DNA from: Escherichia phage JLBYU43
Sequence record: NC_105512.1
Length of the DNA stretch: 64,000 bases
Direction: 5' to 3' (one strand)
The notes below the pieces were generated by a model. It ran no database searches and was not told where the DNA came from. It was given only the letters and a program-made list of their open reading frames with translations. Shown here piece by piece: positions 1 through 64,000 of the stretch; position 1 is the stretch's first letter; each line of letters opens with the position of its first letter. Both the position numbers and the translations under genes were made by a program.

Positions 1-124
1 GTGCAGTGGGTTGGGGGAGAATACTTAGTCTGCTAACCGCCACCCCCGTTACTATTACCTTGCTAACTGTTTCATCCTGTAACCATTATTTAATTACAGG
101 ATGAAACTATTTTATTTTTAATTG

Positions 125-859
125 TTAGGCAACTTTTAATTTCTCAATATATTGTTGCGGGCTGCAACTATATTCTGCGCGTTCTTCTTCGGTCATACCT
201 TCCCAGCATAATTTTAAACGGTCAGCTAGGAATTGATAATCATTATCATCGTCGAGAGATTCATCAATAAAGGTTTCACCTATCAATGCCACGCCGATTG
301 ATAGAATATCGTTAATGGCTTGCGCGTCCAGCGTTTTAAATCCGTATGATGCCGCCGCTGATAATACGCCTTTATGATCATCAATCATCGTAAAATCAGC
401 GTTCGGATATAACTGTTTAAACAGTTCAAAGTAATAGCTTTTGTACACTGCATCTTTACTATGATATATATCGCTAACCTTATCAGCTTTAAAATATTTA
501 TGCAGTGTATCACGGGAAAATACGCGAATATTGCTTTTATCACGACCGCGTAAACCTTGTTTGCGCAGGAAGTAATAATCTGATTTGCTCATTAGTCGAG
601 CGGTACAAATAATGTTTAAAGTATTTGCGTCATTCATGCACTGGCGCATGTATTCAACTAATGGTAATAATGTATCTTGCATTATTAAATGATGTTTGCA
701 GGCTTCATTTTTATATTTATTTAAATCTAAATTGCCCTCATTATCAAAGCAAGGCGCTACACGATGGAAAGAATTAATGATAGTGCCGTCTAAATCCCAA
801 ATCATGACGCGGGAAATATGCGGGAAGCTGCGGGAAATAGTCATAATAGCTTTATTCAT
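125..859 (-). CDS. dmp: 5'-deoxyribonucleotidase Dmp (HAD-like)
   Basis: 244 aa; N-terminal HAD motif I (WDLDGTI); size and position match my recollection of T5 Dmp; GGAG RBS. Confidence 0.8.
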   Translation of the reverse strand: MNKAIMTISRSFPHISRVMIWDLDGTIINSFHRVAPCFDNEGNLDLNKYKNEACKHHLIMQDTLLPLVEYMRQCMNDANTLNIICTARLMSKSDYYFLRKQGLRGRDKSNIRVFSRDTLHKYFKADKVSDIYHSKDAVYKSYYFELFKQLYPNADFTMIDDHKGVLSAAASYGFKTLDAQAINDILSIGVALIGETFIDESLDDDNDYQFLADRLKLCWEGMTEEERAEYSCSPQQYIEKLKVA

Positions 860-938
860 TTGTTACGTTCTCCATTTAAGGGATTAGATTAATTCAGCAT
901 TACCCGCTATTTATAAGCGGGTAATAATAAATTAACTA

Positions 939-1331
939 TTAAAGACCAAAAGCAAGAGCATCGGCGATAAAACTAATATCCTCGCCGGATACACTGGAAC
1001 GAATGCCAGCGCAGGTGTATACCTTTGCACTGGTCAATTGATCATCAAGGCAGGCGAGGCAAGGCGCGACTACTGCAAAAGCTAAACCGGATTTTACGGC
1101 GTCGATGATAATCGTTTCTTGTTTCATCGTGTCAACATAAACACCTTTTGCTTTAATATGGCTTGTTAGTTTGCCTTGCATATATGCAAACGTTGTTACC
1201 TGTAGCGCCTCGTTAAAGTCTAGCAGTTCATCAATAATATGACCCGATTCAACGTGATAACGCTCGCCATTAGAATAAACCAGAACAATGGAAGATTGAG
1301 CGCGATCGAATGGAATATTTTGCTTTTTCAT
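939..1331 (-). CDS. hypothetical pre-early protein
   Basis: 130-aa ORF with the conserved TAATCCCTTAA-GGAG leader upstream. Confidence 0.55.
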   Translation of the reverse strand: MKKQNIPFDRAQSSIVLVYSNGERYHVESGHIIDELLDFNEALQVTTFAYMQGKLTSHIKAKGVYVDTMKQETIIIDAVKSGLAFAVVAPCLACLDDQLTSAKVYTCAGIRSSVSGEDISFIADALAFGL

Positions 1332-1368
1332 AGTTATAAAACTCCAGATTATTTAATAAGGGATTAAT

Positions 1369-1659
1369 TTATTTAATTTCAATACTAGCTGAATGGTTAG
1401 TTAATTCAACTGGTACATTAAATGATTCTTGTGAAAGGGTGTAACAATCAATAGTGATAAGAGAATCACAACCGATAATTATTACCCCATTATAGGCCAT
1501 TACTATAAAATCCCCTTTCCTGATTGGGTAATCGGGATAATCGTAACAATCAGAGCAAGCGCGGTAAACATGGTTATTTAAATATGCGTCACTGATTGGA
1601 ATATCAGATAATAAAAGGGATTTAGGCGAAAAGTCATTAATAGGTAGTACAATATTCAT
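1369..1659 (-). CDS. hypothetical pre-early protein
   Basis: 96-aa ORF in the leftward pre-early gene array. Confidence 0.5.
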   Translation of the reverse strand: MNIVLPINDFSPKSLLLSDIPISDAYLNNHVYRACSDCYDYPDYPIRKGDFIVMAYNGVIIIGCDSLITIDCYTLSQESFNVPVELTNHSASIEIK

Positions 1660-1716
1660 TTGATTAACCTTTTATTAATGGCGGTATATTTCAACCGCTA
1701 GGATGTTAATTAGTTA

Positions 1717-3387
1717 TTATGCAAAGAATTTTCCATTCTTAAAGTCAATCAAAGTACGTTGCCCGTTTGCATATGTAATTAAATGCGTTTGCGTCCAGCT
1801 TGACGCGCCAACGTTGTAACCCATATCCAGACTACCAGCAACGCCCGCGGTATATACGCCACCGTAAATGCTTGCCGTATGCGTATGCCCCGTGTTTAAC
1901 TTGCCCAATTTCTTAAATTGCTTAGGATTACCACGGCTGCCGTTAATGCCGTTGTGACCATGTACGCCGCATTCAATGCCTGCAATCTTGAAAGATTGAT
2001 CAGTGGTCAGGAAAATGGCGTTAAATTCACAACCTGCAACATTACGCAAGGCATAATCTAGCACGTTAAACGTTTCGTCGTGTTCACCGATTGCCGCGTA
2101 AATAGCCGCATTCAGGCGGTGATATATTTCCGCGTTTGCGGGATCGTCCTTAATGTTAGCATTACGATCATCAAGCCAACGGGATAGCGCCAAATCGTGA
2201 TTCGATTCGACAATGATCGTTTGACTAAAATCACGTTCCATCGATTCCAGCACGCGCCCCGTATCGATAAGATCATCCAGAACTTTATCACGTCCGGCGG
2301 CATACTGTTTTGCTAGGAATACACCGGATGCGCGGTTATGATGATTGCGGGATGTAAAATCATGCACGTCATGCACAAACTGATATTTTGGTTTAAGAAT
2401 ATCCACAAGCCCATAAGTATCACCATGCCCCCAAGATGCGGCGGCGCACTCTTCATCTAATTTTTCGGCGTGAATATCACCATACTGCAAGCCTAAAACA
2501 TGCCCCGATGTCTCATAGCATCCGGCAGGAGTAGCGCACACATTCAGATCATAAAATACCCCGCTTTCGTCCATCGTTTCGAGCTGGCGTACAAAAAATT
2601 CGCCGTCGTCGTCAAATTCTACCAGCAAAGCGCCGTAATTATGCAGCGCCTCAGCTTTTTGACCTGCTTTCTGCTGAATATAGTTTTTAAGTGTAGCCGT
2701 TCCGGTGGAGTACATACGGCGCACTACTTCACCTTTTAACGCTGGCACACTTTCAGCGGTAATTTTTGCGTGACCAATTGCCAGCCCTTCAATATTTAAA
2801 GCGGTGGCAGTTTCTGCGAATCCTGAAAGCGGGTAGTCTGCCGTTGGTAATACGTTAATTTCAGCCATGAAAGCAAAACGGCGATTGTTTAAAAATACAT
2901 TTTTCTCGCAGATATATTTATCAAATGCGGAGTCATATTTGATTTTTTCGCCGCCTTCCCCGTTCTGGAAGCCGTTTTTATTATAAATATACTTAGAAAC
3001 AAGCAAATCGGCACCGATATATTCAGCGAATTTTTCCAGACTTGCTAAAAAGTTTTTATGCGGGAAAGTATTATTCTGAATCGACGTAATAATAAAACGT
3101 TTACCCTGTTTTACTTCCCATTGCTCAACCGTACTAGAAACAATCCCAGCCGCTTCGGGGCGCTCGTCGTTTTTAATGGCTTTTGCTACTTTTGCCGCTT
3201 TCGGTTTAGCTGGTTTGTTTGCTTCCAGCCAATCACAAATGGCGGTAGAATGTTTCGTTGTATCGTAGACTGCTTTTGATATATCGTCGCAGACCTCCAG
3301 TTTAGTAGCGCGCAGACGTTTACCATAAAAATTAAAGTCAGCGGCCATTTTCAGGATAACGGTTTGTTTTTCTGCGGAAATAATCAT
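1717..3387 (-). CDS. A1: A1 protein, metallophosphoesterase-like
   Basis: 556 aa, the size I recall for T5 A1; calcineurin-like motifs GDIH and SNHD; conserved leader and GGAG RBS. Confidence 0.8.
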   Translation of the reverse strand: MIISAEKQTVILKMAADFNFYGKRLRATKLEVCDDISKAVYDTTKHSTAICDWLEANKPAKPKAAKVAKAIKNDERPEAAGIVSSTVEQWEVKQGKRFIITSIQNNTFPHKNFLASLEKFAEYIGADLLVSKYIYNKNGFQNGEGGEKIKYDSAFDKYICEKNVFLNNRRFAFMAEINVLPTADYPLSGFAETATALNIEGLAIGHAKITAESVPALKGEVVRRMYSTGTATLKNYIQQKAGQKAEALHNYGALLVEFDDDGEFFVRQLETMDESGVFYDLNVCATPAGCYETSGHVLGLQYGDIHAEKLDEECAAASWGHGDTYGLVDILKPKYQFVHDVHDFTSRNHHNRASGVFLAKQYAAGRDKVLDDLIDTGRVLESMERDFSQTIIVESNHDLALSRWLDDRNANIKDDPANAEIYHRLNAAIYAAIGEHDETFNVLDYALRNVAGCEFNAIFLTTDQSFKIAGIECGVHGHNGINGSRGNPKQFKKLGKLNTGHTHTASIYGGVYTAGVAGSLDMGYNVGASSWTQTHLITYANGQRTLIDFKNGKFFA

Positions 3388-3478
3388 AGTAATAAAACTC
3401 CATTAAAGGGATTAGATTAATAATGGCAATATTGCCAAATATAACGCCTCAAATAATAGGCGTTATAATTTGCAATAT

Positions 3479-3676
3479 TTAACTAATAGGCATCAGGCTA
3501 GAACTAACACCACAAACAACGGCGGCAATAAAACAAAGTAAGCCTAACCGCTTTGCTAACTTAGATTTGCGTTTAAAATAATACGAATCTAGATCATTTT
3601 GAAAATAAGTGAACAATAATGAGGCCGCCATAATAAACAAGCCTAGAATCAAAGATTCAGTAGGGAAGAAAATCAT
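3479..3676 (-). CDS. small membrane protein
   Basis: 65 aa, two hydrophobic helices, conserved pre-early leader. Confidence 0.45.
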   Translation of the reverse strand: MIFFPTESLILGLFIMAASLLFTYFQNDLDSYYFKRKSKLAKRLGLLCFIAAVVCGVSSSLMPIS

Positions 3677-3732
3677 TTTTAAAACTCCTGATTTAAGGGA
3701 AATTAGTGGGGAGTATTCCCCACTAATTAAAT

Positions 3733-4140
3733 TTATTCACCTGCGGCCTGTTTTACTTCATCGGCAACGCCTAACAATTGCGCCACGGCTTCCAGCGTTT
3801 CAAGTTTTGCACTTTCCAGCGATGCCAGATCATCGGCGTCTTTGATAATGCCGGAATCGATAGCATGTTTAGCGATAACGCGCACATAGTGAGCTTTACG
3901 CACAGAGCTACCGCCGCCAACTTTACGCGGCTTATCGCTTTTTTGATAGGCTTTTGCACTGGTCAATTTTGACCGAACGGATACGGGAGAAGCCGCGCCT
4001 ACTGCTTTTGCAATCTCTTTTAAACCGTCGCTATTTGCGAAATCTAAACCGTTTTCATTGATTAACTGCTGGTACATAGAAACAGCTTTCTGAGTGTTTT
4101 CTTCGTTCCATGCGAATTTTGCGGTTTTTGCGTTAGTCAT
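3733..4140 (-). CDS. A2: A2-like DNA-binding protein
   Basis: 135 aa directly upstream of A1 with an HTH-like segment; the A2 assignment rests on size and position. Confidence 0.6.
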   Translation of the reverse strand: MTNAKTAKFAWNEENTQKAVSMYQQLINENGLDFANSDGLKEIAKAVGAASPVSVRSKLTSAKAYQKSDKPRKVGGGSSVRKAHYVRVIAKHAIDSGIIKDADDLASLESAKLETLEAVAQLLGVADEVKQAAGE

Positions 4141-4240
4141 GGTAAAAACTCCTATTAGTTTAATTTAAGGGATTAAATGATTAACTAATGTTAATCGTTA
4201 TATGCCCCGAACTACTGGGGCATATAAAGTTAACACTAAA

Positions 4241-4492
4241 TTATAAAACAGCTTCCCACTTTTCGTTACGTTGAACAACCTTTACAACGTCGCCAGATTT
4301 AACGCGAACGTTATAAATTGGCTTGCCGTTGTTACTGCGTTCCGTTTCAGCGTATACCGCTTCGATTGTATCGAACGGCATAAGCGCCGCACCTTTAATA
4401 CGTTCGGCTTTTCCGGTTAATTCATCCATTTTAGTAACGAAAGGAATGAAGACGGATTGACCAACTTTCGGCGCGGTAATAACGTTTTGCAT
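4241..4492 (-). CDS. hypothetical pre-early protein
   Basis: 83-aa ORF with GGAG RBS; a 10-bp stem / GAAA loop hairpin lies upstream at ~4527-4552. Confidence 0.5.
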   Translation of the reverse strand: MQNVITAPKVGQSVFIPFVTKMDELTGKAERIKGAALMPFDTIEAVYAETERSNNGKPIYNVRVKSGDVVKVVQRNEKWEAVL

Positions 4493-4719
4493 AGTATAAA
4501 CTCCTAGTTATTTGGGGATTGTTCCGCATTACCTGCTAGAAAGTAGCAGGTAATAAGTAACAATCCGCTCGCCAATATAATAAAGTTAAAGAACTCCACG
4601 TAGGCCGCTATATCCCAGTTAGGGGGCGGGATGCATTATGGTAAGCACCGACCGTCAAATTGTATCAAGTTATCGCTCTTGTCGAACTGGGTATATCTTA
4701 AAGCCTATCGGCTAGGGTG

Positions 4720-4923
4720 TCAAACTGTTTTTTGCAGTTTTTTATGATTTTCTTTCAGGTCAATCATAATGTTTCGCCAGATCATTTCTAAACCTTGCTG
4801 GCGACCTTTCTTGTACTGCTTGAATCGGTATTTTACCGATCTTTGCGCTACGGTCAACAAATTTTTTGTTTTGCTATCTAGTGCCTTGCTAGGCTTGCCA
4901 GTGATCAATAAAGTTTGTTTCAT
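4720..4923 (-). CDS. small basic protein inside an inverted-repeat-flanked segment
   Basis: 67-aa Lys/Arg-rich ORF bracketed by perfect 25-bp inverted repeats (4688-4712 / 4956-4980). Confidence 0.3.
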   Translation of the reverse strand: MKQTLLITGKPSKALDSKTKNLLTVAQRSVKYRFKQYKKGRQQGLEMIWRNIMIDLKENHKKLQKTV

Positions 4924-5492
4924 ATCGTCGATTCCTTATAGTAGATAAGTTTACCGCCGATAGGCTTTAAGATATACCCAATTTTTAAAGAGCGCGGCGG
5001 TAAACTTCCCGCCGTGTAGTTCGTCATTGCCGCCCTACGAGATAAATAATAGGGGATTCCCGAAAATGGCGCAACCTTATTTTTGTAAAGAAACGTAAAG
5101 ACACGATTCACCGCACCACGTCCGGCGACGGCCTAAAATTAAAAGAAACGGGCGCGCAAATACCACAAAACATAGCAGATAAGCAAGTAATTTTTTCATT
5201 TATATTTGCTTTGCCCTAATTGACAAAATCCAAAAAGCTCATGGCAGCGATAAACGGCTTATCCCTTTATGATTGGATGGCTAAAAACTTTATTGCGTTC
5301 TGGAGCGTTTTCTCACTGCTGCCCTTATTATAATAAAGCCTTGTGTACGCTTACAGGACGCTAGAAATAGAAAACGCGCGGCTATCATAAAATTAGACGC
5401 TAGGCAAGGAAAATAAAAAAGTAAAATAATCTTTGCCCCTAGAAAGAAAATACCTTTATCATTCTTCTACCGATTAACGAGGAGGCCAACAA

Positions 5493-5819
5493 ATGCGGCT
5501 ATATAAACCAGATAACGCAACCGTCTTAAAAGGTGCACTGCGTAACCTGCTGGATGGTAGCAGAACAACCAGCATCCGGCATTTTGTTTTCAATTTTGAA
5601 ACTATTCATCAAAACTTTTTTGATGAATATGACGCTCATAATATGAATAGTTTTCTACCGTTATATAAACAAGGGGCAACGCTTGTTTTGTATAATCAGG
5701 ATTATCAATTGCTCACTAGTCGGGGGCCGGATACTGATTTCATAATCGTAAAAGGCAACACAGTAAAAGCCTATGATACTGGGGCGGGCTTAGAAGTTTT
5801 TTTCAATAGAAAACTATGA
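5493..5819 (+). CDS. hypothetical protein
   Basis: 108-aa ORF, strong GAGGAGG RBS. Confidence 0.55.
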   Translation: MRLYKPDNATVLKGALRNLLDGSRTTSIRHFVFNFETIHQNFFDEYDAHNMNSFLPLYKQGATLVLYNQDYQLLTSRGPDTDFIIVKGNTVKAYDTGAGLEVFFNRKL

Positions 5820-6129
5820 AGCCAATGATAATGATCTTTATGACGTAGAAAATTTTCTTGATTCATTTTGGCGTTATTTATCAGTTGGCTGGAATCGGTC
5901 GGATTATGACGGGTATTGTTTTGCGGCTATAATGGCCTTCGATGATAACGGTAATTTTTTGCTACCGTCGGAACTATGCCCGTATGTTTATAATGATCTG
6001 ATACAGGAGGCCGGTTTTACTTTCTGGAAAGATGAGGATCAGATTATTAACAGTATAGAAAAACATGCTGTAAATTCTAACACTCAAAGCGTTATCACTC
6101 AAACTACTGAAAATAAAGGAAAAAACACT

Positions 6130-6486
6130 ATGACCAAGATCGCTAACATCGTTGCCGCCAATAAGTCTGCCGTTGTAAACGCTGCAAAACTGGAAGCGGG
6201 TAAAATTGCACTAACTCAAATCACGAAAGTAGCGGCTAAAAAAGCACCGTTCATGATCAAAGGTTATATCGATACGCCGATTGGTCGCGTAGTAATCGCT
6301 AACCTGCTGAGTGTAGTGGTTGACCAGTACGCCCCTAACAACCAAAAAGCGAAAGCGGTAGCAGGCGCGGCTATGGAAGCGGCAATGCTGGAAATGGTAC
6401 AGAGTTTCAATATTGCTGAAATGATCGATGAAATGGTAAAAGGTATTGACATTTCAACCTTTACCCAAAATGCTGAAAGCGAGTAA
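6130..6486 (+). CDS. hypothetical protein
   Basis: in-frame ATG with an AAGGA RBS inside track ORF 5932-6486; start uncertain. Confidence 0.4.
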   Translation: MTKIANIVAANKSAVVNAAKLEAGKIALTQITKVAAKKAPFMIKGYIDTPIGRVVIANLLSVVVDQYAPNNQKAKAVAGAAMEAAMLEMVQSFNIAEMIDEMVKGIDISTFTQNAESE

Positions 6487-6605
6487 TAATTAGTCTAATG
6501 TAAAGTTTTGTAAAGGTCGCCTATTATGGCGGCCTTTTTTGTTATAATGCCTTTACACCGAAACGGTGGATTGAAAATTTTCCCTGATTTCTAGGAGGCG
6601 TTAAA

Positions 6606-6833
6606 ATGGTACATTCATCATCTTCTGCAATTTTTAATGGTATGGAATGGGTATCCGTTCCCGCTATTATCAGCGTTATGGTTTCTGAATTTGGGATTGG
6701 TAAAACTTATGTTACCATTCAGGAGCTTTACGACAATGACAAGATTGATCAGCAAACAGCCGGATTTTTGCTGGATGAATTGAAAGCTAACTACTGCACC
6801 AAAAAGCAAGCGGTAAAAATTGTTTTAATGTAA
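6606..6833 (+). CDS. hypothetical protein
   Basis: 75 aa, AGGAGG RBS. Confidence 0.5.
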   Translation: MVHSSSSAIFNGMEWVSVPAIISVMVSEFGIGKTYVTIQELYDNDKIDQQTAGFLLDELKANYCTKKQAVKIVLM

Positions 6834-6879
6834 TTATTAAAGGGGATAATATATCCCCTAATTTCTAGGAGCTAATGAA

Positions 6880-7062
6880 ATGGTTATTTTTCGATCTATT
6901 CTGGCTAGTATCTTGGGCGCTATTTTATCGCTGTTTGTAATAGCTTTCGGTATTCAGGATTCCTATTGCGGTTTGGTAAACACAAAACCTATGGTTATTA
7001 TTGGAGCAGGTATCGCTGTATTTTCTTATCTGCTGGGCTGCATGACTAGTAAAGGAGAATAA
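6880..7062 (+). CDS. small membrane protein
   Basis: 60 aa, hydrophobic, AGGAG RBS. Confidence 0.5.
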   Translation: MVIFRSILASILGAILSLFVIAFGIQDSYCGLVNTKPMVIIGAGIAVFSYLLGCMTSKGE

Positions 7063-7064
7063 AA

Positions 7065-7277
7065 ATGATCCGCAACGTTTCTCTTGCACGTTCGAAAGGC
7101 TTTAAGCTGGTGGATGCTAACACGTTCGAGCGGGAAGATTGTAAAATCGAATATGTAGCACGTAATAAAAATGCCTTTCGTGTTACCGAGAAAAAATTTG
7201 ATAAGCGCGGCAACGTGATCCTTGAAACGGTTAGGCACTTTGCCACCTTTTACGCTGCATTTCGTGGGGTACTATGA
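7065..7277 (+). CDS. hypothetical protein
   Basis: 70 aa, AAGGAGA RBS. Confidence 0.45.
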   Translation: MIRNVSLARSKGFKLVDANTFEREDCKIEYVARNKNAFRVTEKKFDKRGNVILETVRHFATFYAAFRGVL

Positions 7278-7400
7278 AAAGCGTTATTGTTGTTCTCCTT
7301 GCAATGGCTGGCGGTTTTATCGCCACCTTATTTAAGAATGATCCCACTTCGTTGGGGATCTTTATGTTATTATCTGGCTATCTGATCGGGAGGTTATAAA

Positions 7401-7745
7401 ATGGTTATTTATGAGGGCAATCGTTTTGTTGCTAACTGCCGCCCGGCATTGTTAGCAAACTATTTGAACCAGCTTTCGCCAGCTTATAAGGGCGTTATTA
7501 ATATTTATGAGGGCAAGGCGCATTATAAAATTAATGCGGTCGTTGCCCGTGAACTAGCGTTTCAATTTTTAACCTTTGCAGCTTGCGACGTTCAGGTTAT
7601 GGGTGAGGCATTAATCGCAGAAAATGAAGATGATTTTATTAATATTTTTCGCAAGATATGCACCGAGCGCCTGATAATGAAAGGCGCATATATTCAATCC
7701 ACGGCTGATAGTATTGAAACAGCGTTTCGAAAAATAGGTAAATAA
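7401..7745 (+). CDS. hypothetical protein
   Basis: 114 aa, GGGAGG RBS. Confidence 0.5.
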   Translation: MVIYEGNRFVANCRPALLANYLNQLSPAYKGVINIYEGKAHYKINAVVARELAFQFLTFAACDVQVMGEALIAENEDDFINIFRKICTERLIMKGAYIQSTADSIETAFRKIGK

Positions 7746-8018
7746 TATGGCTGTTTATATTGCTTTGCTAGGATATGCGCTATCCCTTATTGCTGGTATG
7801 GTTACTTATAACATGATCGGCAATATTGTGTTACCCCTTGTTGTCTGCACTATCTTAGGTCAGTTTTGCGGAATGTTCGTTATGTATAAATTAATGCAAG
7901 GAAAATAATACTAATGAAACTATATATTTTCGTTGGTAATGCTGAGGCAGCTAATGATTCCGCTGGTGGCGGTAACGTTCGCCACTATTGGCAAAAATAT
8001 ATTTACTAGGGCGTTATT

Positions 8019-8222
8019 ATGAGCAATAAAATTGTTGTAACCAAAACTACTACGATGGTAGACGTTTTCTACGTGCCCGATACGCCGGAAAACCGACAAG
8101 CGGTTGAGCGTGGGGAGTATGATAAAGTGATTTATGATCACGATGGTTATTATCAGTATTTAGTGGATTCATATGGGGAGGAGGAAAAAATCACGCATCG
8201 ACTACCAGAGGAGGATTTATGA
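8019..8222 (+). CDS. hypothetical acidic protein
   Basis: 67-aa ORF. Confidence 0.45.
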   Translation: MSNKIVVTKTTTMVDVFYVPDTPENRQAVERGEYDKVIYDHDGYYQYLVDSYGEEEKITHRLPEEDL

Positions 8223-8375
8223 AACGATGGTTTAATCACTGGTATAAACGGTTTTTAGTACGCCGTCGCAAGTCTAGATATCAAGATGAGTGGCGGGAGT
8301 GGGCAAAGCGTAACGATTGCCCACTACTATAATAATCACGGGGCGCAACTCTCAGGGAGTGCCCCCGTTTCTCAA

Positions 8376-8396
8376 ATGAGAATCATTCTCATTTGA
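8376..8396. repeat. palindrome AAATGAGAAT-C-ATTCTCATTT
   Basis: perfect 10-bp inverted arms with a 1-nt centre; first member of a repeat family recurring to ~8910. Confidence 0.7.
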
Positions 8397-8616
8397 CCGC
8401 GCCCGCGATGGTTAGCCTGCTAATGGTTAGGGTGTTACGTGTCGCCTTGTGTGATCGTTAGCGAGCTAACTAATTTTCAAGCCTCCTCCAATTTTGCCCT
8501 TGTTTTAGTATCCCCACCAAAATTAAACGCGTTAGAATGCGATCTAGGACGTTTTAGCGGTATATTAGAATTATTCACTGCGTAGGAATACTGTATATTT
8601 ATACAGTAGGATAAGC

Positions 8617-8625
8617 TGTGGATAA
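8617..8625 (-). promoter_or_regulatory. DnaA box (TTATCCACA on minus strand)
   Basis: exact 9-mer TGTGGATAA read on plus strand. Confidence 0.6.
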
Positions 8626-8689
8626 GTCTGTTAATAACGCCTCAAAATGGCTAGGGTTTTATCAAGTCAAATCGTGCTGTTAATAAACC

Positions 8690-8698
8690 TGTGGATAA
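8690..8698 (-). promoter_or_regulatory. DnaA box (TTATCCACA on minus strand)
   Basis: second exact TGTGGATAA, 73 bp from the first, same orientation. Confidence 0.6.
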
Positions 8699-8719
8699 CT
8701 TAAATAACAGTGTTTCTCA

Positions 8720-8910
8720 CTTCCATTCTTAAATGCGAATCATTATCATTATCATTTGTATTTCACTTCCTAAATGAGAATCATTCCACTTTTTAACTGA
8801 GAATCACTCCACTTTTTAAATGATTCTCATTTCACTTTCTAAATGCGAATTACTATCATTCTCATTCCGCTTTTTAAATGAGAATGATTCTTATTTTTAT
8901 TCTCATTTAG
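8720..8910. repeat. array of AAATG(A/C)GAAT(C/G)ATT partial palindromes
   Basis: about 6 degenerate copies at ~20-35 bp spacing, several self-complementary. Confidence 0.6.
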
Positions 8911-8932
8911 CGCAGGGCAAATTGCCCTGCGC
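8910..8932. repeat. perfect 23-bp palindrome GCGCAGGGCAA-A-TTGCCCTGCGC
   Basis: exact 11-bp inverted arms around one central base. Confidence 0.75.
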
Positions 8933-8936
8933 TTTT

Positions 8937-9672
8937 GTGCAAATCCGACATTGCTCCACGGGTGTTACGTGCGGGCGTGTATGTGCGAATCCGACAATTT
9001 TTGGTAGTGTGCAAATCCGACCCCAAAATTTTTTATAGTGTGCAAATCCGACAATGAATTTTCCCAAAAACTCCAGCAATCTCGAACTGCGTTCGAATCC
9101 TGTGGAATATGTGCAAATCCGACATGGTTTTTCTAGGATTAAGATGTGCGAATCCGACAAGATTTTTGTGACTTCGATGAGAAGGTGTGTGATTGTGTGA
9201 GTTTGGGGAGAAGTTGAGAGAGCGAGAGAAAATTAGGGGAACTGCGAGAGGGGCAGCAGTGGTGGCGTGCAACGCCTGATTTGCTGCGTTTTTGGGGAAG
9301 AGTTGAGAAGATTTGGGTTAATTTGAGATTAGGGGAGATAAAGTAAAATTTTATTAGCAAAATGGGGCAAAATAGCTTGACAAGTGAAAATTTCTGTGGC
9401 TCTAAAAAACTCAGGCAATCATGGGCCTTCGGCCCGAAATAATGCTGCCATTTTCAATATCCATAGAAACTCTGGAGACCCCTATCAATGTGCAAATCCG
9501 ACCATAAATTTCTAGAAACACAATGTGCAAATCCGATAGTAATTTCTGGAAATGTGTTTTGGAAAAATGCCTTCTAGAAATAACCGCCCTCCCTATAACC
9601 GCCCTGTATAGGAAAACCGGCCTAGGATATGTGACGTTGAGAGAAACTGCCCTAGAACATGTGCAAATCCGA
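8937..9672 (+). repeat. iteron-like direct repeats GTGC(A/G)AATCCGA, 9 copies
   Basis: copies at 8937, 8983, 9009, 9040, 9111, 9146, 9490, 9525 and 9661, all in the same orientation, mostly as TGTGCAAATCCGACA. Confidence 0.8.
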
Positions 9673-10126
9673 TTTAAAGTTTAGTATAAACGCTAGAGTT
9701 AGTGTTTAACTATTTAACTATTCCTAGAAACTTAGGAGTCTACTAGAAAGTGTTGAGCCATCCTAGCAGATGAGCGGCAACTGAGTGTATCATCTTGAAC
9801 GTTAATTTACCTATTTGACAATATCAGTTTTTATGTAAGTATAAGATCCCCAGGGTTCTCATATAGAGCTTTGCCCCCGCCAGAAGGTCTCGTGATGTTT
9901 CTAGTAATCTTTATTAAATTACCTGTTGACTTGTCCTGTCGCTCCGTAACCTACGCTACAAGTCAGTAATTTAAGATTCCTGAACCACCACACCTTCTGT
10001 GTGGCAACTCTAAATGGTTAATTCTATTAACTCATAGAGTTATGATAACATACATTTAGCTATCTGTCAACGAGAGTTTGTATTATTGTCTCGGTACAGG
10101 TATTGTGCACCGAGACTTGCAAGATC

Positions 10127-11008
10127 TTACAGTAACTCTTGGTATGCTTTTTGATACGCCTCAGTGTCAGTAGGTGTATCTTTTGCAATAGCTATTAATT
10201 CATCTGTGATCTGAATATTCGTGTTATAACGTGTGTGGAACTCGTTAGGAATTTCTAGGTATCTATTGATGAATGCTGCAGCAAGCGGTGAAGCTATACC
10301 CATTTCTAGAACCCATCCAACTTGTTTCTCAAACTTCAGATAAGGAGATTCTGTTTGAGTAGTAGAAGTTTTGGTTTCCTTGACTTCTTTAGTTGGTAGA
10401 ATTGGATTTTCATAACGTGCTTCTTCTGGAATAGCAGATCTACGTTCTTTATAAATATAAGTTTCTAGATCCGATGCTTTAGACCCTGAGTATACTGCAA
10501 AGACACTTGCTTTACCTTGTGATGCTCTAATTGGAAGATAACAATTTGGATAGCTTCTTAAGGCATCATGGAACGGGCTTCCAGAATATTGATAACGATC
10601 TCCATATAAATCATCAATATTCATTCGTTCATCTTCAAAGATGTGGAATGCACTAAATGAAGGTAGCGTAAAATATTCTGTCTCTAGCGCACGAATTAAG
10701 AAACGATGTGCATATGCACTAATCTTAATAACTGTGTAAGGTTTTTCTCCTTCTTTAAGAGCGTTACCCTTAGATGTAACTTGATAACGTTTCCCAAAGA
10801 ACTCTACTAAACGTTTCTCATTTAACGAGAGCGTAGAGTATAAACGTCCATTTAGTCCTAGCAAAGTATCAAACATAAATGCTAGCTTATCTTTTTCTTC
10901 TTTGGTTAATTCAGGGAATGGTAGGATCTTAGCATTTGGAATGTTATTTGTTTCCTTTGCCTTTCCTTTACCAGCATTTTGTCTTAGTTTATCTTTAAAG
11001 TTATACAT
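10127..11008 (-). CDS. hypothetical early protein
   Basis: 293-aa ORF. Confidence 0.55.
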   Translation of the reverse strand: MYNFKDKLRQNAGKGKAKETNNIPNAKILPFPELTKEEKDKLAFMFDTLLGLNGRLYSTLSLNEKRLVEFFGKRYQVTSKGNALKEGEKPYTVIKISAYAHRFLIRALETEYFTLPSFSAFHIFEDERMNIDDLYGDRYQYSGSPFHDALRSYPNCYLPIRASQGKASVFAVYSGSKASDLETYIYKERRSAIPEEARYENPILPTKEVKETKTSTTQTESPYLKFEKQVGWVLEMGIASPLAAAFINRYLEIPNEFHTRYNTNIQITDELIAIAKDTPTDTEAYQKAYQELL

Positions 11009-11085
11009 TATTTATCTCTCGTTTTTAAGGTCATTGTGACCTTCTTTTTATTTTAGAGCCTCCGTAGAGGCTCGTGCTTTTATTA

Positions 11086-11436
11086 CTAGATATCACAGGC
11101 TTGATCACCTGTAAATTTTTTAACTGGTCTTTCTTTTAATGTTATGACTCTATCTATAGCGGGATCTAATTTAATCCATATTAGATTTAGTTGAGCAACA
11201 ATATGAGACATGTTTCTAGCTGTGAAAGGTATATCTTTTGGCAATCTAAATACTAGCTCTTTGAGATCATTCATTAAATGACCATCAGCAAAGAATAAAT
11301 ACGCTAGCCTTTCCACACGTTCATATTCATCCTCCTTAATTTCAAAGATCCCAATAGTTTCTTCGTTATTAAAAGACTTTTCATTGAGAAAAGCCACCTT
11401 GCAGTGGCCTATAGTAAATTCAGTAACTAGTTCCAT
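11086..11436 (-). CDS. hypothetical protein
   Basis: 116-aa ORF. Confidence 0.5.
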   Translation of the reverse strand: MELVTEFTIGHCKVAFLNEKSFNNEETIGIFEIKEDEYERVERLAYLFFADGHLMNDLKELVFRLPKDIPFTARNMSHIVAQLNLIWIKLDPAIDRVITLKERPVKKFTGDQACDI

Positions 11437-12047
11437 TAATTAAAACCCTTACTATTAGTCAGATCAACAAGAGCTTCCATAACTGCATCAGCAAAGCTCT
11501 CATTCCTGCTAGATGGTGTGCTCAGATGAATAGTATATGAGTTCCTAGAAACTCCAGCATCCGCTGGTGCTACGCTTCGCATATCAGATTCAAGAGCTTC
11601 TTGAGTATGTTTCAGTTGTACGGAAGGACTGCAATCTTCCCCAAACTTATATGACTGCGTACTACTTACCACACCCCCACAAGGAACATTGTGCATATCC
11701 GACATTAATCTTTTATCAGAATTAGTTAGTGCAGTAATATGCCAAGGGTCATTACGAGGAATAGTTGTAGTACTCGGGCGGTTCACTTCAGTCTTCACGA
11801 GTTTGTATCCTGCATCGATCAGTGCATTAATCAGATTATCCGCCGGGATGCGAGCTGTGCCAAAGATATTACGAGCATTCATGAGCTTAGCCTGAAACTC
11901 TTTGCAAGCCTGAAGATCAGTGTGCAAAAACGACAGTTGCATAGATTTAAACTGTACTGTAGCAGTCAGATCTTTAAAGCTATAATCCCATGTGTCGAGT
12001 TCGTGGTCTGGTACTACTTGAATAGATTGTTGTGTATTAAAAGTCAT
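11436..12047 (-). CDS. hypothetical protein
   Basis: 203-aa ORF, start overlaps the downstream gene. Confidence 0.55.
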   Translation of the reverse strand: MTFNTQQSIQVVPDHELDTWDYSFKDLTATVQFKSMQLSFLHTDLQACKEFQAKLMNARNIFGTARIPADNLINALIDAGYKLVKTEVNRPSTTTIPRNDPWHITALTNSDKRLMSDMHNVPCGGVVSSTQSYKFGEDCSPSVQLKHTQEALESDMRSVAPADAGVSRNSYTIHLSTPSSRNESFADAVMEALVDLTNSKGFN

Positions 12048-12232
12048 TATTTATTCTCCAGTTTGTCTAACAGTTTATGAGCTGCGATATTATATTGTTT
12101 AAGTTCACGATTAAGGATTTGGTTCTCACACTTTAGCTCTAGATTCTTGTTGTTAAGAATATTGCAGATTAGTAGAAGTGCTAGTATTAGTAACAGAGAA
12201 CCTACGAGCATTAAAAGAAAAAGAGTTTCCAT
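12047..12232 (-). CDS. small membrane protein
   Basis: 61 aa with an N-terminal hydrophobic helix. Confidence 0.4.
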   Translation of the reverse strand: METLFLLMLVGSLLLILALLLICNILNNKNLELKCENQILNRELKQYNIAAHKLLDKLENK

Positions 12233-12672
12233 TATTTTATCTCCATTCTTAACTTTGAAAACTTATTATACCAAACTATATGATTATCGTCAATTACAAA
12301 CTTATGATAACATGCTGGTACGGTATAAGTTCCATAATCCGTGACACGCTGCACAACCTTGTGTGCACACAGTCGACAACCATGCCCTTCTAAATGAGAT
12401 CTAGCAGTTTGCCAGTAATACCCTTCATGATCTGGACAGTAGATCTCGACTTGCTGTTGCATTGTTTTGTAATTTACACGCTCATACCCAAAGAAAGCTC
12501 CATGAACTGCAACAGCTTTCTTGATAAATATAAGGTTTAGTGCTTCTTGTTGAAAGTCGGGATGTAGCTGTTTAATCTTAGTTCTATTAATAGATCCATC
12601 CGATTTGATAAACCTATTTATTGGGAAGTTGTTAGCTTCCTCGATTAGTAATTCATTTATTTTATCACGCAT
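12232..12672 (-). CDS. Cys/His-rich hypothetical protein
   Basis: 146 aa with a CPDH...HGCRLCAH cluster. Confidence 0.5.
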   Translation of the reverse strand: MRDKINELLIEEANNFPINRFIKSDGSINRTKIKQLHPDFQQEALNLIFIKKAVAVHGAFFGYERVNYKTMQQQVEIYCPDHEGYYWQTARSHLEGHGCRLCAHKVVQRVTDYGTYTVPACYHKFVIDDNHIVWYNKFSKLRMEIK

Positions 12673-12673
12673 G

Positions 12674-12892
12674 TTACTTATTAAATAACTTATTTAGTTT
12701 ACAGTATAAGTCTTTTGCTTGTTCTTCGGATAGCCAAATAATATTGGGGGATGTTCCTCCACCTTTTTGAGCTAATCGTACTGTTTTATTTTTGCTTATT
12801 TCACAGGTTACAGCAGATTGATCTTCCGTAGGGCTATATCTAGCCTTTAGGTAGTTATCTAATGTTTTCATACTAAGTTCCTTGAAACACAA
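12674..12892 (-). CDS. hypothetical protein
   Basis: 72-aa ORF. Confidence 0.45.
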   Translation of the reverse strand: MCFKELSMKTLDNYLKARYSPTEDQSAVTCEISKNKTVRLAQKGGGTSPNIIWLSEEQAKDLYCKLNKLFNK

Positions 12893-12918
12893 AAGGCCAG
12901 AACAATTAAGTCCTGGCC
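12885..12918 (-). terminator. rho-independent terminator
   Basis: GGCCAG/CTGGCC stem followed by a U-tract on the minus strand. Confidence 0.5.
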
Positions 12919-12925
12919 TCTAGAA

Positions 12926-13297
12926 TTAATGAAGTTGTTTACCACTTCTTAAAATAGTGGCCGTTTCCATAAGATTTAGTGTTGTATCACGCTTTTTGAT
13001 TTGTTTGTCGAGTTCATCGGTACGTTTGCCAATGTAAGCGTTAATAGCCATATTCATAGCTGAGGCGAGATCTTCTTTGGTTATCTCTTCATCATCTAAA
13101 GCTAATTTAGCCAAAGAATCGAAAGTACTAGAAAGTCCTATAAGATCTGAGGTTTCACTAGCCAAAATAGGATTTATATTATCTATTGTTACTTCTAGCA
13201 TAGAGTTAACAATATCTTCTCCGTCTACCAGACCAGATTCAATATTACTCTCCCATTCCCTCATCTGCTCCAGCAATGGATTTTTCTTTTCTGTCAT
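12926..13297 (-). CDS. hypothetical acidic protein
   Basis: start moved to the internal ATG at 13297 with an AGGAAA RBS. Confidence 0.45.
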   Translation of the reverse strand: MTEKKNPLLEQMREWESNIESGLVDGEDIVNSMLEVTIDNINPILASETSDLIGLSSTFDSLAKLALDDEEITKEDLASAMNMAINAYIGKRTDELDKQIKKRDTTLNLMETATILRSGKQLH

Positions 13298-13706
13298 GGT
13301 AAAGGTTTCCTGTGTCAGTGGGTAAGAAGGACGATTGAGCTTTAGGTGGATGTTGTTTAGCAATCCAGTTAAGAATCAGCACACGACTAGGAACAATATC
13401 GGTGTTGTACCAGAAATCATGAACCCATTGACGAGCATCCTCAAACTTACCAAATTTATACGCTTTCTTAAATAATTCAAACCCAAAACAATCTGGTGTG
13501 AAGTCTACTTCACGATACTGAATTACTTTAGAACCAGTTAGATCTTGGATCGCTGCATTAATTTCTGTATGCGAGAATTTTGTTTCGTGAAACTTATTAA
13601 AGAATCGGTAGTTGAAGCGTCCGTTCGTTTCGACAAACAACTGGATGAAGAGATCGTTAAATTGGTTATCAAACCAGTAATTCTGTAGTTGTTGTAGTGC
13701 TGTCAT
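13245..13706 (-). CDS. hypothetical protein
   Basis: 153-aa ORF. Confidence 0.5.
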   Translation of the reverse strand: MTALQQLQNYWFDNQFNDLFIQLFVETNGRFNYRFFNKFHETKFSHTEINAAIQDLTGSKVIQYREVDFTPDCFGFELFKKAYKFGKFEDARQWVHDFWYNTDIVPSRVLILNWIAKQHPPKAQSSFLPTDTGNLYHDRKEKSIAGADEGMGE

Positions 13707-13903
13707 TTACGAACTCCGTTAATTGCCACAATGATGCCTTCGTACATAAAAGGAAGAACTTGTGAAATGTGGAAATCTTGGACTGTCCAACCAGCTTCTT
13801 GATACATAATGTTAATGATTGCACAACTTAACATAAAAGCTGGTAGAATTATAAAGTAATCCCACGTTGCTTTCTGCAAGTTAGGGTTATAAAAATTAAT
13901 CAT
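13703..13903 (-). CDS. small membrane protein
   Basis: 66 aa, hydrophobic. Confidence 0.45.
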   Translation of the reverse strand: MINFYNPNLQKATWDYFIILPAFMLSCAIINIMYQEAGWTVQDFHISQVLPFMYEGIIVAINGVRK

Positions 13904-14003
13904 CTGTTTTTAAGTCTCCGTATTACTTTGGCCTGCTCAACGATTATGAAAACGGCAATCACTAAACCGAAGATTAGGATTGCCGTAACAGTTGTTAAAT
14001 CAA

Positions 14004-14336
14004 TCAAGGCAGACGCCAAATATAATGGGCTGTCCAAAGTGTTTCTGGTTCATCGTCATGATGCATCACTATGGACTCTGGAGAATAACTATTAGCCAGT
14101 TCTTTACGAACCATCTCACGTTCTTCACCAGTTTCAATATTTTTAACAATCACTTTCATATTAAGAGGAGTTAGCTCAGAAAGTGGTCGCCATAAGTCTT
14201 CCAGATCTGTTTTAGTTTTATTCTGGATGGATTGCAAGACTTCTAGTGTCTGAGGATCTACATTAATAGACCCACGTTCAGTAACAAAACCTAGAAACTC
14301 GTCCAGCAGGGTTAATTCACTAAAATTAAGCTTCAT
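14004..14336 (-). CDS. hypothetical protein
   Basis: 110-aa ORF. Confidence 0.5.
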   Translation of the reverse strand: MKLNFSELTLLDEFLGFVTERGSINVDPQTLEVLQSIQNKTKTDLEDLWRPLSELTPLNMKVIVKNIETGEEREMVRKELANSYSPESIVMHHDDEPETLWTAHYIWRLP

Positions 14337-14571
14337 CTTTCAGAATATCCTCGATCATGTCTGAAGATTGCTGTAGTTCATCTACAATGCGTTTAACGTC
14401 AGTTTTCGTCACTTTACCGGCCAACATCGTGAACAGCATTGCAACGATGATGATAGGAACTGGCAGAACAAACAGTGCTACTTTACCAACGTTCTTCGGG
14501 GTCCAGGTATGATACTTAGTAACCAGAACACCAACAATAACCAGATAAAAAGCTAAGATAATTAACATCAT
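14326..14571 (-). CDS. membrane protein
   Basis: 81 aa with two predicted TM helices. Confidence 0.45.
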   Translation of the reverse strand: MMLIILAFYLVIVGVLVTKYHTWTPKNVGKVALFVLPVPIIIVAMLFTMLAGKVTKTDVKRIVDELQQSSDMIEDILKDEA

Positions 14572-14849
14572 TTCTTAATCTCCGTGATTACCTGAGCGCG
14601 CAGGACTTTAATAGGAAGTTTAGTGTTACCAACAAGAGTTTCAATATTCATTAGCTTTTCTTTAAGGAGATCTGAACGTCTTTGGGCTAATTCGATATCT
14701 TCTTCCTGTTCGACAAGGCGTTTAACTAGCCCATCATTGGTGAGGCGCATCCTCTCCATATTTTTATTAGCATTAAGAATGCCAATGATTCCACCAATTG
14801 CTGCTAAAGTCGTGAGAACCAGCAATCCAATTAAAATTTCTGTAATCAT
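14568..14849 (-). CDS. membrane-anchored coiled-coil protein
   Basis: 93 aa with an N-terminal TM helix. Confidence 0.45.
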   Translation of the reverse strand: MITEILIGLLVLTTLAAIGGIIGILNANKNMERMRLTNDGLVKRLVEQEEDIELAQRRSDLLKEKLMNIETLVGNTKLPIKVLRAQVITEIKK

Positions 14850-15262
14850 TAATCCGTTACTCCATTACTACATTTAATGTAGGGGCTTATAGTTTCATAA
14901 AACTTAATTTTTACTAAGGAGGAATCATTCATTTTACAGAATCTTTTACCCTCTTCAATTTGAAGCTTGACTTCAATTGAGTCTTCTATTTTGTAGGCAT
15001 CTAATACTTCAACCCCAGAATATTTCGATAACGCTTCATCTAATTCTATTTGTTTAAGTGCAACGTTTGCTTCTGCGAGCACTCTATTACGTTCCGCTAT
15101 TGCTTGTACTTCAGGGCTAGCATAAACGTATACTTCTTTAGTTACTGGTTTTGGTAAATCTGCATCTCTTTGACTAAGCATATAGCCCGTCGTGCCCATC
15201 GAAATACAGAGTGAAACTAGGGCACCAAGCCCTAGTGAATAGAAGAATTGGCTGTAAGTCAT
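14849..15262 (-). CDS. hypothetical protein with N-terminal TM segment
   Basis: 137-aa ORF. Confidence 0.5.
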   Translation of the reverse strand: MTYSQFFYSLGLGALVSLCISMGTTGYMLSQRDADLPKPVTKEVYVYASPEVQAIAERNRVLAEANVALKQIELDEALSKYSGVEVLDAYKIEDSIEVKLQIEEGKRFCKMNDSSLVKIKFYETISPYIKCSNGVTD

Positions 15263-15531
15263 TATTTCTTACCTTTCAGTTGCTTAACTTCACGCTCAAA
15301 AGATGCTGCACGACGTTCGGCAGTTGCCTGATGCTCTTTCGCAAAACGTGCTTCCTGTTTTGCTAGGTTGAATGCCATAGCATTCTTGTTCAGAGAATCA
15401 TACATCTTTTTCATTGCCGGAATAGACATCTTCATGAGCTGACCTTCAAACCCTTGCATGTCCAGCAGGATAGCCAATACGTTTGCCATTTCAGTTTTAG
15501 TCATGTTTTCCATTTGAACTTCCTCTCTCAT
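15262..15531 (-). CDS. hypothetical protein
   Basis: 89 aa, directly behind an early promoter-leader cassette. Confidence 0.5.
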   Translation of the reverse strand: MREEVQMENMTKTEMANVLAILLDMQGFEGQLMKMSIPAMKKMYDSLNKNAMAFNLAKQEARFAKEHQATAERRAASFEREVKQLKGKK

Positions 15532-15545
15532 TAATTTATAAATAT

Positions 15546-15574
15546 ATTATATAAGATTTCTGGACATTTAGCAA
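15546..15574 (-). promoter_or_regulatory. sigma70 early promoter (TTGCTA-17-TATAAT)
   Basis: consensus -10, near-consensus -35, exact 17-bp spacer, AT-rich upstream, conserved leader into RBS. Confidence 0.7.
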
Positions 15575-15587
15575 GTAAATTATTTAT

Positions 15588-16019
15588 TTACCAATCGTTA
15601 ACGAAACCTGAGAACTCCGAAGCAAATACTAACTCAAATTTCTCAGCAATTTCAGGATAATCCTTACAGATCAGTTCGATGCACTTCTCAGGTTCCATAC
15701 CGTCTTCTTCAGGATCACCGTAATACTTATCCCAAAGATCATCAGGAATGATATGCTCCGCCAAATCCTGAAAAGAGATTAACTGATAACGTTCTGCCTC
15801 CTCAGCGATAAGAATTTCGCACAGATCTTTATCTATATCGCTACGATAATCCGCAATTAATAGGGCATTGCAAGCATGACATTCCCAGACCATCAAACGT
15901 TCAGAGATAGGATTAGACTTATCTTGAACGTAAGACTGGAACAAGGTTCGGAAAGTTGCCTTAACTTGTTCAAACTTATCTGCTGCTGCGAAAACTAGAG
16001 CTTTATCAACTTTGTTCAT
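15588..16019 (-). CDS. hypothetical protein
   Basis: 143-aa ORF. Confidence 0.5.
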   Translation of the reverse strand: MNKVDKALVFAAADKFEQVKATFRTLFQSYVQDKSNPISERLMVWECHACNALLIADYRSDIDKDLCEILIAEEAERYQLISFQDLAEHIIPDDLWDKYYGDPEEDGMEPEKCIELICKDYPEIAEKFELVFASEFSGFVNDW

Positions 16020-16186
16020 TTTGATTCCTTCTCATCAATTTATAAAGTAATTATACAGAAACTTAAGCATTTTAGCAAATAAAACTTTTAATTAAAATGC
16101 CTAATCCTGTACCAATAGCAATACAAATGATTATAAGTATTGCTATCGCTTGTATGATTCGTTTAATAATAGCCTCAGCTATATAC

Positions 16187-16777
16187 TTAGACATTTATAT
16201 CGCCACGTAATACAGCAGCTACATCTTCCCCTATTTGTAATACTTCGCCAGTAGTACAATTAACTACTCTATCGTAACTAGTAAACTTACCAGACACAAT
16301 ATCCTCTAATGGAATTGGAGTTTTACTCATTTCAAACGAGACATTGATATAACGTGGGTCACGTAAAGAAGTAGTATGTACATGTCCGTGAATATTTAGT
16401 TTGCCACGAAGTTCATTGGGGTGCAAAGGGCAGTGAGATAGCCAAAACTTTTTGCCACCTCCAGTCTGTTTACCCAGAGCCTGAATATCATCATAAACTT
16501 CTGCTAAGTCCCTAATGCTCAGTCCTTGACGTTCCGCATCATGATTACCCATAATAAGTTGATTAGGAACATTGTGGATAACCGACTTTAATTTGGCCAG
16601 GCCTTCACGACCTACTGCAATATCTCCTAGCAAAATAAGTTTTGTTCGTTTACCAATATGCTTCGAAAGAGTATCTAGAATATACTCATCGTGCTCTTTC
16701 ATGTTCTTAAACCATGGACGAAAACGTAGTGCTCCGGGGTGGTCTAGGTGCAAGTCTGACCAGAATTTAACTTTCAT
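16187..16777 (-). CDS. metallophosphoesterase (calcineurin-like)
   Basis: motifs SDLHLD, GD, GNHD and GHVH. Confidence 0.7.
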   Translation of the reverse strand: MKVKFWSDLHLDHPGALRFRPWFKNMKEHDEYILDTLSKHIGKRTKLILLGDIAVGREGLAKLKSVIHNVPNQLIMGNHDAERQGLSIRDLAEVYDDIQALGKQTGGGKKFWLSHCPLHPNELRGKLNIHGHVHTTSLRDPRYINVSFEMSKTPIPLEDIVSGKFTSYDRVVNCTTGEVLQIGEDVAAVLRGDINV

Positions 16778-17066
16778 TACTCTTTTCCTTATTCTGTATT
16801 AAACTATCAACCCAAGAGGTTAACACTTTGGTTTTAAACTCTTCGTGGGTCTCTCCTTCCTTAAGGTCTACCTCATTAAGGTAGGTAGTAAGCCTTGTTT
16901 CTATCTCTATTTCAGCAGGAGAATTAAAACAAAAATTGACTGCTATTCCAGAATATATTACTCCGGTATCTCCTTTGACGAAAGCATTAACTAATGCCCT
17001 CCAACGAAGGGCATCAATACGCATTGCTCGTAATTCTTCTCGTACTTCTTTCATTCTATCATTCAT
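16767..17066 (-). CDS. hypothetical protein
   Basis: 99-aa ORF. Confidence 0.45.
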   Translation of the reverse strand: MNDRMKEVREELRAMRIDALRWRALVNAFVKGDTGVIYSGIAVNFCFNSPAEIEIETRLTTYLNEVDLKEGETHEEFKTKVLTSWVDSLIQNKEKSNES

Positions 17067-17929
17067 TAAAGAATCCTCTGTACACCGCAGCTATCTTCCC
17101 GGAGTGTAGTAAATGTGGTGATTTTGCCAGTTTCATCGTTAACTTGCGCAACCGTCAACTGCCCGTTGAAAACACCGCCAGTATCAAGATAAACACGGTT
17201 CTGGTATAAAATCGGGTAGGGTACTCCAGTATGCCCATGAAATACAAAGTCTACTCCATTAACTGGGGGTACTTCTACCATGTATTTTTCCTTAAATCCT
17301 GCATAACGCTGGAAATATGGGTGTTCCTCACCATTTTTGGACAAGTAGAAGCCTATTTCTTGGATTACATCTCGATCCCATAAATATGGTTCAACATGAT
17401 ATCCCGGATGGTCATGTGGGTCTTCCTTAGCTGCTTCTACTTGCGCAATAAGATTATCCCATACTGGGGTTTCTACTTCATTACCGCATTCTTTGTATGT
17501 AAAAGGTACACCACCATGAACAACACCAAACTTCTTACCACGATGTCTAACAGTTAGGAATACTGGCATTTTTTCAGCCATATCTTCGGCAATATTTTTA
17601 ATTGTGTCTGCATCTAGTTCATTCATGGCCCACATACCACCATTATACATCCAATTAGCCCAATCTCCTACAATCATAAATTGGTCATGATTACCACGTA
17701 CACTGATAAAACGTGGATTATACAGGAATTTGGCTAAAACTTGTAGGTTTTGTGTGCCTCGGTCTATTAAGTCGCCGACACATACTACGCAATCTTTTTT
17801 GCTATTATACCCAGCTAATTTCAACGCATCTTCTAGCAAATCATTGCATCCATGAATATCACCAACGAAAAATAAATTAGCGTCATCCGGCACTACTAGA
17901 GTTTTATGTACATTAAATTCTTTTTTCAT
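17066..17929 (-). CDS. Ser/Thr protein phosphatase (lambda-PPase-like)
   Basis: GDIHG, GDLIDRG and GNHD motifs; start set to the ATG at 17929 because the track start codon is TTG. Confidence 0.75.
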   Translation of the reverse strand: MKKEFNVHKTLVVPDDANLFFVGDIHGCNDLLEDALKLAGYNSKKDCVVCVGDLIDRGTQNLQVLAKFLYNPRFISVRGNHDQFMIVGDWANWMYNGGMWAMNELDADTIKNIAEDMAEKMPVFLTVRHRGKKFGVVHGGVPFTYKECGNEVETPVWDNLIAQVEAAKEDPHDHPGYHVEPYLWDRDVIQEIGFYLSKNGEEHPYFQRYAGFKEKYMVEVPPVNGVDFVFHGHTGVPYPILYQNRVYLDTGGVFNGQLTVAQVNDETGKITTFTTLREDSCGVQRIL

Positions 17930-17931
17930 AA

Positions 17932-18177
17932 TTATTCCCAAATAACAGTTAAAATAGTTGTGCCATAGTCATTAGATAGTTGGAGAGTATAACCCTCTTT
18001 ATAGAGGGCTTTTATAGCTTCATAACTAATTTCATCACGATTAAACTGCACAAAAGAACCCCCAATCCCTACAGAAGAAACTATTCTCTTTTTAACATAC
18101 TTATATGGTTTCTTTCTGCTATTAAGAAGTGCAGCTCTATTTATCCTGGCTAAACGTTTTGCTTGTTCCGCTAACAT
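17932..18177 (-). CDS. hypothetical protein
   Basis: 81-aa ORF. Confidence 0.45.
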   Translation of the reverse strand: MLAEQAKRLARINRAALLNSRKKPYKYVKKRIVSSVGIGGSFVQFNRDEISYEAIKALYKEGYTLQLSNDYGTTILTVIWE

Positions 18178-18274
18178 TTAATCCTCCAATCAATTTATAT
18201 AACTATTATACCAAAATTTTTAGCAAAAAGCAAGTAAAATAAAAGCCTGATCAGCTAAGATCAGGCTTTGTTTA

Positions 18275-18565
18275 TTAGTCCTCTGGATTATCATCTAGGA
18301 AATTTTTAATAGCTTCGTGCATAGTTTCTTTACGAAGCTGACGTCCAATCAGAATATGATTAGCTTCTACTCGACCATTAGGTAAACGATCCGCCAGAAC
18401 TACTACAGGAACTTGGCGCACACCAAATTTCTGCATTAATTCTGTATTATCAGTCTCTTTATGGATTTCTAAATTATAGTCATTGACTACTTTATCAAAT
18501 ACTGGCTCGAAAAGTTTGCAAGGGTTGCAAGTGGAACCTTTTAATAGATATACTAATTTACTCAT
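18275..18565 (-). CDS. thioredoxin/glutaredoxin-like protein
   Basis: 96 aa with a CNPC redox motif near the N-terminus. Confidence 0.55.
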   Translation of the reverse strand: MSKLVYLLKGSTCNPCKLFEPVFDKVVNDYNLEIHKETDNTELMQKFGVRQVPVVVLADRLPNGRVEANHILIGRQLRKETMHEAIKNFLDDNPED

Positions 18566-18989
18566 AGTTATTAATGGCCTCTAAGAAGTTTCTCATGGTT
18601 TTTACGGTTGCGGTGCTTAGATCAAGATTTACACCCAAACACTCGGTTAATGCTTCCTGATAAGGAGCCTTTAATCTGCCTTCCGGGACTTCTACCTTCT
18701 TATACTCTTTATTTTTGACCTTTTTAATCATAGTCTCTAGTACAAGAAGCGGTAATTTAGCACCTTCAATATCAGTACCCAAAAGTTCAGTTAAAATTTT
18801 ATTAAGATCAAGACGAGTTAACTTTTTGCCCTTAGACATAGATGCACCTACCTTTGTATCAATAGATTTTTCCGCTTTCTTTTCGAGCTTTTTGTACTCA
18901 GGAGAGTCATGATCACGGAGTGCAATGTTTAGCTCGTAATGTGGTATACGAAAATGTTCCGCCATTTGAGTATAGAAACGATCAGACAT
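18558..18989 (-). CDS. hypothetical protein
   Basis: 143-aa ORF. Confidence 0.5.
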   Translation of the reverse strand: MSDRFYTQMAEHFRIPHYELNIALRDHDSPEYKKLEKKAEKSIDTKVGASMSKGKKLTRLDLNKILTELLGTDIEGAKLPLLVLETMIKKVKNKEYKKVEVPEGRLKAPYQEALTECLGVNLDLSTATVKTMRNFLEAINNYE

Positions 18990-19064
18990 AATATATACCT
19001 CTCTTAACTAATTTATGTATATATTATATAATAACGAGGGCTAAAAGTCAACTACTTTTTTATC

Positions 19065-19481
19065 TTAATCTACTGCATGTATAAATCTTTTCCTAACTAG
19101 ATACATAGTTATTGGGTAAATTGAGTACATAAGTATCGGGGAGAAAAGGGTGAAATACGCTGTAACTCCCCCAGCTAACATCAAAGGTATTAATGCTAGA
19201 ATAAGGGCCATAAGAATCATGCCGAATGAAACAGCCAAAGCTATGGATATAGGATTCTCTAGTTCCATCCATAACCAACAATATTTCGTATCTCTATGGC
19301 AATTGCATTTACAAACGCCGAATGAACCCATAATTATATACTCTAGTCCGTGAATAACCTTTATTAATAAGCTATTTCGGGTAGTTAATGCAAGGATAGT
19401 AAAGACTATCATTAAAACGAATACTACTAGACTTATTTTCCAGATACCTAGCAGCATCATAGTGAATAGTTCTGCAAACAT
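19065..19481 (-). CDS. multi-pass membrane protein
   Basis: 138 aa with 3-4 hydrophobic helices. Confidence 0.45.
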   Translation of the reverse strand: MFAELFTMMLLGIWKISLVVFVLMIVFTILALTTRNSLLIKVIHGLEYIIMGSFGVCKCNCHRDTKYCWLWMELENPISIALAVSFGMILMALILALIPLMLAGGVTAYFTLFSPILMYSIYPITMYLVRKRFIHAVD

Positions 19482-19558
19482 GGCTTTCTCCTATCTTTAA
19501 AAATTATTAAAGCCCCCTTTGCCTAAAAAGGCGGGAATATTCCCGCCTAAGTTATTAA

Positions 19559-19972
19559 TTAAACTAGTTCGACATGACCGCCATCATAGGTACCACGTTT
19601 TATTTCATCGTGATAATCTCCCGAAGCATCCCAATCAGCACCAAAACGAAGTTTAATGCCTAGTTCTTTACCTGCTTGTTCAAAAGCCTTTTTAACTGCC
19701 CAAAATGCTTCTAAGTCATTCCAATCAATTTTGCCATTAATGTATGGAGCAAAATCAAGGGCATCTCCAGTAATATGCTTACTTTTACTAGGGTCTTTTA
19801 AAAATGAAGTACCATTAGCAATATTCTGGGCACTTTGTGCTACTGTACGAATACCCTGTACGATCGTGAAATCATACGGGGATAATTCTAAAGCTCTACG
19901 AGCTACTTTTTGTAGCTCTGGCTTAACAGTAGCTAATTGTTTTTCGCTATTTTTACCAAATTTAAAACTCAT
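19559..19972 (-). CDS. lys: endolysin, L-alanyl-D-glutamate peptidase (M15-like)
   Basis: 137 aa; H...D...H zinc-ligand pattern (SKHITGDALDF, DGGHVE); sits just downstream of a holin-like gene. Confidence 0.75.
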   Translation of the reverse strand: MSFKFGKNSEKQLATVKPELQKVARRALELSPYDFTIVQGIRTVAQSAQNIANGTSFLKDPSKSKHITGDALDFAPYINGKIDWNDLEAFWAVKKAFEQAGKELGIKLRFGADWDASGDYHDEIKRGTYDGGHVELV

Positions 19973-20625
19973 ATTGATCTACCTAAAGATCTCTGTTGTG
20001 GGGAACAGAGCTTTGTTAAATACTCGTTAAATTTCTCAGAATCGGCTGCATCTACAGGATTATCTTTCCAAGCAATACCAATATATCCAGCATAGATATT
20101 GTTTAGATTGAAATATGGACAAGTGTATATGTAATTAAAAGTAACGTTCTTAAACGCAGGTATATTTAACCCCATGTATTTATTTACTTTTACACTTAAA
20201 TCCGATGCGTAGTTAAAGCCGTCTAAGTGACGTCTATATAGCTCAGACGTCTTATTTACCGCTTTATCGGCCAAGTCAGCCCTATCTAATTGCGCATTGC
20301 TTTCCCATGCAATAATGTTAGAATAATCATTAATGGCATCGGGTTTATACTTGACTACAAAAACAGCATCCGCACCCGTTTGGGAAAAAAGCACCATGCT
20401 CTTTTCTCTAGCTACGTTAGGAAAATTACTTATCCTTTGAGTTTGAACATCCTGTAGAACCGCAGACGTGGAGAAAGTCTTTAAGAATGACATCACCTCA
20501 CTAGTATTACTAACAAATAAGAAAATAATGACAGCAACTAAGATAGTTAGCAGACGTTTAAGAAGCGATGCTGGATCTTTCGCTTCTTGGAGCAGTACCG
20601 TTAATAATTGTAAGAACTTTTCCAA
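19969..20625 (-). CDS. putative holin
   Basis: 218 aa with a TM segment, start/stop overlap with the endolysin gene. Confidence 0.55.
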   Translation of the reverse strand: MEKFLQLLTVLLQEAKDPASLLKRLLTILVAVIIFLFVSNTSEVMSFLKTFSTSAVLQDVQTQRISNFPNVAREKSMVLFSQTGADAVFVVKYKPDAINDYSNIIAWESNAQLDRADLADKAVNKTSELYRRHLDGFNYASDLSVKVNKYMGLNIPAFKNVTFNYIYTCPYFNLNNIYAGYIGIAWKDNPVDAADSEKFNEYLTKLCSPQQRSLGRSI

Positions 20626-20781
20626 TTGTAACCTCCTCTAACCAATACCATTATACTAATTTTGGAGGAAAATTACAATGTGTTTTTAAAGATCACTTCT
20701 GGAGCATAAAATTTTGTCGTTGTCAAGAAGAATTTTAGATAAAAGAAAAGCCAGGGTCGTTAAACCCTGGCTTAAAACTAC

Positions 20782-21381
20782 TTACTCTTCTTTATGCTCC
20801 TCTGATTGAGGTAACTGGGCTTTGTTATATTGCTCAGATCGATATTTTGCCAAGATTTCAATACGCTTATGGATTTCTTTGCTATCTAGATAGATATTTT
20901 TGTTGTCTTTTACCATCTCGTCTATTTCGTCTATTGAGAAGAACGGATAGTAGACATCTAGCATCATATCTTCTACGAACTTGTTGTAAGATTCATAGGC
21001 TTTCTTGATTTCCTGACCTTTCTCACAGAACCCACCAGAGAACGTGTGGCCCATTAGCGTAGCATGTGGATGTACTACCCATCCATGACAGGATAGAAAA
21101 ATTGTGCAGTAAGCAGAAGCACTAGGACCAACCAGATGTCCTATAACTGTTCCACGGCAATTAGCAATTAAGTTAGATAACTGTGCAGCAGTATCAACAT
21201 AACCACCTGGACCATTAATCATCAGATTAATTTCGTCGTCCTCATTTGCTTGCATAAGTACCATTGATAAATCACGGTATTCATCTGGCGGGCCTAATTC
21301 CTCATCAAAGAAAAAGGTATACTCGTTAGATTGGCGAATGGAGTGAAACAGGTTAGTCTTTTCTTCTTTTTTATTAGTCAT
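20782..21381 (-). CDS. ClpP-like serine peptidase family protein
   Basis: INGPGG and GPSASA motifs resemble the ClpP/S14 fold. Confidence 0.45.
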   Translation of the reverse strand: MTNKKEEKTNLFHSIRQSNEYTFFFDEELGPPDEYRDLSMVLMQANEDDEINLMINGPGGYVDTAAQLSNLIANCRGTVIGHLVGPSASAYCTIFLSCHGWVVHPHATLMGHTFSGGFCEKGQEIKKAYESYNKFVEDMMLDVYYPFFSIDEIDEMVKDNKNIYLDSKEIHKRIEILAKYRSEQYNKAQLPQSEEHKEE

Positions 21382-21393
21382 AGCGATCCTTGA

Positions 21394-22143
21394 TTATCCA
21401 ACTAGTGGTTCTAGCTCTAAGTCACAGAAGTTATAAACTTCTAGTTTAAGGTTATTGATACCATCGAATTTATTAACTAATTCGTGAGTAATATATTTTG
21501 CAGGAATACCACTTTCAGATGGATGATCTGATTTAATAGTGAACTTCTGCTCAGCGGGTACTACATTTACTATCAAAGAATCCATATCTAGAGTATTGGT
21601 TTCCATAATTAGCTCTCCCTCATTGGGAAAACGCACATCGGTAACGATTGCGACGTCTGGGTCGTCTTTATCGATGGATTGCTCCAGAATTATGAGCCAA
21701 ATGCGTTCATGCACCAGCTGCCTTCCCAACTCAGTACCTACGAGCTGTAGCATTTTTCTTGGGGAGATAAATACGCTATACAGCGCATCATCAGCTTGCC
21801 CAATTAACTGCTGAGGATCAAGGTATTTTCCTTCAAAAATAGGCCAAACGTACGAGAAGTCCTCAAACTTATCGATACCATACTTAAACCATACGTCTCT
21901 AGCTCGCTCCAGCTGAGATTGTGTGACCGTAAACCATTGGTCAATCTCCTTTCCCCTGCGCTCTCCTAGAAACTCTGGAGTTACACCGAGGATTACGGAT
22001 GCAAGTTCATAAACGGGCTTAGCAAAACTATAACGACGAGAAAAACACGTTGGATACGTGTCATTACACCAATCGATAATTAATTTTGCAACGGTATCTT
22101 TTCCCGAACCAGCTTCACCATGTAAACCGACTAATACTGACAT
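21394..22143 (-). CDS. dnk: deoxynucleoside monophosphate kinase
   Basis: P-loop GLHGEAGSGKDT at the N-terminus; ~250 aa as for T5 Dnk. Confidence 0.75.
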   Translation of the reverse strand: MSVLVGLHGEAGSGKDTVAKLIIDWCNDTYPTCFSRRYSFAKPVYELASVILGVTPEFLGERRGKEIDQWFTVTQSQLERARDVWFKYGIDKFEDFSYVWPIFEGKYLDPQQLIGQADDALYSVFISPRKMLQLVGTELGRQLVHERIWLIILEQSIDKDDPDVAIVTDVRFPNEGELIMETNTLDMDSLIVNVVPAEQKFTIKSDHPSESGIPAKYITHELVNKFDGINNLKLEVYNFCDLELEPLVG

Positions 22144-22496
22144 TAATCTTTCCTATTGTTAATTGGTGGATAATATACTAAACAACGTTTTTCTTGCAAA
22201 TCTTGACGATAGAAGCAAACCATACTTGTCAGTCGTGAAATATAAGAGTAAACTGCTTCCTCGCATTTTGCTTTTGCATTCCAATCTTTGTAAGGTACAA
22301 CAACTACTACGCCATCTTCACCATTTGTAGCTAATTTCTTTTCGAATTTGAAATCAAAACTACACGGCTGAAGTCCTTTAGGCCAATCTACATGGGCTTG
22401 CTTTAACTCATGGGATGGCTCCGGTTTTATTTCTTCTGCACAGCCTGTGATTGTGATTGCGGCTGCAAGCAGTACTCCAAGTTTCCAGTTAAACAC
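22143..22496 (-). CDS. putative lipoprotein
   Basis: signal peptide with lipobox ITGC. Confidence 0.5.
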   Translation of the reverse strand: MFNWKLGVLLAAAITITGCAEEIKPEPSHELKQAHVDWPKGLQPCSFDFKFEKKLATNGEDGVVVVVPYKDWNAKAKCEEAVYSYISRLTSMVCFYRQDLQEKRCLVYYPPINNRKD

Positions 22497-22870
22497 GCTA
22501 ATCTTTCCTCGAACTCTTTATTCTGCTTTTTAGCAATTAATGTTACCAATCCAGGCTTTGCAGCGATAATATCTTGACGACTAAGAGCTTTATCTAACTG
22601 CTTAATCTTTTTGTCTAGATCTGCTTGCGAAATATTATTCATTGTAAAATACTGGTTCATTCGAGTCTCACGAAGTTCACTCTCAGTTTTCACTTTATTA
22701 AGAGAAGTCTCTAGAGTGGAGATCTTTTTAGTCGCAACTGCAAGATCTCCCGCTAAAGTTTCGACCTTATTTACTAAATGATAAGCACCGAATCCGATAC
22801 CTATCGCAAGACCAGCTCCCAGGATATACCACTTACCTTGCCATAGAGAACTAATAAAGTTTTTTATCAT
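22427..22870 (-). CDS. membrane-anchored coiled-coil protein
   Basis: 147 aa with an N-terminal TM helix. Confidence 0.45.
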   Translation of the reverse strand: MIKNFISSLWQGKWYILGAGLAIGIGFGAYHLVNKVETLAGDLAVATKKISTLETSLNKVKTESELRETRMNQYFTMNNISQADLDKKIKQLDKALSRQDIIAAKPGLVTLIAKKQNKEFEERLACLTGNLEYCLQPQSQSQAVQKK

Positions 22871-23547
22871 CTTTTCATATTCCTGAATGACGTAACCGTA
22901 TCAAATCCATGTGCTGCTAGGCGGTCTTTATCAGAAATGGTAATAATATCTGGTTCTCCTGTTCCAAGCACGCCCCAGATATATTGTTCAATTCTCTGGT
23001 GTAATCGATATAGGTTGCTTTCAATTTCCTGCCACGGAGTACCTGATAGGTGTAGACGCGGATTAGTTATAACCTTGAAGTATTTATTGTTATCTTTATC
23101 ATTTGGAACTAATGAATCTAGAACTGCTAACGGTACTCTTAGCTCAGATAAGGCTTCTTTAGCTTTCGGGGTAACTTCATCTTGCCATGATAAGATAGAC
23201 TCTTTTGGCTTCCCTCTATTTATATCTAGTAGAGAAAATCCCGTTGACCATCCATTCTCTTTCAAAACTTCTAATGCTTTGTCTAGGTTGAAAGTTTTTA
23301 CTTGAGTATCCAATACATCAATATGGTACATCCAGTAAATCTCTCCTGCTAGGAAAAACGGTAGAATTTTAAAGTAGCCTTTCTTTTCACCAACACGAGC
23401 AATCATACGTTCTTGCATAATCATGTAGTTGCCATCATCTGGAGCCTTTATTATTAGCTCTTCAGTTTTACGCTCCCAAGCACGATCGGGGTCAAACAAG
23501 CTGTTCTGCAAATCGTATACATCTGCCCATTTACTAATAATTCTCAT
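22867..23547 (-). CDS. hypothetical protein
   Basis: 226-aa ORF. Confidence 0.5.
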   Translation of the reverse strand: MRIISKWADVYDLQNSLFDPDRAWERKTEELIIKAPDDGNYMIMQERMIARVGEKKGYFKILPFFLAGEIYWMYHIDVLDTQVKTFNLDKALEVLKENGWSTGFSLLDINRGKPKESILSWQDEVTPKAKEALSELRVPLAVLDSLVPNDKDNNKYFKVITNPRLHLSGTPWQEIESNLYRLHQRIEQYIWGVLGTGEPDIITISDKDRLAAHGFDTVTSFRNMKR

Positions 23548-23699
23548 ATTTAATCCTCTTGCCTCAATCTATAAACATATTATACAATACTTGTGGCATC
23601 TGAGCAACTGAAATTTTATTACAAAAAATAGCCCAGTCGCAAAATTGCAGGCTGGGCTTTGTCATTATTATTCTTGCTAGGAGGTGATTATCATCACTC

Positions 23700-24083
23700 T
23701 TATTTACTTAATTCTCTAGCACGACGTAGCGATCCAGCGGTTCTCCATAGTTTAATGTCGTCAATAACGTCTTTGTAAGGAGCAATAGTAAGACCTAGCG
23801 GTCCTGCTACCAACAGTCCAAAGAAACCAATTACACGCATGTAGAGCAAGCATTCTTTGGGAGTCATTGACTGGACAGCCTGCCTTTCCTCATCACTGTC
23901 GAACTCATATTCTTGATCGTCTAAACGTAGGTACTTAATAAACCATTCAGCAGAATATTCATCCAGATGACGAATAACTGCAATAGCATAGCCTAAACCA
24001 ATAATAAACCATGCTGCTACAATGAATAAAATAAAGCTCATGATATCTCCAGTTAAAGTTGAGGTCAGCGACCAACTCACCAC
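23700..24083 (-). CDS. membrane protein
   Basis: 127 aa, two TM helices. Confidence 0.45.
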   Translation of the reverse strand: MVSWSLTSTLTGDIMSFILFIVAAWFIIGLGYAIAVIRHLDEYSAEWFIKYLRLDDQEYEFDSDEERQAVQSMTPKECLLYMRVIGFFGLLVAGPLGLTIAPYKDVIDDIKLWRTAGSLRRARELSK

Positions 24084-24157
24084 TTACCGCACTAAGGGGC
24101 ACGACTCCCTTATCCGTAACAGTTGCAGGTGACGCAACTCGGTCCTACGCGAGTTCT

Positions 24158-24433
24158 TTACTTGTTATGCATTTCAGCTTTGAATTGCTTAACCTTTAAG
24201 GTCTTGCGATAAAAGCCCCAAATAGCTACTGGCCCCATTAAGGTATCCATTGCTATCCAAACACACATCAAGATTTTAAATACTTTGGTATCATCCCAGG
24301 GAATAACGTTACTTTGACGGAACTTCCAGACCATAACTTCTTTGTTCTTGGAAATAAAGACATCATCAATAACACTATAGATACCTACAACAGCACCAAT
24401 GATAAACCATAGAGCAAAAGGTGAAACAATCAT
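24158..24433 (-). CDS. membrane protein
   Basis: 91 aa, two TM helices. Confidence 0.45.
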   Translation of the reverse strand: MIVSPFALWFIIGAVVGIYSVIDDVFISKNKEVMVWKFRQSNVIPWDDTKVFKILMCVWIAMDTLMGPVAIWGFYRKTLKVKQFKAEMHNK

Positions 24434-24726
24434 TTAAGATCCTTTTCGTCAATTAAAATATTAGTAAAGAATGGTTCGCAGCCTGGAAACATAGATGCTC
24501 CGAACTTCTCCATTACACTCCATAATGGCATTGTGATCATACCATTTTTAACTTTAGGATCTTTATACTCAGCTATTCGTTTATCCGCGAATGTTATTGC
24601 ACTAGAAGTTTCTTCGTACTGTTCTGTATAGTTAGTCCAGAATTTAACATGATCCTTTCTAAGATATTCTAGTACAGCATCAGTTGCTGGAATCTGTACT
24701 AGACTGTTGATGTTTAGTCTTTTCAC
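24430..24726 (-). CDS. hypothetical protein
   Basis: 98-aa ORF. Confidence 0.45.
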   Translation of the reverse strand: MKRLNINSLVQIPATDAVLEYLRKDHVKFWTNYTEQYEETSSAITFADKRIAEYKDPKVKNGMITMPLWSVMEKFGASMFPGCEPFFTNILIDEKDLK

Positions 24727-25099
24727 GTTCTTCTCTCCGACGTTTGCGTTCTTTCATCATATGAGCTGCTACAACTTCATGGTAGTAGTCATTAATGTTA
24801 CCTTCTGGCAAGAAATGCTTAATAGTCACTAGCTGACAAATAACTCGATGAAGATGGTTATTTGGTAGACACAATTTTATACCTGCAACAAATCCAGAGA
24901 AGCCTGGAACACTGAACATGGGTTGGGCTTCTACTCTACCTTCAGAGTTGATATTAAGCTCAATTGAGATACCCATTTTCATGCTATAAAGCTGACAACC
25001 TTCACCATTACCAAATTTTGACCAAACAGTGAAATCCTCATCGATTTGATCTTGGATTTCTTCAACTGCAAGTTTAATTCTAGGGTCTAAATTACTCAT
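24680..25099 (-). CDS. hypothetical protein
   Basis: start set to the internal ATG with a GAAGGTGAAG RBS; start uncertain. Confidence 0.4.
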   Translation of the reverse strand: MSNLDPRIKLAVEEIQDQIDEDFTVWSKFGNGEGCQLYSMKMGISIELNINSEGRVEAQPMFSVPGFSGFVAGIKLCLPNNHLHRVICQLVTIKHFLPEGNINDYYHEVVAAHMMKERKRRREEREKTKHQQSSTDSSN

Positions 25100-25397
25100 C
25101 TTCACCTTCAAAGCCACAGTCATAACGGCAAGTAAAAGAATCAGAACTATTAGTACGTTGAGTAGTGATTTCACCACGTTTGCTAACAGTAACAGCCGGA
25201 GTAGAGAAGTTTTTATTAGTATAGATTTCTACTTTGCCGTTACGTTCTTTAACATCACGCACTTTACCATATTCGGTGGTAATGCCGTTCTGTTGAACTT
25301 TAACATTACCATTTTTCATAGAAACTTTGGTAGTTGCCTGAGAACCGAAACTAACTGCTGAGATTACTAGAGCAATAATAAACTTATTCATCTTCAT
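25092..25397 (-). CDS. secreted small protein
   Basis: signal peptide MKMNKFIIALVISAVSFGSQA; AAGAGGA RBS. Confidence 0.45.
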   Translation of the reverse strand: MKMNKFIIALVISAVSFGSQATTKVSMKNGNVKVQQNGITTEYGKVRDVKERNGKVEIYTNKNFSTPAVTVSKRGEITTQRTNSSDSFTCRYDCGFEGEDE

Positions 25398-25683
25398 CGT
25401 CCTCTTTACAGTCACGGCATACATCATAATCATTGAAAGAATGTTCGTGAGCTTCACACCACCAAGAACAAGAATCGCACAAGAAAATTTCTGTTTTCTC
25501 TATTGACTGTCCAAGCAGTTCGTCTGCTTCATCTTCTGTGATTTTCAAACTACAAACATCAGCAACACGTTTAACAATCATTTTACCTGCTTCATGATAA
25601 GACATACAAGTCCCAACAACATCATGCTCAAGTACGTGAACAGCACAGTCTAGGCGAGTTTTCATTTCAAAGCTCCTTATCAA
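25384..25683 (-). CDS. Cys-rich acidic protein
   Basis: 99 aa with CDSCSWWC and CRDC motifs. Confidence 0.45.
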   Translation of the reverse strand: MIRSFEMKTRLDCAVHVLEHDVVGTCMSYHEAGKMIVKRVADVCSLKITEDEADELLGQSIEKTEIFLCDSCSWWCEAHEHSFNDYDVCRDCKEDDEDE

Positions 25684-25736
25684 TTTATGTAAATATTATA
25701 TCAATAAAGAGGACTTTCGTCAAGTAAATTTTTAAG

Positions 25737-26255
25737 TTATCTACTCTTTTCTTTTATAATATTAGATATAGTAGGTTGGCTAACACCAAACATAGCAGCT
25801 AAAGCCGATTGTCCAAATTCTTTGCTTCTAGGTTGATAATGTGTGCGTATCCAATATACATCTGCATCTGATAACTTACACCTTCCGTGCTGCTCTCCTT
25901 TAGCTCTCTTTTCAGGGCTATTTAATCCAGTATTGTACGCATGTTCCATATTTTCTTCTGCCGTCACCCACTCTAGGTTACTTTCCTCGTTGTTATACTT
26001 ATTGCCATCTAGGTGGTTAACAAAAGGTTTGTTATCTGGGTTAGACACATAATGCTCTGCAACTAGCCTATGTATCCTATACTTTCTACACTTACCTGTC
26101 TCATAGTAAAGATTTACTATTAAGTAACCTTGTCTATTCACTTGAGGTTTAAGAATTTTACCAGATAAGTAACTCAGAACATTTCCTTTATTACTTATCT
26201 GATATTTACCCTCAAAACCTGTTATATCTTTCCAGGTTTCCACTAGTATCCTCAA
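25737..26255 (-). CDS. HNH homing endonuclease
   Basis: NUMOD4-like N-terminus, HNH core (HRLVAEHY...NHLDGNK), C-terminal HTH. Confidence 0.7.
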   Translation of the reverse strand: MRILVETWKDITGFEGKYQISNKGNVLSYLSGKILKPQVNRQGYLIVNLYYETGKCRKYRIHRLVAEHYVSNPDNKPFVNHLDGNKYNNEESNLEWVTAEENMEHAYNTGLNSPEKRAKGEQHGRCKLSDADVYWIRTHYQPRSKEFGQSALAAMFGVSQPTISNIIKEKSR

Positions 26256-26599
26256 TCATATACCCACCATAACCCACGCTTACGCATGTCATGGTCGCGA
26301 TTATAATCATAATTTTCTGGATCTTTCATCACGCGGTGGAGTTCTTGACGATTCCCTTGACGAACCATCTTATTAGAATGCCACTTAACATTCTTACTAA
26401 TGGAATTCCAGTTATAACCATCCTTTTTCTCATTACGAATGGTTGCTTCCTTCATTTCTTTTTTGATGTCGTCCCAGGATTTGGCATAAATAACACGAAT
26501 CCAGTAGCCATTTTCTTTGAGGAAAGAATATTCTTGAGAGAATTGTTCTTTAGACTTCCACCACTGATCACCAGATTGTTTACGATAAGTACGGCTCAT
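26252..26599 (-). CDS. hypothetical protein
   Basis: 115-aa ORF. Confidence 0.45.
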   Translation of the reverse strand: MSRTYRKQSGDQWWKSKEQFSQEYSFLKENGYWIRVIYAKSWDDIKKEMKEATIRNEKKDGYNWNSISKNVKWHSNKMVRQGNRQELHRVMKDPENYDYNRDHDMRKRGLWWVYD

Positions 26600-26720
26600 A
26601 TTACCTCCATTAAGTCTTTTAAATTAACCTAATGTGGATGAATTTTATTATACATATATTATGTACCTTTATACAGAAAAACCCCAGACTACTTATTCAA
26701 TAGCTGGGGTTTGTTATTAA

Positions 26721-27035
26721 TTACAGATCGGGGCGTTCATCTTCGAAACAGCCTGAGCTGATTCCTTCTCCGAATCCTACAAAGCCGTCAAATTCATCGT
26801 TTGAGATGCCCATAATCATTGCTTCCATTTTCCTGATCTCCGAGATTTTCATACCTGCTTTACTATTCTTATAGTATTTGCGAGGATTCCCACACATCCA
26901 ACAAGAACAGATGCAAGGAGTGGTAGTAATAATGCCTAACCGCTTAGGACTTTCTTCATGTGGGAAGACTGTCCAATACTTTTTGCGATTGTTTTTCACA
27001 CGTTGCCGGTGATGGCGTCTTAATGCTCGATCCAC
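26721..27035 (-). CDS. hypothetical Cys-containing protein
   Basis: 104-aa ORF. Confidence 0.45.
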   Translation of the reverse strand: MDRALRRHHRQRVKNNRKKYWTVFPHEESPKRLGIITTTPCICSCWMCGNPRKYYKNSKAGMKISEIRKMEAMIMGISNDEFDGFVGFGEGISSGCFEDERPDL

Positions 27036-27116
27036 ACATTTCTCCTAAAACTTGGGAGATAAATGGAGTTTGCTCGACTACCTTGCGTAGTTGGGAGAAA
27101 TCGTATCCAAATCCCA

Positions 27117-27485
27117 TTATATCGCCTGAGTAAATGTACGACTAATAACGTCGTTCTGTTGTTCACGCGTCAATGCGTTAAATCGAACAGCATAGCCAGA
27201 GACACGGATGGTCAACTGAGGATATTTTTCAGGATGTTTCTGTGCATCCAAAAGCTGATCACGGCTTAACACATTGACATTTAGGTGCTGACCACACTCG
27301 ACTTGAGGAACCACTTCTACATCTACAATGCGGAAGGCCTCAGGGTCAAAATGAGGTGTGATACCCTCTAGATCTTCAACTAGAACCTTTTGTTTAAGTT
27401 CACCATCTTTAGAATATAGCTGAATGATCTGGTTATCATGAACAAGGTTAATTACGCCAGACTTAAGACTTTGATATGCTTTCAT
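27117..27485 (-). CDS. autonomous glycyl radical cofactor (GrcA/YfiD-like)
   Basis: 122 aa; C-terminus [27 protein letters not shown] closely matches my recollection of E. coli GrcA (glycyl-radical RVSGYAV). Confidence 0.7.
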
Positions 27486-27668
27486 TAGATCTCCCTGATG
27501 TTAGAATTTGGCTCAGCTTTTTGTTAACCCAGAAGCAAGATAAAAACTGGGAGGCAGGCTGTTTATTAAGTGAATACCCGATAATCGCTCGTAGTCCGGC
27601 TTGTGGATTGATAGTCCCATTCAGTTTAATAAACACAGAGATCTGGCACAAAGGCCTGATCTTATCTT

Positions 27669-27744
27669 TGGTAGTTAGTAGTGGAGTTGAACCACTGTAG
27701 TCGCTCCGTATGAAGGAGGTGCATAACCACTCTGCCAACTAACT
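27669..27744 (-). tRNA. tRNA with anticodon CAU (Met or Ile2)
   Basis: 7-bp acceptor stem, T-arm AGTGG-TTCAACT-CCACT, encoded CCA, loop TTCATAC. Confidence 0.55.
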
Positions 27745-27750
27745 ATAATT

Positions 27751-27825
27751 TGGTACCCAATCTAGGTTACGATCCTAGGTCTGAGAGTTATCGGCTCTCT
27801 GTTCTACCATTGAACTAATCGGGCT
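27751..27825 (-). tRNA. tRNA-Ile (GAU)
   Basis: perfect D-arm and anticodon stem, encoded CCA; unusual T-loop ATCGTAA. Confidence 0.5.
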
Positions 27826-28390
27826 TTTTAATACTTTTGGGATCTTTTCCTGTTAAGGCTTTATATCTTTTTCTTAAGCCATTATCAGAATAACCAAGTT
27901 CTTTAGCTGCTCTGACCCAGGAATAGTTAGATACCCAATATTCAATTTGTTCAGCAGATACACTATTATCTTTTACTTTTGACTCGCTATAATGTTTAAG
28001 ACAATAAGTAGACTTACCCGCTATTCTTATTCCACAGACTTTGCAAAAACTTTGTTTGGGCGGAGATATTCCCCTATCAAAACAAGTTTTCTCATAATGA
28101 TCCAGTTTAGACCTCACTATCAGGTTATCTAAATCATTATTAGATATATCTGTATCATCGTGATCTACTTCTAAATCAGAGGTTAATGAGGGTAGATCTT
28201 TATATACTCTCGCTAATGCTCTGCTTAGTAGTATATTTTTAGTTCCATTTTCGACGCCGAAATATTTATACCCAGTAGTATTAGTACGTATACTAAGTAA
28301 TTTATTACTTATTTTGGAATATACTCTACCCTCTCTAGAAATTAAATAATCTGGATACTCTGGTATTTCCTTAAATTCTGTTAAGTCCAT
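27815..28390 (-). CDS. HNH homing endonuclease
   Basis: NUMOD4-like N-terminus and HNH motif (EVDHDD...N). Confidence 0.7.
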   Translation of the reverse strand: MDLTEFKEIPEYPDYLISREGRVYSKISNKLLSIRTNTTGYKYFGVENGTKNILLSRALARVYKDLPSLTSDLEVDHDDTDISNNDLDNLIVRSKLDHYEKTCFDRGISPPKQSFCKVCGIRIAGKSTYCLKHYSESKVKDNSVSAEQIEYWVSNYSWVRAAKELGYSDNGLRKRYKALTGKDPKSIKKPD

Positions 28391-28683
28391 TACATCATCT
28401 CGTCTAGGTAAGAAGTATACTGGTATTTAGCTTCACCAGTTTTAGCTACTTCGACTTCTGTTCTAGGTACTTTTCGTACCAGACCATGAATCATCTTATA
28501 GTTAAGAGACTTAGATGGTTCGTGATCTTTTGGAAAGACTTGTTTAACCGTTACTACTTTGAAGCCTTCACGAGGTGTTAATACAACAACTTGATCACCT
28601 TCTTTAATTTTCCAGGACTCAGGAAATTCATAAGTGTAGCGTTGACCACCAGTTTGGAACACGACAGAAAGATAACGTTTCAT
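28390..28683 (-). CDS. hypothetical protein
   Basis: 97-aa ORF behind an early promoter. Confidence 0.5.
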   Translation of the reverse strand: MKRYLSVVFQTGGQRYTYEFPESWKIKEGDQVVVLTPREGFKVVTVKQVFPKDHEPSKSLNYKMIHGLVRKVPRTEVEVAKTGEAKYQYTSYLDEMM

Positions 28684-28757
28684 TTGGTTTCCCTCTCATT
28701 AATTTATATAAATATTATAACAAGAAATAAGAGAGAAGGCAAATGAATTTTTAAATT

Positions 28758-28832
28758 TGGTGCTCCCACCAGGAGTCGAACCTAGTTCAGATGCTTACAA
28801 GGCAACTGCATCGCCAGCAATGCTTTAGGAGC
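28758..28832 (-). tRNA. tRNA-Thr (UGU)
   Basis: acceptor and T-arm fold, CCA encoded, loop CTTGTAA. Confidence 0.6.
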
Positions 28833-28999
28833 AATAAACCCGTCATTTCAACGGGATTTCTTTTTCAAATACAGGAGACTTATCAGACATTACTGTCATC
28901 GCCAACTGCTGAAGAAACTCGAAGGATAGTGCTAGGCGTTCGTCACCAAGCTCAATCTCTACACGTTTCTTTTGTTTGTCAACCTTTAGTTTCAGGTTA

Positions 29000-29221
29000 T
29001 CAGCCATCTTCGGATTCTAGTTGCTCGGCTACTGCTAGCCAGTCTGGTAAAAGAAACTTAGTACGAAACTCTTCATAAGGTTCTTCTGGATAAAAGCTAA
29101 AATTTGCTTTCTCATCATTTAATAAAACCGAACCGTCTTCCTGTTCATAAGCTCGGTATGTTTCACCAATAATTAAAACTCGTCTATTAGGATTTTTATT
29201 ACGAAACTCAAAAACGTCCAT
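29000..29221 (-). CDS. hypothetical protein
   Basis: 73-aa ORF. Confidence 0.45.
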   Translation of the reverse strand: MDVFEFRNKNPNRRVLIIGETYRAYEQEDGSVLLNDEKANFSFYPEEPYEEFRTKFLLPDWLAVAEQLESEDG

Positions 29222-29236
29222 AACGTTTCCTTAAAT

Positions 29237-29311
29237 TGGTGCGGGATACGAGAGTCGAACTCGTGTCTACTGGTTGGAAGCCAGTTATTCTAGCCACTGA
29301 ACTAATCACGC
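29237..29311 (-). tRNA. tRNA-Gly (UCC)
   Basis: T-arm ACGAG-TTCGACT-CTCGT, CCA encoded, loop CTTCCAA. Confidence 0.6.
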
Positions 29312-29318
29312 ATTCGTT

Positions 29319-29394
29319 TGGCTGGAGAAGGAGGAATCGAACCTACCATTAACGGAGTCAAAGGCCGCTGTGCTAACCGTTACACTACTCTCCA
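29319..29394 (-). tRNA. tRNA-Gln (UUG)
   Basis: U1-A72 acceptor with discriminator G as in Gln tRNAs; loop CTTTGAC. Confidence 0.55.
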
Positions 29395-29400
29395 ATTGTT

Positions 29401-29476
29401 TGGCTGGAGTGCCTGGGATCGAACCAGGAACCTTCGGAGTCAGAGGCCGACGATCTGCCAATTGATCTACACTCCA
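29401..29476 (-). tRNA. tRNA-Gln (CUG)
   Basis: perfect acceptor TGGAGTG/CACTCCA, discriminator G, loop CTCTGAC. Confidence 0.55.
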
Positions 29477-29484
29477 ATAATTCT

Positions 29485-29685
29485 TCACTCTACAGGAACC
29501 GTGGCTATTGGTTCTGGTTCTTCTAGACGTTTGCCTTCATGATCTACACGAATAACACCACAACCTTCACAGATTACAACAGCACCGTAGCCTTCTTTAA
29601 CTTCGGCTTCTGTAATCAGACCAGAAAGATCACCAGTATCTCTACCCCACATATCAATGGAGCATTGTTTGCAGAAATCAGCCAT
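29485..29685 (-). CDS. small zinc-ribbon protein
   Basis: 66 aa with CxxC...CxxC. Confidence 0.45.
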   Translation of the reverse strand: MADFCKQCSIDMWGRDTGDLSGLITEAEVKEGYGAVVICEGCGVIRVDHEGKRLEEPEPIATVPVE

Positions 29686-29710
29686 ATTTTATTTCCTATT
29701 TAAGTTAACT

Positions 29711-29787
29711 TGGGGTGGCTAGTGGAATTCGAATCCACATAGGCCTGATTCACAATCAGGATCATTAACCAATTATGATATAGCCAC
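29711..29787 (-). tRNA. tRNA-His (GUG)
   Basis: extra 5' G (G-1), discriminator C, loop TTGTGAA, CCA encoded. Confidence 0.7.
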
Positions 29788-30255
29788 AATTGAAAACTCG
29801 CAGTGTTAGCGAAACCATCCTCAAATAGCATTTTCTAGAATACTAATCAAGTTATCTCCTATTGCACGCAGCTCAAGACGAGTACGAATTTTCAATTGTG
29901 GCGGCTCTCCGAAACTCATCACACTAACAACTAGTTGATTACACCTGGATTCTCGCCCAGGAAATTCTCTAGAAAGGCGCACCGTTACACTTTGAGCCAT
30001 TGAATGGGATGGTCTCTCATCCCTACTAACTACTTGATCCTTACGATCCGTCGGTTAGCACGAGCAGCGACCCTTCATATATTGTATAGTGCTCAGAAGG
30101 TCATTAGAAGCACTTATCAAGAAGCAGAAGGACTTGAACCTTCACGAGATAGACCATTTATCTCAGCCTCGTTTTCGGGTATCTTATGAGGAGTGGATGT
30201 TCCCCTTACGCCCTTTAGGAAGCCCCGTCTACCGATTCCGGCATACTTCAAGATT

Positions 30256-30350
30256 TGGAGGTAGGTAAGGGGATCGAACCCTTACACCGTATCACTACGA
30301 TCAACCGATTTCAAGTCGGAGTCCAGCGCCAGCCATTGGATTGACCTACC
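30256..30350 (-). tRNA. tRNA-Ser (UGA), long variable arm
   Basis: perfect acceptor GGTAGGT/ACCTACC, CCA encoded, loop CTTGAAA, 95 nt. Confidence 0.55.
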
Positions 30351-30362
30351 GTATAAATTGTT

Positions 30363-30456
30363 TGGCGGAAAAGATGGGAGTTGAACCCATAAGGCGGTAT
30401 TGCTACCACTCAACCGATTTCCAATCGGGTTTAGTCACCAGTCTATTTGCTTTTCC
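30363..30456 (-). tRNA. tRNA-Ser (GGA), long variable arm
   Basis: perfect acceptor GGAAAAG/CTTTTCC, CCA encoded, loop TTGGAAA. Confidence 0.5.
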
Positions 30457-31027
30457 GTTGTTCTGTTAATACTTTTGGGCTTAATCCGGTTAGTTTAGTA
30501 TATCGTCTACGTAAAGTGGACTCTGATACTTCTAGATCTTTAGCTGCCTTAACCCACCCCATTAATAATACCTTTTCAGTTATGTCTTCTAAGGACAATT
30601 CTGGTTTTATTAACTTTCCTGTAGGTTTTGGCTTACAATTTGTACATGTTACTGATCTCTGAAGCATTAGATTTCCACATAAGGGGCAAGGTACTCTACT
30701 ATCAGACCATCCATTATCTTTATTAGTTTTCTTCTGATGTTCTATTTTTGATAAAACTTGAAGATTATCTTTAGATAGATTCAGCCTATCTCTATCCTTG
30801 TGATCTACTTCTAATTCAGGGTCAAATAGATTATATAAGTCCCCAAATACATGAGAAATAATTCGGTGTATAAGTACCGAAGTTTGCTTACCATTTATCT
30901 GTAATTTTACAGCAGGGTATCCATCAACTATATATCTTGATAAAATTTTATTAGTAAATGTAGATAACACATCCCCTGTTTCATTTACTAAATACCCTGG
31001 TGCATCTTTTATTGGTACAAACTGCAT
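30443..31027 (-). CDS. HNH homing endonuclease
   Basis: NUMOD4-like N-terminus, HNH motif EVDHKDRDRLN, Cys-rich zinc ribbon. Confidence 0.7.
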   Translation of the reverse strand: MQFVPIKDAPGYLVNETGDVLSTFTNKILSRYIVDGYPAVKLQINGKQTSVLIHRIISHVFGDLYNLFDPELEVDHKDRDRLNLSKDNLQVLSKIEHQKKTNKDNGWSDSRVPCPLCGNLMLQRSVTCTNCKPKPTGKLIKPELSLEDITEKVLLMGWVKAAKDLEVSESTLRRRYTKLTGLSPKVLTEQRKSK

Positions 31028-31043
31028 ACATTACCCTATAAGT

Positions 31044-31128
31044 TGGTGGGGCTAGGGAGACTCGAACTCCCACGCATTTAAGCTACGGAATCTAAGGCCG
31101 TATTGTCTACCAGTTCCAGCATAGCCCC
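31044..31128 (-). tRNA. tRNA-Leu (UAG), long variable arm
   Basis: perfect acceptor GGGGCTA/TAGCCCC, CCA encoded, loop CTTAGAT. Confidence 0.55.
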
Positions 31129-31133
31129 AAATT

Positions 31134-31207
31134 TGGTGGAGAAAGAGGGAGTTGAACCCTCGTCTTCTGCGTGCAAAGCAGATGTTCTACCATTAAACTA
31201 TATCCCC
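31134..31207 (-). tRNA. tRNA-Ala (UGC)
   Basis: G3-U70 wobble (Ala identity element), loop TTTGCAC, CCA encoded. Confidence 0.6.
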
Positions 31208-31467
31208 AAATTCTTTAGTTTACTAAGGCTATTAGCTCGGTGTGCGTATTACCCTCAGACATTAGCCAGTAGAGGATAACCGCTCTTCACAAACCCGATA
31301 CACTATTCAGTTGCCGCTGAATCTAGTGGACTAATCTAGAACTTCTCCCGAGTCGTAGGGATTGTGCTTTTTGGCAGCCAGTCCTAGGTCGAGCTAATAC
31401 CTTAGTGAACTTTGATGAGGATTTCTCCTCATCAATTTATATAAATATTATAACAAGAAATTAAACA

Positions 31468-31827
31468 TTAAGCAAGTACATTTTTGCAGATTTCTTGTAT
31501 TTCCTTAACGTCACTAACGAAAAGGTAATCAGAGCTTCCAGAGTGCATACTCTGCATAACCACACCACCATCCGGTGCATCTTCTTTCAAAGTAATACCT
31601 AACCAGAACTTGGCAAAACTAGGTGTTACCTCACCTTGACTTGCCTTGAACACATCGCCTTCTGTGATCTCTTGACCAGTGGAGAGTCCCATGTATGGTA
31701 CGTTCAGATCAATATCTTTGTAGAACTCAGCTAGATCTTGCTCGAAATCCCAACCTTTAGAGATAGCGAACTCCATTGTTACATGACCGAAATAGCCTTG
31801 AACCTTGCTTGATAATTGCATTTGCAA
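31468..31827 (-). CDS. hypothetical protein
   Basis: 119-aa ORF. Confidence 0.5.
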   Translation of the reverse strand: MQMQLSSKVQGYFGHVTMEFAISKGWDFEQDLAEFYKDIDLNVPYMGLSTGQEITEGDVFKASQGEVTPSFAKFWLGITLKEDAPDGGVVMQSMHSGSSDYLFVSDVKEIQEICKNVLA

Positions 31828-31846
31828 TTCCTTATTTTGAGTTAAT

Positions 31847-31920
31847 TGGTACTCGGTGATAGAATCGAACTATCGCAACCGCCGTGTAAAGACGGGGTTC
31901 TCCCATTAAACTAACCGAGC
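31847..31920 (-). tRNA. tRNA-Val (UAC)
   Basis: T-arm GATAG-TTCGATT-CTATC, loop TTTACAC, CCA encoded. Confidence 0.55.
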
Positions 31921-31924
31921 AATT

Positions 31925-32002
31925 TGGTGGATTGCCTGGGATTCGAACCCAGAACTGACGGATTAAAGGTCCGCTACTCTTATCCAGTTGAGCTAGCAAT
32001 CC
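31925..32002 (-). tRNA. tRNA-Lys (UUU)
   Basis: perfect acceptor GGATTGC/GCAATCC, loop CCTTTAA (C at position 33), CCA encoded. Confidence 0.5.
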
Positions 32003-32466
32003 AATTTTTCTACTAATAATTTAAAAGCATCTAGTACAGGTACTTCAAACCATTCTCCAGATACTATATAATCTTTAAGAAGATTATGTAATTCTTTCTC
32101 TGTACGTCTTTTATCCGACGAAAATCTGAAATGGTATAGCTTGTAGTCTCTATTAGGTGAATAAGTTTGATAACTTGCTAACCTCTCATTCACATCTATA
32201 GTCATACCTATTTTATACATGCCTGGCCATGCTGGATTACCAATTACATATACAAAACCTTCCGTTATAGGTATTTTATGCTCCCTTTTATACTTTAAGA
32301 GATTTAAGGCTGCCATTCGATAACAGAATCTAAACTCTGAAGTTTTTAACTTACCTTCTTTACCTGAAATTTCGTTATATTTGCTCATATAAGCTCTTAT
32401 GAGCTTATCATCTATAATGAAGTTATCAGGAAGGTTTAAGGCAGATAAAACTTTATTAATTAGCAT
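31993..32466 (-). CDS. T5orf172-domain protein (GIY-YIG-like)
   Basis: motif VYVIGNPAWPGMYKIGMT...ERL...YQTYSP. Confidence 0.55.
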   Translation of the reverse strand: MLINKVLSALNLPDNFIIDDKLIRAYMSKYNEISGKEGKLKTSEFRFCYRMAALNLLKYKREHKIPITEGFVYVIGNPAWPGMYKIGMTIDVNERLASYQTYSPNRDYKLYHFRFSSDKRRTEKELHNLLKDYIVSGEWFEVPVLDAFKLLVEKLDC

Positions 32467-32641
32467 AGACTTCCTTAATAGAATAAACTTTTAAGTAAGG
32501 GTGATTAATACCAAATTCCGCCATCACTTCGTTTTCATCTTTACCGTAATGGGCTAGTGGATACTTCTTACGATCTTTGCTAGAACGCAGATCACTTACT
32601 TTTAAACGAAATAATTTCATTTCGAAATCCTTCTATTAAAT

Positions 32642-32719
32642 TGGAAGCGGGTGTAGGAATCGAACCTACCTCTTTCTAGCTTATGAGACTAGCGATCTCT
32701 ACCAGAGATCTAACCCGCA
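32642..32719 (-). tRNA. tRNA-Met (CAU)
   Basis: loop CTCATAA, T-arm GTAGG-TTCGATT-CCTAC, CCA encoded; 1-72 pair mismatched. Confidence 0.5.
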
Positions 32720-32725
32720 ATTGTT

Positions 32726-32803
32726 TGGTCTCCGTGGGAGGATTTGAACCCCCGACCCTACCGCCCCAAACGGAACGCTCTGGCCAAACTGAGCTACACG
32801 GAG
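32726..32803 (-). tRNA. tRNA-Pro (UGG)
   Basis: perfect acceptor CTCCGTG/CACGGAG, loop TTTGGGG, CCA encoded. Confidence 0.6.
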
Positions 32804-33119
32804 AATATTCTTTGTTAACTCACTTTATAAGATATATTATACAGAGAATTAAGTGAAATAGCAAATGAATTTTTAATAAATTTACTTATTGCGTAGGCCA
32901 CCTGGAGGGTTCAAGCCCCACGGCTGACAAAGAAGTTTGCGAGACTTCTCTTAAATGCCAGAATAGACCCGCCGATCTATCGGAACCTACATAATAAGTA
33001 AACTTTCGTTTACCTACACCTACCTGGTCGGGAGGATTTTCAGCGACTAGAACCGGCCGGAAACTCATCGCCTTGTTTACCCTGTAGTCCCACTATAAGT
33101 GACGCGACCTACAAAGATT

Positions 33120-33193
33120 TGGTGCGGTCGGAGGGAATCGAACCCTCAACTTCTGGTTGGCAACCAAAAATTATACCTTTTAACTACGAACGC
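33120..33193 (-). tRNA. tRNA-Gly (GCC)
   Basis: T-arm GAGGG-TTCGATT-CCCTC, loop TTGCCAA, CCA encoded. Confidence 0.5.
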
Positions 33194-33406
33194 ATAATGA
33201 GTCAATCTAGGTAGGACTTGAACCTACTATCACTTGTGCGGATTTACGAGAACCATTCTTTCACTCGAATCGAACGAGCTTCTACCCTCGGCAAGCTGGT
33301 GTCCCCTCTCCACCACGCTAGAATGATAATTAATGCCTGCTCCTTTGAATCAAGAAGTCCACCCCGGACTTTGGGTCTTTGCAGTACATCACGCTGCTCT
33401 GATGTT

Positions 33407-33483
33407 TGGTACACCCACTAGGACTTGAACCTAGAACCCTCCGCTTAAGAGGCGGTAGCTCTAACCAATTGAGCTATGGATGT
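33407..33483 (-). tRNA. tRNA-Lys (CUU)
   Basis: acceptor ACATCCA/TGGGTGT, loop CTCTTAA, CCA encoded. Confidence 0.5.
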
Positions 33484-33489
33484 ATAATT

Positions 33490-33542
33490 TGGCGGTACTA
33501 AGGGTAATCGAAACCCTACCTCTCCCGTGACAGGGGAGTACC
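33490..33542 (-). tRNA. compact tRNA-like element without D-arm (anticodon loop GUC, Asp-like)
   Basis: 53 nt: acceptor-like stem, hairpin CTCCC-CTGTCAC-GGGAG, T-arm AGGGT-TTCGATT-ACCCT, CCA encoded; no room for a D-arm. Confidence 0.3.
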
Positions 33543-33574
33543 ATTACCAAGCCAGCCCCGATCGCATAATTTAT

Positions 33575-33760
33575 TTACTCAGCTTTGAGTTTTTCGATAG
33601 CTTCCTCAACCTCTTTTAGAGCTTCACGACGCTCTACTTGACCTTGAAGTTCTTCAAGAAGTTCAGCTTTCAGAGCCTTAATAATATTACCACGAACCTT
33701 AATATTATTAATCATATTATCACGATCAGCTTCTAGTCGAGCAATTGCACGAGTTGTCAT
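33575..33760 (-). CDS. small coiled-coil protein
   Basis: 61-aa charged ORF. Confidence 0.35.
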   Translation of the reverse strand: MTTRAIARLEADRDNMINNIKVRGNIIKALKAELLEELQGQVERREALKEVEEAIEKLKAE

Positions 33761-33787
33761 ATCTATTTCCTCAGTTGTTAGTGAAAT

Positions 33788-33873
33788 TGGCGGGCCGTGT
33801 AGGAGTTGAACCTACTTTATCCTTGCGGATACGGATTAACAGTCCGGCGCTTAAACCGTTCAGCCAACGACCC
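33788..33873 (-). tRNA. tRNA with anticodon GUU (Asn-type loop) and long variable arm
   Basis: 86 nt; acceptor GGGTCGT/ACGGCCC, loop CTGTTAA, variable hairpin ATCC-GCAA-GGAT, CCA encoded. Confidence 0.5.
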
Positions 33874-34025
33874 TAAATTTATATTGCTGACTAGGATTTT
33901 CACCTAGACGGAGTTAGCACCGTAGCGTGTAGCGGCATACCTCTCCAAACCGTGCCTCATCTTTCAATTACTGAGGCAGTGTTCCTACGCGTGCCTGAAC
34001 TGTTTTAACAATTCTTTCAGCAAAT

Positions 34026-34101
34026 TGGACGACCGCATGAGATTCGAACTCACATAAAAAGGATTTGCAATCCTTCGCCTAAGCCATTCAGCCAACAGTC
34101 G
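34026..34101 (-). tRNA. tRNA-Cys (GCA)
   Basis: loop TTGCAAA on a perfect AAGGA/TCCTT stem, discriminator U, CCA encoded. Confidence 0.6.
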
Positions 34102-34282
34102 ATTTATCTTGTTTTTCGAGATCTTCAAATTCTAGATTTATAGAATGTCCTATGGACCTAGCATAATAGCTATCTCCAGCATCAGTATCTCTTTCAATTT
34201 GGTACAACCTGTACGCAACGATCGTACCTCTTCTCCTTTTCAGGGAGATACTAATCCTTCTCAGTTAAAGTTGCATATTATC

Positions 34283-34353
34283 TGGCAGGGGTAAAGGTAT
34301 TCGAAACCTTTTCATGGGTTTTGGAGGCCCACTAGCAACCTATGCGTACCCCA
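34283..34353 (-). tRNA. tRNA-Trp (CCA)
   Basis: 3' end CCCCTGCCA as in E. coli tRNA-Trp, loop CTCCAAA. Confidence 0.55.
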
Positions 34354-34362
34354 ATTATTAAT

Positions 34363-34437
34363 TGGCACACCCACGGAGAATTGAACTCCGATTCTCAGAT
34401 TGAAATCCTGATGTCCTAACCATTAGACGATAGGTGC
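34363..34437 (-). tRNA. tRNA-Glu (UUC)
   Basis: Glu-type D-arm GTCTAATGGTTAGGAC, loop ATTTCAA, CCA encoded. Confidence 0.55.
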
Positions 34438-34445
34438 ATTAATTT

Positions 34446-34526
34446 TGGTGGGGGATGGAGGACTCGAACCTCCGCGTGGTATACCCGGTCTACAGCCAGG
34501 CGCCGTCGCCACTGAGCCAATCCCCC
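34446..34526 (-). tRNA. tRNA, probable anticodon GUA (Tyr)
   Basis: perfect acceptor GGGGGAT/ATCCCCC and T-arm, CCA encoded; anticodon arm fold ambiguous. Confidence 0.45.
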
Positions 34527-34632
34527 ATATTTGAATGAAAAGTAAGTCGGTTAAACTCAAAGTGGAATATTTCAGGAAATCCTGACTTTACCCCTAAAAG
34601 CAACTCGCTTAATTACTTCTCATTCAGATATG

Positions 34633-34661
34633 TTTCCAAAGTAGATAACTATTATATCAAG
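34633..34661 (-). promoter_or_regulatory. sigma70 promoter upstream of the tRNA cluster (TTGCTC-17-TATAAT)
   Basis: consensus -10 and 17-bp spacer on the minus strand; a 13-bp-stem hairpin lies immediately upstream at 34662-34701; ~110-nt leader before tRNA-Tyr. Confidence 0.5.
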
Positions 34662-34715
34662 TTTTATGGCACTGAGCAAGTCAGATTTTAAAGAACTTGC
34701 TCAGTGCTATATCAG

Positions 34716-35009
34716 TTAATCAAATGAAGGAGTGACTTTCAAAGTGAATGGAAGTTCGAATACCTCTTCACCTTCATCAGTAACAGTGACTACTCGACCC
34801 TCTAGATTATTCATGCTGATTTCAACATCAGCCGTAGCATCAGGAGCCATACCAGCCTCAATACATTGAGCTTTGATCTCTGGAAGAAGTTCTACATTGT
34901 AGAAATAAAGCCACTCGATCTCACCTTCCCAACCACCCCAGGATTTACATACTGAGCTTTCAATACCAGTTGCTGTAACACGTTTTGACATTCTGATTCC
35001 TCTCATCAA
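34716..35009 (-). CDS. hypothetical protein
   Basis: 97-aa ORF. Confidence 0.5.
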   Translation of the reverse strand: MMRGIRMSKRVTATGIESSVCKSWGGWEGEIEWLYFYNVELLPEIKAQCIEAGMAPDATADVEISMNNLEGRVVTVTDEGEEVFELPFTLKVTPSFD

Positions 35010-35080
35010 TTTATATAACTATTATATCAGAAATTTAAGGCAAAAGGCAAGTACATTTTTAAAAATTCTGTTTGGAGGAG

Positions 35081-35287
35081 TTAAAGACCGGATTCATCAG
35101 CCAGATCTAGACCAATAAGGGTGATTGCCATGATTGCAGCAGCCTGTTCTTTTTCACTCACATCTTTAGCAGACGCGATAATCTTTTCAAATTGTGATTT
35201 AAAATCTGCTACTTCAGCTTCTAAACCAGCTTCAGCAATAATGCCTTTCACCATAATACGCTGCGTCATAATTTCAGGATTTGCCAT
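35081..35287 (-). CDS. hypothetical protein
   Basis: 68-aa ORF. Confidence 0.4.
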   Translation of the reverse strand: MANPEIMTQRIMVKGIIAEAGLEAEVADFKSQFEKIIASAKDVSEKEQAAAIMAITLIGLDLADESGL

Positions 35288-35462
35288 TTGTTTTCTCCAG
35301 TTTCATTTTTAGTATTTTGCAAACAAAGTCAATATCTTCATCCGTGCCTAGATCTCTATCTTCAAGGGTTGCCTTGAAATTTTTTGTTAGTTCCATAAGA
35401 ATAACTTCCCTGGAACGACGTGTTGGCGGAGGTGGATGTCTATACATCTTAATTCCTTAATT

Positions 35463-35537
35463 TGGTGGGTCGGAGGAGAATCTAACTCCTACTCGTTAGC
35501 TTATGAGGCCACCGCTTTAACTTTAAGCTACCGACCC
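35463..35537 (-). tRNA. tRNA with anticodon CAU (Met/fMet/Ile2)
   Basis: perfect acceptor GGGTCGG/CCGACCC, loop CTCATAA, CCA encoded; anticodon stem weak. Confidence 0.5.
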
Positions 35538-35543
35538 TATGTT

Positions 35544-35632
35544 TGGAGGAAGAAGTGGGAATCGAACCCACAAGGCTATATTTCAAACTGACAGATTAGC
35601 AATCTGCTGCAATACCGTTATGCTATTCTTCC
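35544..35632 (-). tRNA. tRNA-Ser (GCU), long variable arm
   Basis: perfect acceptor GGAAGAA/TTCTTCC, loop TTGCTAA, CCA encoded. Confidence 0.55.
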
Positions 35633-35653
35633 GAATTTATAAGATATATTATA

Positions 35654-36172
35654 TTAGAAATTTAGCTTCATAGCAAGAAAATTTTTCAAGTTTTCGGTAG
35701 ACATCTCATCCACATCTACAGGAGAAACAAATCCATTTAATTGTTTAGCAAATTTTTCACCTGCAGGATCATTATCCCCAACAGCTACCAATTTAAAAGG
35801 TAGTAATTTCAATTGCTTTAACAACGCTTTTCCAGGGGAAGAACCCAACATTGCTAGGGCTGGATAACCAGCATTATGTAATGCAACTGCCTTAAATACA
35901 GATTCAGCAATCAATACTACTTTTTCATCTCCATTGAGAGTTTCTAGTCCCCATACACACTGGGTAGTAGAATAAGTAAAATATTTAGCTTCAAAGGGAC
36001 ACTTACCATGACCTTTTGGAGCAGAAGGATTATAAGTTTGATAGCCCCTCAACATCCCAGAGAAATCATATAACGGGACTGTTAGCCATCCTTCCGGACT
36101 TAACCAGCAATGATATTTTTCTGTATCAAATCCCCTAGATAGAAGGTGCTGTGTTAGCTCATCAACACTCAT
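35654..36172 (-). CDS. Toprim-domain protein (primase-like)
   Basis: conserved Glu (LIAES) and DxD (VAVGDNDPAG) typical of DnaG-type Toprim. Confidence 0.45.
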   Translation of the reverse strand: MSVDELTQHLLSRGFDTEKYHCWLSPEGWLTVPLYDFSGMLRGYQTYNPSAPKGHGKCPFEAKYFTYSTTQCVWGLETLNGDEKVVLIAESVFKAVALHNAGYPALAMLGSSPGKALLKQLKLLPFKLVAVGDNDPAGEKFAKQLNGFVSPVDVDEMSTENLKNFLAMKLNF

Positions 36173-36210
36173 ATTTGATCTCCTAGTTAGTTTTATAAAT
36201 ACATTATATA

Positions 36211-36242
36211 GAAAAGCCCGCGCTCTCGGAGGAAACGCGGGC
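36211..36242 (-). terminator. rho-independent terminator
   Basis: AGCCCGCG/CGCGGGCT stem followed by a U-tract on the minus strand. Confidence 0.5.
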
Positions 36243-36267
36243 TTGTTTCGAAGATTACGTGTAACTA

Positions 36268-37284
36268 TTACTTATTACGCATATCCATAATCATCTGGCC
36301 ATCATAACCAGTACCTACAACAGTCTGAGGAACGCCACCCTGATATTTTTCAGCGCGTTTCATATCAACTTCCAGCTGCTTCCAACGAATCATTTCAGGA
36401 GTAATGGTACGTTGCAGAGCGGCGTTAGCTTCAGCTTCTTTCTTAGCTGCGTACAGTTTAGCATCTGCGTCACGTTCGTTAGCTACTGCCATATTTTCAC
36501 GAGCAGAACGATCAGCTTCAGCTTGCTTAACTTTCTGCTGTGCTTCTTGTTCAACACGAGCTAGTTCAGCTTTTGCAGCGTTAACTTGTTCTTCACGAAC
36601 TTTTGTGTTTTGTACCTGTTCCATGATTACCGGTGGCAGAGTAATATCCTGAAGGAATACTTGCTTAACGGTGTAACCATAAGGACGCGCGTACTCTTCT
36701 ACTTCTTGCTGAATAGCGGTTTGCAGTTGAGCCTGAATCTTAGCGTCGAACAGATCTTGTGCTTTTGGTACAGACTTACCAAACTCACGAATCGTAGACA
36801 GCATCTTCTCTTCAACGTACTTGTTCAGAGCTTGATCCTGAGTACCTGCGTTAATACGGTTAATCGGTGCCTTAGAACCATCAAACTGCAACATAACAGT
36901 CAAGTCAACAGTGGATTTAAACTTATCCTGGCTAGGAACCTGAAGTTTATCTAATTTTACAGCAATATCTTTTGTACTAAAAGTATCGAAAGATGCAAAC
37001 GGGTTTACAAGATGGAAACCAGGCAATACTGGATTAGGATCTACTTTACCCAGAAATGTTTGGGTTTTAACCGTACCATCAGAAACAATAGTATATGAAT
37101 TAAAAGCTAGAATCAAGCCTGCTAAACCAACTACAGCACCAATACCCCAACGTTTAATAGTATATGAATTAAAAGCTAGAATCAAGCCTGCTAAACCAAC
37201 TACAGCACCAATACCCCAACGTTTAATAGTACGAATTACTTTCTGCTCAGAAGTCAGTTCTTTCATATTTTTAGTATTAAACAT
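36268..37284 (-). CDS. SPFH/band-7 (prohibitin, HflC-like) membrane protein
   Basis: N-terminal TM anchor, SPFH core, C-terminal coiled coil; contains an exact 69-bp tandem duplication. Confidence 0.7.
   Translation of the reverse strand: MFNTKNMKELTSEQKVIRTIKRWGIGAVVGLAGLILAFNSYTIKRWGIGAVVGLAGLILAFNSYTIVSDGTVKTQTFLGKVDPNPVLPGFHLVNPFASFDTFSTKDIAVKLDKLQVPSQDKFKSTVDLTVMLQFDGSKAPINRINAGTQDQALNKYVEEKMLSTIREFGKSVPKAQDLFDAKIQAQLQTAIQQEVEEYARPYGYTVKQVFLQDITLPPVIMEQVQNTKVREEQVNAAKAELARVEQEAQQKVKQAEADRSARENMAVANERDADAKLYAAKKEAEANAALQRTITPEMIRWKQLEVDMKRAEKYQGGVPQTVVGTGYDGQMIMDMRNK
37087..37231. repeat. 69-bp perfect tandem duplication (2.1 copies)
   Basis: 37088-37156 is identical to 37157-37225; in frame, duplicating the TM segment of the SPFH protein. 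Confidence 0.85.
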
Positions 37285-37318
37285 ATGTTTCCTTTGTTTT
37301 AGTTACAGTTAATAAAAT

Positions 37319-37393
37319 TGGCCGAGGTGACAGGATTCGAACCTGCATAAAGGAATTTAGAAGACTCCTGCCTATCCCTTAGACTACACCCCG
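37319..37393 (-). tRNA. tRNA-Arg (UCU)
   Basis: T-arm GCAGG-TTCGAAT-CCTGT, loop CTTCTAA, CCA encoded. Confidence 0.55.
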
Positions 37394-37995
37394 TTTAGGT
37401 ATTTTTAAGAACTCTCGTAAAAGTCCTTAAAGATACCCAACGGTAGGTAGGGTCAGCCCCCTCAGATTAAGCTCTGCAGCCCTTCCGTCAGACAATATCT
37501 TCCAGTTTAAGTCAAGGTGACTTTGTGGTTATGTTCTCCGTATGTGAAGAACTCGGTTAGGCTTAGGTCATGACTCCCAGCCTACTGCTGCCGCTCAACA
37601 GGAATTATCGCGAATTACCTGTACTATTGGGCACCATTAGTGACATCTCTCATGTCAGCATTTCCCACTTTGTGGATAGCTTGAAAAACTACTCCGATAT
37701 GGAGAAAGAACTTCACTATCCTAGAAATACCTTCTAAAGTTCTTCTTTAGCCTGGACATAGTTAAATCGTAATAAAACTATTCAGCAGACTAGTTGGTTA
37801 GCCTGGAACCAACTACCGCGTGGTTTAGGCAGTGCGTAACTAACCTAGGAAGCTTTTACGTTAAAAGCATCAGTTATCCAGTTCTTACCGACCGTAGGAT
37901 TCGAACCTACATCTTCCACCAGTTACGGCTTGATAATACCAATTATACTAGGACGGCAGTGTTACTACATAAGTGATTTCCACACACCACTATTA

Positions 37996-38478
37996 CTAAC
38001 CAAAGTTAGTAAATTCTTTATGTAAGGATTCTCTTAATATCTTAGAGGCCTCGAAAGCCTCTTCCGCAGTTTTAAACCCTCTTTTACTGTAATTTTTTCC
38101 TTCATGTCTTACTTGGTATCTCCAGGAAGAGCCTTCCCAACTTACTCCTTTGTACCCAGAAGTATTATTGCATTGTTGGTTTCTATTCGCATTGTTTTGC
38201 GATCTAGAGGCGTCCCTTAGATTATTTTTCCTATTATTTCTAGGATTAGTATCCTTATGATCTACTTCTTCAGGCCTATATCCATAGTACATAATAAACA
38301 ATAAGACATGCAGTTGATAGGTGTCGCCCTGAAATCCCACATCTGGGTGTGATTTCTTATTATTGGCACAACACTCTTTCAAACCTTTCTTTGTTTTCCT
38401 ATATAGTACCCCATTATCAGGATCAGCTACAAAATATTTTTCAAGTATTTCTTTAGTAGGGTATTCTTTCCTTTTCAT
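37996..38478 (-). CDS. HNH endonuclease with AP2-like domain
   Basis: HNH motif (EVDHKDTNPRNN) plus C-terminal YKGVSWEGSSWRYQV. Confidence 0.65.
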   Translation of the reverse strand: MKRKEYPTKEILEKYFVADPDNGVLYRKTKKGLKECCANNKKSHPDVGFQGDTYQLHVLLFIMYYGYRPEEVDHKDTNPRNNRKNNLRDASRSQNNANRNQQCNNTSGYKGVSWEGSSWRYQVRHEGKNYSKRGFKTAEEAFEASKILRESLHKEFTNFG

Positions 38479-38521
38479 GAAACTATTATATCAACTTTTT
38501 CGATGTTAAGCAAATCAATTT

Positions 38522-38965
38522 TTAATTAAATTCGCCAGCAACCTGAGCAGCAATGCCACCGTCGTAACGACCAGGAAACTCTTCCTTAATCGCTTTCATC
38601 AGCATACCTTTTGTAATCCCAGGATTCAACTTAACTAATTCTGCAAAGTATTTGCGAATCTCAGAATCAGATAACTGAGGCGGCAGATACTGCTGTAACC
38701 ATTTGTTCAGTATATATTCATACTGAGCAGACTGCAAGCTATAATTATCAAGGTCTTGACCGTGAAGTTTAGCTTTCGTCTGATTAATGCTTTTCAGTTG
38801 AGCTTTTAGATAAGATACAAACTGTTCAGAAGTAATGAAGTCTTTATCAACACGCTGAAGATCTCCGATTATGGTCTGGTAGCTTTTAGCTACTTCTTTA
38901 TCAGAACCATTAAACTTGGATTCCTGCAAAGCCCTACGCAAAACATCTAGAATATTCTCTTCCAT
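38522..38965 (-). CDS. GatB/YqeY-domain protein
   Basis: 147 aa; C-terminal pattern (GITKGMLMKAIKEEFPGRYDG) resembles the YqeY family. Confidence 0.5.
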   Translation of the reverse strand: MEENILDVLRRALQESKFNGSDKEVAKSYQTIIGDLQRVDKDFITSEQFVSYLKAQLKSINQTKAKLHGQDLDNYSLQSAQYEYILNKWLQQYLPPQLSDSEIRKYFAELVKLNPGITKGMLMKAIKEEFPGRYDGGIAAQVAGEFN

Positions 38966-39156
38966 TATTTAATTCCCAGTGCTTGGTTAAAAGATTGTTC
39001 TGTCATAACTGCTGAGACTTTGGCGAAATCAAACTTCTTAGGATTTGTAGTAATTTCAGCAACGTTAGTAGTTTTAACTGTTTTCGTAGTACGAATACCG
39101 TGAGTGTTAACACCAATAATTACTAAGGTTTTCATTGTTCGCTTTCCTCTCATCAA
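38965..39156 (-). CDS. hypothetical protein
   Basis: 63-aa ORF. Confidence 0.4.
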   Translation of the reverse strand: MMRGKRTMKTLVIIGVNTHGIRTTKTVKTTNVAEITTNPKKFDFAKVSAVMTEQSFNQALGIK

Positions 39157-39204
39157 TTTATACAGTTATTATACAGAATTTTAAGGCTTAAAGCAATTGA
39201 ATTT

Positions 39205-39651
39205 TTAAATTTTCTTAGTCACAGGCTTATAGAACGTGTGGCCTTGAATTTTAGTTGTTTTCTTGAACGTTTTCGTCCAGTACGGCTTTTCTTTACCACT
39301 ATGGAAGTATAACGCTCCATATGTTGGATCATGTGGTAAATCAACGTAGTATATCACTCTAGCTACATTCTTAGCAGTTTGCCAAGCCGCATCGGTTTTA
39401 TCAACTTTTGGTCTCTTAGATACCCAAGAGAACTGGTTAGACTGATATACTACTTTACAGTAAGAATCCGGGAATGTGCCAGAGTTAACACGGTTTTTAG
39501 TGACCTGTGCAACTGCAACCATTCCCTTCGTGCCCTCACCTCGGCTCTCAAAATAGACATTTTTTGCAATGCAATCAATCTGTTTAGCGTCGTAGGTAGC
39601 ATGACTCTGAAAGCTAAAGGTTAGGGCAGCCATTAGTAAGACTGCCTTCAT
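39205..39651 (-). CDS. secreted cell-wall hydrolase (SleB-like)
   Basis: signal peptide plus Hydrolase_2-like core (NVYFESRGEG...GALYFH). Confidence 0.6.
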   Translation of the reverse strand: MKAVLLMAALTFSFQSHATYDAKQIDCIAKNVYFESRGEGTKGMVAVAQVTKNRVNSGTFPDSYCKVVYQSNQFSWVSKRPKVDKTDAAWQTAKNVARVIYYVDLPHDPTYGALYFHSGKEKPYWTKTFKKTTKIQGHTFYKPVTKKI

Positions 39652-39663
39652 TCTTTTTACTCC

Positions 39664-40485
39664 TTAAAATAGATCATATTCTAATCTATTGGGATTTTCT
39701 CGGTATCCATAAGACGTAAGGGTTCCTCTCATGTACTCTGCGTCAACAGGATTAGATGTTACTAGAACCACTTTTAGTGGTCTTTGACCTAAAAATAGTA
39801 TATGATCTAATAAATCTTTTCCTTGTACCTCTGGATCCCCTAAATCTGAGTCCATAAATAAATAGGATCCTGTGAAACTAAACATATCTGATAGTTCCAG
39901 CGCACCTATAACTGTACGACAAATAATGGACATTTCAGGTAGATCTCTAACATCGTCTATTAGAATATTGGTCTGCTTCCCAATTTCTGCATTACATAAA
40001 CCATTTACTAGTTTTTCTCTTTCCCCTTTAGCTTGTTCGAAAGTGGTGAAGCCAGGAGATACGAAAAACTTTCCACCTAATGTAATGCTATACGCAAAAC
40101 CCTCGGAGAGGAGTTCTACACCTACGGTTTTATCAGTATTAATCCTATTTAACTTAAAATTTGTCTCTCTTAGATTAAGAATTCTGTTATCCCACGGTAT
40201 GGTATTTATATGGTCGATCATATCAGGTGGCTCTTCACCATAATGGAGCAACCACGCTATTCGGTGCCCATAAATAATTGTGGGTTTATTACCTAAGAGC
40301 AAGCTAACTCTGATGTACCCATTAGAGTTCTTACTACATATTTCTCTCCCAGCATATAGGGTGTGCCAAGTTTTATTCTTGTATTTATTAGGCTTATAAA
40401 ATAATTTACCTGTATAAGGATTATATTCTATAATTTCTCGAATATAATCTATATATGATAGTATTTGTTTTTGTAATTTACCCAT
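39664..40485 (-). CDS. HNH homing endonuclease
   Basis: HNH motif (HRIAWLLHYG...IDHIN...N). Confidence 0.65.
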   Translation of the reverse strand: MGKLQKQILSYIDYIREIIEYNPYTGKLFYKPNKYKNKTWHTLYAGREICSKNSNGYIRVSLLLGNKPTIIYGHRIAWLLHYGEEPPDMIDHINTIPWDNRILNLRETNFKLNRINTDKTVGVELLSEGFAYSITLGGKFFVSPGFTTFEQAKGEREKLVNGLCNAEIGKQTNILIDDVRDLPEMSIICRTVIGALELSDMFSFTGSYLFMDSDLGDPEVQGKDLLDHILFLGQRPLKVVLVTSNPVDAEYMRGTLTSYGYRENPNRLEYDLF

Positions 40486-40936
40486 AATAGCCTCGTCTCA
40501 TCAATTTAAAAATATATTATATAGAAAACTAAACTAATTAGCAAATACATTTTTAAATTGAGAGACTAGTAAACCGATAAACAGCCTAGAGGCGCCACAG
40601 GCCATATCTTATGAGCCATGTACCTTTGATCTAGGGTTTGAATCATCAACGAATACTTTGCATCTTTTAGCTTTAGAAGGTTAGAAGTTTGAGTGCTTTT
40701 AACTTTTCAGCTTTCATACTTGAGCGTTGATCTTTGAAGTTGTGTTGGTACTACCAACGACGTCTTGTTTTATTTTGACAGATGCAACATCTGCCGAAAA
40801 ATAAATTAAGATAATCTCCAATAGATTATACTGTATCTAGTATGGTCAGCGGTCTTATTTAACCTCGTATTTCAACCGCTGCTGCGAGGTAAGATGCTTG
40901 GGCTTTCGTCTACCGATTTACTAGTCTTTTAAATTA

Positions 40937-41575
40937 TTACTCTACTTCGATAAAAGTAGAGGCGTTGGACTCAGACAGAACAAAGTCAACGTTGGTTGCA
41001 AAGTCCTGGTATTCTTCGTCGTGTTGCTTGATCAGCTTTTCCAGCTCCAGCGGATCGATCAGGAACGGAGTGTTCTTGAGTTCCAGCAGGTTAAGCTGCA
41101 TCTTAACTTCATCCTCGGAAGTCTTCTTGTCGCGGGTAGCCATGGTATCCTGCAAACGCTCATACTTAGCATCAAACTGAGCTTTCTGAGTGTTAAACTT
41201 AACAGTAGCAGCATGGAACTGCTTACGCATGTTAGCCAGCAACTGAGCTTTGAGTTCCATAGAACGCTTAGCTTCGATTGCTTCCGCAACAGTCATAGAG
41301 CGCGAACCGATCTCTACAACAGTTTCAGCATTGCTCTTGATCAGCGCAGCTTTCAGACGATCACGCTGGGACATCATATCCAGCAGAGACTGGAAATCAG
41401 TCTTAATACGGGTAGACAGATCGTCTACTTCGATTGCAGCGCCAACTACAACCTGGTTCTTGTCCTTACCTTCACCAACAGCGATCAAAAGCTGTTGTTC
41501 AGTAGCTTTACGGATTTTAGCTTCCAGAGACTTGATAGTTGCCAGAGCACGAGTTTTAGAGATACGAGTAGTCAT
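40937..41575 (-). CDS. hypothetical protein
   Basis: 212-aa ORF in a locally GC-richer segment. Confidence 0.5.
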   Translation of the reverse strand: MTTRISKTRALATIKSLEAKIRKATEQQLLIAVGEGKDKNQVVVGAAIEVDDLSTRIKTDFQSLLDMMSQRDRLKAALIKSNAETVVEIGSRSMTVAEAIEAKRSMELKAQLLANMRKQFHAATVKFNTQKAQFDAKYERLQDTMATRDKKTSEDEVKMQLNLLELKNTPFLIDPLELEKLIKQHDEEYQDFATNVDFVLSESNASTFIEVE

Positions 41576-41628
41576 TATTTGCTTCCTTATATGAAGTTTG
41601 AGATTTGAATTTGTTTAAATTTGGTCTA

Positions 41629-41811
41629 TTACAGACCAATTGCCAGCAGAGTGCGCAGAACAGTATCGTTACTGTTATCAATTTTAGGATTAGCACGATT
41701 TAGCAGATCAAAGATTTTCTGGATACCTGATTGACGTTCAGCCATACGACGGATACCCAGATTACGAGTAGCTTTCTTACCATTTTTACGAACATTTTTA
41801 GATACTGGCAT
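41629..41811 (-). CDS. hypothetical basic protein
   Basis: 60-aa ORF. Confidence 0.4.
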   Translation of the reverse strand: MPVSKNVRKNGKKATRNLGIRRMAERQSGIQKIFDLLNRANPKIDNSNDTVLRTLLAIGL

Positions 41812-41881
41812 ATTTGTTTTCCTTTTATTGTTTTCTCAAATTTATGAATATATTATACAGAATTTTGGAGCCGGAAGCAAA

Positions 41882-42583
41882 TCAAATTTTCATTTTTTCG
41901 ATCATAGCTGCAACACAATAGCTCTCAACTAGGGCATCGAATGCTGGGTCGTGCTTAACCGGATAGATCCCATAACGAATGGTGTCCATCTTCTCCATTT
42001 TAGCTATTGCCCAGCTAATACCTTCGGTTTCTAGAGCTTTATAACTATAGCCAGTTTGCATCCAGAGATTACGAAGAGATCTAACATTACCCAAGTTCCA
42101 GAATTTCCACGGAACTATTTCTTCATTGGTTCCAGCATGGAAAGTGTTTGCAGAGTAGATAGTCATATCAAACTCTGGGCCATTGCCATAATACAAAGCA
42201 TTTTCGCCTAGAGCCAACTCCATAATATTTTGAGCCATAGAGAAGGCAGCATGGTTAGAGCCAAGTTTATTAGTGCAATGATGTTTACCATTTTGGAAGG
42301 CAACCAGTTTTGGATTAGGCTCATTCATAGCTTCCATAATGTGGATAGCAGACGGGCTATGTTTAGCCTGATCCATCCAGAATGCTAGAGTAGATGCTGT
42401 AACTTTGGCACCAGAATTAAGTTGATCTTGTACATCTAAAGTAACAAATACTAGATCAGGGTCTTTATCAATTCCATGCATAGCCACAAAAGCGAATGAA
42501 GGCATTGCGATATGGGTAGTACCACAATCTCCTGGAGTTCCTAGAGATTCAATATCTAGCATACCAAATGGTTTTACTTTCAT
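41882..42583 (-). CDS. putative 3'-5' exonuclease (DEDD-like)
   Basis: Exo I-like LDIESLG and Exo III-like HDPAFDAL motifs. Confidence 0.45.
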   Translation of the reverse strand: MKVKPFGMLDIESLGTPGDCGTTHIAMPSFAFVAMHGIDKDPDLVFVTLDVQDQLNSGAKVTASTLAFWMDQAKHSPSAIHIMEAMNEPNPKLVAFQNGKHHCTNKLGSNHAAFSMAQNIMELALGENALYYGNGPEFDMTIYSANTFHAGTNEEIVPWKFWNLGNVRSLRNLWMQTGYSYKALETEGISWAIAKMEKMDTIRYGIYPVKHDPAFDALVESYCVAAMIEKMKI

Positions 42584-42611
42584 AACTTATCCTTTATTGT
42601 GTAGAAAACTA

Positions 42612-42833
42612 TTAAAGAGCTGTCTCTTTAATAGACTCCCACTTCTTGGGGTCTTTAAAACCAGGAAGCATATCCTCACTGACATCCCAGTTCTCTTCCA
42701 TATAGAGATCATCTAAGTCTAGCTCATCCACTGCTAAATCCATTATCTCATGACTAGAAAGTCGTGTATAATCTCTAGCGGACTTATGAGTGCTAGCACG
42801 GTTAAAATCATTCTTTGCTACAAAATTACGCAT
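42612..42833 (-). CDS. hypothetical protein
   Basis: 73-aa ORF. Confidence 0.4.
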   Translation of the reverse strand: MRNFVAKNDFNRASTHKSARDYTRLSSHEIMDLAVDELDLDDLYMEENWDVSEDMLPGFKDPKKWESIKETAL

Positions 42834-42874
42834 AGTTTCTCCGATTAAGAGGGGCTTTCGCCCCTATTTATCTA

Positions 42875-43390
42875 TTACTTCGCTTTACGCTTGCGAGCTG
42901 GTTTAGCAGATTTACGAGCAGAATCACCCGTGAACTTAATGCCTACACCGTAACACAGAGCACGAACGTTATCTTTACTATACTCTACGCCAAAGATATT
43001 TGGCTTAACAGAACCAAACTGCCCGCGAGTATCACGCAATACATCTGCCGTTGGTTTACGCTTCTGGTTAACTGCCTTCTCATAGTCTTTCATAGACATA
43101 CCATTACGAGAGAACAATTCAGCCCCAGCGTTGAAGCTCAGGGAAACTGGGACAGATTTGTGGCCGTAATTTTCTACATACATAACCATTTTGTAGGATT
43201 TACGGGTGGCATTTTTAGCTTTAGGCTTCTGACGAATCGGAGCCGGATTATTCAGTGCTTGCGCAGCCTGAGCATCGGTGGGATGCTTACGCAGGTGGCG
43301 TTCCAGACGAGCCTTGCGATTAGCCTCAGTCTTCGGGAAAGTTTTAACTGCCGGAGCTGCTTGAGTTTTTGCGTTTTTCTGCTTAGCCAT
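42875..43390 (-). CDS. hypothetical basic protein
   Basis: 171-aa ORF, Lys/Arg-rich. Confidence 0.5.
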   Translation of the reverse strand: MAKQKNAKTQAAPAVKTFPKTEANRKARLERHLRKHPTDAQAAQALNNPAPIRQKPKAKNATRKSYKMVMYVENYGHKSVPVSLSFNAGAELFSRNGMSMKDYEKAVNQKRKPTADVLRDTRGQFGSVKPNIFGVEYSKDNVRALCYGVGIKFTGDSARKSAKPARKRKAK

Positions 43391-43473
43391 TATTTGTTTT
43401 CCTTTTTGTTTATCAATTTATGAAGTATATTATACGAGAATTTGAAGCGTTTAGCAAATGAATTTTTTAAAAA

Positions 43474-43752
43474 TTATCTACCAACCATCTTAGCTTGTTC
43501 GGCATCTGAGACATATTGATACGCCCCTTTATTATACGCCGGAGCAGTACACATTTTCTTACGCTCAATCTCTTCCTGAGCTTTTCTTTCACGTTCAGCT
43601 AATTCTTCATCCAGATAAACTAAACGTTGCTCTGGAGGAGGTGGAAGACGTGTTTCTGGCTCACCAATATTAGCCTTTCTTATTTGACGAGGTGATTGTG
43701 CACGTTTTCTCAATGGTTTAAATCCTAATGAATTTGAGTTATAAATTCGCAT
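43474..43752 (-). CDS. hypothetical protein
   Basis: 92-aa ORF. Confidence 0.45.
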   Translation of the reverse strand: MRIYNSNSLGFKPLRKRAQSPRQIRKANIGEPETRLPPPPEQRLVYLDEELAERERKAQEEIERKKMCTAPAYNKGAYQYVSDAEQAKMVGR

Positions 43753-43828
43753 AAAGCCCTCCTCACTTTCAATACGAATATTATACTAAATTAGAGGGCT
43801 TTAAGCAAGAAAATTTTTAATTTATTTA

Positions 43829-44305
43829 TCACATCTCAGCCATTTCAGCTTCAGTAATAACTGTGTTGCACAATGCATCTACAGCTTCATTACCACTAAT
43901 ACCAGAATGCCCTTTAACCTTAATAAAGGTAGGATTAGTATTATGAAAGTTGATATACTGCTGTGTTAATTTAAATGCTTCCTGCCAAAGTTCTAGATTA
44001 AGAGGAACTTCACCATCTGCTTTCTTCCAGCCTTTCCTTTGCCAAGAAAACATCCAACTTTCCATACCATTTTTGCAATAAGCAGAATCAGTATAGATAG
44101 CAATTGGTCTATTATCTTTTTTAACAGACCAACGTAGAGCTTCTACAATAGCTGTGAGTTCCATCTCATTATTTGTAGTTTTAGGATTATAACCAGATTT
44201 AGAACCTAAACGATCGTCGTTATCATCATAGACAATAAAACCCCAAGCACCTGGACCTGGGTTAGACTTACAAGCACCATCTGTGTAAATGTGGAAAACG
44301 CTCAC
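43829..44305 (-). CDS. rnh: ribonuclease H
   Basis: RNase HI signature (YTDGAC...ELTA...TDS). Confidence 0.8.
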   Translation of the reverse strand: MSVFHIYTDGACKSNPGPGAWGFIVYDDNDDRLGSKSGYNPKTTNNEMELTAIVEALRWSVKKDNRPIAIYTDSAYCKNGMESWMFSWQRKGWKKADGEVPLNLELWQEAFKLTQQYINFHNTNPTFIKVKGHSGISGNEAVDALCNTVITEAEMAEM

Positions 44306-44850
44306 TTATTAAGTTCCTCTATTGGTGGGTAATAGTTGGTATAGAAATCTTCTATAACTGCTTCGCTACCATGAAGTGTTTTTCTTAGTTCATTAGCCTT
44401 TATGACCGCACTTTCTAGGTCTAAGTAGTCAAAAACACACCCGTAAATATTTTTACCATTATTATCAATCACCTGTACTTGCCATTTCTGTAGTTGTTTG
44501 TTCCAGTGTACGCCTAGATATCCAGATTTACTCGATGCGGTACAATTTCTGTTATTAGACTGGCTTGTAGCTTCTCTTAGATTTATCCACCTATTATCTG
44601 ACCTAATTCTATTTTTGTGGTCTATTAAATCAGGTATTGATCCTGTCATGTATAGAAAGGCTAACCTATGAGCTAAATAATCTATTTTATCTATCTTAAT
44701 AGTTATATAGCCATCTTTTCTTAGGTATCCAGCGGGCGAACCTGCTTTTCCTCCCCTACCACGACTTATCTTATTAGTAAATATACCGGTATCTGGGTCA
44801 TAGATTAGTATTTCTTTTAATCTTTCTTGGCTAGGTAACTTTTTACTCAT
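44302..44850 (-). CDS. HNH homing endonuclease with AP2-like domain
   Basis: HNH motif (DHKNRIRSDN) plus YLGVHWNKQLQKWQVQV. Confidence 0.7.
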   Translation of the reverse strand: MSKKLPSQERLKEILIYDPDTGIFTNKISRGRGGKAGSPAGYLRKDGYITIKIDKIDYLAHRLAFLYMTGSIPDLIDHKNRIRSDNRWINLREATSQSNNRNCTASSKSGYLGVHWNKQLQKWQVQVIDNNGKNIYGCVFDYLDLESAVIKANELRKTLHGSEAVIEDFYTNYYPPIEELNK

Positions 44851-45226
44851 CTAACCATCCTATGTCTATACTAAGTAATGCTTTTATTCCTGTAATACCT
44901 GTACCATAAGTATTATATCGAATAGCACTTCTGCTCTTTACTTCAAGTATATTTTCATACTCTGTATTTTCTAGAATTTCTGTAGATATACCTAAATATC
45001 CTAATTGATCTTCCTCGTCCCAACCCATATCTTCTAGAAGATTTAGACGTAACTCTACCTTCTCATCTCCATTGCCTACAGAGTGGTAGTCTTCTAAAGT
45101 CCTGAATTTAGAAGTGATAGAGTCTAGTATTAATAATACCTGTTCCTTAGTAATAGTTTCTTTATCACTCTGCAAGTAATTGGAGTAATTCAGAAGGGCT
45201 TGTTCTAATTCAATTTCTTTACTCAT
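44843..45226 (-). CDS. hypothetical acidic protein
   Basis: 127-aa ORF. Confidence 0.45.
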   Translation of the reverse strand: MSKEIELEQALLNYSNYLQSDKETITKEQVLLILDSITSKFRTLEDYHSVGNGDEKVELRLNLLEDMGWDEEDQLGYLGISTEILENTEYENILEVKSRSAIRYNTYGTGITGIKALLSIDIGWLDE

Positions 45227-45325
45227 TTTATTATCCTTTTGTACTTATTGAGTATATTATATTTGAAATTGTACTTAATAAGCAAATACAATTTCAAATA
45301 TAATAGTCCCGAAGGACTATTTAAG

Positions 45326-46165
45326 TTAAGAAGACATTTTAGCTTTAAGAGCTGGATGCGGATCATATCCTTCCAGCTTGAAAGACCAAGCCGCAGTATT
45401 ATTCTCTAATAAATCATAGAGATCTACAAATTCTGGCATTACTAGAGTTGGCAAGGGACGTGGTTTACGTTTCAATTGCTCCTCTACTTGCTCTATATGA
45501 TCACTGTAAATATGTGTATCTCCACCACTAAAGATGAGATAACGGGGTTTTAATCCAGTCAGTTTTGCCAGGATATGTGTTAATAAAGCATAACTAGCAA
45601 TATTGAAAGGTAGGCCTAGAAAACAGTCTACAGAACGTTGTGTCCATTTAAGATCTAAGTATCCATCATTACTTACGTAACATTGGAAACCATAGTGACA
45701 TGGTGGTAATGCCATCTTATCCAGTTCAGCTACATTCCATGCAGATACTAGGTGTCTACGACCATGTGGATTATTCTTGAGACCCTCAATGAGTTCTAGA
45801 ATCTGATCTCGTCCACCAAAGTTACGCCATTGTTTGCCATATACTGGCCCTAGATTACCCTTGTCATATCCCATACTTATGGCTTGGTCTTCATAATTTG
45901 GAGTCCAGATGGTCCACTGTCCTTCGTCACGCCCAAATGTGAATACTCGTAGATCATGGAGATTTGTAGATCCAGATAAAAACCATAAGAGTTCTCCAAC
46001 TACCGATTTCCAAGCTAGACGTTTAGTAGTTACAGCTGGGAATCCCTCACGTAAATCGAACTTAGCATAGGAATCAAAAATTGAAACTGTGCCTGTTCCT
46101 GTACGATCGTTACGTGGTTCACCTAGTAGAATTACATCTGTTAGAATTTTTAAATATTGTTGCAT
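45326..46165 (-). CDS. thyA: thymidylate synthase
   Basis: 279 aa with canonical ThyA motifs. Confidence 0.9.
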   Translation of the reverse strand: MQQYLKILTDVILLGEPRNDRTGTGTVSIFDSYAKFDLREGFPAVTTKRLAWKSVVGELLWFLSGSTNLHDLRVFTFGRDEGQWTIWTPNYEDQAISMGYDKGNLGPVYGKQWRNFGGRDQILELIEGLKNNPHGRRHLVSAWNVAELDKMALPPCHYGFQCYVSNDGYLDLKWTQRSVDCFLGLPFNIASYALLTHILAKLTGLKPRYLIFSGGDTHIYSDHIEQVEEQLKRKPRPLPTLVMPEFVDLYDLLENNTAAWSFKLEGYDPHPALKAKMSS

Positions 46166-46698
46166 TAATAAGTAACCAATTCCTGTACAAATCGCAGGCT
46201 GTTATCACTGTTTGCGCCAGTTGCGTAAACTAAACGAGTAGATTCATAGTTGTAATCTAGAATCATATTATCCAGATGTACATCTGCATCTAGTTTTTGA
46301 TTACTAAAGATTGTTGATACAAAAGCACTTTCAATATGTCCATGAATATACATTTCGTATAGTAATGTTGCGCCACCTAAAACCACTGTCTGTTGATCTT
46401 TTAAGAATGTAGGTAATGTATCCCCAATCTTAGAAATTGGAGTGTAAATACCATGTTTAATATCATCAGGCAGAGGACGATCCGCACGAATAAAGAGGTC
46501 AGATTCTCCAATCATACGTTGCCGAACAACTTCTGGAAGTGCTAAATAAGTACCCACACCAATGATGATGTTATCTGGGTTCAACACGTCCAGTTGAGAG
46601 TAGAAAGCATCTAGTTCTTCTTTGAAGGAACCCCAGGGGAGTTTACCTCGGAGGCCGAACTCCCCATTCGGCCCAACTGCATATAATGCCGTTATCAT
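46165..46698 (-). CDS. frd: dihydrofolate reductase
   Basis: DHFR N-terminus (ITALYAVGPNGEFG...LPW); start at ATG 46698 in an ATGA overlap with the nrdB stop. Confidence 0.8.
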   Translation of the reverse strand: MITALYAVGPNGEFGLRGKLPWGSFKEELDAFYSQLDVLNPDNIIIGVGTYLALPEVVRQRMIGESDLFIRADRPLPDDIKHGIYTPISKIGDTLPTFLKDQQTVVLGGATLLYEMYIHGHIESAFVSTIFSNQKLDADVHLDNMILDYNYESTRLVYATGANSDNSLRFVQELVTY

Positions 46699-47840
46699 AA
46701 GAAATCTCCAAATTCGTTGCCAAGATCTTTCAGAGTATCCATAGATGTTTCTGTGACTTGACCTACACGATATGCTGCGCCAATCTGAATCTCTTGCGGA
46801 GCAGGTTGTAAAGATGTAGTATCCAACCAGTTCATGATCCACGGAATAGGGTTTTTGGTGATTACTGGTAAATGACTAGGCCATTCTACACCAATGTGCA
46901 TAAACGCATTACGCCCCACAAAATATAGGTACTCTTCTAGAAGTTCTGCATTCAAGCCAATCAGACTACGACCTTTGAAAATGAAATGACCCCATTCAAT
47001 TTCAGTTTTCAGAGTTTTCAGGAGCTGTGCTGGTGCTTTAGCCACTGCTTCATCCACCAGATCTTTGTCAAACTGCTGGAACATAATCTGGATGATTGCT
47101 TTGGACATCTGAGTATGCAGAGCTTCATCTTTAGCGATTAATTGCAGATTTTTAGCAATACCCTGCAGAATATCATTCTCTGCTAATGCAAAGGTACATG
47201 CAAAGGATGCGTAAAACTGCATTGCTTCCAGACCGTAGATCGCAAAGTAAGCGTCTAATAGCTTAGCCTGAGTTTCACGTTTAACTTCAGGGAACTCAGT
47301 TTCTGGATATGTATTGTCGCCACGATGATCGCGTACTGCGATGAAATACTGACCTAACTGGTACAGTTCATCGAATAGTTCAACAGAATCAGCGATGCGT
47401 GCGAATGCTTCTTGGTTTTTGGTTACAGAATCAATAAATTCTGCTGGATCAGTTAGCACATTACGAATAATATTGCTATAAGCACGACTATGCAGATCTT
47501 CGAAGTAGCTCCACTGTTTGAGCATACCTTCTAGTTCTGGACGACTTACAAGCGGCATAATAGCTGCTTCAGGAGCACGACTGATAAAAGAATCTGTTTG
47601 AGTCTGCCATGCTAAGTTCAGGAGTGTAATTTCCTGAATTTCACGTGGGAGATTAGGCCATTGTTTCTTATCTGCTTCCAGACTGATTTCAGTTTCAGTC
47701 CAAAATTGAGAGCGTTGCAAAAGTGCCAGACGTTCTAGTTCTGGGTGTGCTACACGTACATAATCTGCGATACCGAGAGAATCGCCCAGGAAAAGGTCAG
47801 CGTTAGTATGGTCCCAATTCAGGTTTAGTAAAGTAGTCAT
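46695..47840 (-). CDS. nrdB: ribonucleotide reductase class Ia beta subunit
   Basis: 381 aa with the di-iron/tyrosyl-radical architecture. Confidence 0.85.
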   Translation of the reverse strand: MTTLLNLNWDHTNADLFLGDSLGIADYVRVAHPELERLALLQRSQFWTETEISLEADKKQWPNLPREIQEITLLNLAWQTQTDSFISRAPEAAIMPLVSRPELEGMLKQWSYFEDLHSRAYSNIIRNVLTDPAEFIDSVTKNQEAFARIADSVELFDELYQLGQYFIAVRDHRGDNTYPETEFPEVKRETQAKLLDAYFAIYGLEAMQFYASFACTFALAENDILQGIAKNLQLIAKDEALHTQMSKAIIQIMFQQFDKDLVDEAVAKAPAQLLKTLKTEIEWGHFIFKGRSLIGLNAELLEEYLYFVGRNAFMHIGVEWPSHLPVITKNPIPWIMNWLDTTSLQPAPQEIQIGAAYRVGQVTETSMDTLKDLGNEFGDFL

Positions 47841-47910
47841 TGATTTTCCTCTTTCTCACTATTTCAGGAATATTATAGCAAATCTGGTAGCGATTAGCAA
47901 GTAAAATTTC

Positions 47911-47948
47911 AAAGAAAAAGGAGACCCGAAGATCTCCTTGTTTTTATT
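47911..47948. terminator. bidirectional hairpin terminator between nrdA and nrdB
   Basis: AGGAGA/TCTCCT stem with A-tract on one side and T-tract on the other. Confidence 0.45.
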
Positions 47949-50277
47949 AAATAGTACAACCACCGGATGCACAACCGGCTGCTTCTTCTCCAGCACCTCC
48001 ACCATTTGCGGTATTGAAGTTTGCATAGTAGAAAGTTTTCCACCCATACTTAACAGCAGTCATGAAATCACGAACTACTACTGGGCCAGGAATGATTTCA
48101 TTCTCAAACTTGGTGTAGTCATAGTACATATTCGTACTGATAGACTGACTGAAGAATTTCTGCATAGTTGCTACCCATTTGATCCACTCGATACGATCTA
48201 CATCATAAGCCAGTTTATAGCTCATTAACGTTTCCCAATCAGTTGCACCTGGAGCAATTGCAATTACTTTATTAACTGCACTACCCTTGATAGATACAAT
48301 CTTACGAGGTGGTTCGATAGAGTTAGTAACACCTAACAGAACAGAAGAACTTTCTCCCGGCATCTGAGCAGTCAGAACAGAGTTACGCATACCATATTTC
48401 AGAATATCTGCACGCAGAGACTCCCAATCCATTTCTAGACCTACAGATACCAGTTCATCAACAGTTTTCTTGTACGTGTCGATTACCAGAATTCCTTTAG
48501 ACGGTTTAGTACGATCAAACCACTCACATGCACCCTGTTCTTTAGCTAGGCGTACAGAGGCTTTATGCAGGAAGTAAGACAGTTTTTCAGCCTCACGGTG
48601 GATCCAGTTACGGGCTTCAATACCTTCATAAGCCAGACCTTCTGCTGCCATTGCACCTGCTGCGTTCATTAGGCCAATACCAACATTACGACGTTTCTTA
48701 GCCGTATATTCCATAGTTGGGAACGGATAATCCTGAATTTCAATAATTGTATCAACGAATTTCAGGAGGATGTAGCAAGTTTTTTCCCACTCAGCCAGAG
48801 ATTCCATGCGTCCAAGTACAACACCACCTAAGTTACACAGAGATACTTCACCAATATCCTCCGGCTTCATTTGATCAAGCTGCTCTTTTGTCTTATACAG
48901 TTCTGTGATATGATGGAACGGGCGTGTAGGCTGAGTAATTTCAACACAAAGGTTTGTCATACGGATCGGATCAAGGAAGTTACCATGACGATTAGATTCC
49001 CCGATGTGATGAGCATACATACGTCCTGTTTCCATTCGGATACGTAGCCAAGTATCTAGGATTTCTTTTGCGGAAACTTTAGGAGCTGCTGGAACTGTTT
49101 TTCCTTCATGATCGATCTTTGTAAGAGATGCCACACGTTTCTCCGCTGCCACGTAGATTTCTTCAAATTTAGCCTCGTCATCACTATAAAACGCTTCATG
49201 AACTTCTGGAGCATAGAAGTATGACATTAGCGTAATATCTTCGTTTTTAAGATAACGTTTTAACAAAAGATTGTTAAAGCTCAGAGAATAATCCATCTTA
49301 TCGATTTTATTCTCATCTGTAGCACGTTGTTGCTTAACCTGCATCAATTGAATGATTTCAGGGTCGAAGTATGGATAAGACACTGTGGCAGAACCACCAC
49401 GAGTTTGCTGAGTATTGGCCTTTACTGAGCGGTCAATGTGTCGATAATATGGCAGTTTTCCGGAATGCGGGAATGCCCCATTTCGCACCGGATCAGCAAT
49501 TGATCGGCTTTCAAGATGATACCCGATTCCCGCTCTGGCTGCGACCATTTTGAAGACGATGTGCTCGGCGGTGTCGATTGAATCCAACGTGTCAGTGGAA
49601 TCCACGAGGCAGCAACTAGCAAATCCACGGTCACTAGAGCGCAGACCAACCAGTGGCGGCGTAGGAACGTTGATTTTGTGGAGTGACATTGCGTTGTAGA
49701 GGTCGATTGCATCTAGAATTGTCCAGTTAGGTTGAGATAGCATCGCCATTGCCATACCCATGTAGGCAAACTGCGGAGTTTCGTAAATTTCACCAGTGGC
49801 TATGTTGCGACGGGAATACTTATCAAAGAACTGCTTCAGTCCACCACTAGTAAAAAGACGATCACGATCATGGTCGATAACCTGATTCAGAGCTTCAAAT
49901 TGCTCATCGGTAATCCATGCACTCATGTCTTCCCATGCACCTACGCTAACCATATGGTCATGGAAGAAGCGTAGAGAAGGTGGTTCGAAAGAGTCATAGA
50001 GGCGCTTACGCATTTGCGCAAGACGTAATTCCTTTGCTGGCACATCGTATGCTGGGTTATCTTTAATAAGACTTTCAGCAGCTTTAATTAATGCATCCAT
50101 CAGAGTGTCGGAATCTACAACCCCTTTAGGCAGAGTTTTTTGAGCAGCCATAGTAATGGCTGACCAACTTACATCAACTGTTTTGCAACCATACTCTGCC
50201 CAACCATTGATTTTTTCAGGAGCAAAGTCTTCTACAGTACCGTCACGTTTAATTACTTTTTCAATGCGATGGCTCAT
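47947..50277 (-). CDS. nrdA: ribonucleotide reductase class Ia alpha subunit
   Basis: ATP-cone N-terminus; start set to ATG 50277 (AGGAAAG RBS), trimming a 35-aa upstream extension in the track. Confidence 0.85.
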   Translation of the reverse strand: MSHRIEKVIKRDGTVEDFAPEKINGWAEYGCKTVDVSWSAITMAAQKTLPKGVVDSDTLMDALIKAAESLIKDNPAYDVPAKELRLAQMRKRLYDSFEPPSLRFFHDHMVSVGAWEDMSAWITDEQFEALNQVIDHDRDRLFTSGGLKQFFDKYSRRNIATGEIYETPQFAYMGMAMAMLSQPNWTILDAIDLYNAMSLHKINVPTPPLVGLRSSDRGFASCCLVDSTDTLDSIDTAEHIVFKMVAARAGIGYHLESRSIADPVRNGAFPHSGKLPYYRHIDRSVKANTQQTRGGSATVSYPYFDPEIIQLMQVKQQRATDENKIDKMDYSLSFNNLLLKRYLKNEDITLMSYFYAPEVHEAFYSDDEAKFEEIYVAAEKRVASLTKIDHEGKTVPAAPKVSAKEILDTWLRIRMETGRMYAHHIGESNRHGNFLDPIRMTNLCVEITQPTRPFHHITELYKTKEQLDQMKPEDIGEVSLCNLGGVVLGRMESLAEWEKTCYILLKFVDTIIEIQDYPFPTMEYTAKKRRNVGIGLMNAAGAMAAEGLAYEGIEARNWIHREAEKLSYFLHKASVRLAKEQGACEWFDRTKPSKGILVIDTYKKTVDELVSVGLEMDWESLRADILKYGMRNSVLTAQMPGESSSVLLGVTNSIEPPRKIVSIKGSAVNKVIAIAPGATDWETLMSYKLAYDVDRIEWIKWVATMQKFFSQSISTNMYYDYTKFENEIIPGPVVVRDFMTAVKYGWKTFYYANFNTANGGGAGEEAAGCASGGCTI

Positions 50278-50419
50278 TTGGCTTTCCTTTTTATAGTTAT
50301 CAGGATTTAAGGAATATTCTACTTTATTATCGGTCATTAGGCAAATAAAATTTTCTGATAGAAAAGGCCCGAGTATTTTCATACCCAGGCCCTGTGTATT
50401 ACCAGTCTAGCTTTTTAGC

Positions 50420-50641
50420 TTATTCAATTACTTTAGCTCTAGCTACTTCTTTTAATAGAATATCTATGGAGGTGCTCAGCTCGTTATAATTGAATGGTTT
50501 ATTTGGATTTGAGGTTACAATTTTCCACGCTAGGGTTGTCTTAGGACTTTCTTCCCCTTCCTTACGTGTAATAATATTAGCAGCACTCAGTGAAGTACGA
50601 TGTATTTTAGTTTTACGGCTCAGATGAACGACGTTTCCCAT
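50420..50641 (-). CDS. hypothetical protein
   Basis: start set to the internal ATG with a GGGGAAGGTG RBS just after the phoH stop. Confidence 0.4.
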   Translation of the reverse strand: MGNVVHLSRKTKIHRTSLSAANIITRKEGEESPKTTLAWKIVTSNPNKPFNYNELSTSIDILLKEVARAKVIE

Positions 50642-50642
50642 A

Positions 50643-51404
50643 TTACACCTTCCCCATGTCTTTAAAAATACCATAGAATGCTTTAGACTCAACAGAACGA
50701 ACGTTATCAATCAATTCGATCATTGAGAATGGGGCATTTTCATATTTCTCATAGACTTCCATAAGGAGTGCTAGACCTGAGTCACCTTTAATGTCTTTCT
50801 GAGCTATATCTCCGCAGATAATTAAACGGCAGTCTTGTCCTACACGAGTTAGGAGACAAATCATTGCCTCAACGGAAATATTCTGAGCTTCATCGACAAT
50901 TACATAGGAGTTGTTGAAAGTTCTGCCACGAGCATGTTCGATAGCCAAAAATTTAATTTTCTGACGTTCGACATATCCCTTATATGCATGATCTCCGATG
51001 GCCCATTTCATACCATCAGCTATTGGCTCCAACCAAGGCTCTAGCTTTTCCGCTAGATCACCAGGAAGCATACCAAGAGACTTACCTAGAGGTTCATTAG
51101 GACGTACGAGGATCACTTGCTCAATATCTGAGTGAATGTCTACGAGTTCCTGAGCTGCAAGAACGGACGGAATAAAGGTTTTACCAGTACCTGGCTCACC
51201 GATACCCACAGTCACTGTGTTGTTCTTGATCATATTGATATATGATTTTTGCTCGCGGTTTTTACCTACTAGGGATTTAGCAACTGGGTTAGCGTAATCA
51301 TTAGAAAAATCAGCCTGAATTACGTTATTCTCATATTTGTTGCCACGCTTTCTTGAACCATTGCGGTTCTCTCTTTTTTGACGTGCTTTTCCCATAAATA
51401 ACAC
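50643..51404 (-). CDS. phoH: PhoH-like ATPase
   Basis: Walker A GEPGTGKT, PhoH-like architecture. Confidence 0.8.
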   Translation of the reverse strand: MLFMGKARQKRENRNGSRKRGNKYENNVIQADFSNDYANPVAKSLVGKNREQKSYINMIKNNTVTVGIGEPGTGKTFIPSVLAAQELVDIHSDIEQVILVRPNEPLGKSLGMLPGDLAEKLEPWLEPIADGMKWAIGDHAYKGYVERQKIKFLAIEHARGRTFNNSYVIVDEAQNISVEAMICLLTRVGQDCRLIICGDIAQKDIKGDSGLALLMEVYEKYENAPFSMIELIDNVRSVESKAFYGIFKDMGKV

Positions 51405-51694
51405 TCCTATAGTGTACTTCGCTTCTAACAGAGGATCAACAAAAAGATCTTGTTTATCAACTTACAAATATATTATACCAATATATGTGGGAGAAAGCAA
51501 CTACAATTTTAAATAAGCATATGATATTGCATTTAAATAAAAAATTTGCTTGCTTATAGAGGCAGAAATATGATACTAGATAATCATTTATTTATACGCA
51601 AAATATTACAGTATTAGATGACGAAAGAAAATTTTAATTGACATAGTGGATAATGTTTAGTATAATAGGTGTAAAAATTCTGTGGAGAAGGGGA

Positions 51695-52558
51695 ATGCCG
51701 AAAAAATTAACTCAAGAAGAAGTAGATAAATGCCTAGCCGAACGTGGTTTTACTATGGTGGATAAGCCTTACCAAAATTCTAGGTATAGGCATACGTATC
51801 AGTGTGAATATGGTCATCAATGGACATCTAAATTTGATGCTATTAGGAATGGAAAGACCAATTGTCCTACTTGTTCTATTAATAGCCGTAAACTAGATAT
51901 CGATAAAATTAATACTGTATTACAGGGTAGGGGTATTACATTGTTGGAGGGCTATAAAAATAGTGCCGATATAAATACTAAATTTAGGTGTGTTTGTGGT
52001 CATGAGTGGGCTACTACACTTAATAGTATAATTAATAGAGGTAGTGGCTGCCCCTCTTGTGCTATTAATAAACAAAAACTTAGTATTAATACTATAAACG
52101 ATCGTCTTACTGCTAGGAATATTAGAATAGTAGGTGAATATAGTAATGCGAATATTAAGACCACCTTTCTCTGTGGTGCAGGGCATCAGTGGGAAGCTAC
52201 TCCAGGATCCGTGTTAGGAGGAAATGGTTGTCCTTACTGTAAGTATAGGGATTTAGAAAATACTAAGGTATATATTATGCATAGCCCTTCACATGGTGTT
52301 AAAATAGGAAGGTCTAACAATCCAGAGCGCAGACTTTTACATATTAAATCTAGTAGTCACCTTACTGATCTGGAAGTAATTAAAGTATTTGAAATTGGAG
52401 AATATAGTGATGCTGTTCAAATCGAAAAATTAGCTCATAATTACTTTAAAGAACAGAATTGCCAATACAAAGATTTTGATGGTGCTACGGAATTCTTCAA
52501 TATTGAGCCAGAAGTAGCTATAAAATTTATCGAGGAAATAATCAATGACAGAAAATGA
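51695..52558 (+). CDS. T5orf172-domain protein with three zinc-ribbon repeats
   Basis: three ~47-aa repeats CxxGHxW...GxGCPxC followed by a T5orf172/GIY-YIG-like C-terminus; start at ATG 51695 with a GGAGAAGGGG RBS. Confidence 0.55.
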   Translation: MPKKLTQEEVDKCLAERGFTMVDKPYQNSRYRHTYQCEYGHQWTSKFDAIRNGKTNCPTCSINSRKLDIDKINTVLQGRGITLLEGYKNSADINTKFRCVCGHEWATTLNSIINRGSGCPSCAINKQKLSINTINDRLTARNIRIVGEYSNANIKTTFLCGAGHQWEATPGSVLGGNGCPYCKYRDLENTKVYIMHSPSHGVKIGRSNNPERRLLHIKSSSHLTDLEVIKVFEIGEYSDAVQIEKLAHNYFKEQNCQYKDFDGATEFFNIEPEVAIKFIEEIINDRK

Positions 52559-54371
52559 ACTAATTGAAAATTGCAAAGGTTTACTTACTCTAACTGCTGA
52601 CAAAGACTTGCAGCATAATAATGCTAATAAACCTAGCGAGATGTTTCATACACAGAGGGACTTACTAGCTGGAGAAATCAACAAGTATTTAGTAGCACAA
52701 GAATTACCTAAACATTTATTAGACGCCCATAATCTAGGTAAAATACACATCCATGATATGGATTATAGAGCACAGGGGTACACTAACTGTTGTTTAGTAG
52801 ACCTAGGTGGTATGTTGAAAAATGGTACTAAAATTGGTAATGCGAATATTGAAACTCCTAAATCTATAACTACTGCATGTGCGATTACTGCTCAGATTAT
52901 TGCTCAGGTATCAGGCGCTCAGTATGGGGGTACTTCTATTGATCGTATTGATGAAGTTCTAGCTCCGTATGTTAGGAAGTCCTACAATAAACATCTGGGG
53001 CGTGGCCTACGTTGGCTTAAGGATGAGAGAAAAGCTGCTGTATATGCTACTGAACTTACTGAAAAAGAATGTTATGATGCATTCCAAGCTCTAGAGTATG
53101 AAACTAATTCATTATTTAACTCTAATGGGCAGACTCCTTTTATTACGCTGGGCTTTGGATTAGGGCAGGAGTGGGAGGAAAGGATGATTCAGAAAGCCAT
53201 CCTCCAAAATCGTATTAAAGGTTTAGGTGCTGCTGAGTCAACTCCTATCTTCCCTAAACTAGTATTCTCAGTTAAAGAAGGGTTAAATAAAAATCCAGGT
53301 GATCCTAACTATGATATAAAACAACTAGCACTTGAGTGTTCTGCTACTCGTATGTACCCAGACTATTTAAGTTACGAGAAAGTTGTAGCTGTTACTGGTG
53401 ATTTTAAAGCCCCTATGGGTTGTCGTAGTTTTTTATCTGCCATCCCCTCTGGAGAAATTGCAGGACGTAATAATTTAGGTGTTGTGTCTATCAATCTACC
53501 TATGGTTGCTGCTGAGGCAGATGGAGTTTTTGAAGATTTCTGGGATATTCTAGACAAATATGTGGATGAGGCTTTTGAAGCACATGACTTCTTCTTAAAC
53601 AGACTGAAGAAAGTTAAGGCTAAACAAGCCCCTATTCTTTATATGCACGGTGGTTTTGGTGTACGTTTAGAAGGAGAAGAATATGTATGGCCTATTTTTG
53701 AGGGTAGATCTTCTGTATCTCTTGGGTATATTGGGGTCTATGAGATGTGCCAAATAATGTTTAGTTTACCACAGACTCATAGGGACTGTATTGAATTTAC
53801 AGAGGAAGTTCTCACTCACCTAAAAAATCGTTGCGAAGTTAAAGCTACTGAAACTAATCTTGGGTTTAGCTTGTATGCTACTCCTAGTGAGTCTCTGTGT
53901 AATCGCTTTAATAAACTACTGGAGCGTAGATTCCCAGAGTATTCTTGGTTAGCAGATAAAGGTTATCTTACTAATAGCCATCATTTGGACGTGAGGGAGA
54001 AGGTAGCTCCAGATACTAAATTTGAGTATGAGGCTCATTTTACTAAAATAGCTAATGGTGGTAATATATCATTTGTGGAACTACCTCAAATGAAAAAGTT
54101 CCACAAAGCTCTTGAGTATGTGGTGGATAAGGGGCTAGAATGTAGTCATTATATTGGTGTTAATATACCAATTGATGAGTGCTTCAATTGTGGGTATATG
54201 GGTGAATCTATTGCTTCTGAGCGTGGGTTTGTATGTCCAAGTTGTGGGTCTGAAGAAATAGAGGTTACACGTAGGGTTTGCGGGTACCTGGGATCCCCTG
54301 GCAGTAGGCCTTTCAATTCTGGGAAACAAAAAGAAGTTCTTGGTAGAGTAAAACACTTAAATTTCAAGTAA
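52545..54371 (+). CDS. nrdD: anaerobic ribonucleoside-triphosphate reductase (class III)
   Basis: 608 aa; C-terminal zinc ribbon CxxC...CPxCG and glycyl-radical motif RRVCGYLGS. Confidence 0.85.
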   Translation: MTENELIENCKGLLTLTADKDLQHNNANKPSEMFHTQRDLLAGEINKYLVAQELPKHLLDAHNLGKIHIHDMDYRAQGYTNCCLVDLGGMLKNGTKIGNANIETPKSITTACAITAQIIAQVSGAQYGGTSIDRIDEVLAPYVRKSYNKHLGRGLRWLKDERKAAVYATELTEKECYDAFQALEYETNSLFNSNGQTPFITLGFGLGQEWEERMIQKAILQNRIKGLGAAESTPIFPKLVFSVKEGLNKNPGDPNYDIKQLALECSATRMYPDYLSYEKVVAVTGDFKAPMGCRSFLSAIPSGEIAGRNNLGVVSINLPMVAAEADGVFEDFWDILDKYVDEAFEAHDFFLNRLKKVKAKQAPILYMHGGFGVRLEGEEYVWPIFEGRSSVSLGYIGVYEMCQIMFSLPQTHRDCIEFTEEVLTHLKNRCEVKATETNLGFSLYATPSESLCNRFNKLLERRFPEYSWLADKGYLTNSHHLDVREKVAPDTKFEYEAHFTKIANGGNISFVELPQMKKFHKALEYVVDKGLECSHYIGVNIPIDECFNCGYMGESIASERGFVCPSCGSEEIEVTRRVCGYLGSPGSRPFNSGKQKEVLGRVKHLNFK

Positions 54372-54378
54372 GCTAATC

Positions 54379-54411
54379 AGCCAGGTTGCTAGTCGACCTG
54401 GCTTTTATTTT
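54379..54411 (+). terminator. rho-independent terminator after nrdD
   Basis: AGCCAGGT/ACCTGGCT stem followed by TTTATTTTATTT. Confidence 0.65.
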
Positions 54412-54412
54412 A

Positions 54413-54441
54413 TTTGCTTTCAGCTAAAAATTTATGTATAA
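54413..54441 (+). promoter_or_regulatory. sigma70 early promoter (TTGCTT-17-TATAAT)
   Basis: consensus -10, near-consensus -35, 17-bp spacer, conserved leader into RBS. Confidence 0.65.
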
Positions 54442-54469
54442 TAGATTTATAAATTTAAGAGGAGGGTAT

Positions 54470-54829
54470 ATGAAATTAAAACCATTTATTGTTGTATCTA
54501 AACTAGGGCATTATCACGTAGGAGTAGATACAATTCAGGAAGCTATTTTTGCTGCTACAGGTGATTACTCATTACTAGAAGGTATTGGGTATCCTACACT
54601 ACTAGGCGACTTCGTAGAGCAAGAACTAGATATTACTGTCTATAATCCTATATATGAAGAACCTGAATACTTAAAAGAGACTCTAGAATTTGTATATTGG
54701 AACCACTTACAAGTATTTAATGTTACCTCTAATGGCACAGAGGATTTCTCTTCTGTTATTAAATGCCATATTAAACAAGTTTACTACGATTATTTCTACG
54801 AGGATATTGGAGCGGAGCTAAAAGTATGA
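54470..54829 (+). CDS. hypothetical protein
   Basis: start at ATG 54470 with a GAGGAGGG RBS directly behind the promoter. Confidence 0.5.
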   Translation: MKLKPFIVVSKLGHYHVGVDTIQEAIFAATGDYSLLEGIGYPTLLGDFVEQELDITVYNPIYEEPEYLKETLEFVYWNHLQVFNVTSNGTEDFSSVIKCHIKQVYYDYFYEDIGAELKV

Positions 54830-55029
54830 AAAACGTAAAACATCTTAAATATCGCTTAATTTACAACGGACGTATGGAAACAGAAGATCTAGCACAGCTA
54901 GCGATCAATTCAGATGAAGTTACAGTTCGTGCTTTGTCCATTGAGAAGCTGCGTGCTTCTTACGAAAATCGTATTATGGAATTAGAGGAGAAACTTTATG
55001 GCATTCTCGAGTCAGAAGCTACCAAGTGA
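54826..55029 (+). CDS. hypothetical protein
   Basis: 67 aa, ATGA overlap with the upstream gene. Confidence 0.45.
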   Translation: MKNVKHLKYRLIYNGRMETEDLAQLAINSDEVTVRALSIEKLRASYENRIMELEEKLYGILESEATK

Positions 55030-55243
55030 AAATGTTAGTCTTATTGACCTGAGTAAACTCAATGTAGAGTTTCAGGGGGTTTTAATGAAGCACTGGGAAA
55101 CTGGCTATAAGGATGGTGTTGAATCCTGTGCTACTATGCTAGAATTTATTGCTAATACCTTAGTGGAGAAAGGCAATAAAGAATTAGCTGAGCTGTTAGA
55201 CAGTATTGGGCAAAACTTCAGAGAGCAGGTGAAAAATGCGTAG
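54998..55243 (+). CDS. hypothetical protein
   Basis: 81-aa ORF. Confidence 0.45.
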   Translation: MAFSSQKLPSENVSLIDLSKLNVEFQGVLMKHWETGYKDGVESCATMLEFIANTLVEKGNKELAELLDSIGQNFREQVKNA

Positions 55244-56012
55244 ACTAATCATTGTTAGTGGTGCTGGTTTAAGTGTTGATAGTGGTATCCGTGCATTCCG
55301 TACAGATACTGCTAGTGGTAAAGCAATGTGGGACGAGTACGATCTAGAAGAGGTGTGTGATATTCATGCTTTTCGTGGCCAGTTCTACTGGAAAACCCAC
55401 GAGTTCTACAACAAGCGTCGTCAGGAGTTGCGGACTGTTGAACCTAACATTGCGCACCTTCGTATTGGGGAATGGTTCCAGCGGTATCCAGAAGCGGTAC
55501 TAAACATTACTACTAACGTAGATGACTTGCTGGAAAGAGCTGGTGTGCCGAAAAGTGAGGTTCTCCACGTTCATGGCTATTTACCGGAAGTTCGTATTAA
55601 GGAATTGCCAGACCGAAAAGAGTACATCCTAGATGTGGGCTATACTGCTATTGATCCTGATGAATTTTATTGGGCAAAGCCTAACGTTGTATTCTTTGGT
55701 GAAGCAGCCCCCGAATATGCTCTGATGCATGCCACTTTTGATAGTCTTACAGCTAACGATATGGTTATCGTGGTTGGGTGTAGTAACCAAGTTATCAACT
55801 TCAACTGGGAACTTTTTCCTGCACTAGCTCGTGGTACTAAGATGATGGTTGTTAACCCAACTATTAACTACTTGGAACAATCCCTGTACGAAGAGCGTGG
55901 TGTTACTGTATGGCGTGCTGGGGCTGCCGAAGTTTTCGGTAACAAACACTTTATTGGCCAGGTAGAAGCTTTTATGGAAGGAACTATTTATGCCCCAGAA
56001 AAGCATGTGTGA
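55236..56012 (+). CDS. SIR2-family (sirtuin-like) NAD-binding protein
   Basis: sirtuin motifs GAGLSVDSGIRAFR, VVFFGE and VVGCS; no CxxC zinc-ribbon insert visible. Confidence 0.65.
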   Translation: MRRLIIVSGAGLSVDSGIRAFRTDTASGKAMWDEYDLEEVCDIHAFRGQFYWKTHEFYNKRRQELRTVEPNIAHLRIGEWFQRYPEAVLNITTNVDDLLERAGVPKSEVLHVHGYLPEVRIKELPDRKEYILDVGYTAIDPDEFYWAKPNVVFFGEAAPEYALMHATFDSLTANDMVIVVGCSNQVINFNWELFPALARGTKMMVVNPTINYLEQSLYEERGVTVWRAGAAEVFGNKHFIGQVEAFMEGTIYAPEKHV

Positions 56013-56182
56013 TCTTTTAGTATGGCCGGACGGTAGTTGGTGCTACCGTTTCGAATTTGCTACCGATGACTTCTCATGGAAAAGTGATGATTTCTGCGTT
56101 ATCTAAGAGGATACAGCAGAATGGAAAGAGTTCCTTATTAAGGAGGGAGAGTATGGTGAAGAAGATTTTTAAGGGTATCTGG

Positions 56183-56338
56183 AAGGGTCTATTATGGTTT
56201 GTCAACCTAATCGGTATGATTACCATTTATTCTCTGTTCCTATCTGTTATGTGGGGTAAAGGTGAACTGAAGGTTCCAGTTCCTTTTACTGATGAAGTTA
56301 AAGTCTGGACGTGGGATGCTACTGGTGGAAATAAGTAA
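56183..56338 (+). CDS. small membrane protein
   Basis: AAGGAGGGAG RBS, one TM helix; start moved inside the track ORF. Confidence 0.4.
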   Translation, partial: KGLLWFVNLIGMITIYSLFLSVMWGKGELKVPVPFTDEVKVWTWDATGGNK

Positions 56339-56528
56339 TACTCCTGTGATTTTCCTGGATATTGATGGGGTGCTCAATTCGAGCATCTCTCACCATCATG
56401 CTCGAGATAATGAAAAGCTGTTCTTTGGCAGTGATTGGGTTTATAAGCCATTACTCCAGGCTTTTCAGAACTTCCTCAAACCTTCTCCAATAATGATTGT
56501 TGGGGTATCTTCATGGTTTTCTGTATGA
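56316..56528 (+). CDS. HAD-like fragment (motif I DIDGVLN), N-terminal part
   Basis: ends at an in-frame TGA; continues in the same frame as 56535-56831. Confidence 0.35.
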   Translation: MLLVEISNTPVIFLDIDGVLNSSISHHHARDNEKLFFGSDWVYKPLLQAFQNFLKPSPIMIVGVSSWFSV

Positions 56529-56534
56529 AATGAA

Positions 56535-56831
56535 ATGGAGAACGTTCAGATTATGACCGGACTCGGTTTGATCGATCGTTTTCTTGGTACAACAGATTTT
56601 ACTGGAGGTGGTTTATCTAGGGGTAATTCTGTTTTACGTTTTGTCGAAAAATATAAGCTCAAACATTGGTGTGTGCTGGATGATGCCGGTGCTATGATGT
56701 ATCAGTATCCAACGGTTATAGTCAATGGTAGAACTGGGATAAATCTTCAAGATTTAAGAGCTGTTAGCTATATGTTAGAATTTAGTCCAGATCTTGAAAT
56801 GTGTAAAGCCCTACAGCAATTTAAGGTGTAA
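56535..56831 (+). CDS. hypothetical protein (possible C-terminal part of split HAD-like protein)
   Basis: 98 aa in the same frame as the upstream fragment; contains VLDDAG. Confidence 0.4.
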   Translation: MENVQIMTGLGLIDRFLGTTDFTGGGLSRGNSVLRFVEKYKLKHWCVLDDAGAMMYQYPTVIVNGRTGINLQDLRAVSYMLEFSPDLEMCKALQQFKV

Positions 56832-56833
56832 AT

Positions 56834-57262
56834 ATGTTTAATAATGTATTCTCTAAAGAAGCTAACCCAATTTTGGTTAACTTTTGGCGTACTCTCCCAG
56901 CTAGCCTGTATAATGAGGCTATTAACTCTTTGAAAATATGGTGTGAGAATAACGAAATCTCCTTTGCTTTTAAAGATGATATTGATGAGGCCCCTTGTAT
57001 TGGTTTAATTGTTCAGGTAGAGGAGGGTCTTGAAGAGATTGTCGGCTGGAAAGAGTTAGATGAAATGGGCTTAGTTTTTGCATTAAATTATAAGCTGTTT
57101 ATGCCTGCTAAGCATCGCCTCGTTGTTAACTATAAAACTAGTGAGTCTCCTGGTTTTCAGGTTAATGAACGTGAGGGCTGGTCATATTCGCCCGAGGAAG
57201 TAAATGAAGGGATTCAGAAACTTCGTCGTTTCGGGTATATGATCCCAGGTTTAACTGCTTAA
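56834..57262 (+). CDS. hypothetical protein
   Basis: 142-aa ORF. Confidence 0.5.
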   Translation: MFNNVFSKEANPILVNFWRTLPASLYNEAINSLKIWCENNEISFAFKDDIDEAPCIGLIVQVEEGLEEIVGWKELDEMGLVFALNYKLFMPAKHRLVVNYKTSESPGFQVNEREGWSYSPEEVNEGIQKLRRFGYMIPGLTA

Positions 57263-57271
57263 GGAGGCAGA

Positions 57272-57667
57272 ATGGAACAAGTATTTTGGCGTCAGATAGA
57301 TCCTAGTTTGGTAGAGCGTGCTGAGGGGCTCCTTGCACATTGGTTGGGGGTTGACAAGGTTAGTGTAACATTTCCGTTTACTTCTGTAACAGACCCTAGT
57401 GTAGGTGTATTTGTGGACGAAGATGAAGATGATGGTTGGGAAGCTGACTGGAATGAATTGTCCAGCATGGGCTTGATTGTTGCCATCAACTTCTCTATAT
57501 TCCATCCACGTGGCTTAGCCATTACACGTGACCCCGAAACTGGTGAATCCCCTTATCTTTTGCAAGTAGAAGATGATATTTGGGAGTACACCGAAGATAT
57601 TCTCGAAGAAGCTAAAGGTCAATTAAATCGCATTGGGATCTATGTTCCAGGCCTAAATGATGATTGA
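57272..57667 (+). CDS. hypothetical acidic protein
   Basis: 131 aa, AGGAGG RBS. Confidence 0.5.
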   Translation: MEQVFWRQIDPSLVERAEGLLAHWLGVDKVSVTFPFTSVTDPSVGVFVDEDEDDGWEADWNELSSMGLIVAINFSIFHPRGLAITRDPETGESPYLLQVEDDIWEYTEDILEEAKGQLNRIGIYVPGLNDD

Positions 57668-57690
57668 TTTTCATTAGCCCAATCCTGATT

Positions 57691-57718
57691 ACCGAGTCAT
57701 TTTGGCTCGGTTTTCTCT
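57691..57718 (+). terminator. rho-independent terminator
   Basis: ACCGAG/CTCGGT stem followed by a T-tract. Confidence 0.55.
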
Positions 57719-57753
57719 GTGCTCAAAGACACTGATAGCACCTTCGTAAAAAA

Positions 57754-57782
57754 TTTTGTTGCACGATGCTCAAAATCTTGGT
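57754..57782 (+). promoter_or_regulatory. candidate sigma70 promoter (TTGCAC-17-TATAAT)
   Basis: consensus -10, 17-bp spacer, upstream A-tract; ~590 nt before the next start codon. Confidence 0.45.
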
Positions 57783-58380
57783 ATAATATTTATATTGAAT
57801 TGAGAGACATTAGTAAAAATTGATTTTGCTAATTTTTCTTAGTGAAGCTGACAATGGATTTACGGCGAGAGTGGTCGATGACCCGTAAATAGCTGCATAA
57901 GGTACGTTGCTAGAGCTTTATGAAAAAGTTTTTCTTGTTTACAATCCGCGATACGGAACAGTTAGGCTGCCCCATTAAGGGTTGTTTTAACTATTACTAG
58001 TGTTTATATTGCATTAGTTAATCTTCAATTAAGTGATCTGTGTACCCTGAATTCGGAAAGGTAAATCCAAACCGTGCATATTTAGCTCGTTATATAGGCA
58101 GAGCTTTATATGGGGGTGCGAACGAAAAGAGCAGCGAATGGCGGCACGTACAGTAGTCACCTACCAATAGGATAGCGAGGACAAATAGAATCGGCTTAGC
58201 GGCCAATGACCTAGGTTCTATTCTGTATATGAGCGAAGAGAGCACAGCACTGAGATATGATAACTTATTCATATTGTTTGATGATAATTGATGTTTACGT
58301 AAATAGTAGTAATAGTTGTTCTATTCTTTCTGAATAGTCCTAAAGAAAAGATTTCGATTAATCAACACAGGAGTATTGTT

Positions 58381-61170
58381 GTGTTTTCTATCCTCCAAGG
58401 TCACGCCGGGTTTTCTCGTGATTTAGCAACAGGTATTTGGCGAGAAATCAAAGCGGAAGATTATACCTTTGCCAAACGATTCTCGAAAGAGCATCCAGAA
58501 GGTAAACCAGCTTCTATGCCCTTCAAATTTGATGTAATAGAAGAGCACGACCCACAAAGCCTTGCTGAAATGTTACCACTTATGAGACGTTTAACGTCTG
58601 ACCCTCATATCGTTGTGGTACGAGGTCGATGTCTTGCACCTAAAAATAATGTGCGACGTAAGAAAGGTAACTTTAATGTATCCAACCCTAGCAATATTAT
58701 TGCTATGGACGTGGATGGTATCCTGGATACCGGTGGGTACGACAAGTTTAATCTTGTAGGTATGGCCCGTCACATTATTAAGATGTTGAATAGTATTAGT
58801 GAGGACATGTTTCCTCTTGATGCAGGGTTTATTGCTCATGCATCGTCTTCGGCTGGCCTAAAACCAGGTATCCGAATGCACTTAATGCTAGAATCTAACG
58901 TCAAGGTAACTCAAGGTCAGTTAAAGTTCTTATTTACGTCTATCAATGATAGTAGTAAGCAAAAATTCGGTTTTGATATTGCCGACTTAGCTTATTATTC
59001 ATCTGTCCAGCTTCACTATTTTGCCGACCCTTTATTTAGCGATGGTATTGTTGATCCGTTTAAAGCGGAGAGTAAGCCACGTCTGGTGTATGTTAAAGGT
59101 TCGAAAGTAAATTTGCCTAATAATCTGGTTGACTATGAAACAACTAGAGGGGAGTTTAAGGAAGAGTTTTATTCTTTACTTGATCAAATTAAAGGCAAAA
59201 AGATTGCTTCTGATAAAGTAGAAGAAACCATCAGCGAATTGGAAGAAGCTGAGGATGGGGTGTACTTGCGTATTATCCCCAAACTATACCATAGAGCATT
59301 AGAGGATGGTGTTGATTTCGCATGGCTAGAACGTGAGATTAAACCCGCTTTATCTGAATATATTGCAACTAAAGATAACAGTCGTAATATTCAAGATTAC
59401 TTTAATAACGGTCGTAAGCAGGCTCTCAAAGCGTTTGTTAATAATTCTAAACGCGAGATTCCATTAAATCTGAAAGGTGTTCCTCTTAAGAAATTAGAAG
59501 TGGATTCTCCACCAGAAGTTCCATACCTGAAGATTAACATTGTGCCCCCAAAAGGGCATATAACATTTGTTAAGGCAAGTCTTGGTACTGGCAAAACTAC
59601 GGCAGTAACTAAATGGCTGGACGCAGGTGTTCTTCCTGGCAACTTTTTAGCAGTTACAAATACTAGAGCGCTGGTATCTTCAAACGCTAAGAAATTTAGC
59701 GCAGGACAATATGATAAGTCTGTAGATATGCTCAACTTTAAACGTGGAGCTATTGATCGTATGTCCACAACTATTCACTCTTTGCATAAGTTCAAGAGTT
59801 TTATTGGTCAAATTGATGCAATCTTTATCGATGAATGTGATGCTGTAATGAATGACCTATTATTCGCCCCGGTTGTTAAACAGCGTCGTGAATGTATTCA
59901 AGTTCTACGTGACATCCTCATGACAGCTAAAACTGTAATTCTATCAGATGGTGATATTAGTGCCGAAACTATTGAAGCATATGGTTCTCTAATTGATTTT
60001 GATAAACCAGTAGCATTTTATAATCATCACCGTAAAATGCTGTCAAAAGCTCATGCTTATGAGTTCCCTGACGAATCCAGTATTTGGGTTGCACTTCAAA
60101 CATCTCTAGAGATGGGTGAGAAGTCAATCCTAGTATCTGACTGTGGACCTGATGAATTAAATGAAAAGGGAATGGCATTACGTCGTAATACCGGTGCGTT
60201 AGTTAAAGAAATTCACTCAAACTCTACGTCTGATGTAGATATCCGACGTATTCTGGATTATACAACTAATGAGCTAATTGATCAACAGATTGATTGTTTG
60301 TTATGTAGTCCATCTGTAACGAGTGGTGTTGACTTTAACTATTTTGATAACGTATTCGTAATCACTAGAACCTCAAACCAAGCGCCAAACATGCGTTTCC
60401 AAGCAATCAGGCGCGACCGTGGTGCTCAGAACATTTATTATTTTATTGATAAATCTACGAGTGGATTTTCTGCAGGTTCCGAGCAATATAATATTGACGA
60501 GGGTTGGATTGAGTTAGCCCAACAACTGTACGCACGTCGTCGTGAGCTGGAATCTAGAAACTATACCAGTACTTTGCGTTATTATCTTCTCGATCAAGGT
60601 GCAACTATTGATATCTTCAGTGAAAGCTGGGGGACTATCGAAGGTGCAGGCAAAGAGTATACAGAAGAGCGAATCAAAGCCATTTTGTATTCAACTCCTG
60701 ATTATTGTGCTCCACGCCATGCAGATGCGTATGAAGCTAAACTACTTCTTGTTCGCTATTATCATCTTGAGTCTATTAAAGATGTAACAGTTGAGCATGT
60801 TGAGCAATATATCAAGGATAAACCTAATGATCGAGCTGCATTCTTCCATAAAATGCACGAGATGTTCTGGGAAGATATTAAGAAGTGTTCAAATGTCACT
60901 ATCAAACCATTCATAGAAGCTCTGAAAGGTAAGAAGAAAGATTTCTTCCTTAAAACAGGTCAGAGTGCTAACCCAAAATACGCCAGAATGTATCTTGGTA
61001 TGATGGGTATTGGTAAGGATATGAACACGGAGAATATTGTAGACTGGTACAGAACCTATTGTAAAATCGAATGTATGCCAATCCCGTATAAGTTTATGAC
61101 TGATGAGGAGAAACATATGCATGATGAAGCAATGGCAGAGCTAGGCGCTAGAAATGACAGTGAAGAATAA
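58381..61170 (+). CDS. large Walker-ATPase/helicase-like protein (putative replication initiator or origin-binding protein)
   Basis: 929 aa; GTG start after an AGGAG RBS; Walker A SLGTGKTT and Walker B-like IFIDECD. Confidence 0.6.
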   Translation: MFSILQGHAGFSRDLATGIWREIKAEDYTFAKRFSKEHPEGKPASMPFKFDVIEEHDPQSLAEMLPLMRRLTSDPHIVVVRGRCLAPKNNVRRKKGNFNVSNPSNIIAMDVDGILDTGGYDKFNLVGMARHIIKMLNSISEDMFPLDAGFIAHASSSAGLKPGIRMHLMLESNVKVTQGQLKFLFTSINDSSKQKFGFDIADLAYYSSVQLHYFADPLFSDGIVDPFKAESKPRLVYVKGSKVNLPNNLVDYETTRGEFKEEFYSLLDQIKGKKIASDKVEETISELEEAEDGVYLRIIPKLYHRALEDGVDFAWLEREIKPALSEYIATKDNSRNIQDYFNNGRKQALKAFVNNSKREIPLNLKGVPLKKLEVDSPPEVPYLKINIVPPKGHITFVKASLGTGKTTAVTKWLDAGVLPGNFLAVTNTRALVSSNAKKFSAGQYDKSVDMLNFKRGAIDRMSTTIHSLHKFKSFIGQIDAIFIDECDAVMNDLLFAPVVKQRRECIQVLRDILMTAKTVILSDGDISAETIEAYGSLIDFDKPVAFYNHHRKMLSKAHAYEFPDESSIWVALQTSLEMGEKSILVSDCGPDELNEKGMALRRNTGALVKEIHSNSTSDVDIRRILDYTTNELIDQQIDCLLCSPSVTSGVDFNYFDNVFVITRTSNQAPNMRFQAIRRDRGAQNIYYFIDKSTSGFSAGSEQYNIDEGWIELAQQLYARRRELESRNYTSTLRYYLLDQGATIDIFSESWGTIEGAGKEYTEERIKAILYSTPDYCAPRHADAYEAKLLLVRYYHLESIKDVTVEHVEQYIKDKPNDRAAFFHKMHEMFWEDIKKCSNVTIKPFIEALKGKKKDFFLKTGQSANPKYARMYLGMMGIGKDMNTENIVDWYRTYCKIECMPIPYKFMTDEEKHMHDEAMAELGARNDSEE

Positions 61171-61387
61171 AAAATGGGAAACAAGGAAGTTTCCAGTAAA
61201 AGAGCGTAAAGTTCCTGTTTACGACACTTCGGAAAAGCTATGTAGGGTGGTACCACACAGATTAGCTGGCATCCCTAACATATCCGAGTGGTTACTTAAA
61301 CAACGGAAAACTAACGTGTCTCTTCGCATCGGCTTTGAGTTAGATAAAGTCTATGCTGAACTTGCTTCTTTGCTCAAGGAACAATAA
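61154..61387 (+). CDS. hypothetical protein
   Basis: 77-aa ORF overlapping the end of the ATPase gene. Confidence 0.4.
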   Translation: MTVKNKKWETRKFPVKERKVPVYDTSEKLCRVVPHRLAGIPNISEWLLKQRKTNVSLRIGFELDKVYAELASLLKEQ

Positions 61388-61959
61388 TGTTTATAAGAAT
61401 TCCCGAATTTCCTGACTATGCAGTGAATGAAAATGGAGATGTATACTCTTTTCTCTCCAACAAATTTCTTGCTCCAGGTCAAAATACTGCGGGGTACTTA
61501 CAAGTTAACTTAATGAAAGATGGCTCCCCTATAAATGTGAGAGTGCATAGGCTAGTGGCTTATTGTTTTGGTCTACTTCCTGAGTTAGAATCAGAGTTGG
61601 TAGTAGACCATATAAATGATAATAAGTTAGATCCTAGATTAGTTAACCTACAGGTATTAACCCACAAAGCTAATGCAATAAAATTCCATAATAAAAACTG
61701 GAGAGAACATCCAGATTTCTTAGCAGAGATTAAGAAATTAGAAAGTATGGGTATAACTAAAGCAGCTGCATCTTATAGGTGTAGGGCTATGTTTAAATAT
61801 AATGTGGTTATTCCTTCCGGTGATACTCTAACCTTAGAGTTAATAGAATCTACATATCAGAAAACCAATTCTTGGAGAAAAACCGCGAGAGTACTTGGAT
61901 TTAAAAGCGCTCCTGCCATTCTTTATAGATATAACAAGCTGAAAGCAGCTTCTTTATAA
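61387..61959 (+). CDS. HNH homing endonuclease
   Basis: NUMOD4-like N-terminus and HNH motif VVDHINDNKLDPRLVN. Confidence 0.7.
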   Translation: MFIRIPEFPDYAVNENGDVYSFLSNKFLAPGQNTAGYLQVNLMKDGSPINVRVHRLVAYCFGLLPELESELVVDHINDNKLDPRLVNLQVLTHKANAIKFHNKNWREHPDFLAEIKKLESMGITKAAASYRCRAMFKYNVVIPSGDTLTLELIESTYQKTNSWRKTARVLGFKSAPAILYRYNKLKAASL

Positions 61960-61965
61960 ATTTAT

Positions 61966-61994
61966 TTGCTTTCAGGAAAAAATTTCTGTATAAT
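61966..61994 (+). promoter_or_regulatory. P_N25-like sigma70 promoter (TTGCTT-17-TATAAT)
   Basis: TTTATTTGCTTTCAGGAAAAAATTTCTGTATAATAGATTCATAAATTTGAGAGAGGAG closely matches my recollection of T5 P_N25. Confidence 0.75.
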
Positions 61995-62025
61995 AGATTC
62001 ATAAATTTGAGAGAGGAGTTTAAAT

Positions 62026-62730
62026 ATGGCTGGTTCTCGTAGAAAGAAACACATTCATGAAATCCCGGATGAAGTCTTTAAAAAGGTTATAGAGCATCTG
62101 GAGAACGGCGGTACTAAGAAAGCAGCATGTGAAATGCTCGGCGTATCATCCAATCCAACTATGGAAAGGATGATTGAGGAATGGCAAGACCGCCAAATTC
62201 AAGTTGCCGAGATGAAGAAAAAGAAACGTGGCACACTCATTGAAGGCATTGAGTTAGCTAACGTTATTGAGCAGTATTTATCTGGTGATTCTTTTGAAGA
62301 AATTGCCGATCGTAATTATCGTTCTGTAGCAATGGTTAAATCTGTTTTGGAACGCTATGGTGCTCTGCTTCGTTTGAACGATATTGTAGATCCATTGAAT
62401 CCTCCAATTATTCCTGATGATGCTGTAGCAGAAGAATTTGAGGTTGGAGAACTAGTTTGGGTTCCTGGATACCAGTGTATTGGTGAAATCAAAAAAGCAA
62501 TGGATAATCCTGTTGGTTGTTACCGTGTATGGCTTCTATCAGAAGGCAAACAACAGAACGTCCATTATATGAATTACGAGCTGGCTTCTGTTAAACATCT
62601 GGAAAAGCTAGGGGTTGATGTAAAATCTCTAGGGTATAAATGGACTCGTGAAGAAATTATTACGTTGATTAATGAAGCTGTTAAGGCTGCCCTGAAACTT
62701 GATAAAGAAAAAGGAAAACGCCGTGAGTAA
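62026..62730 (+). CDS. HTH DNA-binding protein
   Basis: 234 aa with an N-terminal helix-turn-helix (GGTKKAACEMLGVS); first gene behind the P_N25-like promoter. Confidence 0.55.
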   Translation: MAGSRRKKHIHEIPDEVFKKVIEHLENGGTKKAACEMLGVSSNPTMERMIEEWQDRQIQVAEMKKKKRGTLIEGIELANVIEQYLSGDSFEEIADRNYRSVAMVKSVLERYGALLRLNDIVDPLNPPIIPDDAVAEEFEVGELVWVPGYQCIGEIKKAMDNPVGCYRVWLLSEGKQQNVHYMNYELASVKHLEKLGVDVKSLGYKWTREEIITLINEAVKAALKLDKEKGKRRE

Positions 62731-62959
62731 GCTAACTGATTTGCTTAAAGATGGGGATGTAAAATATCTTCAACGGGATAGCTGGGAGAATAATAAAGAG
62801 TATACTGTACTGTTAAAATTTGACGTAGACAGCAATACTGTACGTCAATACGTGTGGATGCCTCCAGATACTACGCTGCTGCCTAGTGATGAAGAGGTTG
62901 AATTAACCCTAGACGAAGCTCTAGCGGATGATTGGGAGATTGTTGAGCTAGATGTGTAG
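62726..62959 (+). CDS. hypothetical acidic protein
   Basis: GTG start after an AAGGAAAA RBS; start uncertain. Confidence 0.4.
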   Translation, partial: SKLTDLLKDGDVKYLQRDSWENNKEYTVLLKFDVDSNTVRQYVWMPPDTTLLPSDEEVELTLDEALADDWEIVELDV

Positions 62960-62977
62960 CAATTACCGAAAAATTTC

Positions 62978-63008
62978 AGTTGCTTAATCCTATAATTCTT
63001 GATATAAT
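62978..63008 (+). promoter_or_regulatory. sigma70 early promoter (TTGCTT-17-TATAAT)
   Basis: consensus elements upstream of the AAGGAAA RBS of gene 63066. Confidence 0.55.
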
Positions 63009-63065
63009 ATTCTCATAGTTTGAAAGAACTATTCTGTTTAATTCTTAATTAAGGAAATATAAAAT

Positions 63066-63476
63066 ATGACTACTCCAACTCAGTGGACTGATGAACTGTT
63101 CGAAAAAATGTCTTCCGAATACGTTGCTCGTATGGAGCAATTCCCAGAGGATGAACGTCCGGGTGTTAGCATGGAAATTGTTAGCGAAATTGCCCAGGAA
63201 AATGGTGTAACTCCGAACGGTTTTCGTATGAAGCTGACTAAAGCAGGTTTGTATATCAAGAAAGCTGCTGGCTCTGCTTCTAAATCTAGTGCATCTACTG
63301 GAGAAAAAGCTTCTGGTGGTTCTCGCACTTCTAAAGCTCAAGCCCATGCCGACCTTCGTTCAGCATTCTCTGATGCTGGCCTAGCACCAGATTTTCTGGA
63401 TGATGCAATTATTGACAAACTGACCGGTAAAGCGGCTGCTCATCTGGCAGAAGCAATCCGAGCTATCACTAAGTAA
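63066..63476 (+). CDS. hypothetical protein
   Basis: 136-aa ORF. Confidence 0.5.
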   Translation: MTTPTQWTDELFEKMSSEYVARMEQFPEDERPGVSMEIVSEIAQENGVTPNGFRMKLTKAGLYIKKAAGSASKSSASTGEKASGGSRTSKAQAHADLRSAFSDAGLAPDFLDDAIIDKLTGKAAAHLAEAIRAITK

Positions 63477-63512
63477 TTTTTAGATAAATCCACCAACAAA
63501 AGGAACACAGTT

Positions 63513-63809
63513 ATGACCAAAGCTGAAATTATCGCACAATGTGAAAAATTTGGTGAGTTTTATCTTCATTACGAGAAACTTCGTCAGAAAGGAACCACGT
63601 ACCTTCAGGGTACGATGGAATTTGATCCAGCCCAAGATAAATATCTGGCTGAGCGTATTAAACGTGAACGTATTCGTAAAGCGAAAGATGATGAGATCCT
63701 TGTCTTCTCTCGTACTAATGATAGCTTCCGTTTTATTCCTGTCGAGAAAGTCCGTCGTGTGACTAGCCTCCAATCAGAGTTAGATCGTGCTTCTCCAGTA
63801 GGCCGATAA
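63513..63809 (+). CDS. hypothetical protein
   Basis: 98 aa, AAGGAACACAG RBS. Confidence 0.5.
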   Translation: MTKAEIIAQCEKFGEFYLHYEKLRQKGTTYLQGTMEFDPAQDKYLAERIKRERIRKAKDDEILVFSRTNDSFRFIPVEKVRRVTSLQSELDRASPVGR

Positions 63810-63819
63810 GAAACCAATT

Positions 63820-63842
63820 AGCCCCTATATGGGGCTTTTTGT
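63820..63842 (+). terminator. rho-independent terminator
   Basis: AGCCCC-TATAT-GGGGCT hairpin followed by TTTTTG. Confidence 0.65.
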
Positions 63843-63859
63843 GTATTTGGGATATGTAA

Positions 63860-64000
63860 ATGAGCGAACAGGTAAATCAAAACTATGAAGGACACGTTGA
63901 TGACCAGTCCATCATACTTTGGGAGAAGGAGGGAGAACAAGTAAGATTAACAGTATCTGAATTTCGTGGGAATCTATACATGGGTATTCGTTACTGGCTT
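63860..64000 (+). CDS. hypothetical protein (partial, runs off window)
   Basis: ATG at 63860 with open frame to the window end. Confidence 0.35.
   Translation, partial: MSEQVNQNYEGHVDDQSIILWEKEGEQVRLTVSEFRGNLYMGIRYWL

What the first reader, a model, noticed from the sequence alone, without database searches (positions are those of the whole stretch)
860..4530. Conserved 5'-leader motif TAATC(T)AATCCCTTAAA immediately upstream of the Shine-Dalgarno of successive pre-early genes
The same ~12-16 nt element precedes the GGAG RBS of dmp, ORF 939-1331, ORF 1369-1659, A1, ORF 3479-3676 and A2, with a variant before ORF 4241-4492. It is absent from the rightward pre-early genes and from early genes. 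Such conservation in untranslated spacers suggests a shared translational or RNA-processing signal.
Basis: seen in the sequence. Interest (0 to 1): 0.45.

Follow-up and report, generated by a model that had tools for sequence, protein, structure and literature searches.

The report
C-run leader before pre-early ribosome sites
A short run of cytosines sits a few bases upstream of the ribosome-binding site of almost every "first-injected" gene of this T5-like phage and of its relatives down to Vibrio phages; it can pair weakly with that site, so it probably tunes or co-ordinates translation of these genes, though no experiment has tested this.

Summary
The window is the left end of a T5-like phage. 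The motif is real and above chance. Exact TAATCCCTT occurs 4 times (about 1 expected), always on the minus strand in pre-early leaders. The composite pattern [A/T]TCCC–N2-20–GGAG–N5-11–ATG occurs 11 times against 1.06±0.98 expected, and 8 of those lie in the first 7 kb, all in sense orientation.

ORF 1369-1659 has no copy in its leader; a copy lies inside the ORF. Two rightward pre-early genes (6606, 6880) do carry the core.

The deeply conserved part is a C-run (CC/CCC/CCCC) in a G-poor, A/U-rich leader, 3-17 nt before a uniform (U)GGAG Shine-Dalgarno (SD). It is present in 67-79 of 82 leaders of the dmp–A1–A2 operon across Demerecviridae (Escherichia, Salmonella, Klebsiella, Pantoea, Proteus, Aeromonas and Vibrio phages). 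Other genes of the window largely lack it.

The C-run is complementary to the SD guanines with the SD adenine bulged (CCC:GG(A)G). It co-varies with variant SDs in Vibrio phages (CCGC:GCGAG, CCAC:GUGAG). The predicted stems are weak, no better than shuffled sequence.

Best reading: a pre-early-specific partial anti-SD leader module acting on translation initiation (confidence about 0.4). There is no Rfam match, and I found no paper describing it.

The parts
874..892 (-). dmp leader element UUAAUCUAAUCCCUUAAAU. C-run at 880-882, SD GGAG at 870-873, ATG at 857-859.
1351..1367 (-). Leader element of ORF 939-1331 (T5.002 homologue), UUAAUCCCUUAUUAAAU. C-run at 1360-1362, SD at 1342-1345.
3402..3420 (-). 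A1 leader element UUAAUCUAAUCCCUUUAAU. C-run at 3408-3410, SD at 3398-3401.
3691..3705 (-). Leader element of ORF 3479-3676 (T5.005 homologue), variant UAAUUUCCCUUAAAU. C-run at 3697-3699, SD at 3685-3688.
4163..4184 (-). A2 leader element UUAAUCAUUUAAUCCCUUAAAU. C-run at 4169-4171, SD at 4149-4152.
4510..4522 (-). Leader element of ORF 4241-4492 (T5.007 homologue), variant ACAAUCCCCAAAU. C-run at 4514-4517, SD at 4501-4504.
6577..6598 (+). Rightward pre-early ORF 6606-6833: AUUUUCCCUGAUUUCUAGGAGG. C-run at 6582-6584, SD at 6594-6598.
6851..6871 (+). Rightward pre-early ORF 6880-7062: AUAUCCCCUAAUUUCUAGGAG. C-run at 6855-6858, SD at 6868-6871. The C-run is also the 3' arm of the hairpin AGGGGAUAAUAUAUCCCCU (6841-6859).
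1611..1624 (-). Orphan copy UAAAUCCCUUUUAU inside ORF 1369-1659, 37 nt after its ATG, with no SD after it.
899..925 (-). Intercistronic G+C-rich stem-loop upstream of the dmp leader element. Similar stem-loops lie at 3440-3467 and 3424-3438 (before A1), 3703-3726 (before ORF 3479-3676), 4200-4225 and 4179-4196 (before A2), and 4529-4553 (before ORF 4241-4492).
   Evidence: some are annotated as putative terminators in Bf23 and another relative
4695..4723 (-). Sigma-70 promoter-like site TTGACA-17-TAAGAT heading the leftward operon. It lies at the position T5 annotates as P-D/E20.

Best explanation
The element is a leader module specific to pre-early (first-step-transfer) genes. It consists of a short C-run inside an otherwise G-free, A/U-rich untranslated leader, 3-17 nt upstream of a uniform 4-nt SD, (U/A/C)GGAG.

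The C-run is a partial anti-Shine-Dalgarno sequence. Its cytosines can pair with the three guanines of GGAG while the SD adenine bulges out: c1-G4, c2-G2, c3-G1, with an optional fourth pair between the base after the C-run and the base before the SD. This closes a small, breathing stem-loop.

Inferred function: it acts in cis on the mRNA to set, and possibly let a trans-factor co-ordinately control, translation initiation of the genes expressed from the first 8% of injected DNA.

Shown: presence, sense orientation, position, family-wide conservation, complementarity, and co-variation in part of the family.

Inferred: that pairing occurs in vivo, and that its effect is attenuation or operator-like control rather than enhancement.

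The longer TAATC(N)AATCCCTTAAA string is the local, T5-clade form of this module.
For: 1. The element is real, clustered and sense-oriented in both divergent pre-early operons.

2. Conservation is far beyond sequence drift. The C-run plus GGAG arrangement recurs before nearly every gene of the dmp–A1–A2 operon in T5, Bf23, Epseptimavirus, Klebsiella Sugarlandvirus, Pantoea AAS21, two IMG/VR relatives, Proteus Novosibvirus, Aeromonas AhSzq-1 and four Vibrio phage lineages. CCC is present in 67 of 82 leaders and CC in 79 of 82, with a median spacer of 8 nt.

3. Complementarity to the gene's own SD: 85 of 91 leaders allow at least 3 of the 4 modelled pairs, against 7 of 59 other genes of the window.

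4. Co-variation. Variant SDs carry matching C-elements:
- GCGAG with CCGC (4 leaders)
- GUGAG with CCAC (2 leaders)
- UAGAG with CCUA
- UGG with CCCA, CGG with CCCG, AGG with CCCU, GGGAG with CCCC
Fisher p for GCG/CGC is 0.0014.

5. Permutation tests. Shuffling SDs among leaders gives a native score of 3.33 against 3.01±0.054 (0 of 20000 permutations reach it). Shuffling only within genomes gives p≈0.001, and p=0.0016 for 10 mutually distant genomes.

6. Folding. In 6 of 8 window leaders the minimum-energy fold pairs the C-run with the SD guanines. In silico C→U raises the mean unpaired probability of the SD guanines from 0.35 to 0.54.
Against: - The stems are weak. Mean ΔG is -2.3 kcal/mol. 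The window leaders fold no better than dinucleotide shuffles, with z from -0.66 to +1.04. RNAalifold finds no consensus structure.
- Because these are almost the only G and C residues in the leaders, a folding program pairs them by default.
- Inside the T5-like clade, including this window, there is no co-variation signal: within-genome native 28 against a permuted mean of 29.1. U·U mismatches next to the CC:GG pairs persist.
- Loops reach 17 nt.
- Two cruder complementarity tests gave no signal.
- The co-varying Vibrio leaders may partly be paralogous copies of one cassette, so independent events are few, roughly four or more.
- The T5 clade conserves more sequence than pairing needs (UAAUC repeats, UU(A/U)AAU after the C-run). 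That points to recognition of single-stranded sequence as well.
- No experimental data exist.
Confidence: 0.4

Rival explanations
1. Single-stranded translational enhancer or standby site. The pyrimidine patch with a C core, in an unstructured A/U-rich leader, is a landing site for ribosomal protein S1 or the 30S platform. It boosts initiation at a modest 4-nt SD, so that pre-early mRNAs out-compete host mRNAs in the first minutes.
For: - The leaders are unstructured, with z-scores near 0 or positive.
- They are G-poor: 7% G, 24% C, 68% A+U.
- Variable spacing to the SD (3-17 nt) is tolerated, as expected for an upstream S1 site (general knowledge of S1 targets, recalled from memory).
- C-clusters are often tandem: UAAUC-N-UAAUCCC in T5-likes, UAACCC-CUAACC in phi3.
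- The SD is uniformly moderate, about -6 kcal/mol against the anti-SD.
Against: - S1 is not known to need cytosines. If any pyrimidine sufficed, C→U drift would be expected in these A/T-rich genomes.
- This reading does not explain why the third position of the C-element changes together with the SD.
- No consistent complementarity to any 16S rRNA segment.
Confidence: 0.22
2. Operator for a trans-acting factor. The C-run/SD mini-hairpin with its bulged A, or the C-run itself, is bound or cut by a phage or host protein. That protein shuts off all pre-early genes together after second-step transfer, and keeps the second copy in the right terminal repeat silent. The logic resembles the MS2 coat-protein operator or T4 RegB/RegA.
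For: - The element is restricted to the one temporal class that is shut off early, and other genes largely lack it.
- The stems are too weak to act alone, so they would need a stabilising partner.
- The T5 clade conserves flanking sequence beyond what pairing requires.
- How pre-early expression is switched off is described as unresolved; A1 co-purifies with RNA polymerase (PMC7472727; bioRxiv 10.64898/2026.04.02.716235).
Against: - No candidate RNA-binding protein was found. Pfam and PHROGs give no RNA-binding domain for the pre-early proteins.
- The published view places shut-off at transcription, via A1 and RNA polymerase.
- Lineages differ in the flanking bases (UCCC against AACC), which would require co-evolution of the factor.
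Confidence: 0.15
3. RNA processing or stability signal. The A/U-rich stretch with the C-run, downstream of the intercistronic stem-loops, is an RNase E-type entry or cleavage site. Cleavage would cut the polycistronic pre-early RNA into units protected by 3' hairpins.
For: Most copies follow a G+C-rich stem-loop. The leaders are A/U-rich and single-stranded.
Against: - The distance from hairpin to C-run varies from 3 to 16 nt, and the ORF 939-1331 leader has no hairpin at all.
- The element tracks the SD, not the hairpin.
- It also occurs in a leader that follows a promoter-like TGTTATAAT and a terminator-like hairpin (ORF 6606), so that copy may lie in a primary 5' UTR with no upstream cistron. 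No transcription start was mapped.
- RNase E has no known preference for C-runs (from memory).
Confidence: 0.07
4. Transcription-elongation signal: a boxA-like Nus site, a Rho loading site, or a site read by A1-modified RNA polymerase. It would control read-through of the terminator-like hairpins between pre-early genes.
For: - The A1 leader CCCUUUAAU resembles the boxA core CUCUUUAAC (boxA consensus recalled from memory).
- The leaders are C-rich and G-poor.
- A1 associates with RNA polymerase (PMC7472727).
Against: - The match to boxA is no better than for shuffled leaders: mean 6.63 against 6.53 of 12, and no 7/7 core.
- The leaders are not the strongest C>G regions of the operon.
- One antitermination site per operon would be enough.
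Confidence: 0.06
5. DNA-level feature or evolutionary by-product: a protein-binding site on DNA, or repeated leader cassettes maintained by gene conversion that mainly serve as recombination joints for shuffling accessory genes, like the T4 PeSL cassettes.
For: - Near-identical 19-mers occur at different leaders within one genome: dmp and A1 in the window, and A2 in phiAPCEc03 and SelmaRatti.
- The slot between A1 and ORF 002 varies in gene content. The Bf23 and DT571/2 deletion ends inside the ORF 002 leader.
Against: - Strict sense orientation in both divergent operons, and fixed placement before the SD.
- Conservation across genera whose leaders otherwise share no sequence.
- No promoter in the cassettes.
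Confidence: 0.05

Closest known systems
Local anti-SD / SD-masking leader hairpins (for example fourU and ROSE RNA thermometers, or T4 e and soc early transcripts whose ribosome site is sequestered)
   Same: An upstream pyrimidine element complementary to the SD lies in the same leader. It is predicted to lower SD accessibility.
   Different: Here the stem has only 3-4 pairs with a bulged A and is thermodynamically marginal. It is repeated before many genes of one temporal class and conserved across a whole phage family. No switch, whether temperature, ligand or alternative promoter, is evident.
MS2/R17 replicase translational operator (coat-protein binding hairpin; sequence recalled from memory)
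   Same: A small hairpin in which SD purines G(A)GG pair with CCC, an A bulges, and the loop is A/U-rich. It is used for protein-mediated translational shut-off.
   Different: The arm order is reversed: here the C-run is 5' and the SD is 3'. The start codon is not in the stem. Loop length is variable. No binding protein is known. This is a mechanistic analogy, not homology.
Upstream translational enhancers (T7 gene 10 epsilon; A/U- or pyrimidine-rich S1 sites)
   Same: A short conserved leader element a few nucleotides upstream of the SD of highly expressed phage genes, in an unstructured A/U-rich context.
   Different: No consistent complementarity to 16S rRNA. The conserved bases are cytosines, and they co-vary with the SD, which enhancers do not require.
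T4-type PeSL cassettes (early promoter plus stem-loop between early genes; from memory)
   Same: Repeated intergenic regulatory cassettes with a stem-loop between small early genes, in a region whose accessory gene content varies.
   Different: No promoter inside the T5 cassettes. The repeated part is the ribosome-site leader. A recombination role is only suggested by one deletion junction.
boxA of rrn operons and lambdoid nut sites
   Same: A hairpin followed by a short C/U-rich single-stranded box. The A1 leader has 7 of 9 identities to the boxA core.
   Different: The family-wide match is at chance level. The element is present before each gene rather than once per operon.

Membership tests
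SD-masking (anti-SD) leader hairpin | An upstream element complementary to the SD of the same leader | tested here: met
   85 of 91 leaders allow at least 3 of the 4 modelled pairs. The figure is 9 of 11 pre-early genes against 7 of 59 other genes in the window.
SD-masking (anti-SD) leader hairpin | Compensatory co-variation between the two arms | tested here: inconclusive
   Family-wide permutation p<5e-5, and within-genome p≈0.001. GCG/CGC Fisher p=0.0014. However, there is no signal inside the T5-like clade, independent events are few, and two cruder tests gave no signal.
SD-masking (anti-SD) leader hairpin | A stem stable enough to occlude the SD | tested here: not met
   ΔG is about -1 to -3 kcal/mol, with z from -0.66 to +1.04 against shuffles. 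RNAalifold gives 0 kcal/mol. Mean unpaired probability of the SD guanines is 0.35.
SD-masking (anti-SD) leader hairpin | Mutating the upstream arm raises translation | not testable with these tools
   Needs reporter fusions or toeprinting.
Protein-bound translational operator (MS2-type) | A specific RNA-binding repressor | not testable with these tools
   No RNA-binding domain was detected in the pre-early proteins. Early proteins were not examined.
boxA / Nus-factor site | Match to the consensus GCUCUUUAACAA (core CUCUUUA) | tested here: not met
   Best match averages 6.63 of 12 against 6.53 for shuffled leaders. No 7/7 core was found; 12 of 82 reach 6/7 against 8.8% of shuffles.
rRNA-complementary enhancer (epsilon-type) | Consistent complementarity of the element to one accessible 16S rRNA segment | tested here: not met
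   RNAduplex of 54 leaders against E. coli 16S gives scattered targets with no common site.
S1-type A/U- or pyrimidine-rich enhancer | An unstructured, A/U-rich, G-poor segment just upstream of the SD | tested here: met
   Composition is A 35%, U 33.5%, C 24%, G 7%. No stable structure.
S1-type A/U- or pyrimidine-rich enhancer | S1 binding and S1-dependent stimulation | not testable with these tools
   A biochemical assay is needed.
T4 PeSL-type mobile regulatory cassette | An early promoter within the repeated intergenic cassette | tested here: not met
   No sigma-70-like site in any leader. The only such sites lie upstream of the operon, at 4723-4695 and 4857-4830.
Rho utilisation (rut) site | An extended C>G, unstructured region that stands out from its surroundings | tested here: not met
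   The leaders are not the top C-minus-G windows of the operon at 40 or 78 nt.
Any curated RNA family (Rfam 15) | A covariance-model match | tested here: not met
   Only one chance-level hit (Hrs12, E=0.85) in window 1-10000, and it lies outside the leaders.

The most novel reading that the evidence does not exclude
The C-run/GGAG mini-hairpin with its bulged adenine is a class-specific translational operator. It would be shared by all pre-early genes of Demerecviridae and recognised by a conserved phage or host factor. That factor would switch off the first-step-transfer genes post-transcriptionally, and keep the terminal-repeat copy silent later. This would add an RNA layer to the long-unexplained pre-early shut-off of T5.
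Probability: 0.15. Interest if true: 0.7.

Novelty: new variant of a known kind. Interest (0 to 1): 0.5.

Why it matters
How T5 expresses its first-injected genes so briefly, and then silences them, remains unresolved. The published view centres on A1 bound to RNA polymerase (PMC7472727).

A cis element that marks essentially every gene of that class, and that persists from coliphages to Vibrio phages, offers an experimental handle:
- It can be mutated in reporters or in the phage.
- It can be used as bait for binding factors.
- It can be used as a signature to recognise pre-early genes in new Demerecviridae genomes.

If it turns out only to tune ribosome-site strength, it is still a clean natural example of a family-wide, modular ribosome-site design.

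Tried and rejected
- Rfam scan of window 1-10000 at a permissive threshold: nothing relevant.
- Sigma-70 promoter scan: no promoter in any leader, so the element is not an internal promoter.
- 16S rRNA complementarity: a 9-nt match of UAAUCUAAUCC to the GGAUUAGAU loop region looked attractive, but it occurs in only some T5-clade leaders, and the best duplex targets are scattered. Pairing with the 16S 3' tail is topologically impossible for a site upstream of the SD.
- boxA similarity: at chance level.
- rut-like C>G profile: not distinctive.
- Two first-pass complementarity permutation tests, using the longest stem anywhere in 24 nt and a CC:GG seed, gave no signal. They included distant hairpin arms, cut off short loops and could not handle variant SDs. 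The anchored bulged-A model replaced them.
- RNAalifold on A1 leaders from 14 phages: no consensus structure, partly because MAFFT did not put the SDs in register.
- Distant A1 homologues outside Demerecviridae (41-49% identity, metagenomic contigs) lie in different gene contexts and lack the element.
- Single-protein scans of IMG/VR with the Vibrio or Proteus A1 found only near-identical genomes.
- Literature searches found no description of the motif. The 2005 T5 genome paper and the 1980s sequence papers are not in the searchable library, so prior mention cannot be excluded.

Full report
**Context.** The first 5.2 kb of the window match T5-like phages (Demerecviridae) at 80-92% identity over nearly their whole length. 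The gene order matches the left terminal repeat of T5. On the minus strand it runs: T5.007 homologue (4241-4492), A2 (3733-4140), T5.005 homologue (3479-3676), A1 (1717-3387), a variable ORF (1369-1659), T5.002 homologue (939-1331) and dmp (125-859). A sigma-70-like TTGACA-17-TAAGAT site at 4723-4695 lies at the position T5 annotates as P-D/E20, and a second site at 4857-4830 corresponds to P-H22. These are the pre-early genes carried on the first-step-transfer DNA.

**Checking the observation.** Reading the 80 nt upstream of each start on the mRNA strand shows the element 5' of a GGAG SD for six of the seven leftward genes. Coordinates are in the parts list.

- Exact TAATCCCTT occurs four times in 64 kb against 0.96 expected. 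All four are on the minus strand, in leaders.
- Looser forms of the string are not enriched window-wide. The significance therefore comes from the exact core and its placement.
- The composite pattern [A/T]TCCC–N2-20–GGAG–N5-11–ATG occurs 11 times against 1.06±0.98 in Markov simulations. Eight of the eleven lie in the first 7 kb, each in sense orientation before a pre-early ORF.

- ORF 1369-1659 has an AAAGG-type leader without the motif. The copy at 1611-1624 lies inside that ORF.
- Two rightward pre-early genes (starts at 6606 and 6880) carry the core: TTTTCCC...TAGGAGG and ATATCCCC...TAGGAG. T5.012 and T5.013 do the same in T5.

Other genes of the window mostly have promoter-proximal leaders of the TATAAT...ATAAATTGATGAGAGGA type and lack a C-run. 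CCC at -37..-9 occurs in 8 of 16 pre-early ORFs against 17 of 93 others, p=0.0097.

**What is conserved.** Within 26-34 distinct T5-like leaders per gene, the C-run and GGAG are among the invariant columns. Much of each intergenic region, including the stem-loops, is also conserved at this short evolutionary distance.

More distant relatives are more informative:

- Klebsiella KpGranit (A1 73% identical)
- two IMG/VR phages (65-68%)
- Pantoea AAS21 (65%)
- Proteus phage 1 (42%)
- Aeromonas AhSzq-1
- Vibrio phages phi3, Javier, Ceto, BBMuffin and D414 (about 32-34%)

All of these keep the dmp–A1–A2 operon. Almost every one of their leaders has a C-run in an A/U-rich context a few bases before the SD. 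Examples are cuaaCCCCuuaaauaaaacuGGAG, auuuuCCCuuuaauuaGGAG and uuaaaCCCauaaauGGAG.

Across 82 operon leaders, 67 have CCC and 79 have CC within 22 nt of the SD. The spacer ranges from 3 to 17 nt, median 8. The 25 nt before the SD contain 7% G and 24% C. The SD itself is strikingly uniform: (U/A/C)GGAG(U/A), about -6 kcal/mol against the anti-SD.

The divergent pre-early operon of the Vibrio phages also carries the element in sense orientation. A1 homologues outside the family sit in other gene contexts and lack it.

The deep core is therefore W-W-C-C-(C). The longer TAATC(N)AATCCCTTAAA string is the T5-clade form, often a tandem (UAAUC)N0-3(UAAUC)CC. Strict sense orientation in both divergent operons argues for an RNA-level or transcription-coupled role rather than a DNA site.

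**Mechanism: the pairing test.** RNAfold pairs the dmp C-run with the SD as UCCC/GG(A)GA, with the SD adenine bulged. When this is generalised (c1–G4, c2–G2, c3–g1, x–y for an SD written y-g1-G-A-G), the variant SDs of the Vibrio and Aeromonas phages fit:

- GCGAG with CCGC (Javier A1, dmp and a divergent gene; D414 dmp)
- GUGAG with CCAC (phi3 and BBMuffin A1)
- UAGAG with CCUA
- at the fourth pair, UGG/CCCA, CGG/CCCG, AGG/CCCU and GGGAG/CCCC

Eighty-five of 91 leaders allow at least three pairs, against 7 of 59 other genes of the window.

- Permuting SDs among leaders gives a native score of 3.33 against 3.01±0.054; none of 20,000 permutations reaches it.
- Permuting only within each genome, which removes lineage effects, gives p≈0.001. 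For ten mutually distant genomes, p=0.0016.

The signal comes from the Vibrio phages (Javier p=0.011) and weakly from the Klebsiella and Pantoea phages. Inside the T5-like clade there is none; the window scores 28 against a permuted mean of 29.1.

**Limits of the pairing model.**

- Mean ΔG is -2.3 kcal/mol. The SD guanines are predicted unpaired 35% of the time, against 54% after in silico C→U.
- The eight window leaders fold no better than dinucleotide shuffles, z from -0.66 to +1.04.
- RNAalifold finds nothing.
- Earlier, cruder permutation tests gave no signal.
- Some co-varying leaders may be paralogous cassettes.

I therefore hold the pairing model at about 0.4. It explains the number of cytosines, the position and the co-variation. 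It would act, at most, as a gentle and easily melted mask unless a factor stabilises it.

**Rivals.**

- *S1 or 30S enhancer.* A single-stranded site fits the unstructured, G-poor context and the variable spacing. It does not explain cytosine conservation or co-variation, and no common 16S target exists.
- *Trans-factor operator or cleavage site.* This would suit the class specificity and the weak stems. No RNA-binding domain was found among the pre-early proteins. Published work places shut-off at transcription through A1 and RNA polymerase (PMC7472727; bioRxiv 10.64898/2026.04.02.716235).
- *boxA.* Similarity is at chance level.
- *Rho loading site.* The C>G profile is not distinctive.
- *Internal promoter.* No promoter lies in the leaders.
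- *RNA processing.* This cannot be assessed without 5'-end data. The element tracks the SD rather than the upstream hairpins, and it also occurs in a leader that follows a promoter-like TGTTATAAT and a terminator-like hairpin, so that copy may have no upstream cistron.
- *Recombination by-product.* Near-identical 19-mers occur at different leaders of one genome, and a deletion junction lies in the ORF 002 leader of Bf23 and DT571/2. Both suggest the cassettes also exchange by recombination. I take this to be a by-product.

**Novelty and verdict.** There is no Rfam family. No paper in the searchable library mentions the element. Older T5 sequence papers could not be searched.

Upstream anti-SD elements and leader enhancers are known kinds of feature. 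A class-specific version conserved across a phage family, placed before nearly every pre-early gene, appears not to have been described, so I rate it a new variant of a known kind.

Noticed in passing
window 5493-6486 (+): The homologue of T5.011 (336 aa in T5) is split between two reading frames. Residues 1-105 match 5493-5801 in frame 1, and residues 105-336 match 5800-6483 in frame 2. This could be a frameshift, a pseudogene or a sequencing error near 5800.
   Followed up: partly
window 8365-9672 (+): A dense repeat field at the position of the T5 injection-stop-signal region. It holds 9 direct copies of (A)TGTGC(A/G)AATCCGA(C), 7 copies of the palindromic AAATGAGAATCATTCTCATTT unit, and two CTGTGGATAA (DnaA-box-like) copies at 8613-8625 and 8686-8698. 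These are known features of T5 and not part of the finding.
   Followed up: partly
window 3424-3438 and 4179-4196 (-): Small A/T-rich palindromes lie just upstream of the C-run in the A1 leader (UUGGCAAUAUUGCCA) and the A2 leader (GAUUAACAUUAGUUAAUC). The A1 palindrome recurs in Klebsiella phage KpGranit as UUGGCAAUUUUGCC. Their function is unknown; they could be second hairpins or protein sites.
   Followed up: no
window 1369-1700; L002 1327-1400; L004 1970-2529: The slot between A1 and the T5.002 homologue varies in gene content. It holds one ORF here, none in Bf23 and DT571/2, and two in SelmaRatti. In Bf23 the deletion junction removes the C-run of the next leader.
   Followed up: partly
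L059, L060, L146, L147, L148 (Vibrio phages), leaders of A1, dmp and neighbouring genes: A palindrome, TTTACACTGTAAA (or TTTACAGTGTAAA), is repeated upstream of several pre-early genes of the Vibrio Demerecviridae, often as a pair flanking about 10 nt. It has no counterpart in the T5-like leaders.
   Followed up: no
window 15262-62730, many leaders (for example before 62026, 54470, 34716): Genes outside the pre-early region share a stereotyped promoter-to-start segment, TATAAT-N6-8-ATAAATTGATGAGAGGA-N-ATG. The one before 62026 looks like the classical P-N25 sequence (recalled from memory). The 5' UTRs of these genes would be only about 25-30 nt.
   Followed up: no
window 4923-5493 compared with L001 5411-5929: T5 carries the HNH endonuclease gene hegG between the divergent pre-early operons. 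The window has no ORF of that size there, so the homing-endonuclease gene appears to be absent from this phage.
   Followed up: no

What the first reader, a model, noticed from the sequence alone, without database searches (positions are those of the whole stretch)
8340..9700. Dense repeat locus with DnaA boxes, palindromes and a 9-copy iteron array at the end of the pre-early region
Within ~1.4 kb of non-coding DNA there are two exact DnaA boxes (8617-8625, 8690-8698), a family of AAATGAGAAT-C-ATTCTCATTT-type palindromes (8376-8910), a perfect 23-bp palindrome (8910-8932) and nine same-orientation copies of GTGC(A/G)AATCCGA (8937-9672). This looks like a protein-binding control locus. By position it is a candidate for the T5 injection-stop region between first- and second-step DNA transfer; that is recalled from the literature and not verified here.
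Basis: partly seen in the sequence, partly recalled or inferred. Interest (0 to 1): 0.7.

Follow-up and report, generated by a model that had tools for sequence, protein, structure and literature searches.

The report
T5-type injection-stop repeat region
This gene-free stretch is this phage's copy of the long-known repeat region at the end of phage T5's terminal repeat, where DNA injection pauses; I also found in it a near-perfect binding site for the host SOS repressor LexA that the papers I could read do not mention.

Summary

The window is the left end of a T5-like phage (Demerecviridae). The locus lines up element by element with T5 "Repeat Region 3". T5's GenBank records already annotate it: palindromes C-J, IRD'/IRC', DRB, DRC, DRD copies 1-9, the major 7.9% nick, and "injection stop signal (iss)". 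The mechanism is still unsolved in the 2026 literature.

What I add:
- The terminal repeat ends at 9402, inside the large gap of the DRD array (six copies inside, three outside). Relatives from E. coli, Salmonella and Klebsiella phages show the same; Vibrio phage phi 3's annotated end lies among DRD-type repeats.
- The 25-bp palindrome carries T5's nick motif.
- "palD" (8589-8608) matches the LexA SOS-box consensus at 19 of 20 bases. It sits beside the DnaA-type box pairs, is conserved family-wide, and is absent from the literature I could read.
- This phage lacks the upstream inverted partner module.
- A Proteus phage has swapped the iteron motif but kept the host-factor boxes.

Best model: a composite boundary module, with low confidence on how the pause actually works.

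The parts
8338..8368 (+). GC-rich hairpin just after the last rightward pre-early ORF (coding ends about 8333). It looks like a terminator closing the pre-early operon.
   Evidence: together with the next hairpin it folds at dG -19.3 kcal/mol, z -7.1. The strict terminator scan found none, because the T-run is short.
8372..8396 (.). Perfect 12+1+12 palindrome TCAAATGAGAAT-C-ATTCTCATTTGA, the first member of the AAATGAGAAT family.
   Evidence: (I13).
8589..8608 (.). palD, TACTGTATATTTATACAGTA. A near-consensus LexA (SOS) box, orthologous to T5 palindrome D.
   Evidence: 19/20 match to TACTGTATATATATACAGTA, unique in the window, 0.03 expected at <=3 mismatches. Maps to T5 9330-9349. Conserved family-wide; the only variants change one arm, with no compensating change. 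One base from the validated tisB operator.
8617..8637 (+). DnaA-type box pair 1, TGTGGATAA-gtc-TGTTAATAA. Corresponds to T5 DRB copy 1 and the right part of IRD'.
   Evidence: Pairs separated by 3 bp, as described by Davison.
8678..8698 (+). DnaA-type box pair 2, TGTTAATAA-acc-TGTGGATAA. Corresponds to T5 DRB copy 2 and the left part of IRC'. It lies 61 bp from pair 1.
   Evidence: The 61-bp spacing holds in every relative in which both pairs were detected.
8722..8908 (.). A+T-rich array of AAATGAGAAT-type direct and inverted repeats (T5 DRC1-4/DRE, palindromes E-I) with strong hairpin or cruciform potential.
   Evidence: (D1, D2, I1-I20); 8765-8912 folds at dG -22.6 kcal/mol, z -7.7.
8909..8933 (.). 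25-bp perfect GC-rich palindrome (T5 palindrome J). Its right arm TTGCCCTGCGCT (8922-8933) is identical to T5 major nick site 1 (7.9%). The predicted nick is on the minus strand between 8932 and 8933. The palindrome is followed by TTTTG.
   Evidence: (I15). CCCTGCGC is identical to the T5 site; nick annotation; the four T5 major nicks share GCCC(T)GCGC.
8936..9159 (+). DRD copies 1-6 (T-GTGC[A/G]AATCCGA-Y-M, plus a T-rich tract 6-9 nt downstream), inside the terminal repeat. Start-to-start spacing 46, 26, 31, 71, 35.
9202..9327 (+). Purine-rich stretch with DRA-type repeats (TTTGGGGAGAAGTTGAGA at 9202-9219 and 9291-9308; ATTTGGGTTAATTTGAG at 9311-9327). It encloses a small hairpin, GGCGT-GCA-ACGCC, at 9264-9276.
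   Evidence: D12; DRA2, DRA3; the hairpin is kept through two compensatory pair changes relative to 26 relatives.
9378..9402 (+). Conserved terminus motif TTGACAAGTGAAAATTTCTGTGGCT. The terminal repeat ends at 9402 (...CTGTGGCT|CTAAAAAAC).
   Evidence: T5 LTR end 10139 and Spc35 LTR end 9573 both map to 9402; six right-terminal-repeat contig ends stop at 9402/9403; the PhageTerm-determined end in KpGranit falls within 1 nt of the same motif.
9423..9435 (.). Invariant GGGCC-TTC-GGCCC hairpin just outside the terminal repeat.
   Evidence: 100% conserved columns.
9489..9672 (+). DRD copies 7-9, outside the terminal repeat, in unique DNA.
11690..11703 (+). A tenth DRD-like copy, TGTGCATATCCGAC (1 mismatch), lying on the + strand within minus-strand early ORF 11436-12047. 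The copy is exact in T5 and many relatives at the homologous distance.

Best explanation
[quoted passage not shown] It is the conserved, gene-free boundary between the terminal repeat and the rest of the genome. The terminal repeat carries the first-step-transfer DNA with the pre-early genes dmp, A1 and A2.

**Anatomy (shown).** From left to right the locus contains:
1. Two hairpins that close the rightward pre-early operon.
2. A host-factor module: one near-consensus LexA box followed by two pairs of DnaA-type boxes.
3. An A+T-rich field of AAATGAGAAT palindromes.
4. A 25-bp GC-rich palindrome carrying the T5 nick motif.
5. Nine co-oriented DRD iterons, split 6+3 around the terminal-repeat end at 9402 and its conserved terminus motif.

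**Mechanism (inferred).**
- The pause needs no phage protein synthesis and does not occur with purified receptor in vitro. It is therefore most likely imposed by pre-existing host proteins.
- LexA and DnaA would load onto module 2 as it emerges into the cytoplasm. At that moment the hairpin-prone palindromes and the nicked palindrome (modules 3-4) sit in or near the envelope channel.
- Together these would form a nucleoprotein and structural brake near 8% of the genome.
- A1/A2, made from the injected DNA, then release the brake.
- The DRD iterons are read by a phage-encoded protein, either A2/A1 for restart or the terminase for making the repeat end. A host factor is unlikely, because one lineage has swapped the iteron motif while keeping the host-factor boxes.

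The two roles, injection boundary and terminus formation, need not be exclusive.
For: **Identity**
- 454 phage records match the locus.
- The window aligns collinearly with T5 and Spc35, with one-to-one feature mapping that includes all nine DRD copies and the nick motif.
- T5's GenBank records annotate these elements and label the region "iss". Davison's preprint describes them in detail.

**Protein-site character**
- The DRD copy number and spacing are conserved (46, 26, 31, 71|81, 35|25, ~343, 35, ~136). DRD5 is displaced by exactly 10 bp in some lineages while the DRD4-to-DRD6 distance stays at 106 bp.
- The DRD motif persists in Klebsiella, Pantoea and Vibrio phages whose spacers no longer align and whose A1 protein is only 34-73% identical.

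**Host-factor module**
- The SOS box matches the consensus at 19/20 and is unique in the window.
- It keeps its CTGT-N8-ACAG core in every lineage. Variants change one arm only, with no compensation.
- It is one base from the tisB operator.
- The paired DnaA-type boxes occur twice against 0.00 expected, and a consensus TGTGGATAA sits next to the SOS-like box even in Vibrio phages.

**Structural component**
- The palindromes fold with z-scores of -5 to -8.
- The nick motif is identical to T5 nick 1.
- In-vitro T5 ejection pauses correlate with nick positions.

**Phage-encoded iteron reader**
- Proteus phage 1 keeps the SOS-like and DnaA-like boxes, the nick motif and a terminus-like motif, but replaces the DRD array with a different 15/18-bp tandem repeat.

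**Link to the terminus**
- The terminal-repeat end falls inside the large DRD gap in T5, Spc35, KpGranit and two divergent IMG/VR lineages; in Vibrio phi 3 the annotated end lies inside the tandem DRD-type array itself.
Against: - No experiment, even in T5, has located the stop site or shown that any protein binds here.
- At each of the four DnaA-type positions the consensus and variant forms interchange between phages. The window-wide count of DnaA consensus sites is at chance level.
- The SOS box does not overlap any conserved promoter. The only nearby promoter-like site scores 9/12 and is absent from KpGranit, so it is not a classical operator.
- A protein bound to DNA that is already inside the cell does not obviously stop DNA that is being pushed in from the capsid.
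- To my knowledge (unverified) T5 plates on recA strains. If so, restart cannot strictly depend on RecA-mediated LexA cleavage.
- This phage lacks the upstream inverted IRC-spacer-IRD partner. Any model that needs both modules cannot apply here.
- The A2 helix-turn-helix does not covary with loss of DRD. The Vibrio A2 proteins diverge more than the Proteus one yet their phages keep DRD.
Confidence: 0.55

Rival explanations
1. **Packaging or terminus signal.** The DRD array and the conserved terminus motif are a cos/pac-like recognition site. Terminase uses it to cut concatemers at the right boundary of the terminal repeat. The left genome end is injected first and so was presumably packaged last, which would make the cut here the packaging-initiation cut. 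On this view the injection pause is a separate function of the left half of the locus, or is not sequence-specific at all.
For: - The terminal-repeat end maps to 9402, inside the large gap of the DRD array. This holds in the window, T5, Spc35, six right-terminal-repeat contig ends, KpGranit, and two divergent lineages with different spacing (6+3 and 5+5 copies). In Vibrio phi 3 the annotated end lies inside the tandem DRD-type array itself.
- The terminus motif TTGACA-N17/18-CTGTGGCT is conserved.
- The other repeat boundary in T5 has no DRD copies and only 41 bp of non-coding DNA, so the array is specific to this boundary.
- Replacement of the iteron motif in the Proteus phage fits a co-evolving phage protein such as a small terminase subunit.
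Against: - Extra exact DRD copies lie far from any terminus: T5 copies 11-12 at 79 kb, and a tenth copy 1.7-2.1 kb downstream in most relatives.
- No small terminase subunit has been identified or compared here.
- I found no T5 packaging-site literature.
- The packaging direction is inferred from the general last-in-first-out rule, not shown for T5.
Confidence: 0.3
2. **Purely structural jam.** The dense palindromes and the nicked 25-bp palindrome extrude hairpins or kink the DNA so that it jams in the portal, tail or channel. No sequence-specific protein is needed to stop transfer.
For: - The palindromes have strong hairpin potential, with z-scores of -5 to -8.
- The nick motif is identical to T5 major nick 1, at 7.9%, the same figure usually quoted for the first-step fragment.
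- In-vitro ejection pauses correlate with nick positions.
Against: - palD varies by single-arm changes with no compensating change, which is a protein-site pattern rather than a hairpin pattern.
- Ejection is complete in vitro with receptor alone, so the in-vivo stop needs a cellular component.
- The nine DRD copies are non-palindromic and are not explained by this model.
- To my knowledge nick-deficient T5 mutants are viable (not verified here).
Confidence: 0.15
3. **Transcriptional insulator.** The locus is a fail-safe barrier between the rightward pre-early operon and the convergent leftward early genes. Hairpin terminators and DNA-bound LexA and DnaA roadblocks keep host RNA polymerase from transcribing, and thereby pulling in, DNA beyond the repeat before A1 and A2 are made.
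For: - Gene orientation is convergent on either side of the locus.
- Two hairpins follow the last pre-early ORF, and a hairpin followed by TTTT lies at 8909-8937.
- The SOS box and DnaA-type boxes lack an associated conserved promoter.
- DnaA bound to its box is known to block RNA polymerase (established knowledge, not tested here).
Against: - The strict terminator scan found 0 sites.
- A 1.8-kb region with nine iterons conserved more tightly than neighbouring genes is far more than termination requires.
- This model does not explain why the array straddles the repeat end.
Confidence: 0.15
4. **Iteron-type replication origin.** DnaA boxes, an A+T-rich unwinding region and iterons bound by a phage initiator would form an origin, as in plasmids RK2, P1 or F.
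For: The architecture resembles such origins: four co-oriented DnaA-type boxes, an A+T-rich repeat field and nine direct repeats. The reverse complement of DRD, ATTTGCACA, is itself an 8/9 match to the DnaA consensus, by inspection.
Against: - T5 origins were mapped by electron microscopy near the genome centre, and the replication genes lie in second-step DNA (Davison).
- The cumulative GC-skew minimum is near 51 kb, and the local extremum at the locus simply follows gene orientation.
- No initiator gene is adjacent, and Pfam finds nothing for the flanking ORFs.
- The iteron spacing is irregular (26-344 bp), and the conserved TCCGA extension lies outside a DnaA box.
Confidence: 0.07

Closest known systems
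Bacteriophage T5 Repeat Region 3 / injection stop signal (AY587007 9194-10409; AY543070 'iss' 9140-10149; Heusterspreute 1987, Wang 2005, Davison 2020)
   Same: - The order of elements is the same. From palD rightward every named feature maps one-to-one: palD, IRD'-51 nt-IRC' with box pairs 3 bp apart, DRC/DRE palindromes, palJ with the nick motif, DRD1-9 split 6+3 by the repeat end, DRA2-3, and the terminus motif.
- The genomic setting is the same, downstream of dmp-A1-A2 and the rightward pre-early genes.
   Different: - Only about 83% identical to T5 over the alignable part, and 92% to the best GenBank hit.
- No upstream IRC-spacer-IRD partner.
- The first box of pair 1 is a consensus TGTGGATAA here, whereas T5 has the degenerate GGGGATAA (TGGGGATAA) at that position.
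- palJ is a perfect 25-bp palindrome, so the nick motif occurs on both strands.
- DRD5 is shifted by 10 bp, giving spacing 71/35 rather than 81/25.
- There is a 6-bp insertion in DRC1.
- The 9264-9276 hairpin has two compensatory pair changes.
- T5's leftmost ~150 bp, including palC, is not homologous.
E. coli LexA operators (SOS boxes), e.g. the tisB operator TACTGTATAAATAAACAGTA
   Same: - 19/20 match to the 20-nt consensus, with a CTGT-N8-ACAG core.
- One base from tisB.
- Both orientations of the asymmetric centre occur among relatives, as expected for a site bound by a symmetric dimer.
   Different: - It does not overlap a conserved promoter.
- It lies in a virulent phage's non-coding boundary region, next to DnaA-type boxes.
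- LexA binding has not been tested.
Iteron-plus-DnaA-box plasmid origins (RK2 oriV, P1 oriR, F oriS); comparison from my own knowledge
   Same: Clustered co-oriented DnaA boxes, an A+T-rich segment and an array of direct repeats of 12-20 bp.
   Different: - Irregular spacing.
- No adjacent initiator gene.
- The array straddles a terminal-repeat end.
- T5 origins are mapped elsewhere.
Terminase recognition regions next to a cut site (lambda cosQ-cosN-cosB with its R sites; T7/T3 concatemer-junction repeats); comparison from my own knowledge
   Same: Multiple short repeated motifs flank a fixed genome terminus. Here the terminus lies inside the array in most lineages examined.
   Different: - The direct terminal repeat is long (9.4 kb) rather than cohesive ends.
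- No terminase binding data exist.
- Extra DRD copies lie far from the terminus.

Membership tests
T5-type Repeat Region 3 / iss | A gene-free region of at least 1 kb at the right end of the left terminal repeat, running past the repeat end into unique DNA | tested here: met
   Gene-free from 8334 to 10126. The repeat end lies at 9402.
T5-type Repeat Region 3 / iss | An IRD'-spacer-IRC' unit with DnaA-type boxes in pairs separated by 3 bp and a ~52-bp spacer | tested here: met
   IRD' maps to 8591-8631 and IRC' to 8683-8721, with 51 nt between them, the same as T5 by the same count. The pairs lie at 8617-8637 and 8678-8698.
T5-type Repeat Region 3 / iss | Nine DRD direct repeats in one orientation | tested here: met
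   Nine exact copies, mapping to T5 DRD1-9.
T5-type Repeat Region 3 / iss | DRC/DRE repeats and palindromes E-J, including the major nick site | tested here: met
   The nick motif CCCTGCGC is identical in sequence. Actual nicking cannot be tested here.
T5-type Repeat Region 3 / iss | An inverted partner, IRC-spacer-IRD, in an upstream repeat region (present in most T5-like phages) | tested here: not met
   A sensitive BLAST of 8560-8730, and of relatives' upstream copies, against the window found only the locus itself. Davison notes that some lineages lack the partner, so it does not define every member.
T5-type Repeat Region 3 / iss | DNA transfer actually pauses here until A1/A2 are made | not testable with these tools
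   Shown experimentally only for T5 and BF23. In this window, A1 (1717-3387) and A2 (3733-4140) are present.
LexA operator (SOS box) | A CTGT-N8-ACAG core and closeness to the 20-nt consensus | tested here: met
   19/20 match and unique in the window. Conserved across the family.
LexA operator (SOS box) | Overlaps or adjoins a promoter that it represses | tested here: inconclusive
   Only a 9/12 minus-strand promoter-like site at 8597-8570. Its -10 element is not conserved in KpGranit.
LexA operator (SOS box) | LexA binds it | not testable with these tools
   Needs EMSA, footprinting or ChIP.
Iteron-type replication origin | Iterons, DnaA boxes and an A+T-rich region | tested here: met
Iteron-type replication origin | A cognate initiator gene nearby, and origin activity or a skew signature | tested here: not met
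   Pfam finds nothing for the flanking ORFs. GC skew follows gene orientation, with its minimum near 51 kb. T5 origins were mapped centrally.
cos/pac-type packaging signal | A fixed genome terminus generated within or next to the element | tested here: met
   The repeat end at 9402 lies within a conserved motif inside the DRD gap.
cos/pac-type packaging signal | The repeats are bound by the terminase small subunit and are required for cutting | not testable with these tools
   No T5 packaging-site literature found.

The most novel reading that the evidence does not exclude
palD is a genuine LexA operator, conserved across Demerecviridae from E. coli phages to Vibrio phages. Together with the adjacent DnaA boxes it would make pre-existing host LexA and DnaA the missing host component of the injection brake. 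Loss of LexA would then act as a licensing or timing signal for second-step transfer; one route to that loss is SOS induction when A1 degrades host DNA. The DRD iterons that bracket the repeat end would be read by a phage protein, serving both as the restart handle and as the terminase landmark.
Probability: 0.15. Interest if true: 0.8.

Novelty: already known. Interest (0 to 1): 0.4.

Why it matters
T5's two-step DNA injection has been known since the 1960s, yet the reason the DNA stops at about 8% is still unknown in 2026. This window adds no new kind of element. The comparative dissection does sharpen the question in three ways.

- It separates a host-factor module from a swappable iteron array. 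The module, an SOS box plus DnaA-type boxes, is invariant across phages of hosts that share LexA and DnaA specificity. The iterons are probably read by a phage protein.
- It ties the iteron array to the terminal-repeat end in most lineages examined (the Proteus phage has swapped it).
- It shows that the upstream partner module is dispensable in this phage.

Each point can be tested with existing host mutants (lexA, dnaA, fur) and with the T5 genome-engineering methods now available.

Tried and rejected
- **Rfam scan of 8000-10300.** Only two sub-threshold chance hits.
- **Sigma-70 promoter scan.** 6 sites against 6.5 expected, so no enrichment. The strict terminator scan found 0.
- **Small ORFs inside the locus.** Not maintained in relatives, so rejected as genes. 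Some GenBank records auto-annotate them as hypothetical proteins.
- **Upstream IRC-spacer-IRD partner.** Searched for sensitively and absent.
- **Fur-box reading of the AAATGAGAAT family.**
  - The best site matches 16/19 at 8735-8753. It is partly created by a 6-bp insertion specific to this phage, and by my hand count the orthologous T5 site matches only about 12/19.
  - The enrichment (6 against 0.06 expected) is confounded because the units are repeats of one another.
  - Left as an inconclusive aside.
- **A2 as the DRD reader, tested by covariation.**
  - The helix-turn-helix-like segment is conserved.
  - It does not track DRD loss in the Proteus phage.
  - A2 is neither supported nor excluded.
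- **DRD as a plain DnaA box.** The reverse complement ATTTGCACA matches 8/9, but the invariant TCCGA extension and the G variant argue for a longer, different motif.
- **CRP, IHF, Chi, KOPS and mar-box readings of DRD and the purine-rich region.** Rejected by eye for too many mismatches.
- **GC skew as origin evidence.** Confounded by gene orientation.
- **Pfam on A1, A2 and two flanking early ORFs.** No hits.
- **Literature access.** Davison's 2015 review could not be retrieved, and I did not look up the 1987 iss sequence paper. "Not previously reported" for the SOS box therefore refers only to the searchable library and the 2020 preprint.
Full report
**1. What the window is**

Genes dmp (125-859, minus strand), A1 (1717-3387, minus) and A2 (3733-4140, minus) sit at the same coordinates as in T5. 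The finding's 1.36 kb matches 454 phage records by megablast. Almost all are Salmonella, Escherichia and Klebsiella T5-like phages. The best match is 92.3% (Salmonella phage FGS029); the rest are mostly 80-90%. The A1 protein is 98% identical to that of phage phiAPCEc03. The window is therefore the left 64 kb of a T5-like phage (Demerecviridae), starting at the genome's left end.

**2. Checking the observation**

- **DRD 12-mer.**
  - GTGCRAATCCGA occurs nine times exactly, always on the + strand, and only between 8937 and 9672.
  - At <=1 mismatch, 0.22 matches are expected in 64 kb (D3).
- **DnaA boxes.**
  - The two TTATCCACA boxes are present at 8617 and 8690.
  - The relaxed DnaA consensus is at chance level in the window overall (8 against 7.5 expected).
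  - Their significance lies in the arrangement. Each is half of a pair, TGT[G/T][G/A]ATAA-3 bp-TGT[G/T][G/A]ATAA, at 8617-8637 and 8678-8698. That is 2 against 0.00 expected.
- **AAATGAGAAT family.** It holds all six exact copies and 12 of the 22 copies with <=1 mismatch in the window.
- **GC-rich palindrome.** It is 25 bp long (8909-8933), not 23.
- **Hairpin potential.** The palindromes fold strongly, with z-scores of -5 to -8.
- **Coding potential.** Eight of the nine small ORFs inside are intact in at most 3 of the 8 aligned sequences (window plus seven relatives); the ninth, a 40-aa ORF at 8935-9057, is intact in 6 of 8.
- **Routine scans.** There is no Rfam match and no excess of promoter-like sites.

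**3. Identity**

The T5 record AY587007 annotates, in this order:
- palindromes C and D, and IRD';
- DRB copies 1-2, and IRC';
- DRC copies 1-4, and palindromes E-J;
- "major single-stranded nick 1, 7.9%";
- DRD copies 1-6;
- DRA copies 2-3;
- the end of the left terminal repeat (10139);
- DRD copies 7-9.

Record AY543070 labels 9140-10149 "injection stop signal (iss)". An alignment of the window with T5 and Spc35 is collinear, and every feature from palD rightward maps one-to-one; palC falls in T5's non-homologous left ~150 bp:

| T5 feature | Window position |
|---|---|
| palD | 8589-8608 |
| DRB1 / DRB2 | 8616-8638 / 8677-8699 |
| nick motif CCCTGCGC (identical) | 8925-8932 |
| DRD1-9 | the nine copies listed above |

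Davison's 2020 preprint calls this "Repeat Region 3" and describes the same parts:
- box pairs separated by 3 bp;
- a constant ~52-bp spacer;
- two DRE repeats;
- nine DRD repeats;
- an overrun past the repeat end.

The finding is thus a rediscovery of a described element in another family member.

**4. What the comparison adds**

*(a) The terminal-repeat end.*
- The T5 end (10139) and the Spc35 end (9573) both map to window 9402.
- Six IMG/VR contigs that end in a right terminal repeat stop exactly there.
- In Klebsiella phage KpGranit the PhageTerm-determined end falls within 1 nt of the same conserved motif, TTGACA-N17/18-CTGTGGCT|C.
- Six DRD copies therefore lie inside the repeat and three outside.
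- The split holds in two divergent lineages whose DRD spacing is entirely different (6+3 and 5+5 copies). In Vibrio phage phi 3 the annotated end lies inside the tandem DRD-type array itself.
- The other repeat boundary in T5 has no DRD copies and almost no non-coding DNA.

*(b) DRD geometry.*
- Spacing is conserved at 46, 26, 31, 71|81, 35|25, ~343, 35, ~136.
- DRD5 is displaced by exactly 10 bp in some lineages while the DRD4-to-DRD6 distance stays at 106 bp.
- The unit is T-GTGC[A/G]AATCCGA-Y-M plus a T-rich tract downstream.
- Extra co-oriented copies exist in three places:
  - a tenth copy 1.7-2.1 kb downstream, lying on the + strand within a minus-strand early gene;
  - in this window, that copy is at 11690 with one mismatch;
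  - T5 copies 11-12 at 79 kb.

*(c) The nick.*
- T5's four annotated major nick sites share GCCC(T)GCGC.
- The right arm of the window's palindrome is identical to nick 1.
- Because the palindrome is perfect here, the motif is present on both strands.

*(d) An SOS box.*
- palD, TACTGTATATTTATACAGTA, matches the LexA consensus at 19 of 20 positions. It is unique in the window, with 0.03 expected even at <=3 mismatches.
- It is the exact reverse complement of T5's palD. T5's palD differs by one base from the validated tisB operator.
- The CTGT-N8-ACAG core is kept in T5, Klebsiella, Pantoea, Proteus and two Vibrio lineages, and in the duplicated upstream copies.
- Variants change only one arm (ACAG to CCAG, ATAC to GTAC), with no compensating change. 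Both orientations of the central AAA/TTT occur. This is the signature of a dimer-binding site rather than a hairpin.
- A DnaA-type box pair follows within 40 bp in every lineage examined, with a consensus TGTGGATAA inside that distance in most (window, KpGranit, both Vibrio phages).
- Neither Davison's preprint nor the searchable literature mentions LexA here. I could not retrieve Davison's 2015 review and did not look up the 1987 iss sequence paper.

*(e) A missing partner.* This phage lacks the upstream inverted IRC-spacer-IRD module that most relatives carry.

*(f) An iteron swap.* Proteus phage 1 keeps:
- the SOS-like box and the DnaA-like pairs;
- AATGATAATCA-type repeats;
- CCCTGCGC followed by one degenerate DRD;
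- a terminus-like motif.

Its iteron array, however, is a different 15/18-bp tandem repeat.

*(g) A small hairpin.* The hairpin at 9264-9276 is preserved through two compensatory pair changes relative to 26 relatives.

**5. How it most likely works**

Three things are shown:
- the identity of the locus;
- its modular anatomy;
- family-wide constraint at the level of short motifs, while the spacers between them diverge.

The rest is inferred.

- The pause needs no phage protein synthesis and is absent with purified receptor in vitro. A pre-existing cellular component is therefore implied.
- The only motifs here whose readers are abundant, pre-existing host proteins with the same specificity in Escherichia, Klebsiella, Proteus and Vibrio are the SOS box and the DnaA-type boxes. 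Their invariance, set against the swappable iterons, fits a host reader for the former and a phage reader for the latter.
- The A+T-rich palindromes and the nicked GC palindrome lie just to the right. In-vitro ejection pauses correlate with nicks.
- I therefore favour a composite brake: host nucleoprotein complex plus structure-prone DNA at the channel. A1/A2 would release it, and the DRD array would serve restart and/or terminus formation.

Geometry does not discriminate between the models. With a shear point at 7.9-8.3% and roughly 0.5-0.7 kb of DNA inside the tail (my estimate; BF23 tail up to 250 nm), the layout in the stalled complex would be:

| Module | Inferred position |
|---|---|
| SOS/DnaA module | just inside the cell |
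| Palindromes and DRD1-6 | in the envelope and tail |
| Repeat end and DRD7-9 | near the portal |

**6. Rivals**

- **Packaging-signal reading of the DRD array.** This is the strongest rival. It is not exclusive with the injection role.
- **Purely structural jam.** Weakened by the non-compensatory variation in palD and by complete ejection in vitro.
- **Transcriptional insulator.** Plausible for the left part of the locus, but it does not explain the iterons.
- **Replication origin.** Disfavoured by the central mapping of T5 origins, by the skew profile, and by the lack of an adjacent initiator gene.

**7. Verdict**

The element is already known. Interest is moderate. It rests on the conserved SOS box, which I could not find reported, and on the link between the iteron array and the terminus. 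Together these make a long-standing open question more directly testable.

Noticed in passing
window 8589-8608: T5 'palindrome D' is a 19/20 match to the LexA SOS-box consensus and lies one base from the tisB operator. It is conserved, next to DnaA-type boxes, across Demerecviridae including Vibrio and Proteus phages. The T5 literature I could search does not mention it.
   Followed up: yes
window 8909-8933: The T5 nick motif TTGCCCTGCGCT occurs on both strands here because the palindrome is perfect; in T5 the left arm is imperfect. If the nickase read the motif alone, both strands would be cut 24 nt apart.
   Followed up: partly
window 21955-21961: The only other + strand CCTGCGC in the window. 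It lies at roughly the position of T5 major nick 2 (18.3%, TCCCCCTGCGCTCTCC).
   Followed up: partly
window 11690-11703; T5 AY587007 79019-79048 (L128 1020-1049): Extra co-oriented DRD copies lie outside the locus. A tenth copy lies on the + strand within minus-strand early ORF 11436-12047 (1 mismatch here, exact in T5 and many relatives). T5 annotates copies 11-12 inside exo2, 370 bp from major nick 4.
   Followed up: partly
window 4500-5490 (searched over 1-8300): This phage lacks the inverted IRC-spacer-IRD module (a second SOS-like box plus four DnaA-type boxes) that most T5-like relatives carry 1.5-3.4 kb upstream. Its gene content otherwise looks like Davison's 'Type 1'.
   Followed up: yes
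window 8729-8757, 8372-8390, 8845-8898: The AAATGAGAAT / GAATCATTATCATTATC repeats resemble the Fur-box consensus, with the best site at 16/19 (8735-8753). That is intriguing because T5's receptor FhuA is Fur-regulated. However, the resemblance is weaker in T5 and the enrichment statistic is confounded by the repeat family.
   Followed up: partly
window 9110-9159 versus T5 9856-9895: DRD5 is shifted by exactly 10 bp (one helical turn) between lineages, through reciprocal 10-bp indels. The DRD4-to-DRD6 distance stays at 106 bp.
   Followed up: yes
window 9264-9276: A small hairpin, GGCGT-GCA-ACGCC, replaces the GGTGC-GGA-GCACC found in 26 related loci. Two base pairs have changed in a compensatory way, which suggests a selected stem-loop between DRD6 and the repeat end.
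   Followed up: partly
window 10070-10042 (minus strand) and 10036-9690: The only strong sigma-70-like promoter near the locus (TTGACA-17-TATCAT with TG, 11/12) points leftward into the gene-free region. The 347-nt RNA it would make folds better than shuffles (z -3.8). It could be a non-coding transcript.
   Followed up: partly
L129 (Proteus phage 1), reverse-complement coordinates 11680-13110: This phage keeps the SOS-like box, DnaA-like pairs, nick motif and terminus-like motif. Its DRD array is replaced by about nine tandem 15/18-bp repeats (AATAGAATGGTGGGG type), an iteron swap within the family.
   Followed up: partly
L125 (Vibrio phage phi 3) 7363-7490 and 7608-7800: The Vibrio relative carries five perfect 30-bp tandem repeats in place of the AAATGAGAAT field. 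It also has a 17-bp tandem array of GGTGCAAAACCGATATA, with a 107-bp duplication, at the annotated repeat end.
   Followed up: no
window 4674-4712 / 4956-4994: A 39-nt inverted repeat (87% complementary) in the divergent pre-early promoter region, corresponding to T5 inverted repeats A/A' (Repeat Region 1).
   Followed up: no

Follow-up and report, generated by a model that had tools for sequence, protein, structure and literature searches.

T5-type early promoters in the genome of Escherichia phage JLBYU43: copy number, anatomy and transcription units

The early promoters of bacteriophage T5 are the source of the 'T5 promoter' of expression vectors and of the N25 promoter-escape model. Their consensus, TTGCTT-N17-18-TATAATA, was reportedly given by Wang et al. 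in 2005, and Gentz and Bujard are said to have mapped initiation at T5 early promoters in vitro in 1985. The initial transcribed sequence (ITS) or 'downstream sequence region' of N25 was reportedly worked on by Kammerer et al. in 1986 and by the Hsu laboratory, and Arbiol et al., in 2010, are said to have described the PeSL (promoter-early stem-loop) cassettes of T4-type phages.

The early promoters of T5 share an A/T discriminator and have been validated by primer extension (PMC7472727), and the discriminator is the main difference between the early and the late promoters (Klimuk et al., 2020, PMC7472727). In phage AKFV33, 32 promoters have been described with TTGCTw and TATAATA elements separated by 17–18 bp, AAAAATT at −43 and TAAATT at +1 (PMC3326045). 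When +3 to +20 of N25 was swapped for the anti-DSR sequence, full-length RNA fell ~10-fold and the half-time of escape rose from 3 min to ~45 min (PMC12464699).

Here we followed up a repeated promoter-like element in a 64-kb stretch of DNA (hereafter the window) from Escherichia phage JLBYU43 (NC_105512.1), a T5-like member of the Demerecviridae with ~94% identity to Salmonella phage bux. The copies are very probably early-class promoters of a T5-like phage that would be read by the host sigma-70 holoenzyme. By their sequence, they are assigned to the long-known family of very strong promoters through which the host polymerase transcribes the early genes of T5 and related phages, a feature already catalogued for such phages.

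Copy number, extent and anatomy of the promoter family

The initial annotation had counted more than 20 copies of the cassette, and this count was borne out. The pattern TTGC[AT]-N18-TATAAT has 20 exact matches in the window (16 on the minus strand and four on the plus strand), whereas 0.21 ± 0.48 are expected from dinucleotide shuffles and none of 100 shuffles reached 20. A position weight matrix (PWM), trained on the window only and spanning from 25 nt before the −35 through 25 nt after the −10, gave 26 strong sites with scores above 36 (36–68; best random score 9–15) and two weaker matches, 45284 and 50344, that are probably promoters as well. The orientation agrees with that of the sites' own genes in all 26 strong cases.

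Cassettes do occupy the range originally given for them, 15533–51490, but the family spans wider, from 12293 to 62980, and the plus-strand copies reported at 54413, 61966 and 62978 are present, at 54414, 61966 and 62980. By contrast, the statement that almost every minus-strand gene is preceded by a copy did not hold, since 21 strong minus-strand promoters stand against ~76 ORFs and 23 tRNAs between 10 and 51.5 kb; promoter density is ~1 per 3.6 ORFs, and minus-strand promoters are spaced 351–4556 bp apart. Restriction to the early region was judged within the 64-kb window, the late genes lying outside it. In the pre-early region below 12.2 kb, which is syntenic with the T5 terminal repeat, no PWM match scored above 7.8, and pre-early promoters of the T5 early type were therefore rejected for 1–12.2 kb. 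A scan of 1–12.5 kb with a generic sigma-70 consensus returned 40 promoter-like sites versus 37.9 in shuffles, so that weak promoter matches are uninformative in this genome.

As first described, the −10 is TATAAT in all 26 strong sites (TATAATA in 25). The supposedly exact 17-bp spacer fits 25 of them, site 35049 being better aligned with 18 bp, and the proposed −35, TTGC(T/A)x, describes most sites (TTGCTT in 10, TTGCTA in seven, TTGCTC in two, another TTGCxx in three) but is replaced by TTGACx at four. The upstream A/T tract is real: the 14 nt before the −35 are 84% A+T, compared with 61% window-wide, AAAWWT occurs upstream of the −35 in 19 of the 26 sites, and the information content of the PWM is highest 5–10 nt before the −35. 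A TGn extended −10 is not a feature of the whole family; TGn lies just before the −10 at 12 sites, TG is one base nearer at seven, as in N25 itself, and neither occurs at the remaining seven. The discriminator is exactly ATATT at 4/26 sites, fits the relaxed form A[TGA][ATC][TC] at 22/26 and has a mean G+C of 1.08/6. The predicted +1 is the seventh base after the −10, extrapolated from N25 for every site. Directly upstream of four to five of the 26 cassettes there is a strong hairpin (18233, 23607, 47900, 54414 and, weakly, 61966).

The likeness of these sigma-70 cassettes to T5 P_N25 is supported by orthology with T5 and by recovery of named T5 promoters. The P_N25 sequence is 100% identical to positions 63048–63117 of T5 (AY543070), annotated as 'promoter P-N 25' before gene D2; from −35 to +25, site 61966 shares 58 of 60 bases with T5 P-N25, and site 62980 likewise shares 58 of 60 with T5 P-N26. 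The window-trained PWM recovers P-N25, P-N26, the ligA promoter and P-K28a in T5, matches three 'T5 promoter consensus' sites of AKFV33 at their exact annotated coordinates, and finds 26 sites in bux. The T5 early region was compared by exact-pattern search, and the homologous region yielded 23 matches, 17 of them inside annotated early promoters and four more under 'repeat b/c' features, which cover the −10-to-RBS segment. When 20 cassettes of the window are compared with their bux orthologs, identity is 100% in the −10, 95.8% in the −35, 95.0% at +1 to +10, 84% in the A/T block, 80% in the spacer and 66–79% in the flanks; this comparison indicates that both hexamers and the first ten transcribed bases are under purifying selection.

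In the mechanism that we propose, each cassette would owe unusual promoter strength to a stack of elements: an A/T block at ~−43 (AAAAATT), which may act like an UP element or as curved DNA, a TTGCTw −35, an A/T-rich 17-bp spacer, a perfect extended −10 (TATAATA), an A/T-rich discriminator and, as a conserved ITS, a purine-rich stretch of ~10 bases from the start of the transcript (+1 AUAAAUUGA). Polymerase binds promoters of this kind so tightly that escape becomes rate-limiting, and at T5 N25 it is the native ITS that allows escape to be fast. Ahead of a protein gene, the short leader also holds the Shine-Dalgarno (SD) sequence GAGAGG, so that mRNA 5′ UTRs would be only 21–27 nt long, whereas tRNA and stable-RNA units would use the promoter module without an RBS. 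The copies would split the early region into ~25 short transcription units. Several cassettes are joined to the terminator with which the unit before them ends. We infer the initiation, strength and escape function of the JLBYU43 promoters from the T5 literature and from orthology; in the literature collection searched, no relevant study turned up on TSS-seq of T5-like phages or on T5 ncRNA.

Promoter copies along the early region

The minus-strand copies begin with site 12293 (12239..12318; −35 TTGACG at 12288–12293, −10 at 12265–12270, predicted +1 at 12258), the weakest of the strong set (PWM 36.3), whose target is a 61-aa minus-strand ORF (12047..12232) with an SD-led ATG 26 nt from +1. 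Site 15574 (15520..15599; −35 at 15569–15574, −10 at 15546–15551, predicted +1 at 15539) carries a full leader, ATAAATTAATGAGAGAGG, and then ATG, and site 16078 (16024..16103; predicted +1 at 16043) has the 29-bp core of the T5 'putative early promoter T5P9'. Site 18233 (18179..18258; predicted +1 at 18198) abuts a terminator hairpin (dG −17.9), the T-tract of which doubles as the upstream A/T block of the promoter; a terminator hairpin (dG −15.9) is also found upstream of site 23607 (23553..23632; predicted +1 at 23572). A TTGACT −35 characterizes the minus-strand cassette at 18997..19076 (predicted +1 at 19016; PWM 41.9), with an SD-led ATG at +27, and a TTGACG −35 the one at 25669..25748 (predicted +1 at 25688; PWM 54.2), with the ITS ATAAATTGATAAGGAG. 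The cassette at 28688..28767, also on the minus strand (TTGCCT; predicted +1 at 28707; PWM 64.1), begins just past the 3′ end of tRNA-Thr (28758–28832), and site 35049 (34995..35074, minus strand; TTGCCT, best with an 18-bp spacer; predicted +1 at 35014; PWM 50.1) has the full leader ATAAATTGATGAGAGG.

Further along the minus strand, the predicted +1 of site 38513 (38459..38538), at 38478, coincides with the first base of the start codon ATG in an ORF for an HNH endonuclease (37996..38478), which makes this a candidate for a leaderless mRNA; bux shows this arrangement too. Site 39196 (39142..39221; predicted +1 at 39161) has a full leader, and its 29-bp core recurs unchanged in bux and T5 (T5P8), though at a locus that is not orthologous. 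The cassette at 40490..40569 (predicted +1 at 40509) serves a 273-aa ORF (39664..40485), and at site 41880 (41826..41905; predicted +1 at 41845) the ITS, ATAAATTTGAG, is kept in spite of an SD placed 20 nt farther downstream. The 29-bp cores of sites 43457 (43403..43482; predicted +1 at ~43421–43422) and 43808 (43754..43833; predicted +1 at 43773) are those of the T5 'putative early promoter T5P25' and of 'T5P26', respectively. Site 45284 (45230..45310; TTGCTT, 18-bp spacer, TATAAT) is a probable promoter; its low PWM score (11.9) is explained by the 17-bp register on which the matrix is built, and the syntenic site in bux, 35997, scores 33.9. Site 47900 (47846..47925; predicted +1 at 47865), with its terminator hairpin directly upstream, serves an nrdB-size ORF and has one core mismatch to T5 'T5P28'. 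The other probable, weaker promoter, site 50344 (50290..50369; TTGCCT-17-TAGAAT; PWM 27.1), precedes a 776-aa nrdA-size ORF and is by position the counterpart of T5 'T5P29'. Site 51500 (51446..51525; predicted +1 at 51465, 70-nt leader) is the positional counterpart of T5 'T5P30'; it closes the minus-strand series and lies at the divergence point.

Divergent from it, the first plus-strand copy (51613..51692; predicted +1 at 51673; PWM 38.6) has the consensus −35, TTGACA. The plus-strand series continues with site 54414 (54389..54468; predicted +1 at 54449), the counterpart of T5 'T5P31', which is fused to the terminator after an nrdD-size ORF (dG −16.4), and with site 57759 (57734..57813; predicted +1 at 57794), the ortholog of T5 'T5P32', after which ~590 ORF-free nt precede the gene for a 929-aa origin-binding protein. 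The P-N25 ortholog, site 61966 (61941..62020; predicted +1 at 62001), has the top PWM score (68.4) and stands before a D2-size ORF (62026..62730); the P-N26 ortholog, site 62980 (62955..63034; predicted +1 at 63015), stands with a 51-nt leader before a D3-size ORF (63066..63476).

Copies at tRNA clusters had been described as carrying the leader but no start codon. Sites 31475, 32864 and 34679 indeed lack an SD-led ORF, but the leader is full only at 31475, shifted and partial at 32864 and essentially missing at 34679. Site 31475 (31421..31500, minus strand; predicted +1 at 31440) aligns base-for-base with its T5 ortholog, 'promoter P13b', and no ORF follows; it precedes an RNA2H ortholog and then tRNA-Ala/Leu, and its ITS folds as a 5′ hairpin. 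It is predicted to drive the ortholog of T5 'RNA2H', hence the lack of a start codon. This ortholog (31227..31399, minus strand) can be aligned with the misc_RNA that the T5 record lists as 'RNA2H, stable RNA with unknown functions' and forms the structured core of a 233-nt leader from site 31475 (fold z = −6.0), with 69 pairs, 11 of them compensatory, and 98.7% paired versus 28–42% when slid. At site 32864 (32810..32889, minus strand), which is T5 'promoter P13a' by position, the predicted +1 (32829) is 26 nt before tRNA-Pro, and site 34679 (34625..34704, minus strand; predicted +1 at 34644), 'promoter P14a' by position, has a 118-nt structured leader ahead of tRNA-Tyr (fold z = −4.6). A fourth tRNA-proximal copy, absent from the initial annotation, is site 35676 (35622..35701, minus strand), with its predicted +1 (35641) 9 nt before tRNA-Ser(gct) and a 29-bp core identical to the T5 copy; it sits within the 3′ end of a Toprim ORF (35654..36172).

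Downstream of promoter 57759 we observed a conserved, unannotated structured RNA candidate of ~430 nt (~57930–58360), which has invariant scaffold helices and a core in two very divergent, structurally equivalent versions. A coding element was rejected here, as there is no conserved ORF and a 60-aa minus-strand ORF is truncated in S.Hadar. Rfam searches at E ≤ 1 gave no match for 57700–58450, the type B version of the ~430-nt element, 31208–31440 or 34527–34644. We put forward only tentatively that some cassettes may be dedicated promoters for conserved structured ncRNAs (the RNA2H ortholog and the ~430-nt RNA) rather than for mRNA. If real, the ~430-nt RNA would represent a phage RNA family not described before, with a plausible link to the start of replication or to regulation of the origin-binding protein.

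The transcribed leader and rival explanations

The 20-mer quoted in the initial annotation as the conserved leader matches only six sites at ≤3 mismatches, while a shorter core at +1, ATAAATTGA, is conserved. The 'leader' is three parts and not one: an A/T discriminator, an ITS and, where an ORF follows, an SD. The core occurs seven times in the window, each time directly after TATAAT; as the +1 to +9 consensus it carries 7.3 bits at SD-proximal sites and 4.6 bits without SD. The ITS motif is missing at three of the 26 sites (34679, 38513 and 47900) and is therefore not obligatory. A recognisable ITS is kept without a proximal SD at 31475, 35676, 41880, 43457, 51500 and 57759, and this, together with the occurrence of the core only after TATAAT, argues that the ITS belongs to the promoter and not to the RBS alone. 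Across the cassettes the purine content of +1 to +20 is 70%. An SD-led start codon lies 21–27 nt from +1 at 16/26 sites, where +10 to +18 holds 6.9 bits, mostly GAGAGG. Since SD and ITS overlap physically, their contributions to conservation are not fully separable by sequence alone.

It is highly improbable that the leader serves translation initiation alone, as an A/U-rich enhancer joined to the SD GAGAGG, and has no role in transcription. The 16 SD-led starts and the GAGAGG at +10 to +18 are what such a module would give, but the +1 to +9 core persists at the six sites just named without proximal SD or ORF, all seven copies of the core are at TATAAT although most genes of the region (~76 ORFs, 21 minus-strand promoters) have no cassette, +1 to +10 is conserved as strongly as the −35, and changes at +3 to +20 of N25 affect RNA synthesis in vitro, where translation is absent (PMC12464699). 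Discriminator and ITS might, separately, be a handle for coordinated early shut-off, that is, a class-specific target (the shared A/T discriminator and +1 AUAAAUUGA) at which the ortholog of gpT5.026, or some other phage-encoded nuclease or DNA- or RNA-binding protein, would shut off the early units jointly at the early-to-late switch. In favor of such a target, gpT5.026 lowers the affinity of RNAP for the −5/+2 segment of N25 (Klimuk et al., 2020, PMC7472727), its loss raises early transcripts, and it is mainly in the discriminator that early and late promoters differ (PMC7472727); the pre-early part of the window has no copy of the motif, which is therefore class-specific, and +1 to +10 is under strong constraint. 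However, gpT5.026 has in vitro effects of ≤~2-fold and phage mutated in it remain viable (PMC7472727), exact ATATT is found at only four sites, the known escape function already accounts for the conservation, and the window offers no late promoters for comparison, so that we regard this role as unlikely.

The cassettes could also be mobile or recombinogenic modules like the T4-type PeSL, through which gene modules are shuffled and which spread by ectopic conversion, a reading that we consider improbable. In the one genome pair used for breakpoint analysis, window versus bux, 6–8 of 46 breakpoints fall within 15–30 bp of a cassette (p = 0.02–0.05, all-positions null), but against an intergenic null the enrichment is lost (4 vs. 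4.1 expected at 15 bp, p = 0.62; 6 vs. 4.6 at 30 bp, p = 0.30), and cassette-mediated module shuffling was rejected as unsupported. One 29-bp core is shared by bux 2132 and 29541, loci that are not orthologous, and is identical to window 39196 and T5 T5P8, three non-orthologous pairs have ≤2 spacer mismatches versus 0.15 expected, and EPS7-type phages have the RNA2H core without the promoter module. Yet most non-orthologous pairs differ at 8–11 of the 17 spacer positions, so that recent duplication was rejected as the origin of the repeat and cassette similarity is taken to reflect functional constraint, and the shared stretch, only ~30 bp, is short for homologous recombination; two to three pairs hint at occasional copying. 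Finally, chance sigma-70-like hexamers, as a compositional artefact of a genome with 61% A+T, can hardly be credited. The loose scan of 1–12.5 kb, no richer than its shuffles, is compatible with it, but the excess of strict matches, PWM scores far above the random maximum, full co-orientation and positional orthology of the sites in T5, AKFV33 and bux are not, and the shuffle controls had already refuted it.

Comparison with known promoter systems

There is very little new in the promoter family itself, a textbook family re-discovered from raw sequence; its anatomy is in the literature on T5 and AKFV33, and public records carry annotations of it. Practical value lies in an exact, strand-resolved promoter map for the JLBYU43 genome, which is absent from most GenBank records of T5-like phages; the record of bux, for example, holds CDS and tRNA features only. 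The map also reveals non-coding transcription units and so leads to stable or structured RNAs of the kind first described in T5 decades ago. Comparison within the family shows equal constraint on +1 to +10 and on the −35, which supports applying the escape results from N25 class-wide.

Compared with the early promoters of T5 (P-N25, P-N26, P25, P26, P-K28a/b, P13a/b and P14a/b), JLBYU43 has the same −35, spacer and −10, and the AAAAATT block at −43 and TAAATT at +1 are common to both phages. The copies occupy the same genomic positions ahead of the same genes, and individual copies are identical or one to two bases apart. The differences are only strain-level: upstream flanks vary with differing neighbour genes, certain cores have changed places (15574 and 39196 vs. 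T5 P8 and P22), and the set of units is slightly different, consistent with the HNH and tRNA content of JLBYU43. The AKFV33 catalogue (Niu et al., 2012) has the same early-promoter anatomy. With regard to the N25 ITS, site 61966 carries it unaltered and the family has the first 9–10 bases and 70% purine in common; escape function was measured for N25 and engineered variants, whereas a family-wide role is suggested by conservation.

Promoters with an rrnB P1-type UP element and 'full consensus' promoters resemble the cassettes in the upstream A/T-rich block, the near-consensus hexamers and the 17-bp spacing, but the −35 of JLBYU43 is TTGCTw and not TTGACA in 22/26, and rRNA promoters have a G/C-rich discriminator, whereas the cassettes have an A/T-rich one and a conserved transcribed region. 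The likeness to PeSL consists in repeated early promoters in a hyperplastic region with many small ORFs and homing endonucleases, and in the fusion of some copies (4–5/26) to a stem-loop or terminator. In contrast to PeSL, the JLBYU43 unit does not always include a stem-loop, and the excess of breakpoints is gone under the intergenic null.

Genome layout and census of the promoter cassettes

The window is a segment of a T5-like siphovirus genome of the family Demerecviridae. A total of 569 phage records match 12 kb of it, the best being Salmonella phage bux (Epseptimavirus, 94% identity), and T5 gene order is kept. The first ~10 kb (taken as 1-12200 in our promoter scan) are syntenic with the terminal-repeat (pre-early) region of T5, the minus-strand early block with its 23 tRNA genes extends over 10-51.4 kb, and the replication block on the plus strand begins at 51.6 kb. 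The leftward early block gives way to the rightward one at a divergent, back-to-back pair of cassettes, 51500 (-) and 51638 (+), at 51446-51692 (promoters are named here by the window position of the -35), and the minimum of the cumulative GC skew coincides with this pair. The tRNA callers differ at two places. A weak Rfam tRNA at 37886-37957 (-; 35.5 bits) is missed by ARAGORN, is listed as tRNA-OTHER in bux and has a pseudo-tRNA marked nearby in T5; tRNA-Ser(gga) at 30363-30456 (-) is called by ARAGORN and not by Rfam, and its T5 counterpart is marked as a pseudogene.

The initial annotation described more than 20 copies of a promoter-leader cassette at 15533-51490, and the repeated element is real. 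The strict pattern TTGC[AT]-N18-TATAAT has 20 matches against 0.21 expected, and none of 100 shuffles reaches 20, which excludes a compositional artefact. Aligned in register, the sites have far more in common than the -35 and -10 hexamers. A position-weight matrix (PWM) spanning both hexamers plus 25 nt on either side of the pair, iterated against Markov-shuffled controls, puts the copy count at 26 strong sites (scores 36-68; random maximum 9-15) and two probable, weaker ones (45284 and 50344), with 50698 dubious. The family spans 12293 to 62980, a wider range than first described, and the statement that it precedes almost every minus-strand gene was too strong: between 10 and 51.5 kb there are 21 strong minus-strand promoters for 76 ORFs (a crude gene count) and 23 tRNAs, i.e., one per 3.6 ORFs at spacings of 351-4556 bp. 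Orientation matches the surrounding genes at all 26 sites (21 on the minus strand of the minus domain, five on the plus strand of the plus domain).

TATAAT is present in all 26 sites and TATAATA in 25, a 17-bp spacer fits 25, and 17 have TTGCTT or TTGCTA as their -35 and four have TTGACx. A+T makes up 84% of the 14 nt preceding the -35, the discriminator has a mean G+C of 1.1 in 6 (exact ATATT in four of the 26 sites), and purines make up 70% of +1..+20 on the non-template strand. At the 16/26 sites followed by a protein gene, a Shine-Dalgarno sequence (SD), GAGAGG, occupies about +11..+16, with a start codon 21-27 nt from +1. An intrinsic-terminator hairpin adjoins four to five cassettes (18233, 23607, 47900, 54414 and, weakly, 61966), its T-tract merging into the A/T block; the fusions at 18179-18290, 23553-23660, 47846-47960 and 54350-54468 have hairpin dG of -14 to -18, and the same adjacency is present in the T5 record. 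By contrast, the PWM scan of the pre-early region (1-12200) found no early-type cassette and no score above 7.8, and generic sigma-70-like sites were not in excess there (40 vs. 37.9 in shuffles); therefore, pre-early promoters must belong to another, less stereotyped type.

Constraint on the initial transcribed sequence

The conserved leader first described is indeed present, but it is not a single unit. Since the SD adjoins the +1 core where a protein gene follows, the leader is better read as discriminator, initial transcribed sequence (ITS) and SD, and the 20-nt version originally quoted matches only six sites at ≤3 mismatches. A purely translational module is contradicted by the copies that lack an SD and still keep a recognisable leader core: the +1 core is found without a nearby SD or without any ORF at 31475, 35676, 41880, 43457, 51500 and 57759. 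In addition, ATAAATTGA occurs seven times in the 64 kb, each time directly after TATAAT. Among 20 orthologous window/bux cassettes, identity is 100% in the -10, 95.8% in the -35, 95.0% in +1..+10, 86.7% in the discriminator, 84% in the A/T block, 80% in the spacer and 66-79% in the flanks; thus, +1..+10 is as constrained as the -35. Judged from these sequence comparisons, the +1 core appears to be part of the promoter and not merely a ribosome-binding site, and the cassette would stack sigma-70 recognition and post-recognition elements. At T5 N25, RNA polymerase (RNAP) is reported to form an extremely stable open complex, escape being rate-limiting; exchanging +3..+20 for a pyrimidine-rich 'anti' sequence reportedly reduces full-length RNA ~10-fold and stretches the half-time of escape from 3 min to ~45 min (Kammerer et al. 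1986, as cited in PMC12464699). An A/T discriminator is common to T5 early promoters, and the RNAP-binding protein gpT5.026 weakens the -5/+2 contacts (Klimuk et al.; PMC7472727).

The cassettes might also act in recombination, as do the promoter-early stem-loop (PeSL) cassettes of T4-type phages. Six to eight of the 46 window/bux breakpoints do fall at or near cassettes (p = 0.02-0.05 vs. all positions), but the enrichment is lost when intergenic positions serve as the null (p = 0.3-0.6). In most comparisons of non-orthologous copies, 8-11 of the 17 spacer positions are different, so it is function, not recent duplication, that keeps the family alike. Three non-orthologous pairs have ≤2 spacer mismatches (0.15 expected), and an identical 29-bp core, TTGCTTTAAGCCTTAAAATTCTGTATAAT, lies at two non-orthologous loci: the window carries it at the second locus only (39168-39196, -), T5 at the first only (6993-7021 of its locus L004) and bux at both (2104-2132 and 29513-29541 of its locus L005). 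These cases suggest that cassettes may occasionally be copied or converted from one another.

Non-coding transcription units and a candidate leaderless gene

Copies without a start codon before tRNA clusters, as originally noted, were recovered on the minus strand at 31475 (+1 at 31440, 233 nt before tRNA-Ala; T5 P13b), 32864 (+1 at 32829, 26 nt before tRNA-Pro) and 34679 (+1 at 34644, 118 nt before tRNA-Tyr), the latter two at the positions of T5 'P13a' and 'P14a', respectively. Another, 35676 (-; +1 at 35641), 9 nt before tRNA-Ser, is without annotation in AY587007 and was absent from the initial annotation.

Ordinary mRNA leaders are unstructured (z about 0). The 233-nt leader of 31475, found in more than 420 phage records, folds at -82.1 vs. 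-55.3 ± 4.5 kcal/mol in shuffles (z = -6.0), and 11 of the 69 pairs in its comparative structure carry compensatory changes; the share of paired cells is 98.7% vs. 28-42% with slid partners, and covarying pairs number 11 vs. 0-2. An annotation in the T5 record AY543070 explains this structure: 'promoter P13b' and tRNA-Ala flank 'RNA2H, stable RNA with unknown functions', which aligns to window 31227-31399 (-). By alignment and position, this segment is the RNA2H ortholog; it lacks annotation in bux and in the other relatives that were examined. Its closing helix is 22 bp long, and its 3' domain has two covarying versions; PSa2 and bombadil, both EPS7-type phages, have the RNA2H core but neither the promoter nor the ITS hairpin. 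The 118-nt leader between 34679 and tRNA-Tyr (34527-34644, -) is also structured (MFE -32.8 vs. -19.6 ± 2.9, z = -4.6); its counterpart is without annotation in T5, where P14a lies about 97 nt from tRNA-Tyr.

Promoter 28742 (28737-28767, -) begins right after the 3' end of tRNA-Thr (28758-28832), so that its A/T block directly abuts the tRNA, and the two annotations overlap in AY587007. The promoter feeding tRNA-Ser/Met (35622-35701, -) falls within the 3' end of an ORF (35654..36172; 172 aa, Toprim domain) whose T5 counterpart is annotated 'DNA primase'; in bux, unrelated small genes replace this ORF, and window homology ends at the predicted +1 (35640).

On the plus strand, ~590 nt without an ORF (57794-58380) separate promoter 57759 (T5 'T5P32') from the origin-binding protein gene (929 aa). 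More than 250 records conserve this stretch, which neither T5 record annotates. Within it, a putative structured RNA of ~430 nt is predicted on the plus strand at 57930-58360. Eight phages show nearly invariant flanks and scaffold helices, along with a ~300-nt core that occurs in two very divergent versions; the alignment effectively holds two lineages only, and its centre is uncertain. RNAalifold gives 85 pairs, 17 with compensatory changes; 98.5% of cells are paired vs. 36-52% with slid partners, covarying pairs are 17 vs. 1-4, and 0/500 shuffles reach the observed covariation score. The outer scaffold is reproduced by the type B sequence folded alone, and, as G·U pairs account for 16.4% of cells, the paired fraction drops from 98.5% for the transcribed strand to 82.1% for its complement. 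An Rfam search of the candidate gave no match, and a check of coding potential gave no conserved ORF. We regard it as a lead rather than a finding. Beside it, at ~57833-57929 (+; alignment columns 105-200), a 97-bp insertion flanked by TTTTTCTT direct repeats and with its own hairpin looks like a small inserted element; it is present in the window and Salmonella phage S.Hadar 4-5-1 and absent from T5, FFH1, 1-29, BUCT632, STG2 and Cit2.

The predicted +1 of promoter 38513 (38459-38538, -) is the A of the ATG of ORF 37996-38478 (-), a homing endonuclease of 160 aa (HNH_3; Pfam E = 1.2e-11), and no SD is possible. In bux, bux_97 likewise starts at the predicted +1 although the promoter spacer differs, and the ORF is a candidate for a leaderless mRNA.

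Relation to the T5 early promoter family

The comparison with T5 P_N25 made in the initial annotation was right in kind. The P_N25 sequence, searched against the phage collection, is 100% identical to AY543070 63048-63117, annotated 'promoter P-N 25' upstream of D2, with 'P-N 26' upstream of D3. Their window counterparts, 61966 and 62980, precede ORFs of D2 and D3 sizes, respectively, and each shares 58/60 bases (-35 to +25) with its T5 counterpart, the upstream flanks differing. The second T5 record, AY587007, carries 'putative early promoters' T5P6 to T5P37 throughout the homologous region, and its 'repeat b/c' features cover the -10-to-RBS segment; of 23 strict-pattern matches there, 17 lie within annotated promoters and four more under repeat b/c. 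The cores of 16078, 43457 and 43808 are identical to those of T5P9, T5P25 and T5P26, respectively. The window-trained PWM scores 62.3 for P-N25, 55.7 for P-N26, 54.6 for the ligA promoter and 64.6 for P-K28a in T5, finds 26 sites in bux, and recovers three AKFV33 annotations at exact coordinates.

Taken together, the cassettes are the T5 early promoter family known from earlier work, and nothing in the element is novel. The useful yield is a precise promoter map of the JLBYU43 genome, family-wide evidence that the ITS is constrained, and pointers to non-coding transcription units. The AKFV33 record labels orthologous sites 'T5 promoter consensus TTGCTT (N17-18) TATAATA (Wang et al. 2005)', and its genome is reported to carry 32 promoters of this kind, in which AAAAATT lies at -43 and TAAATT at +1 (PMC3326045), an anatomy that matches, nearly word for word, the cassette of the initial annotation.
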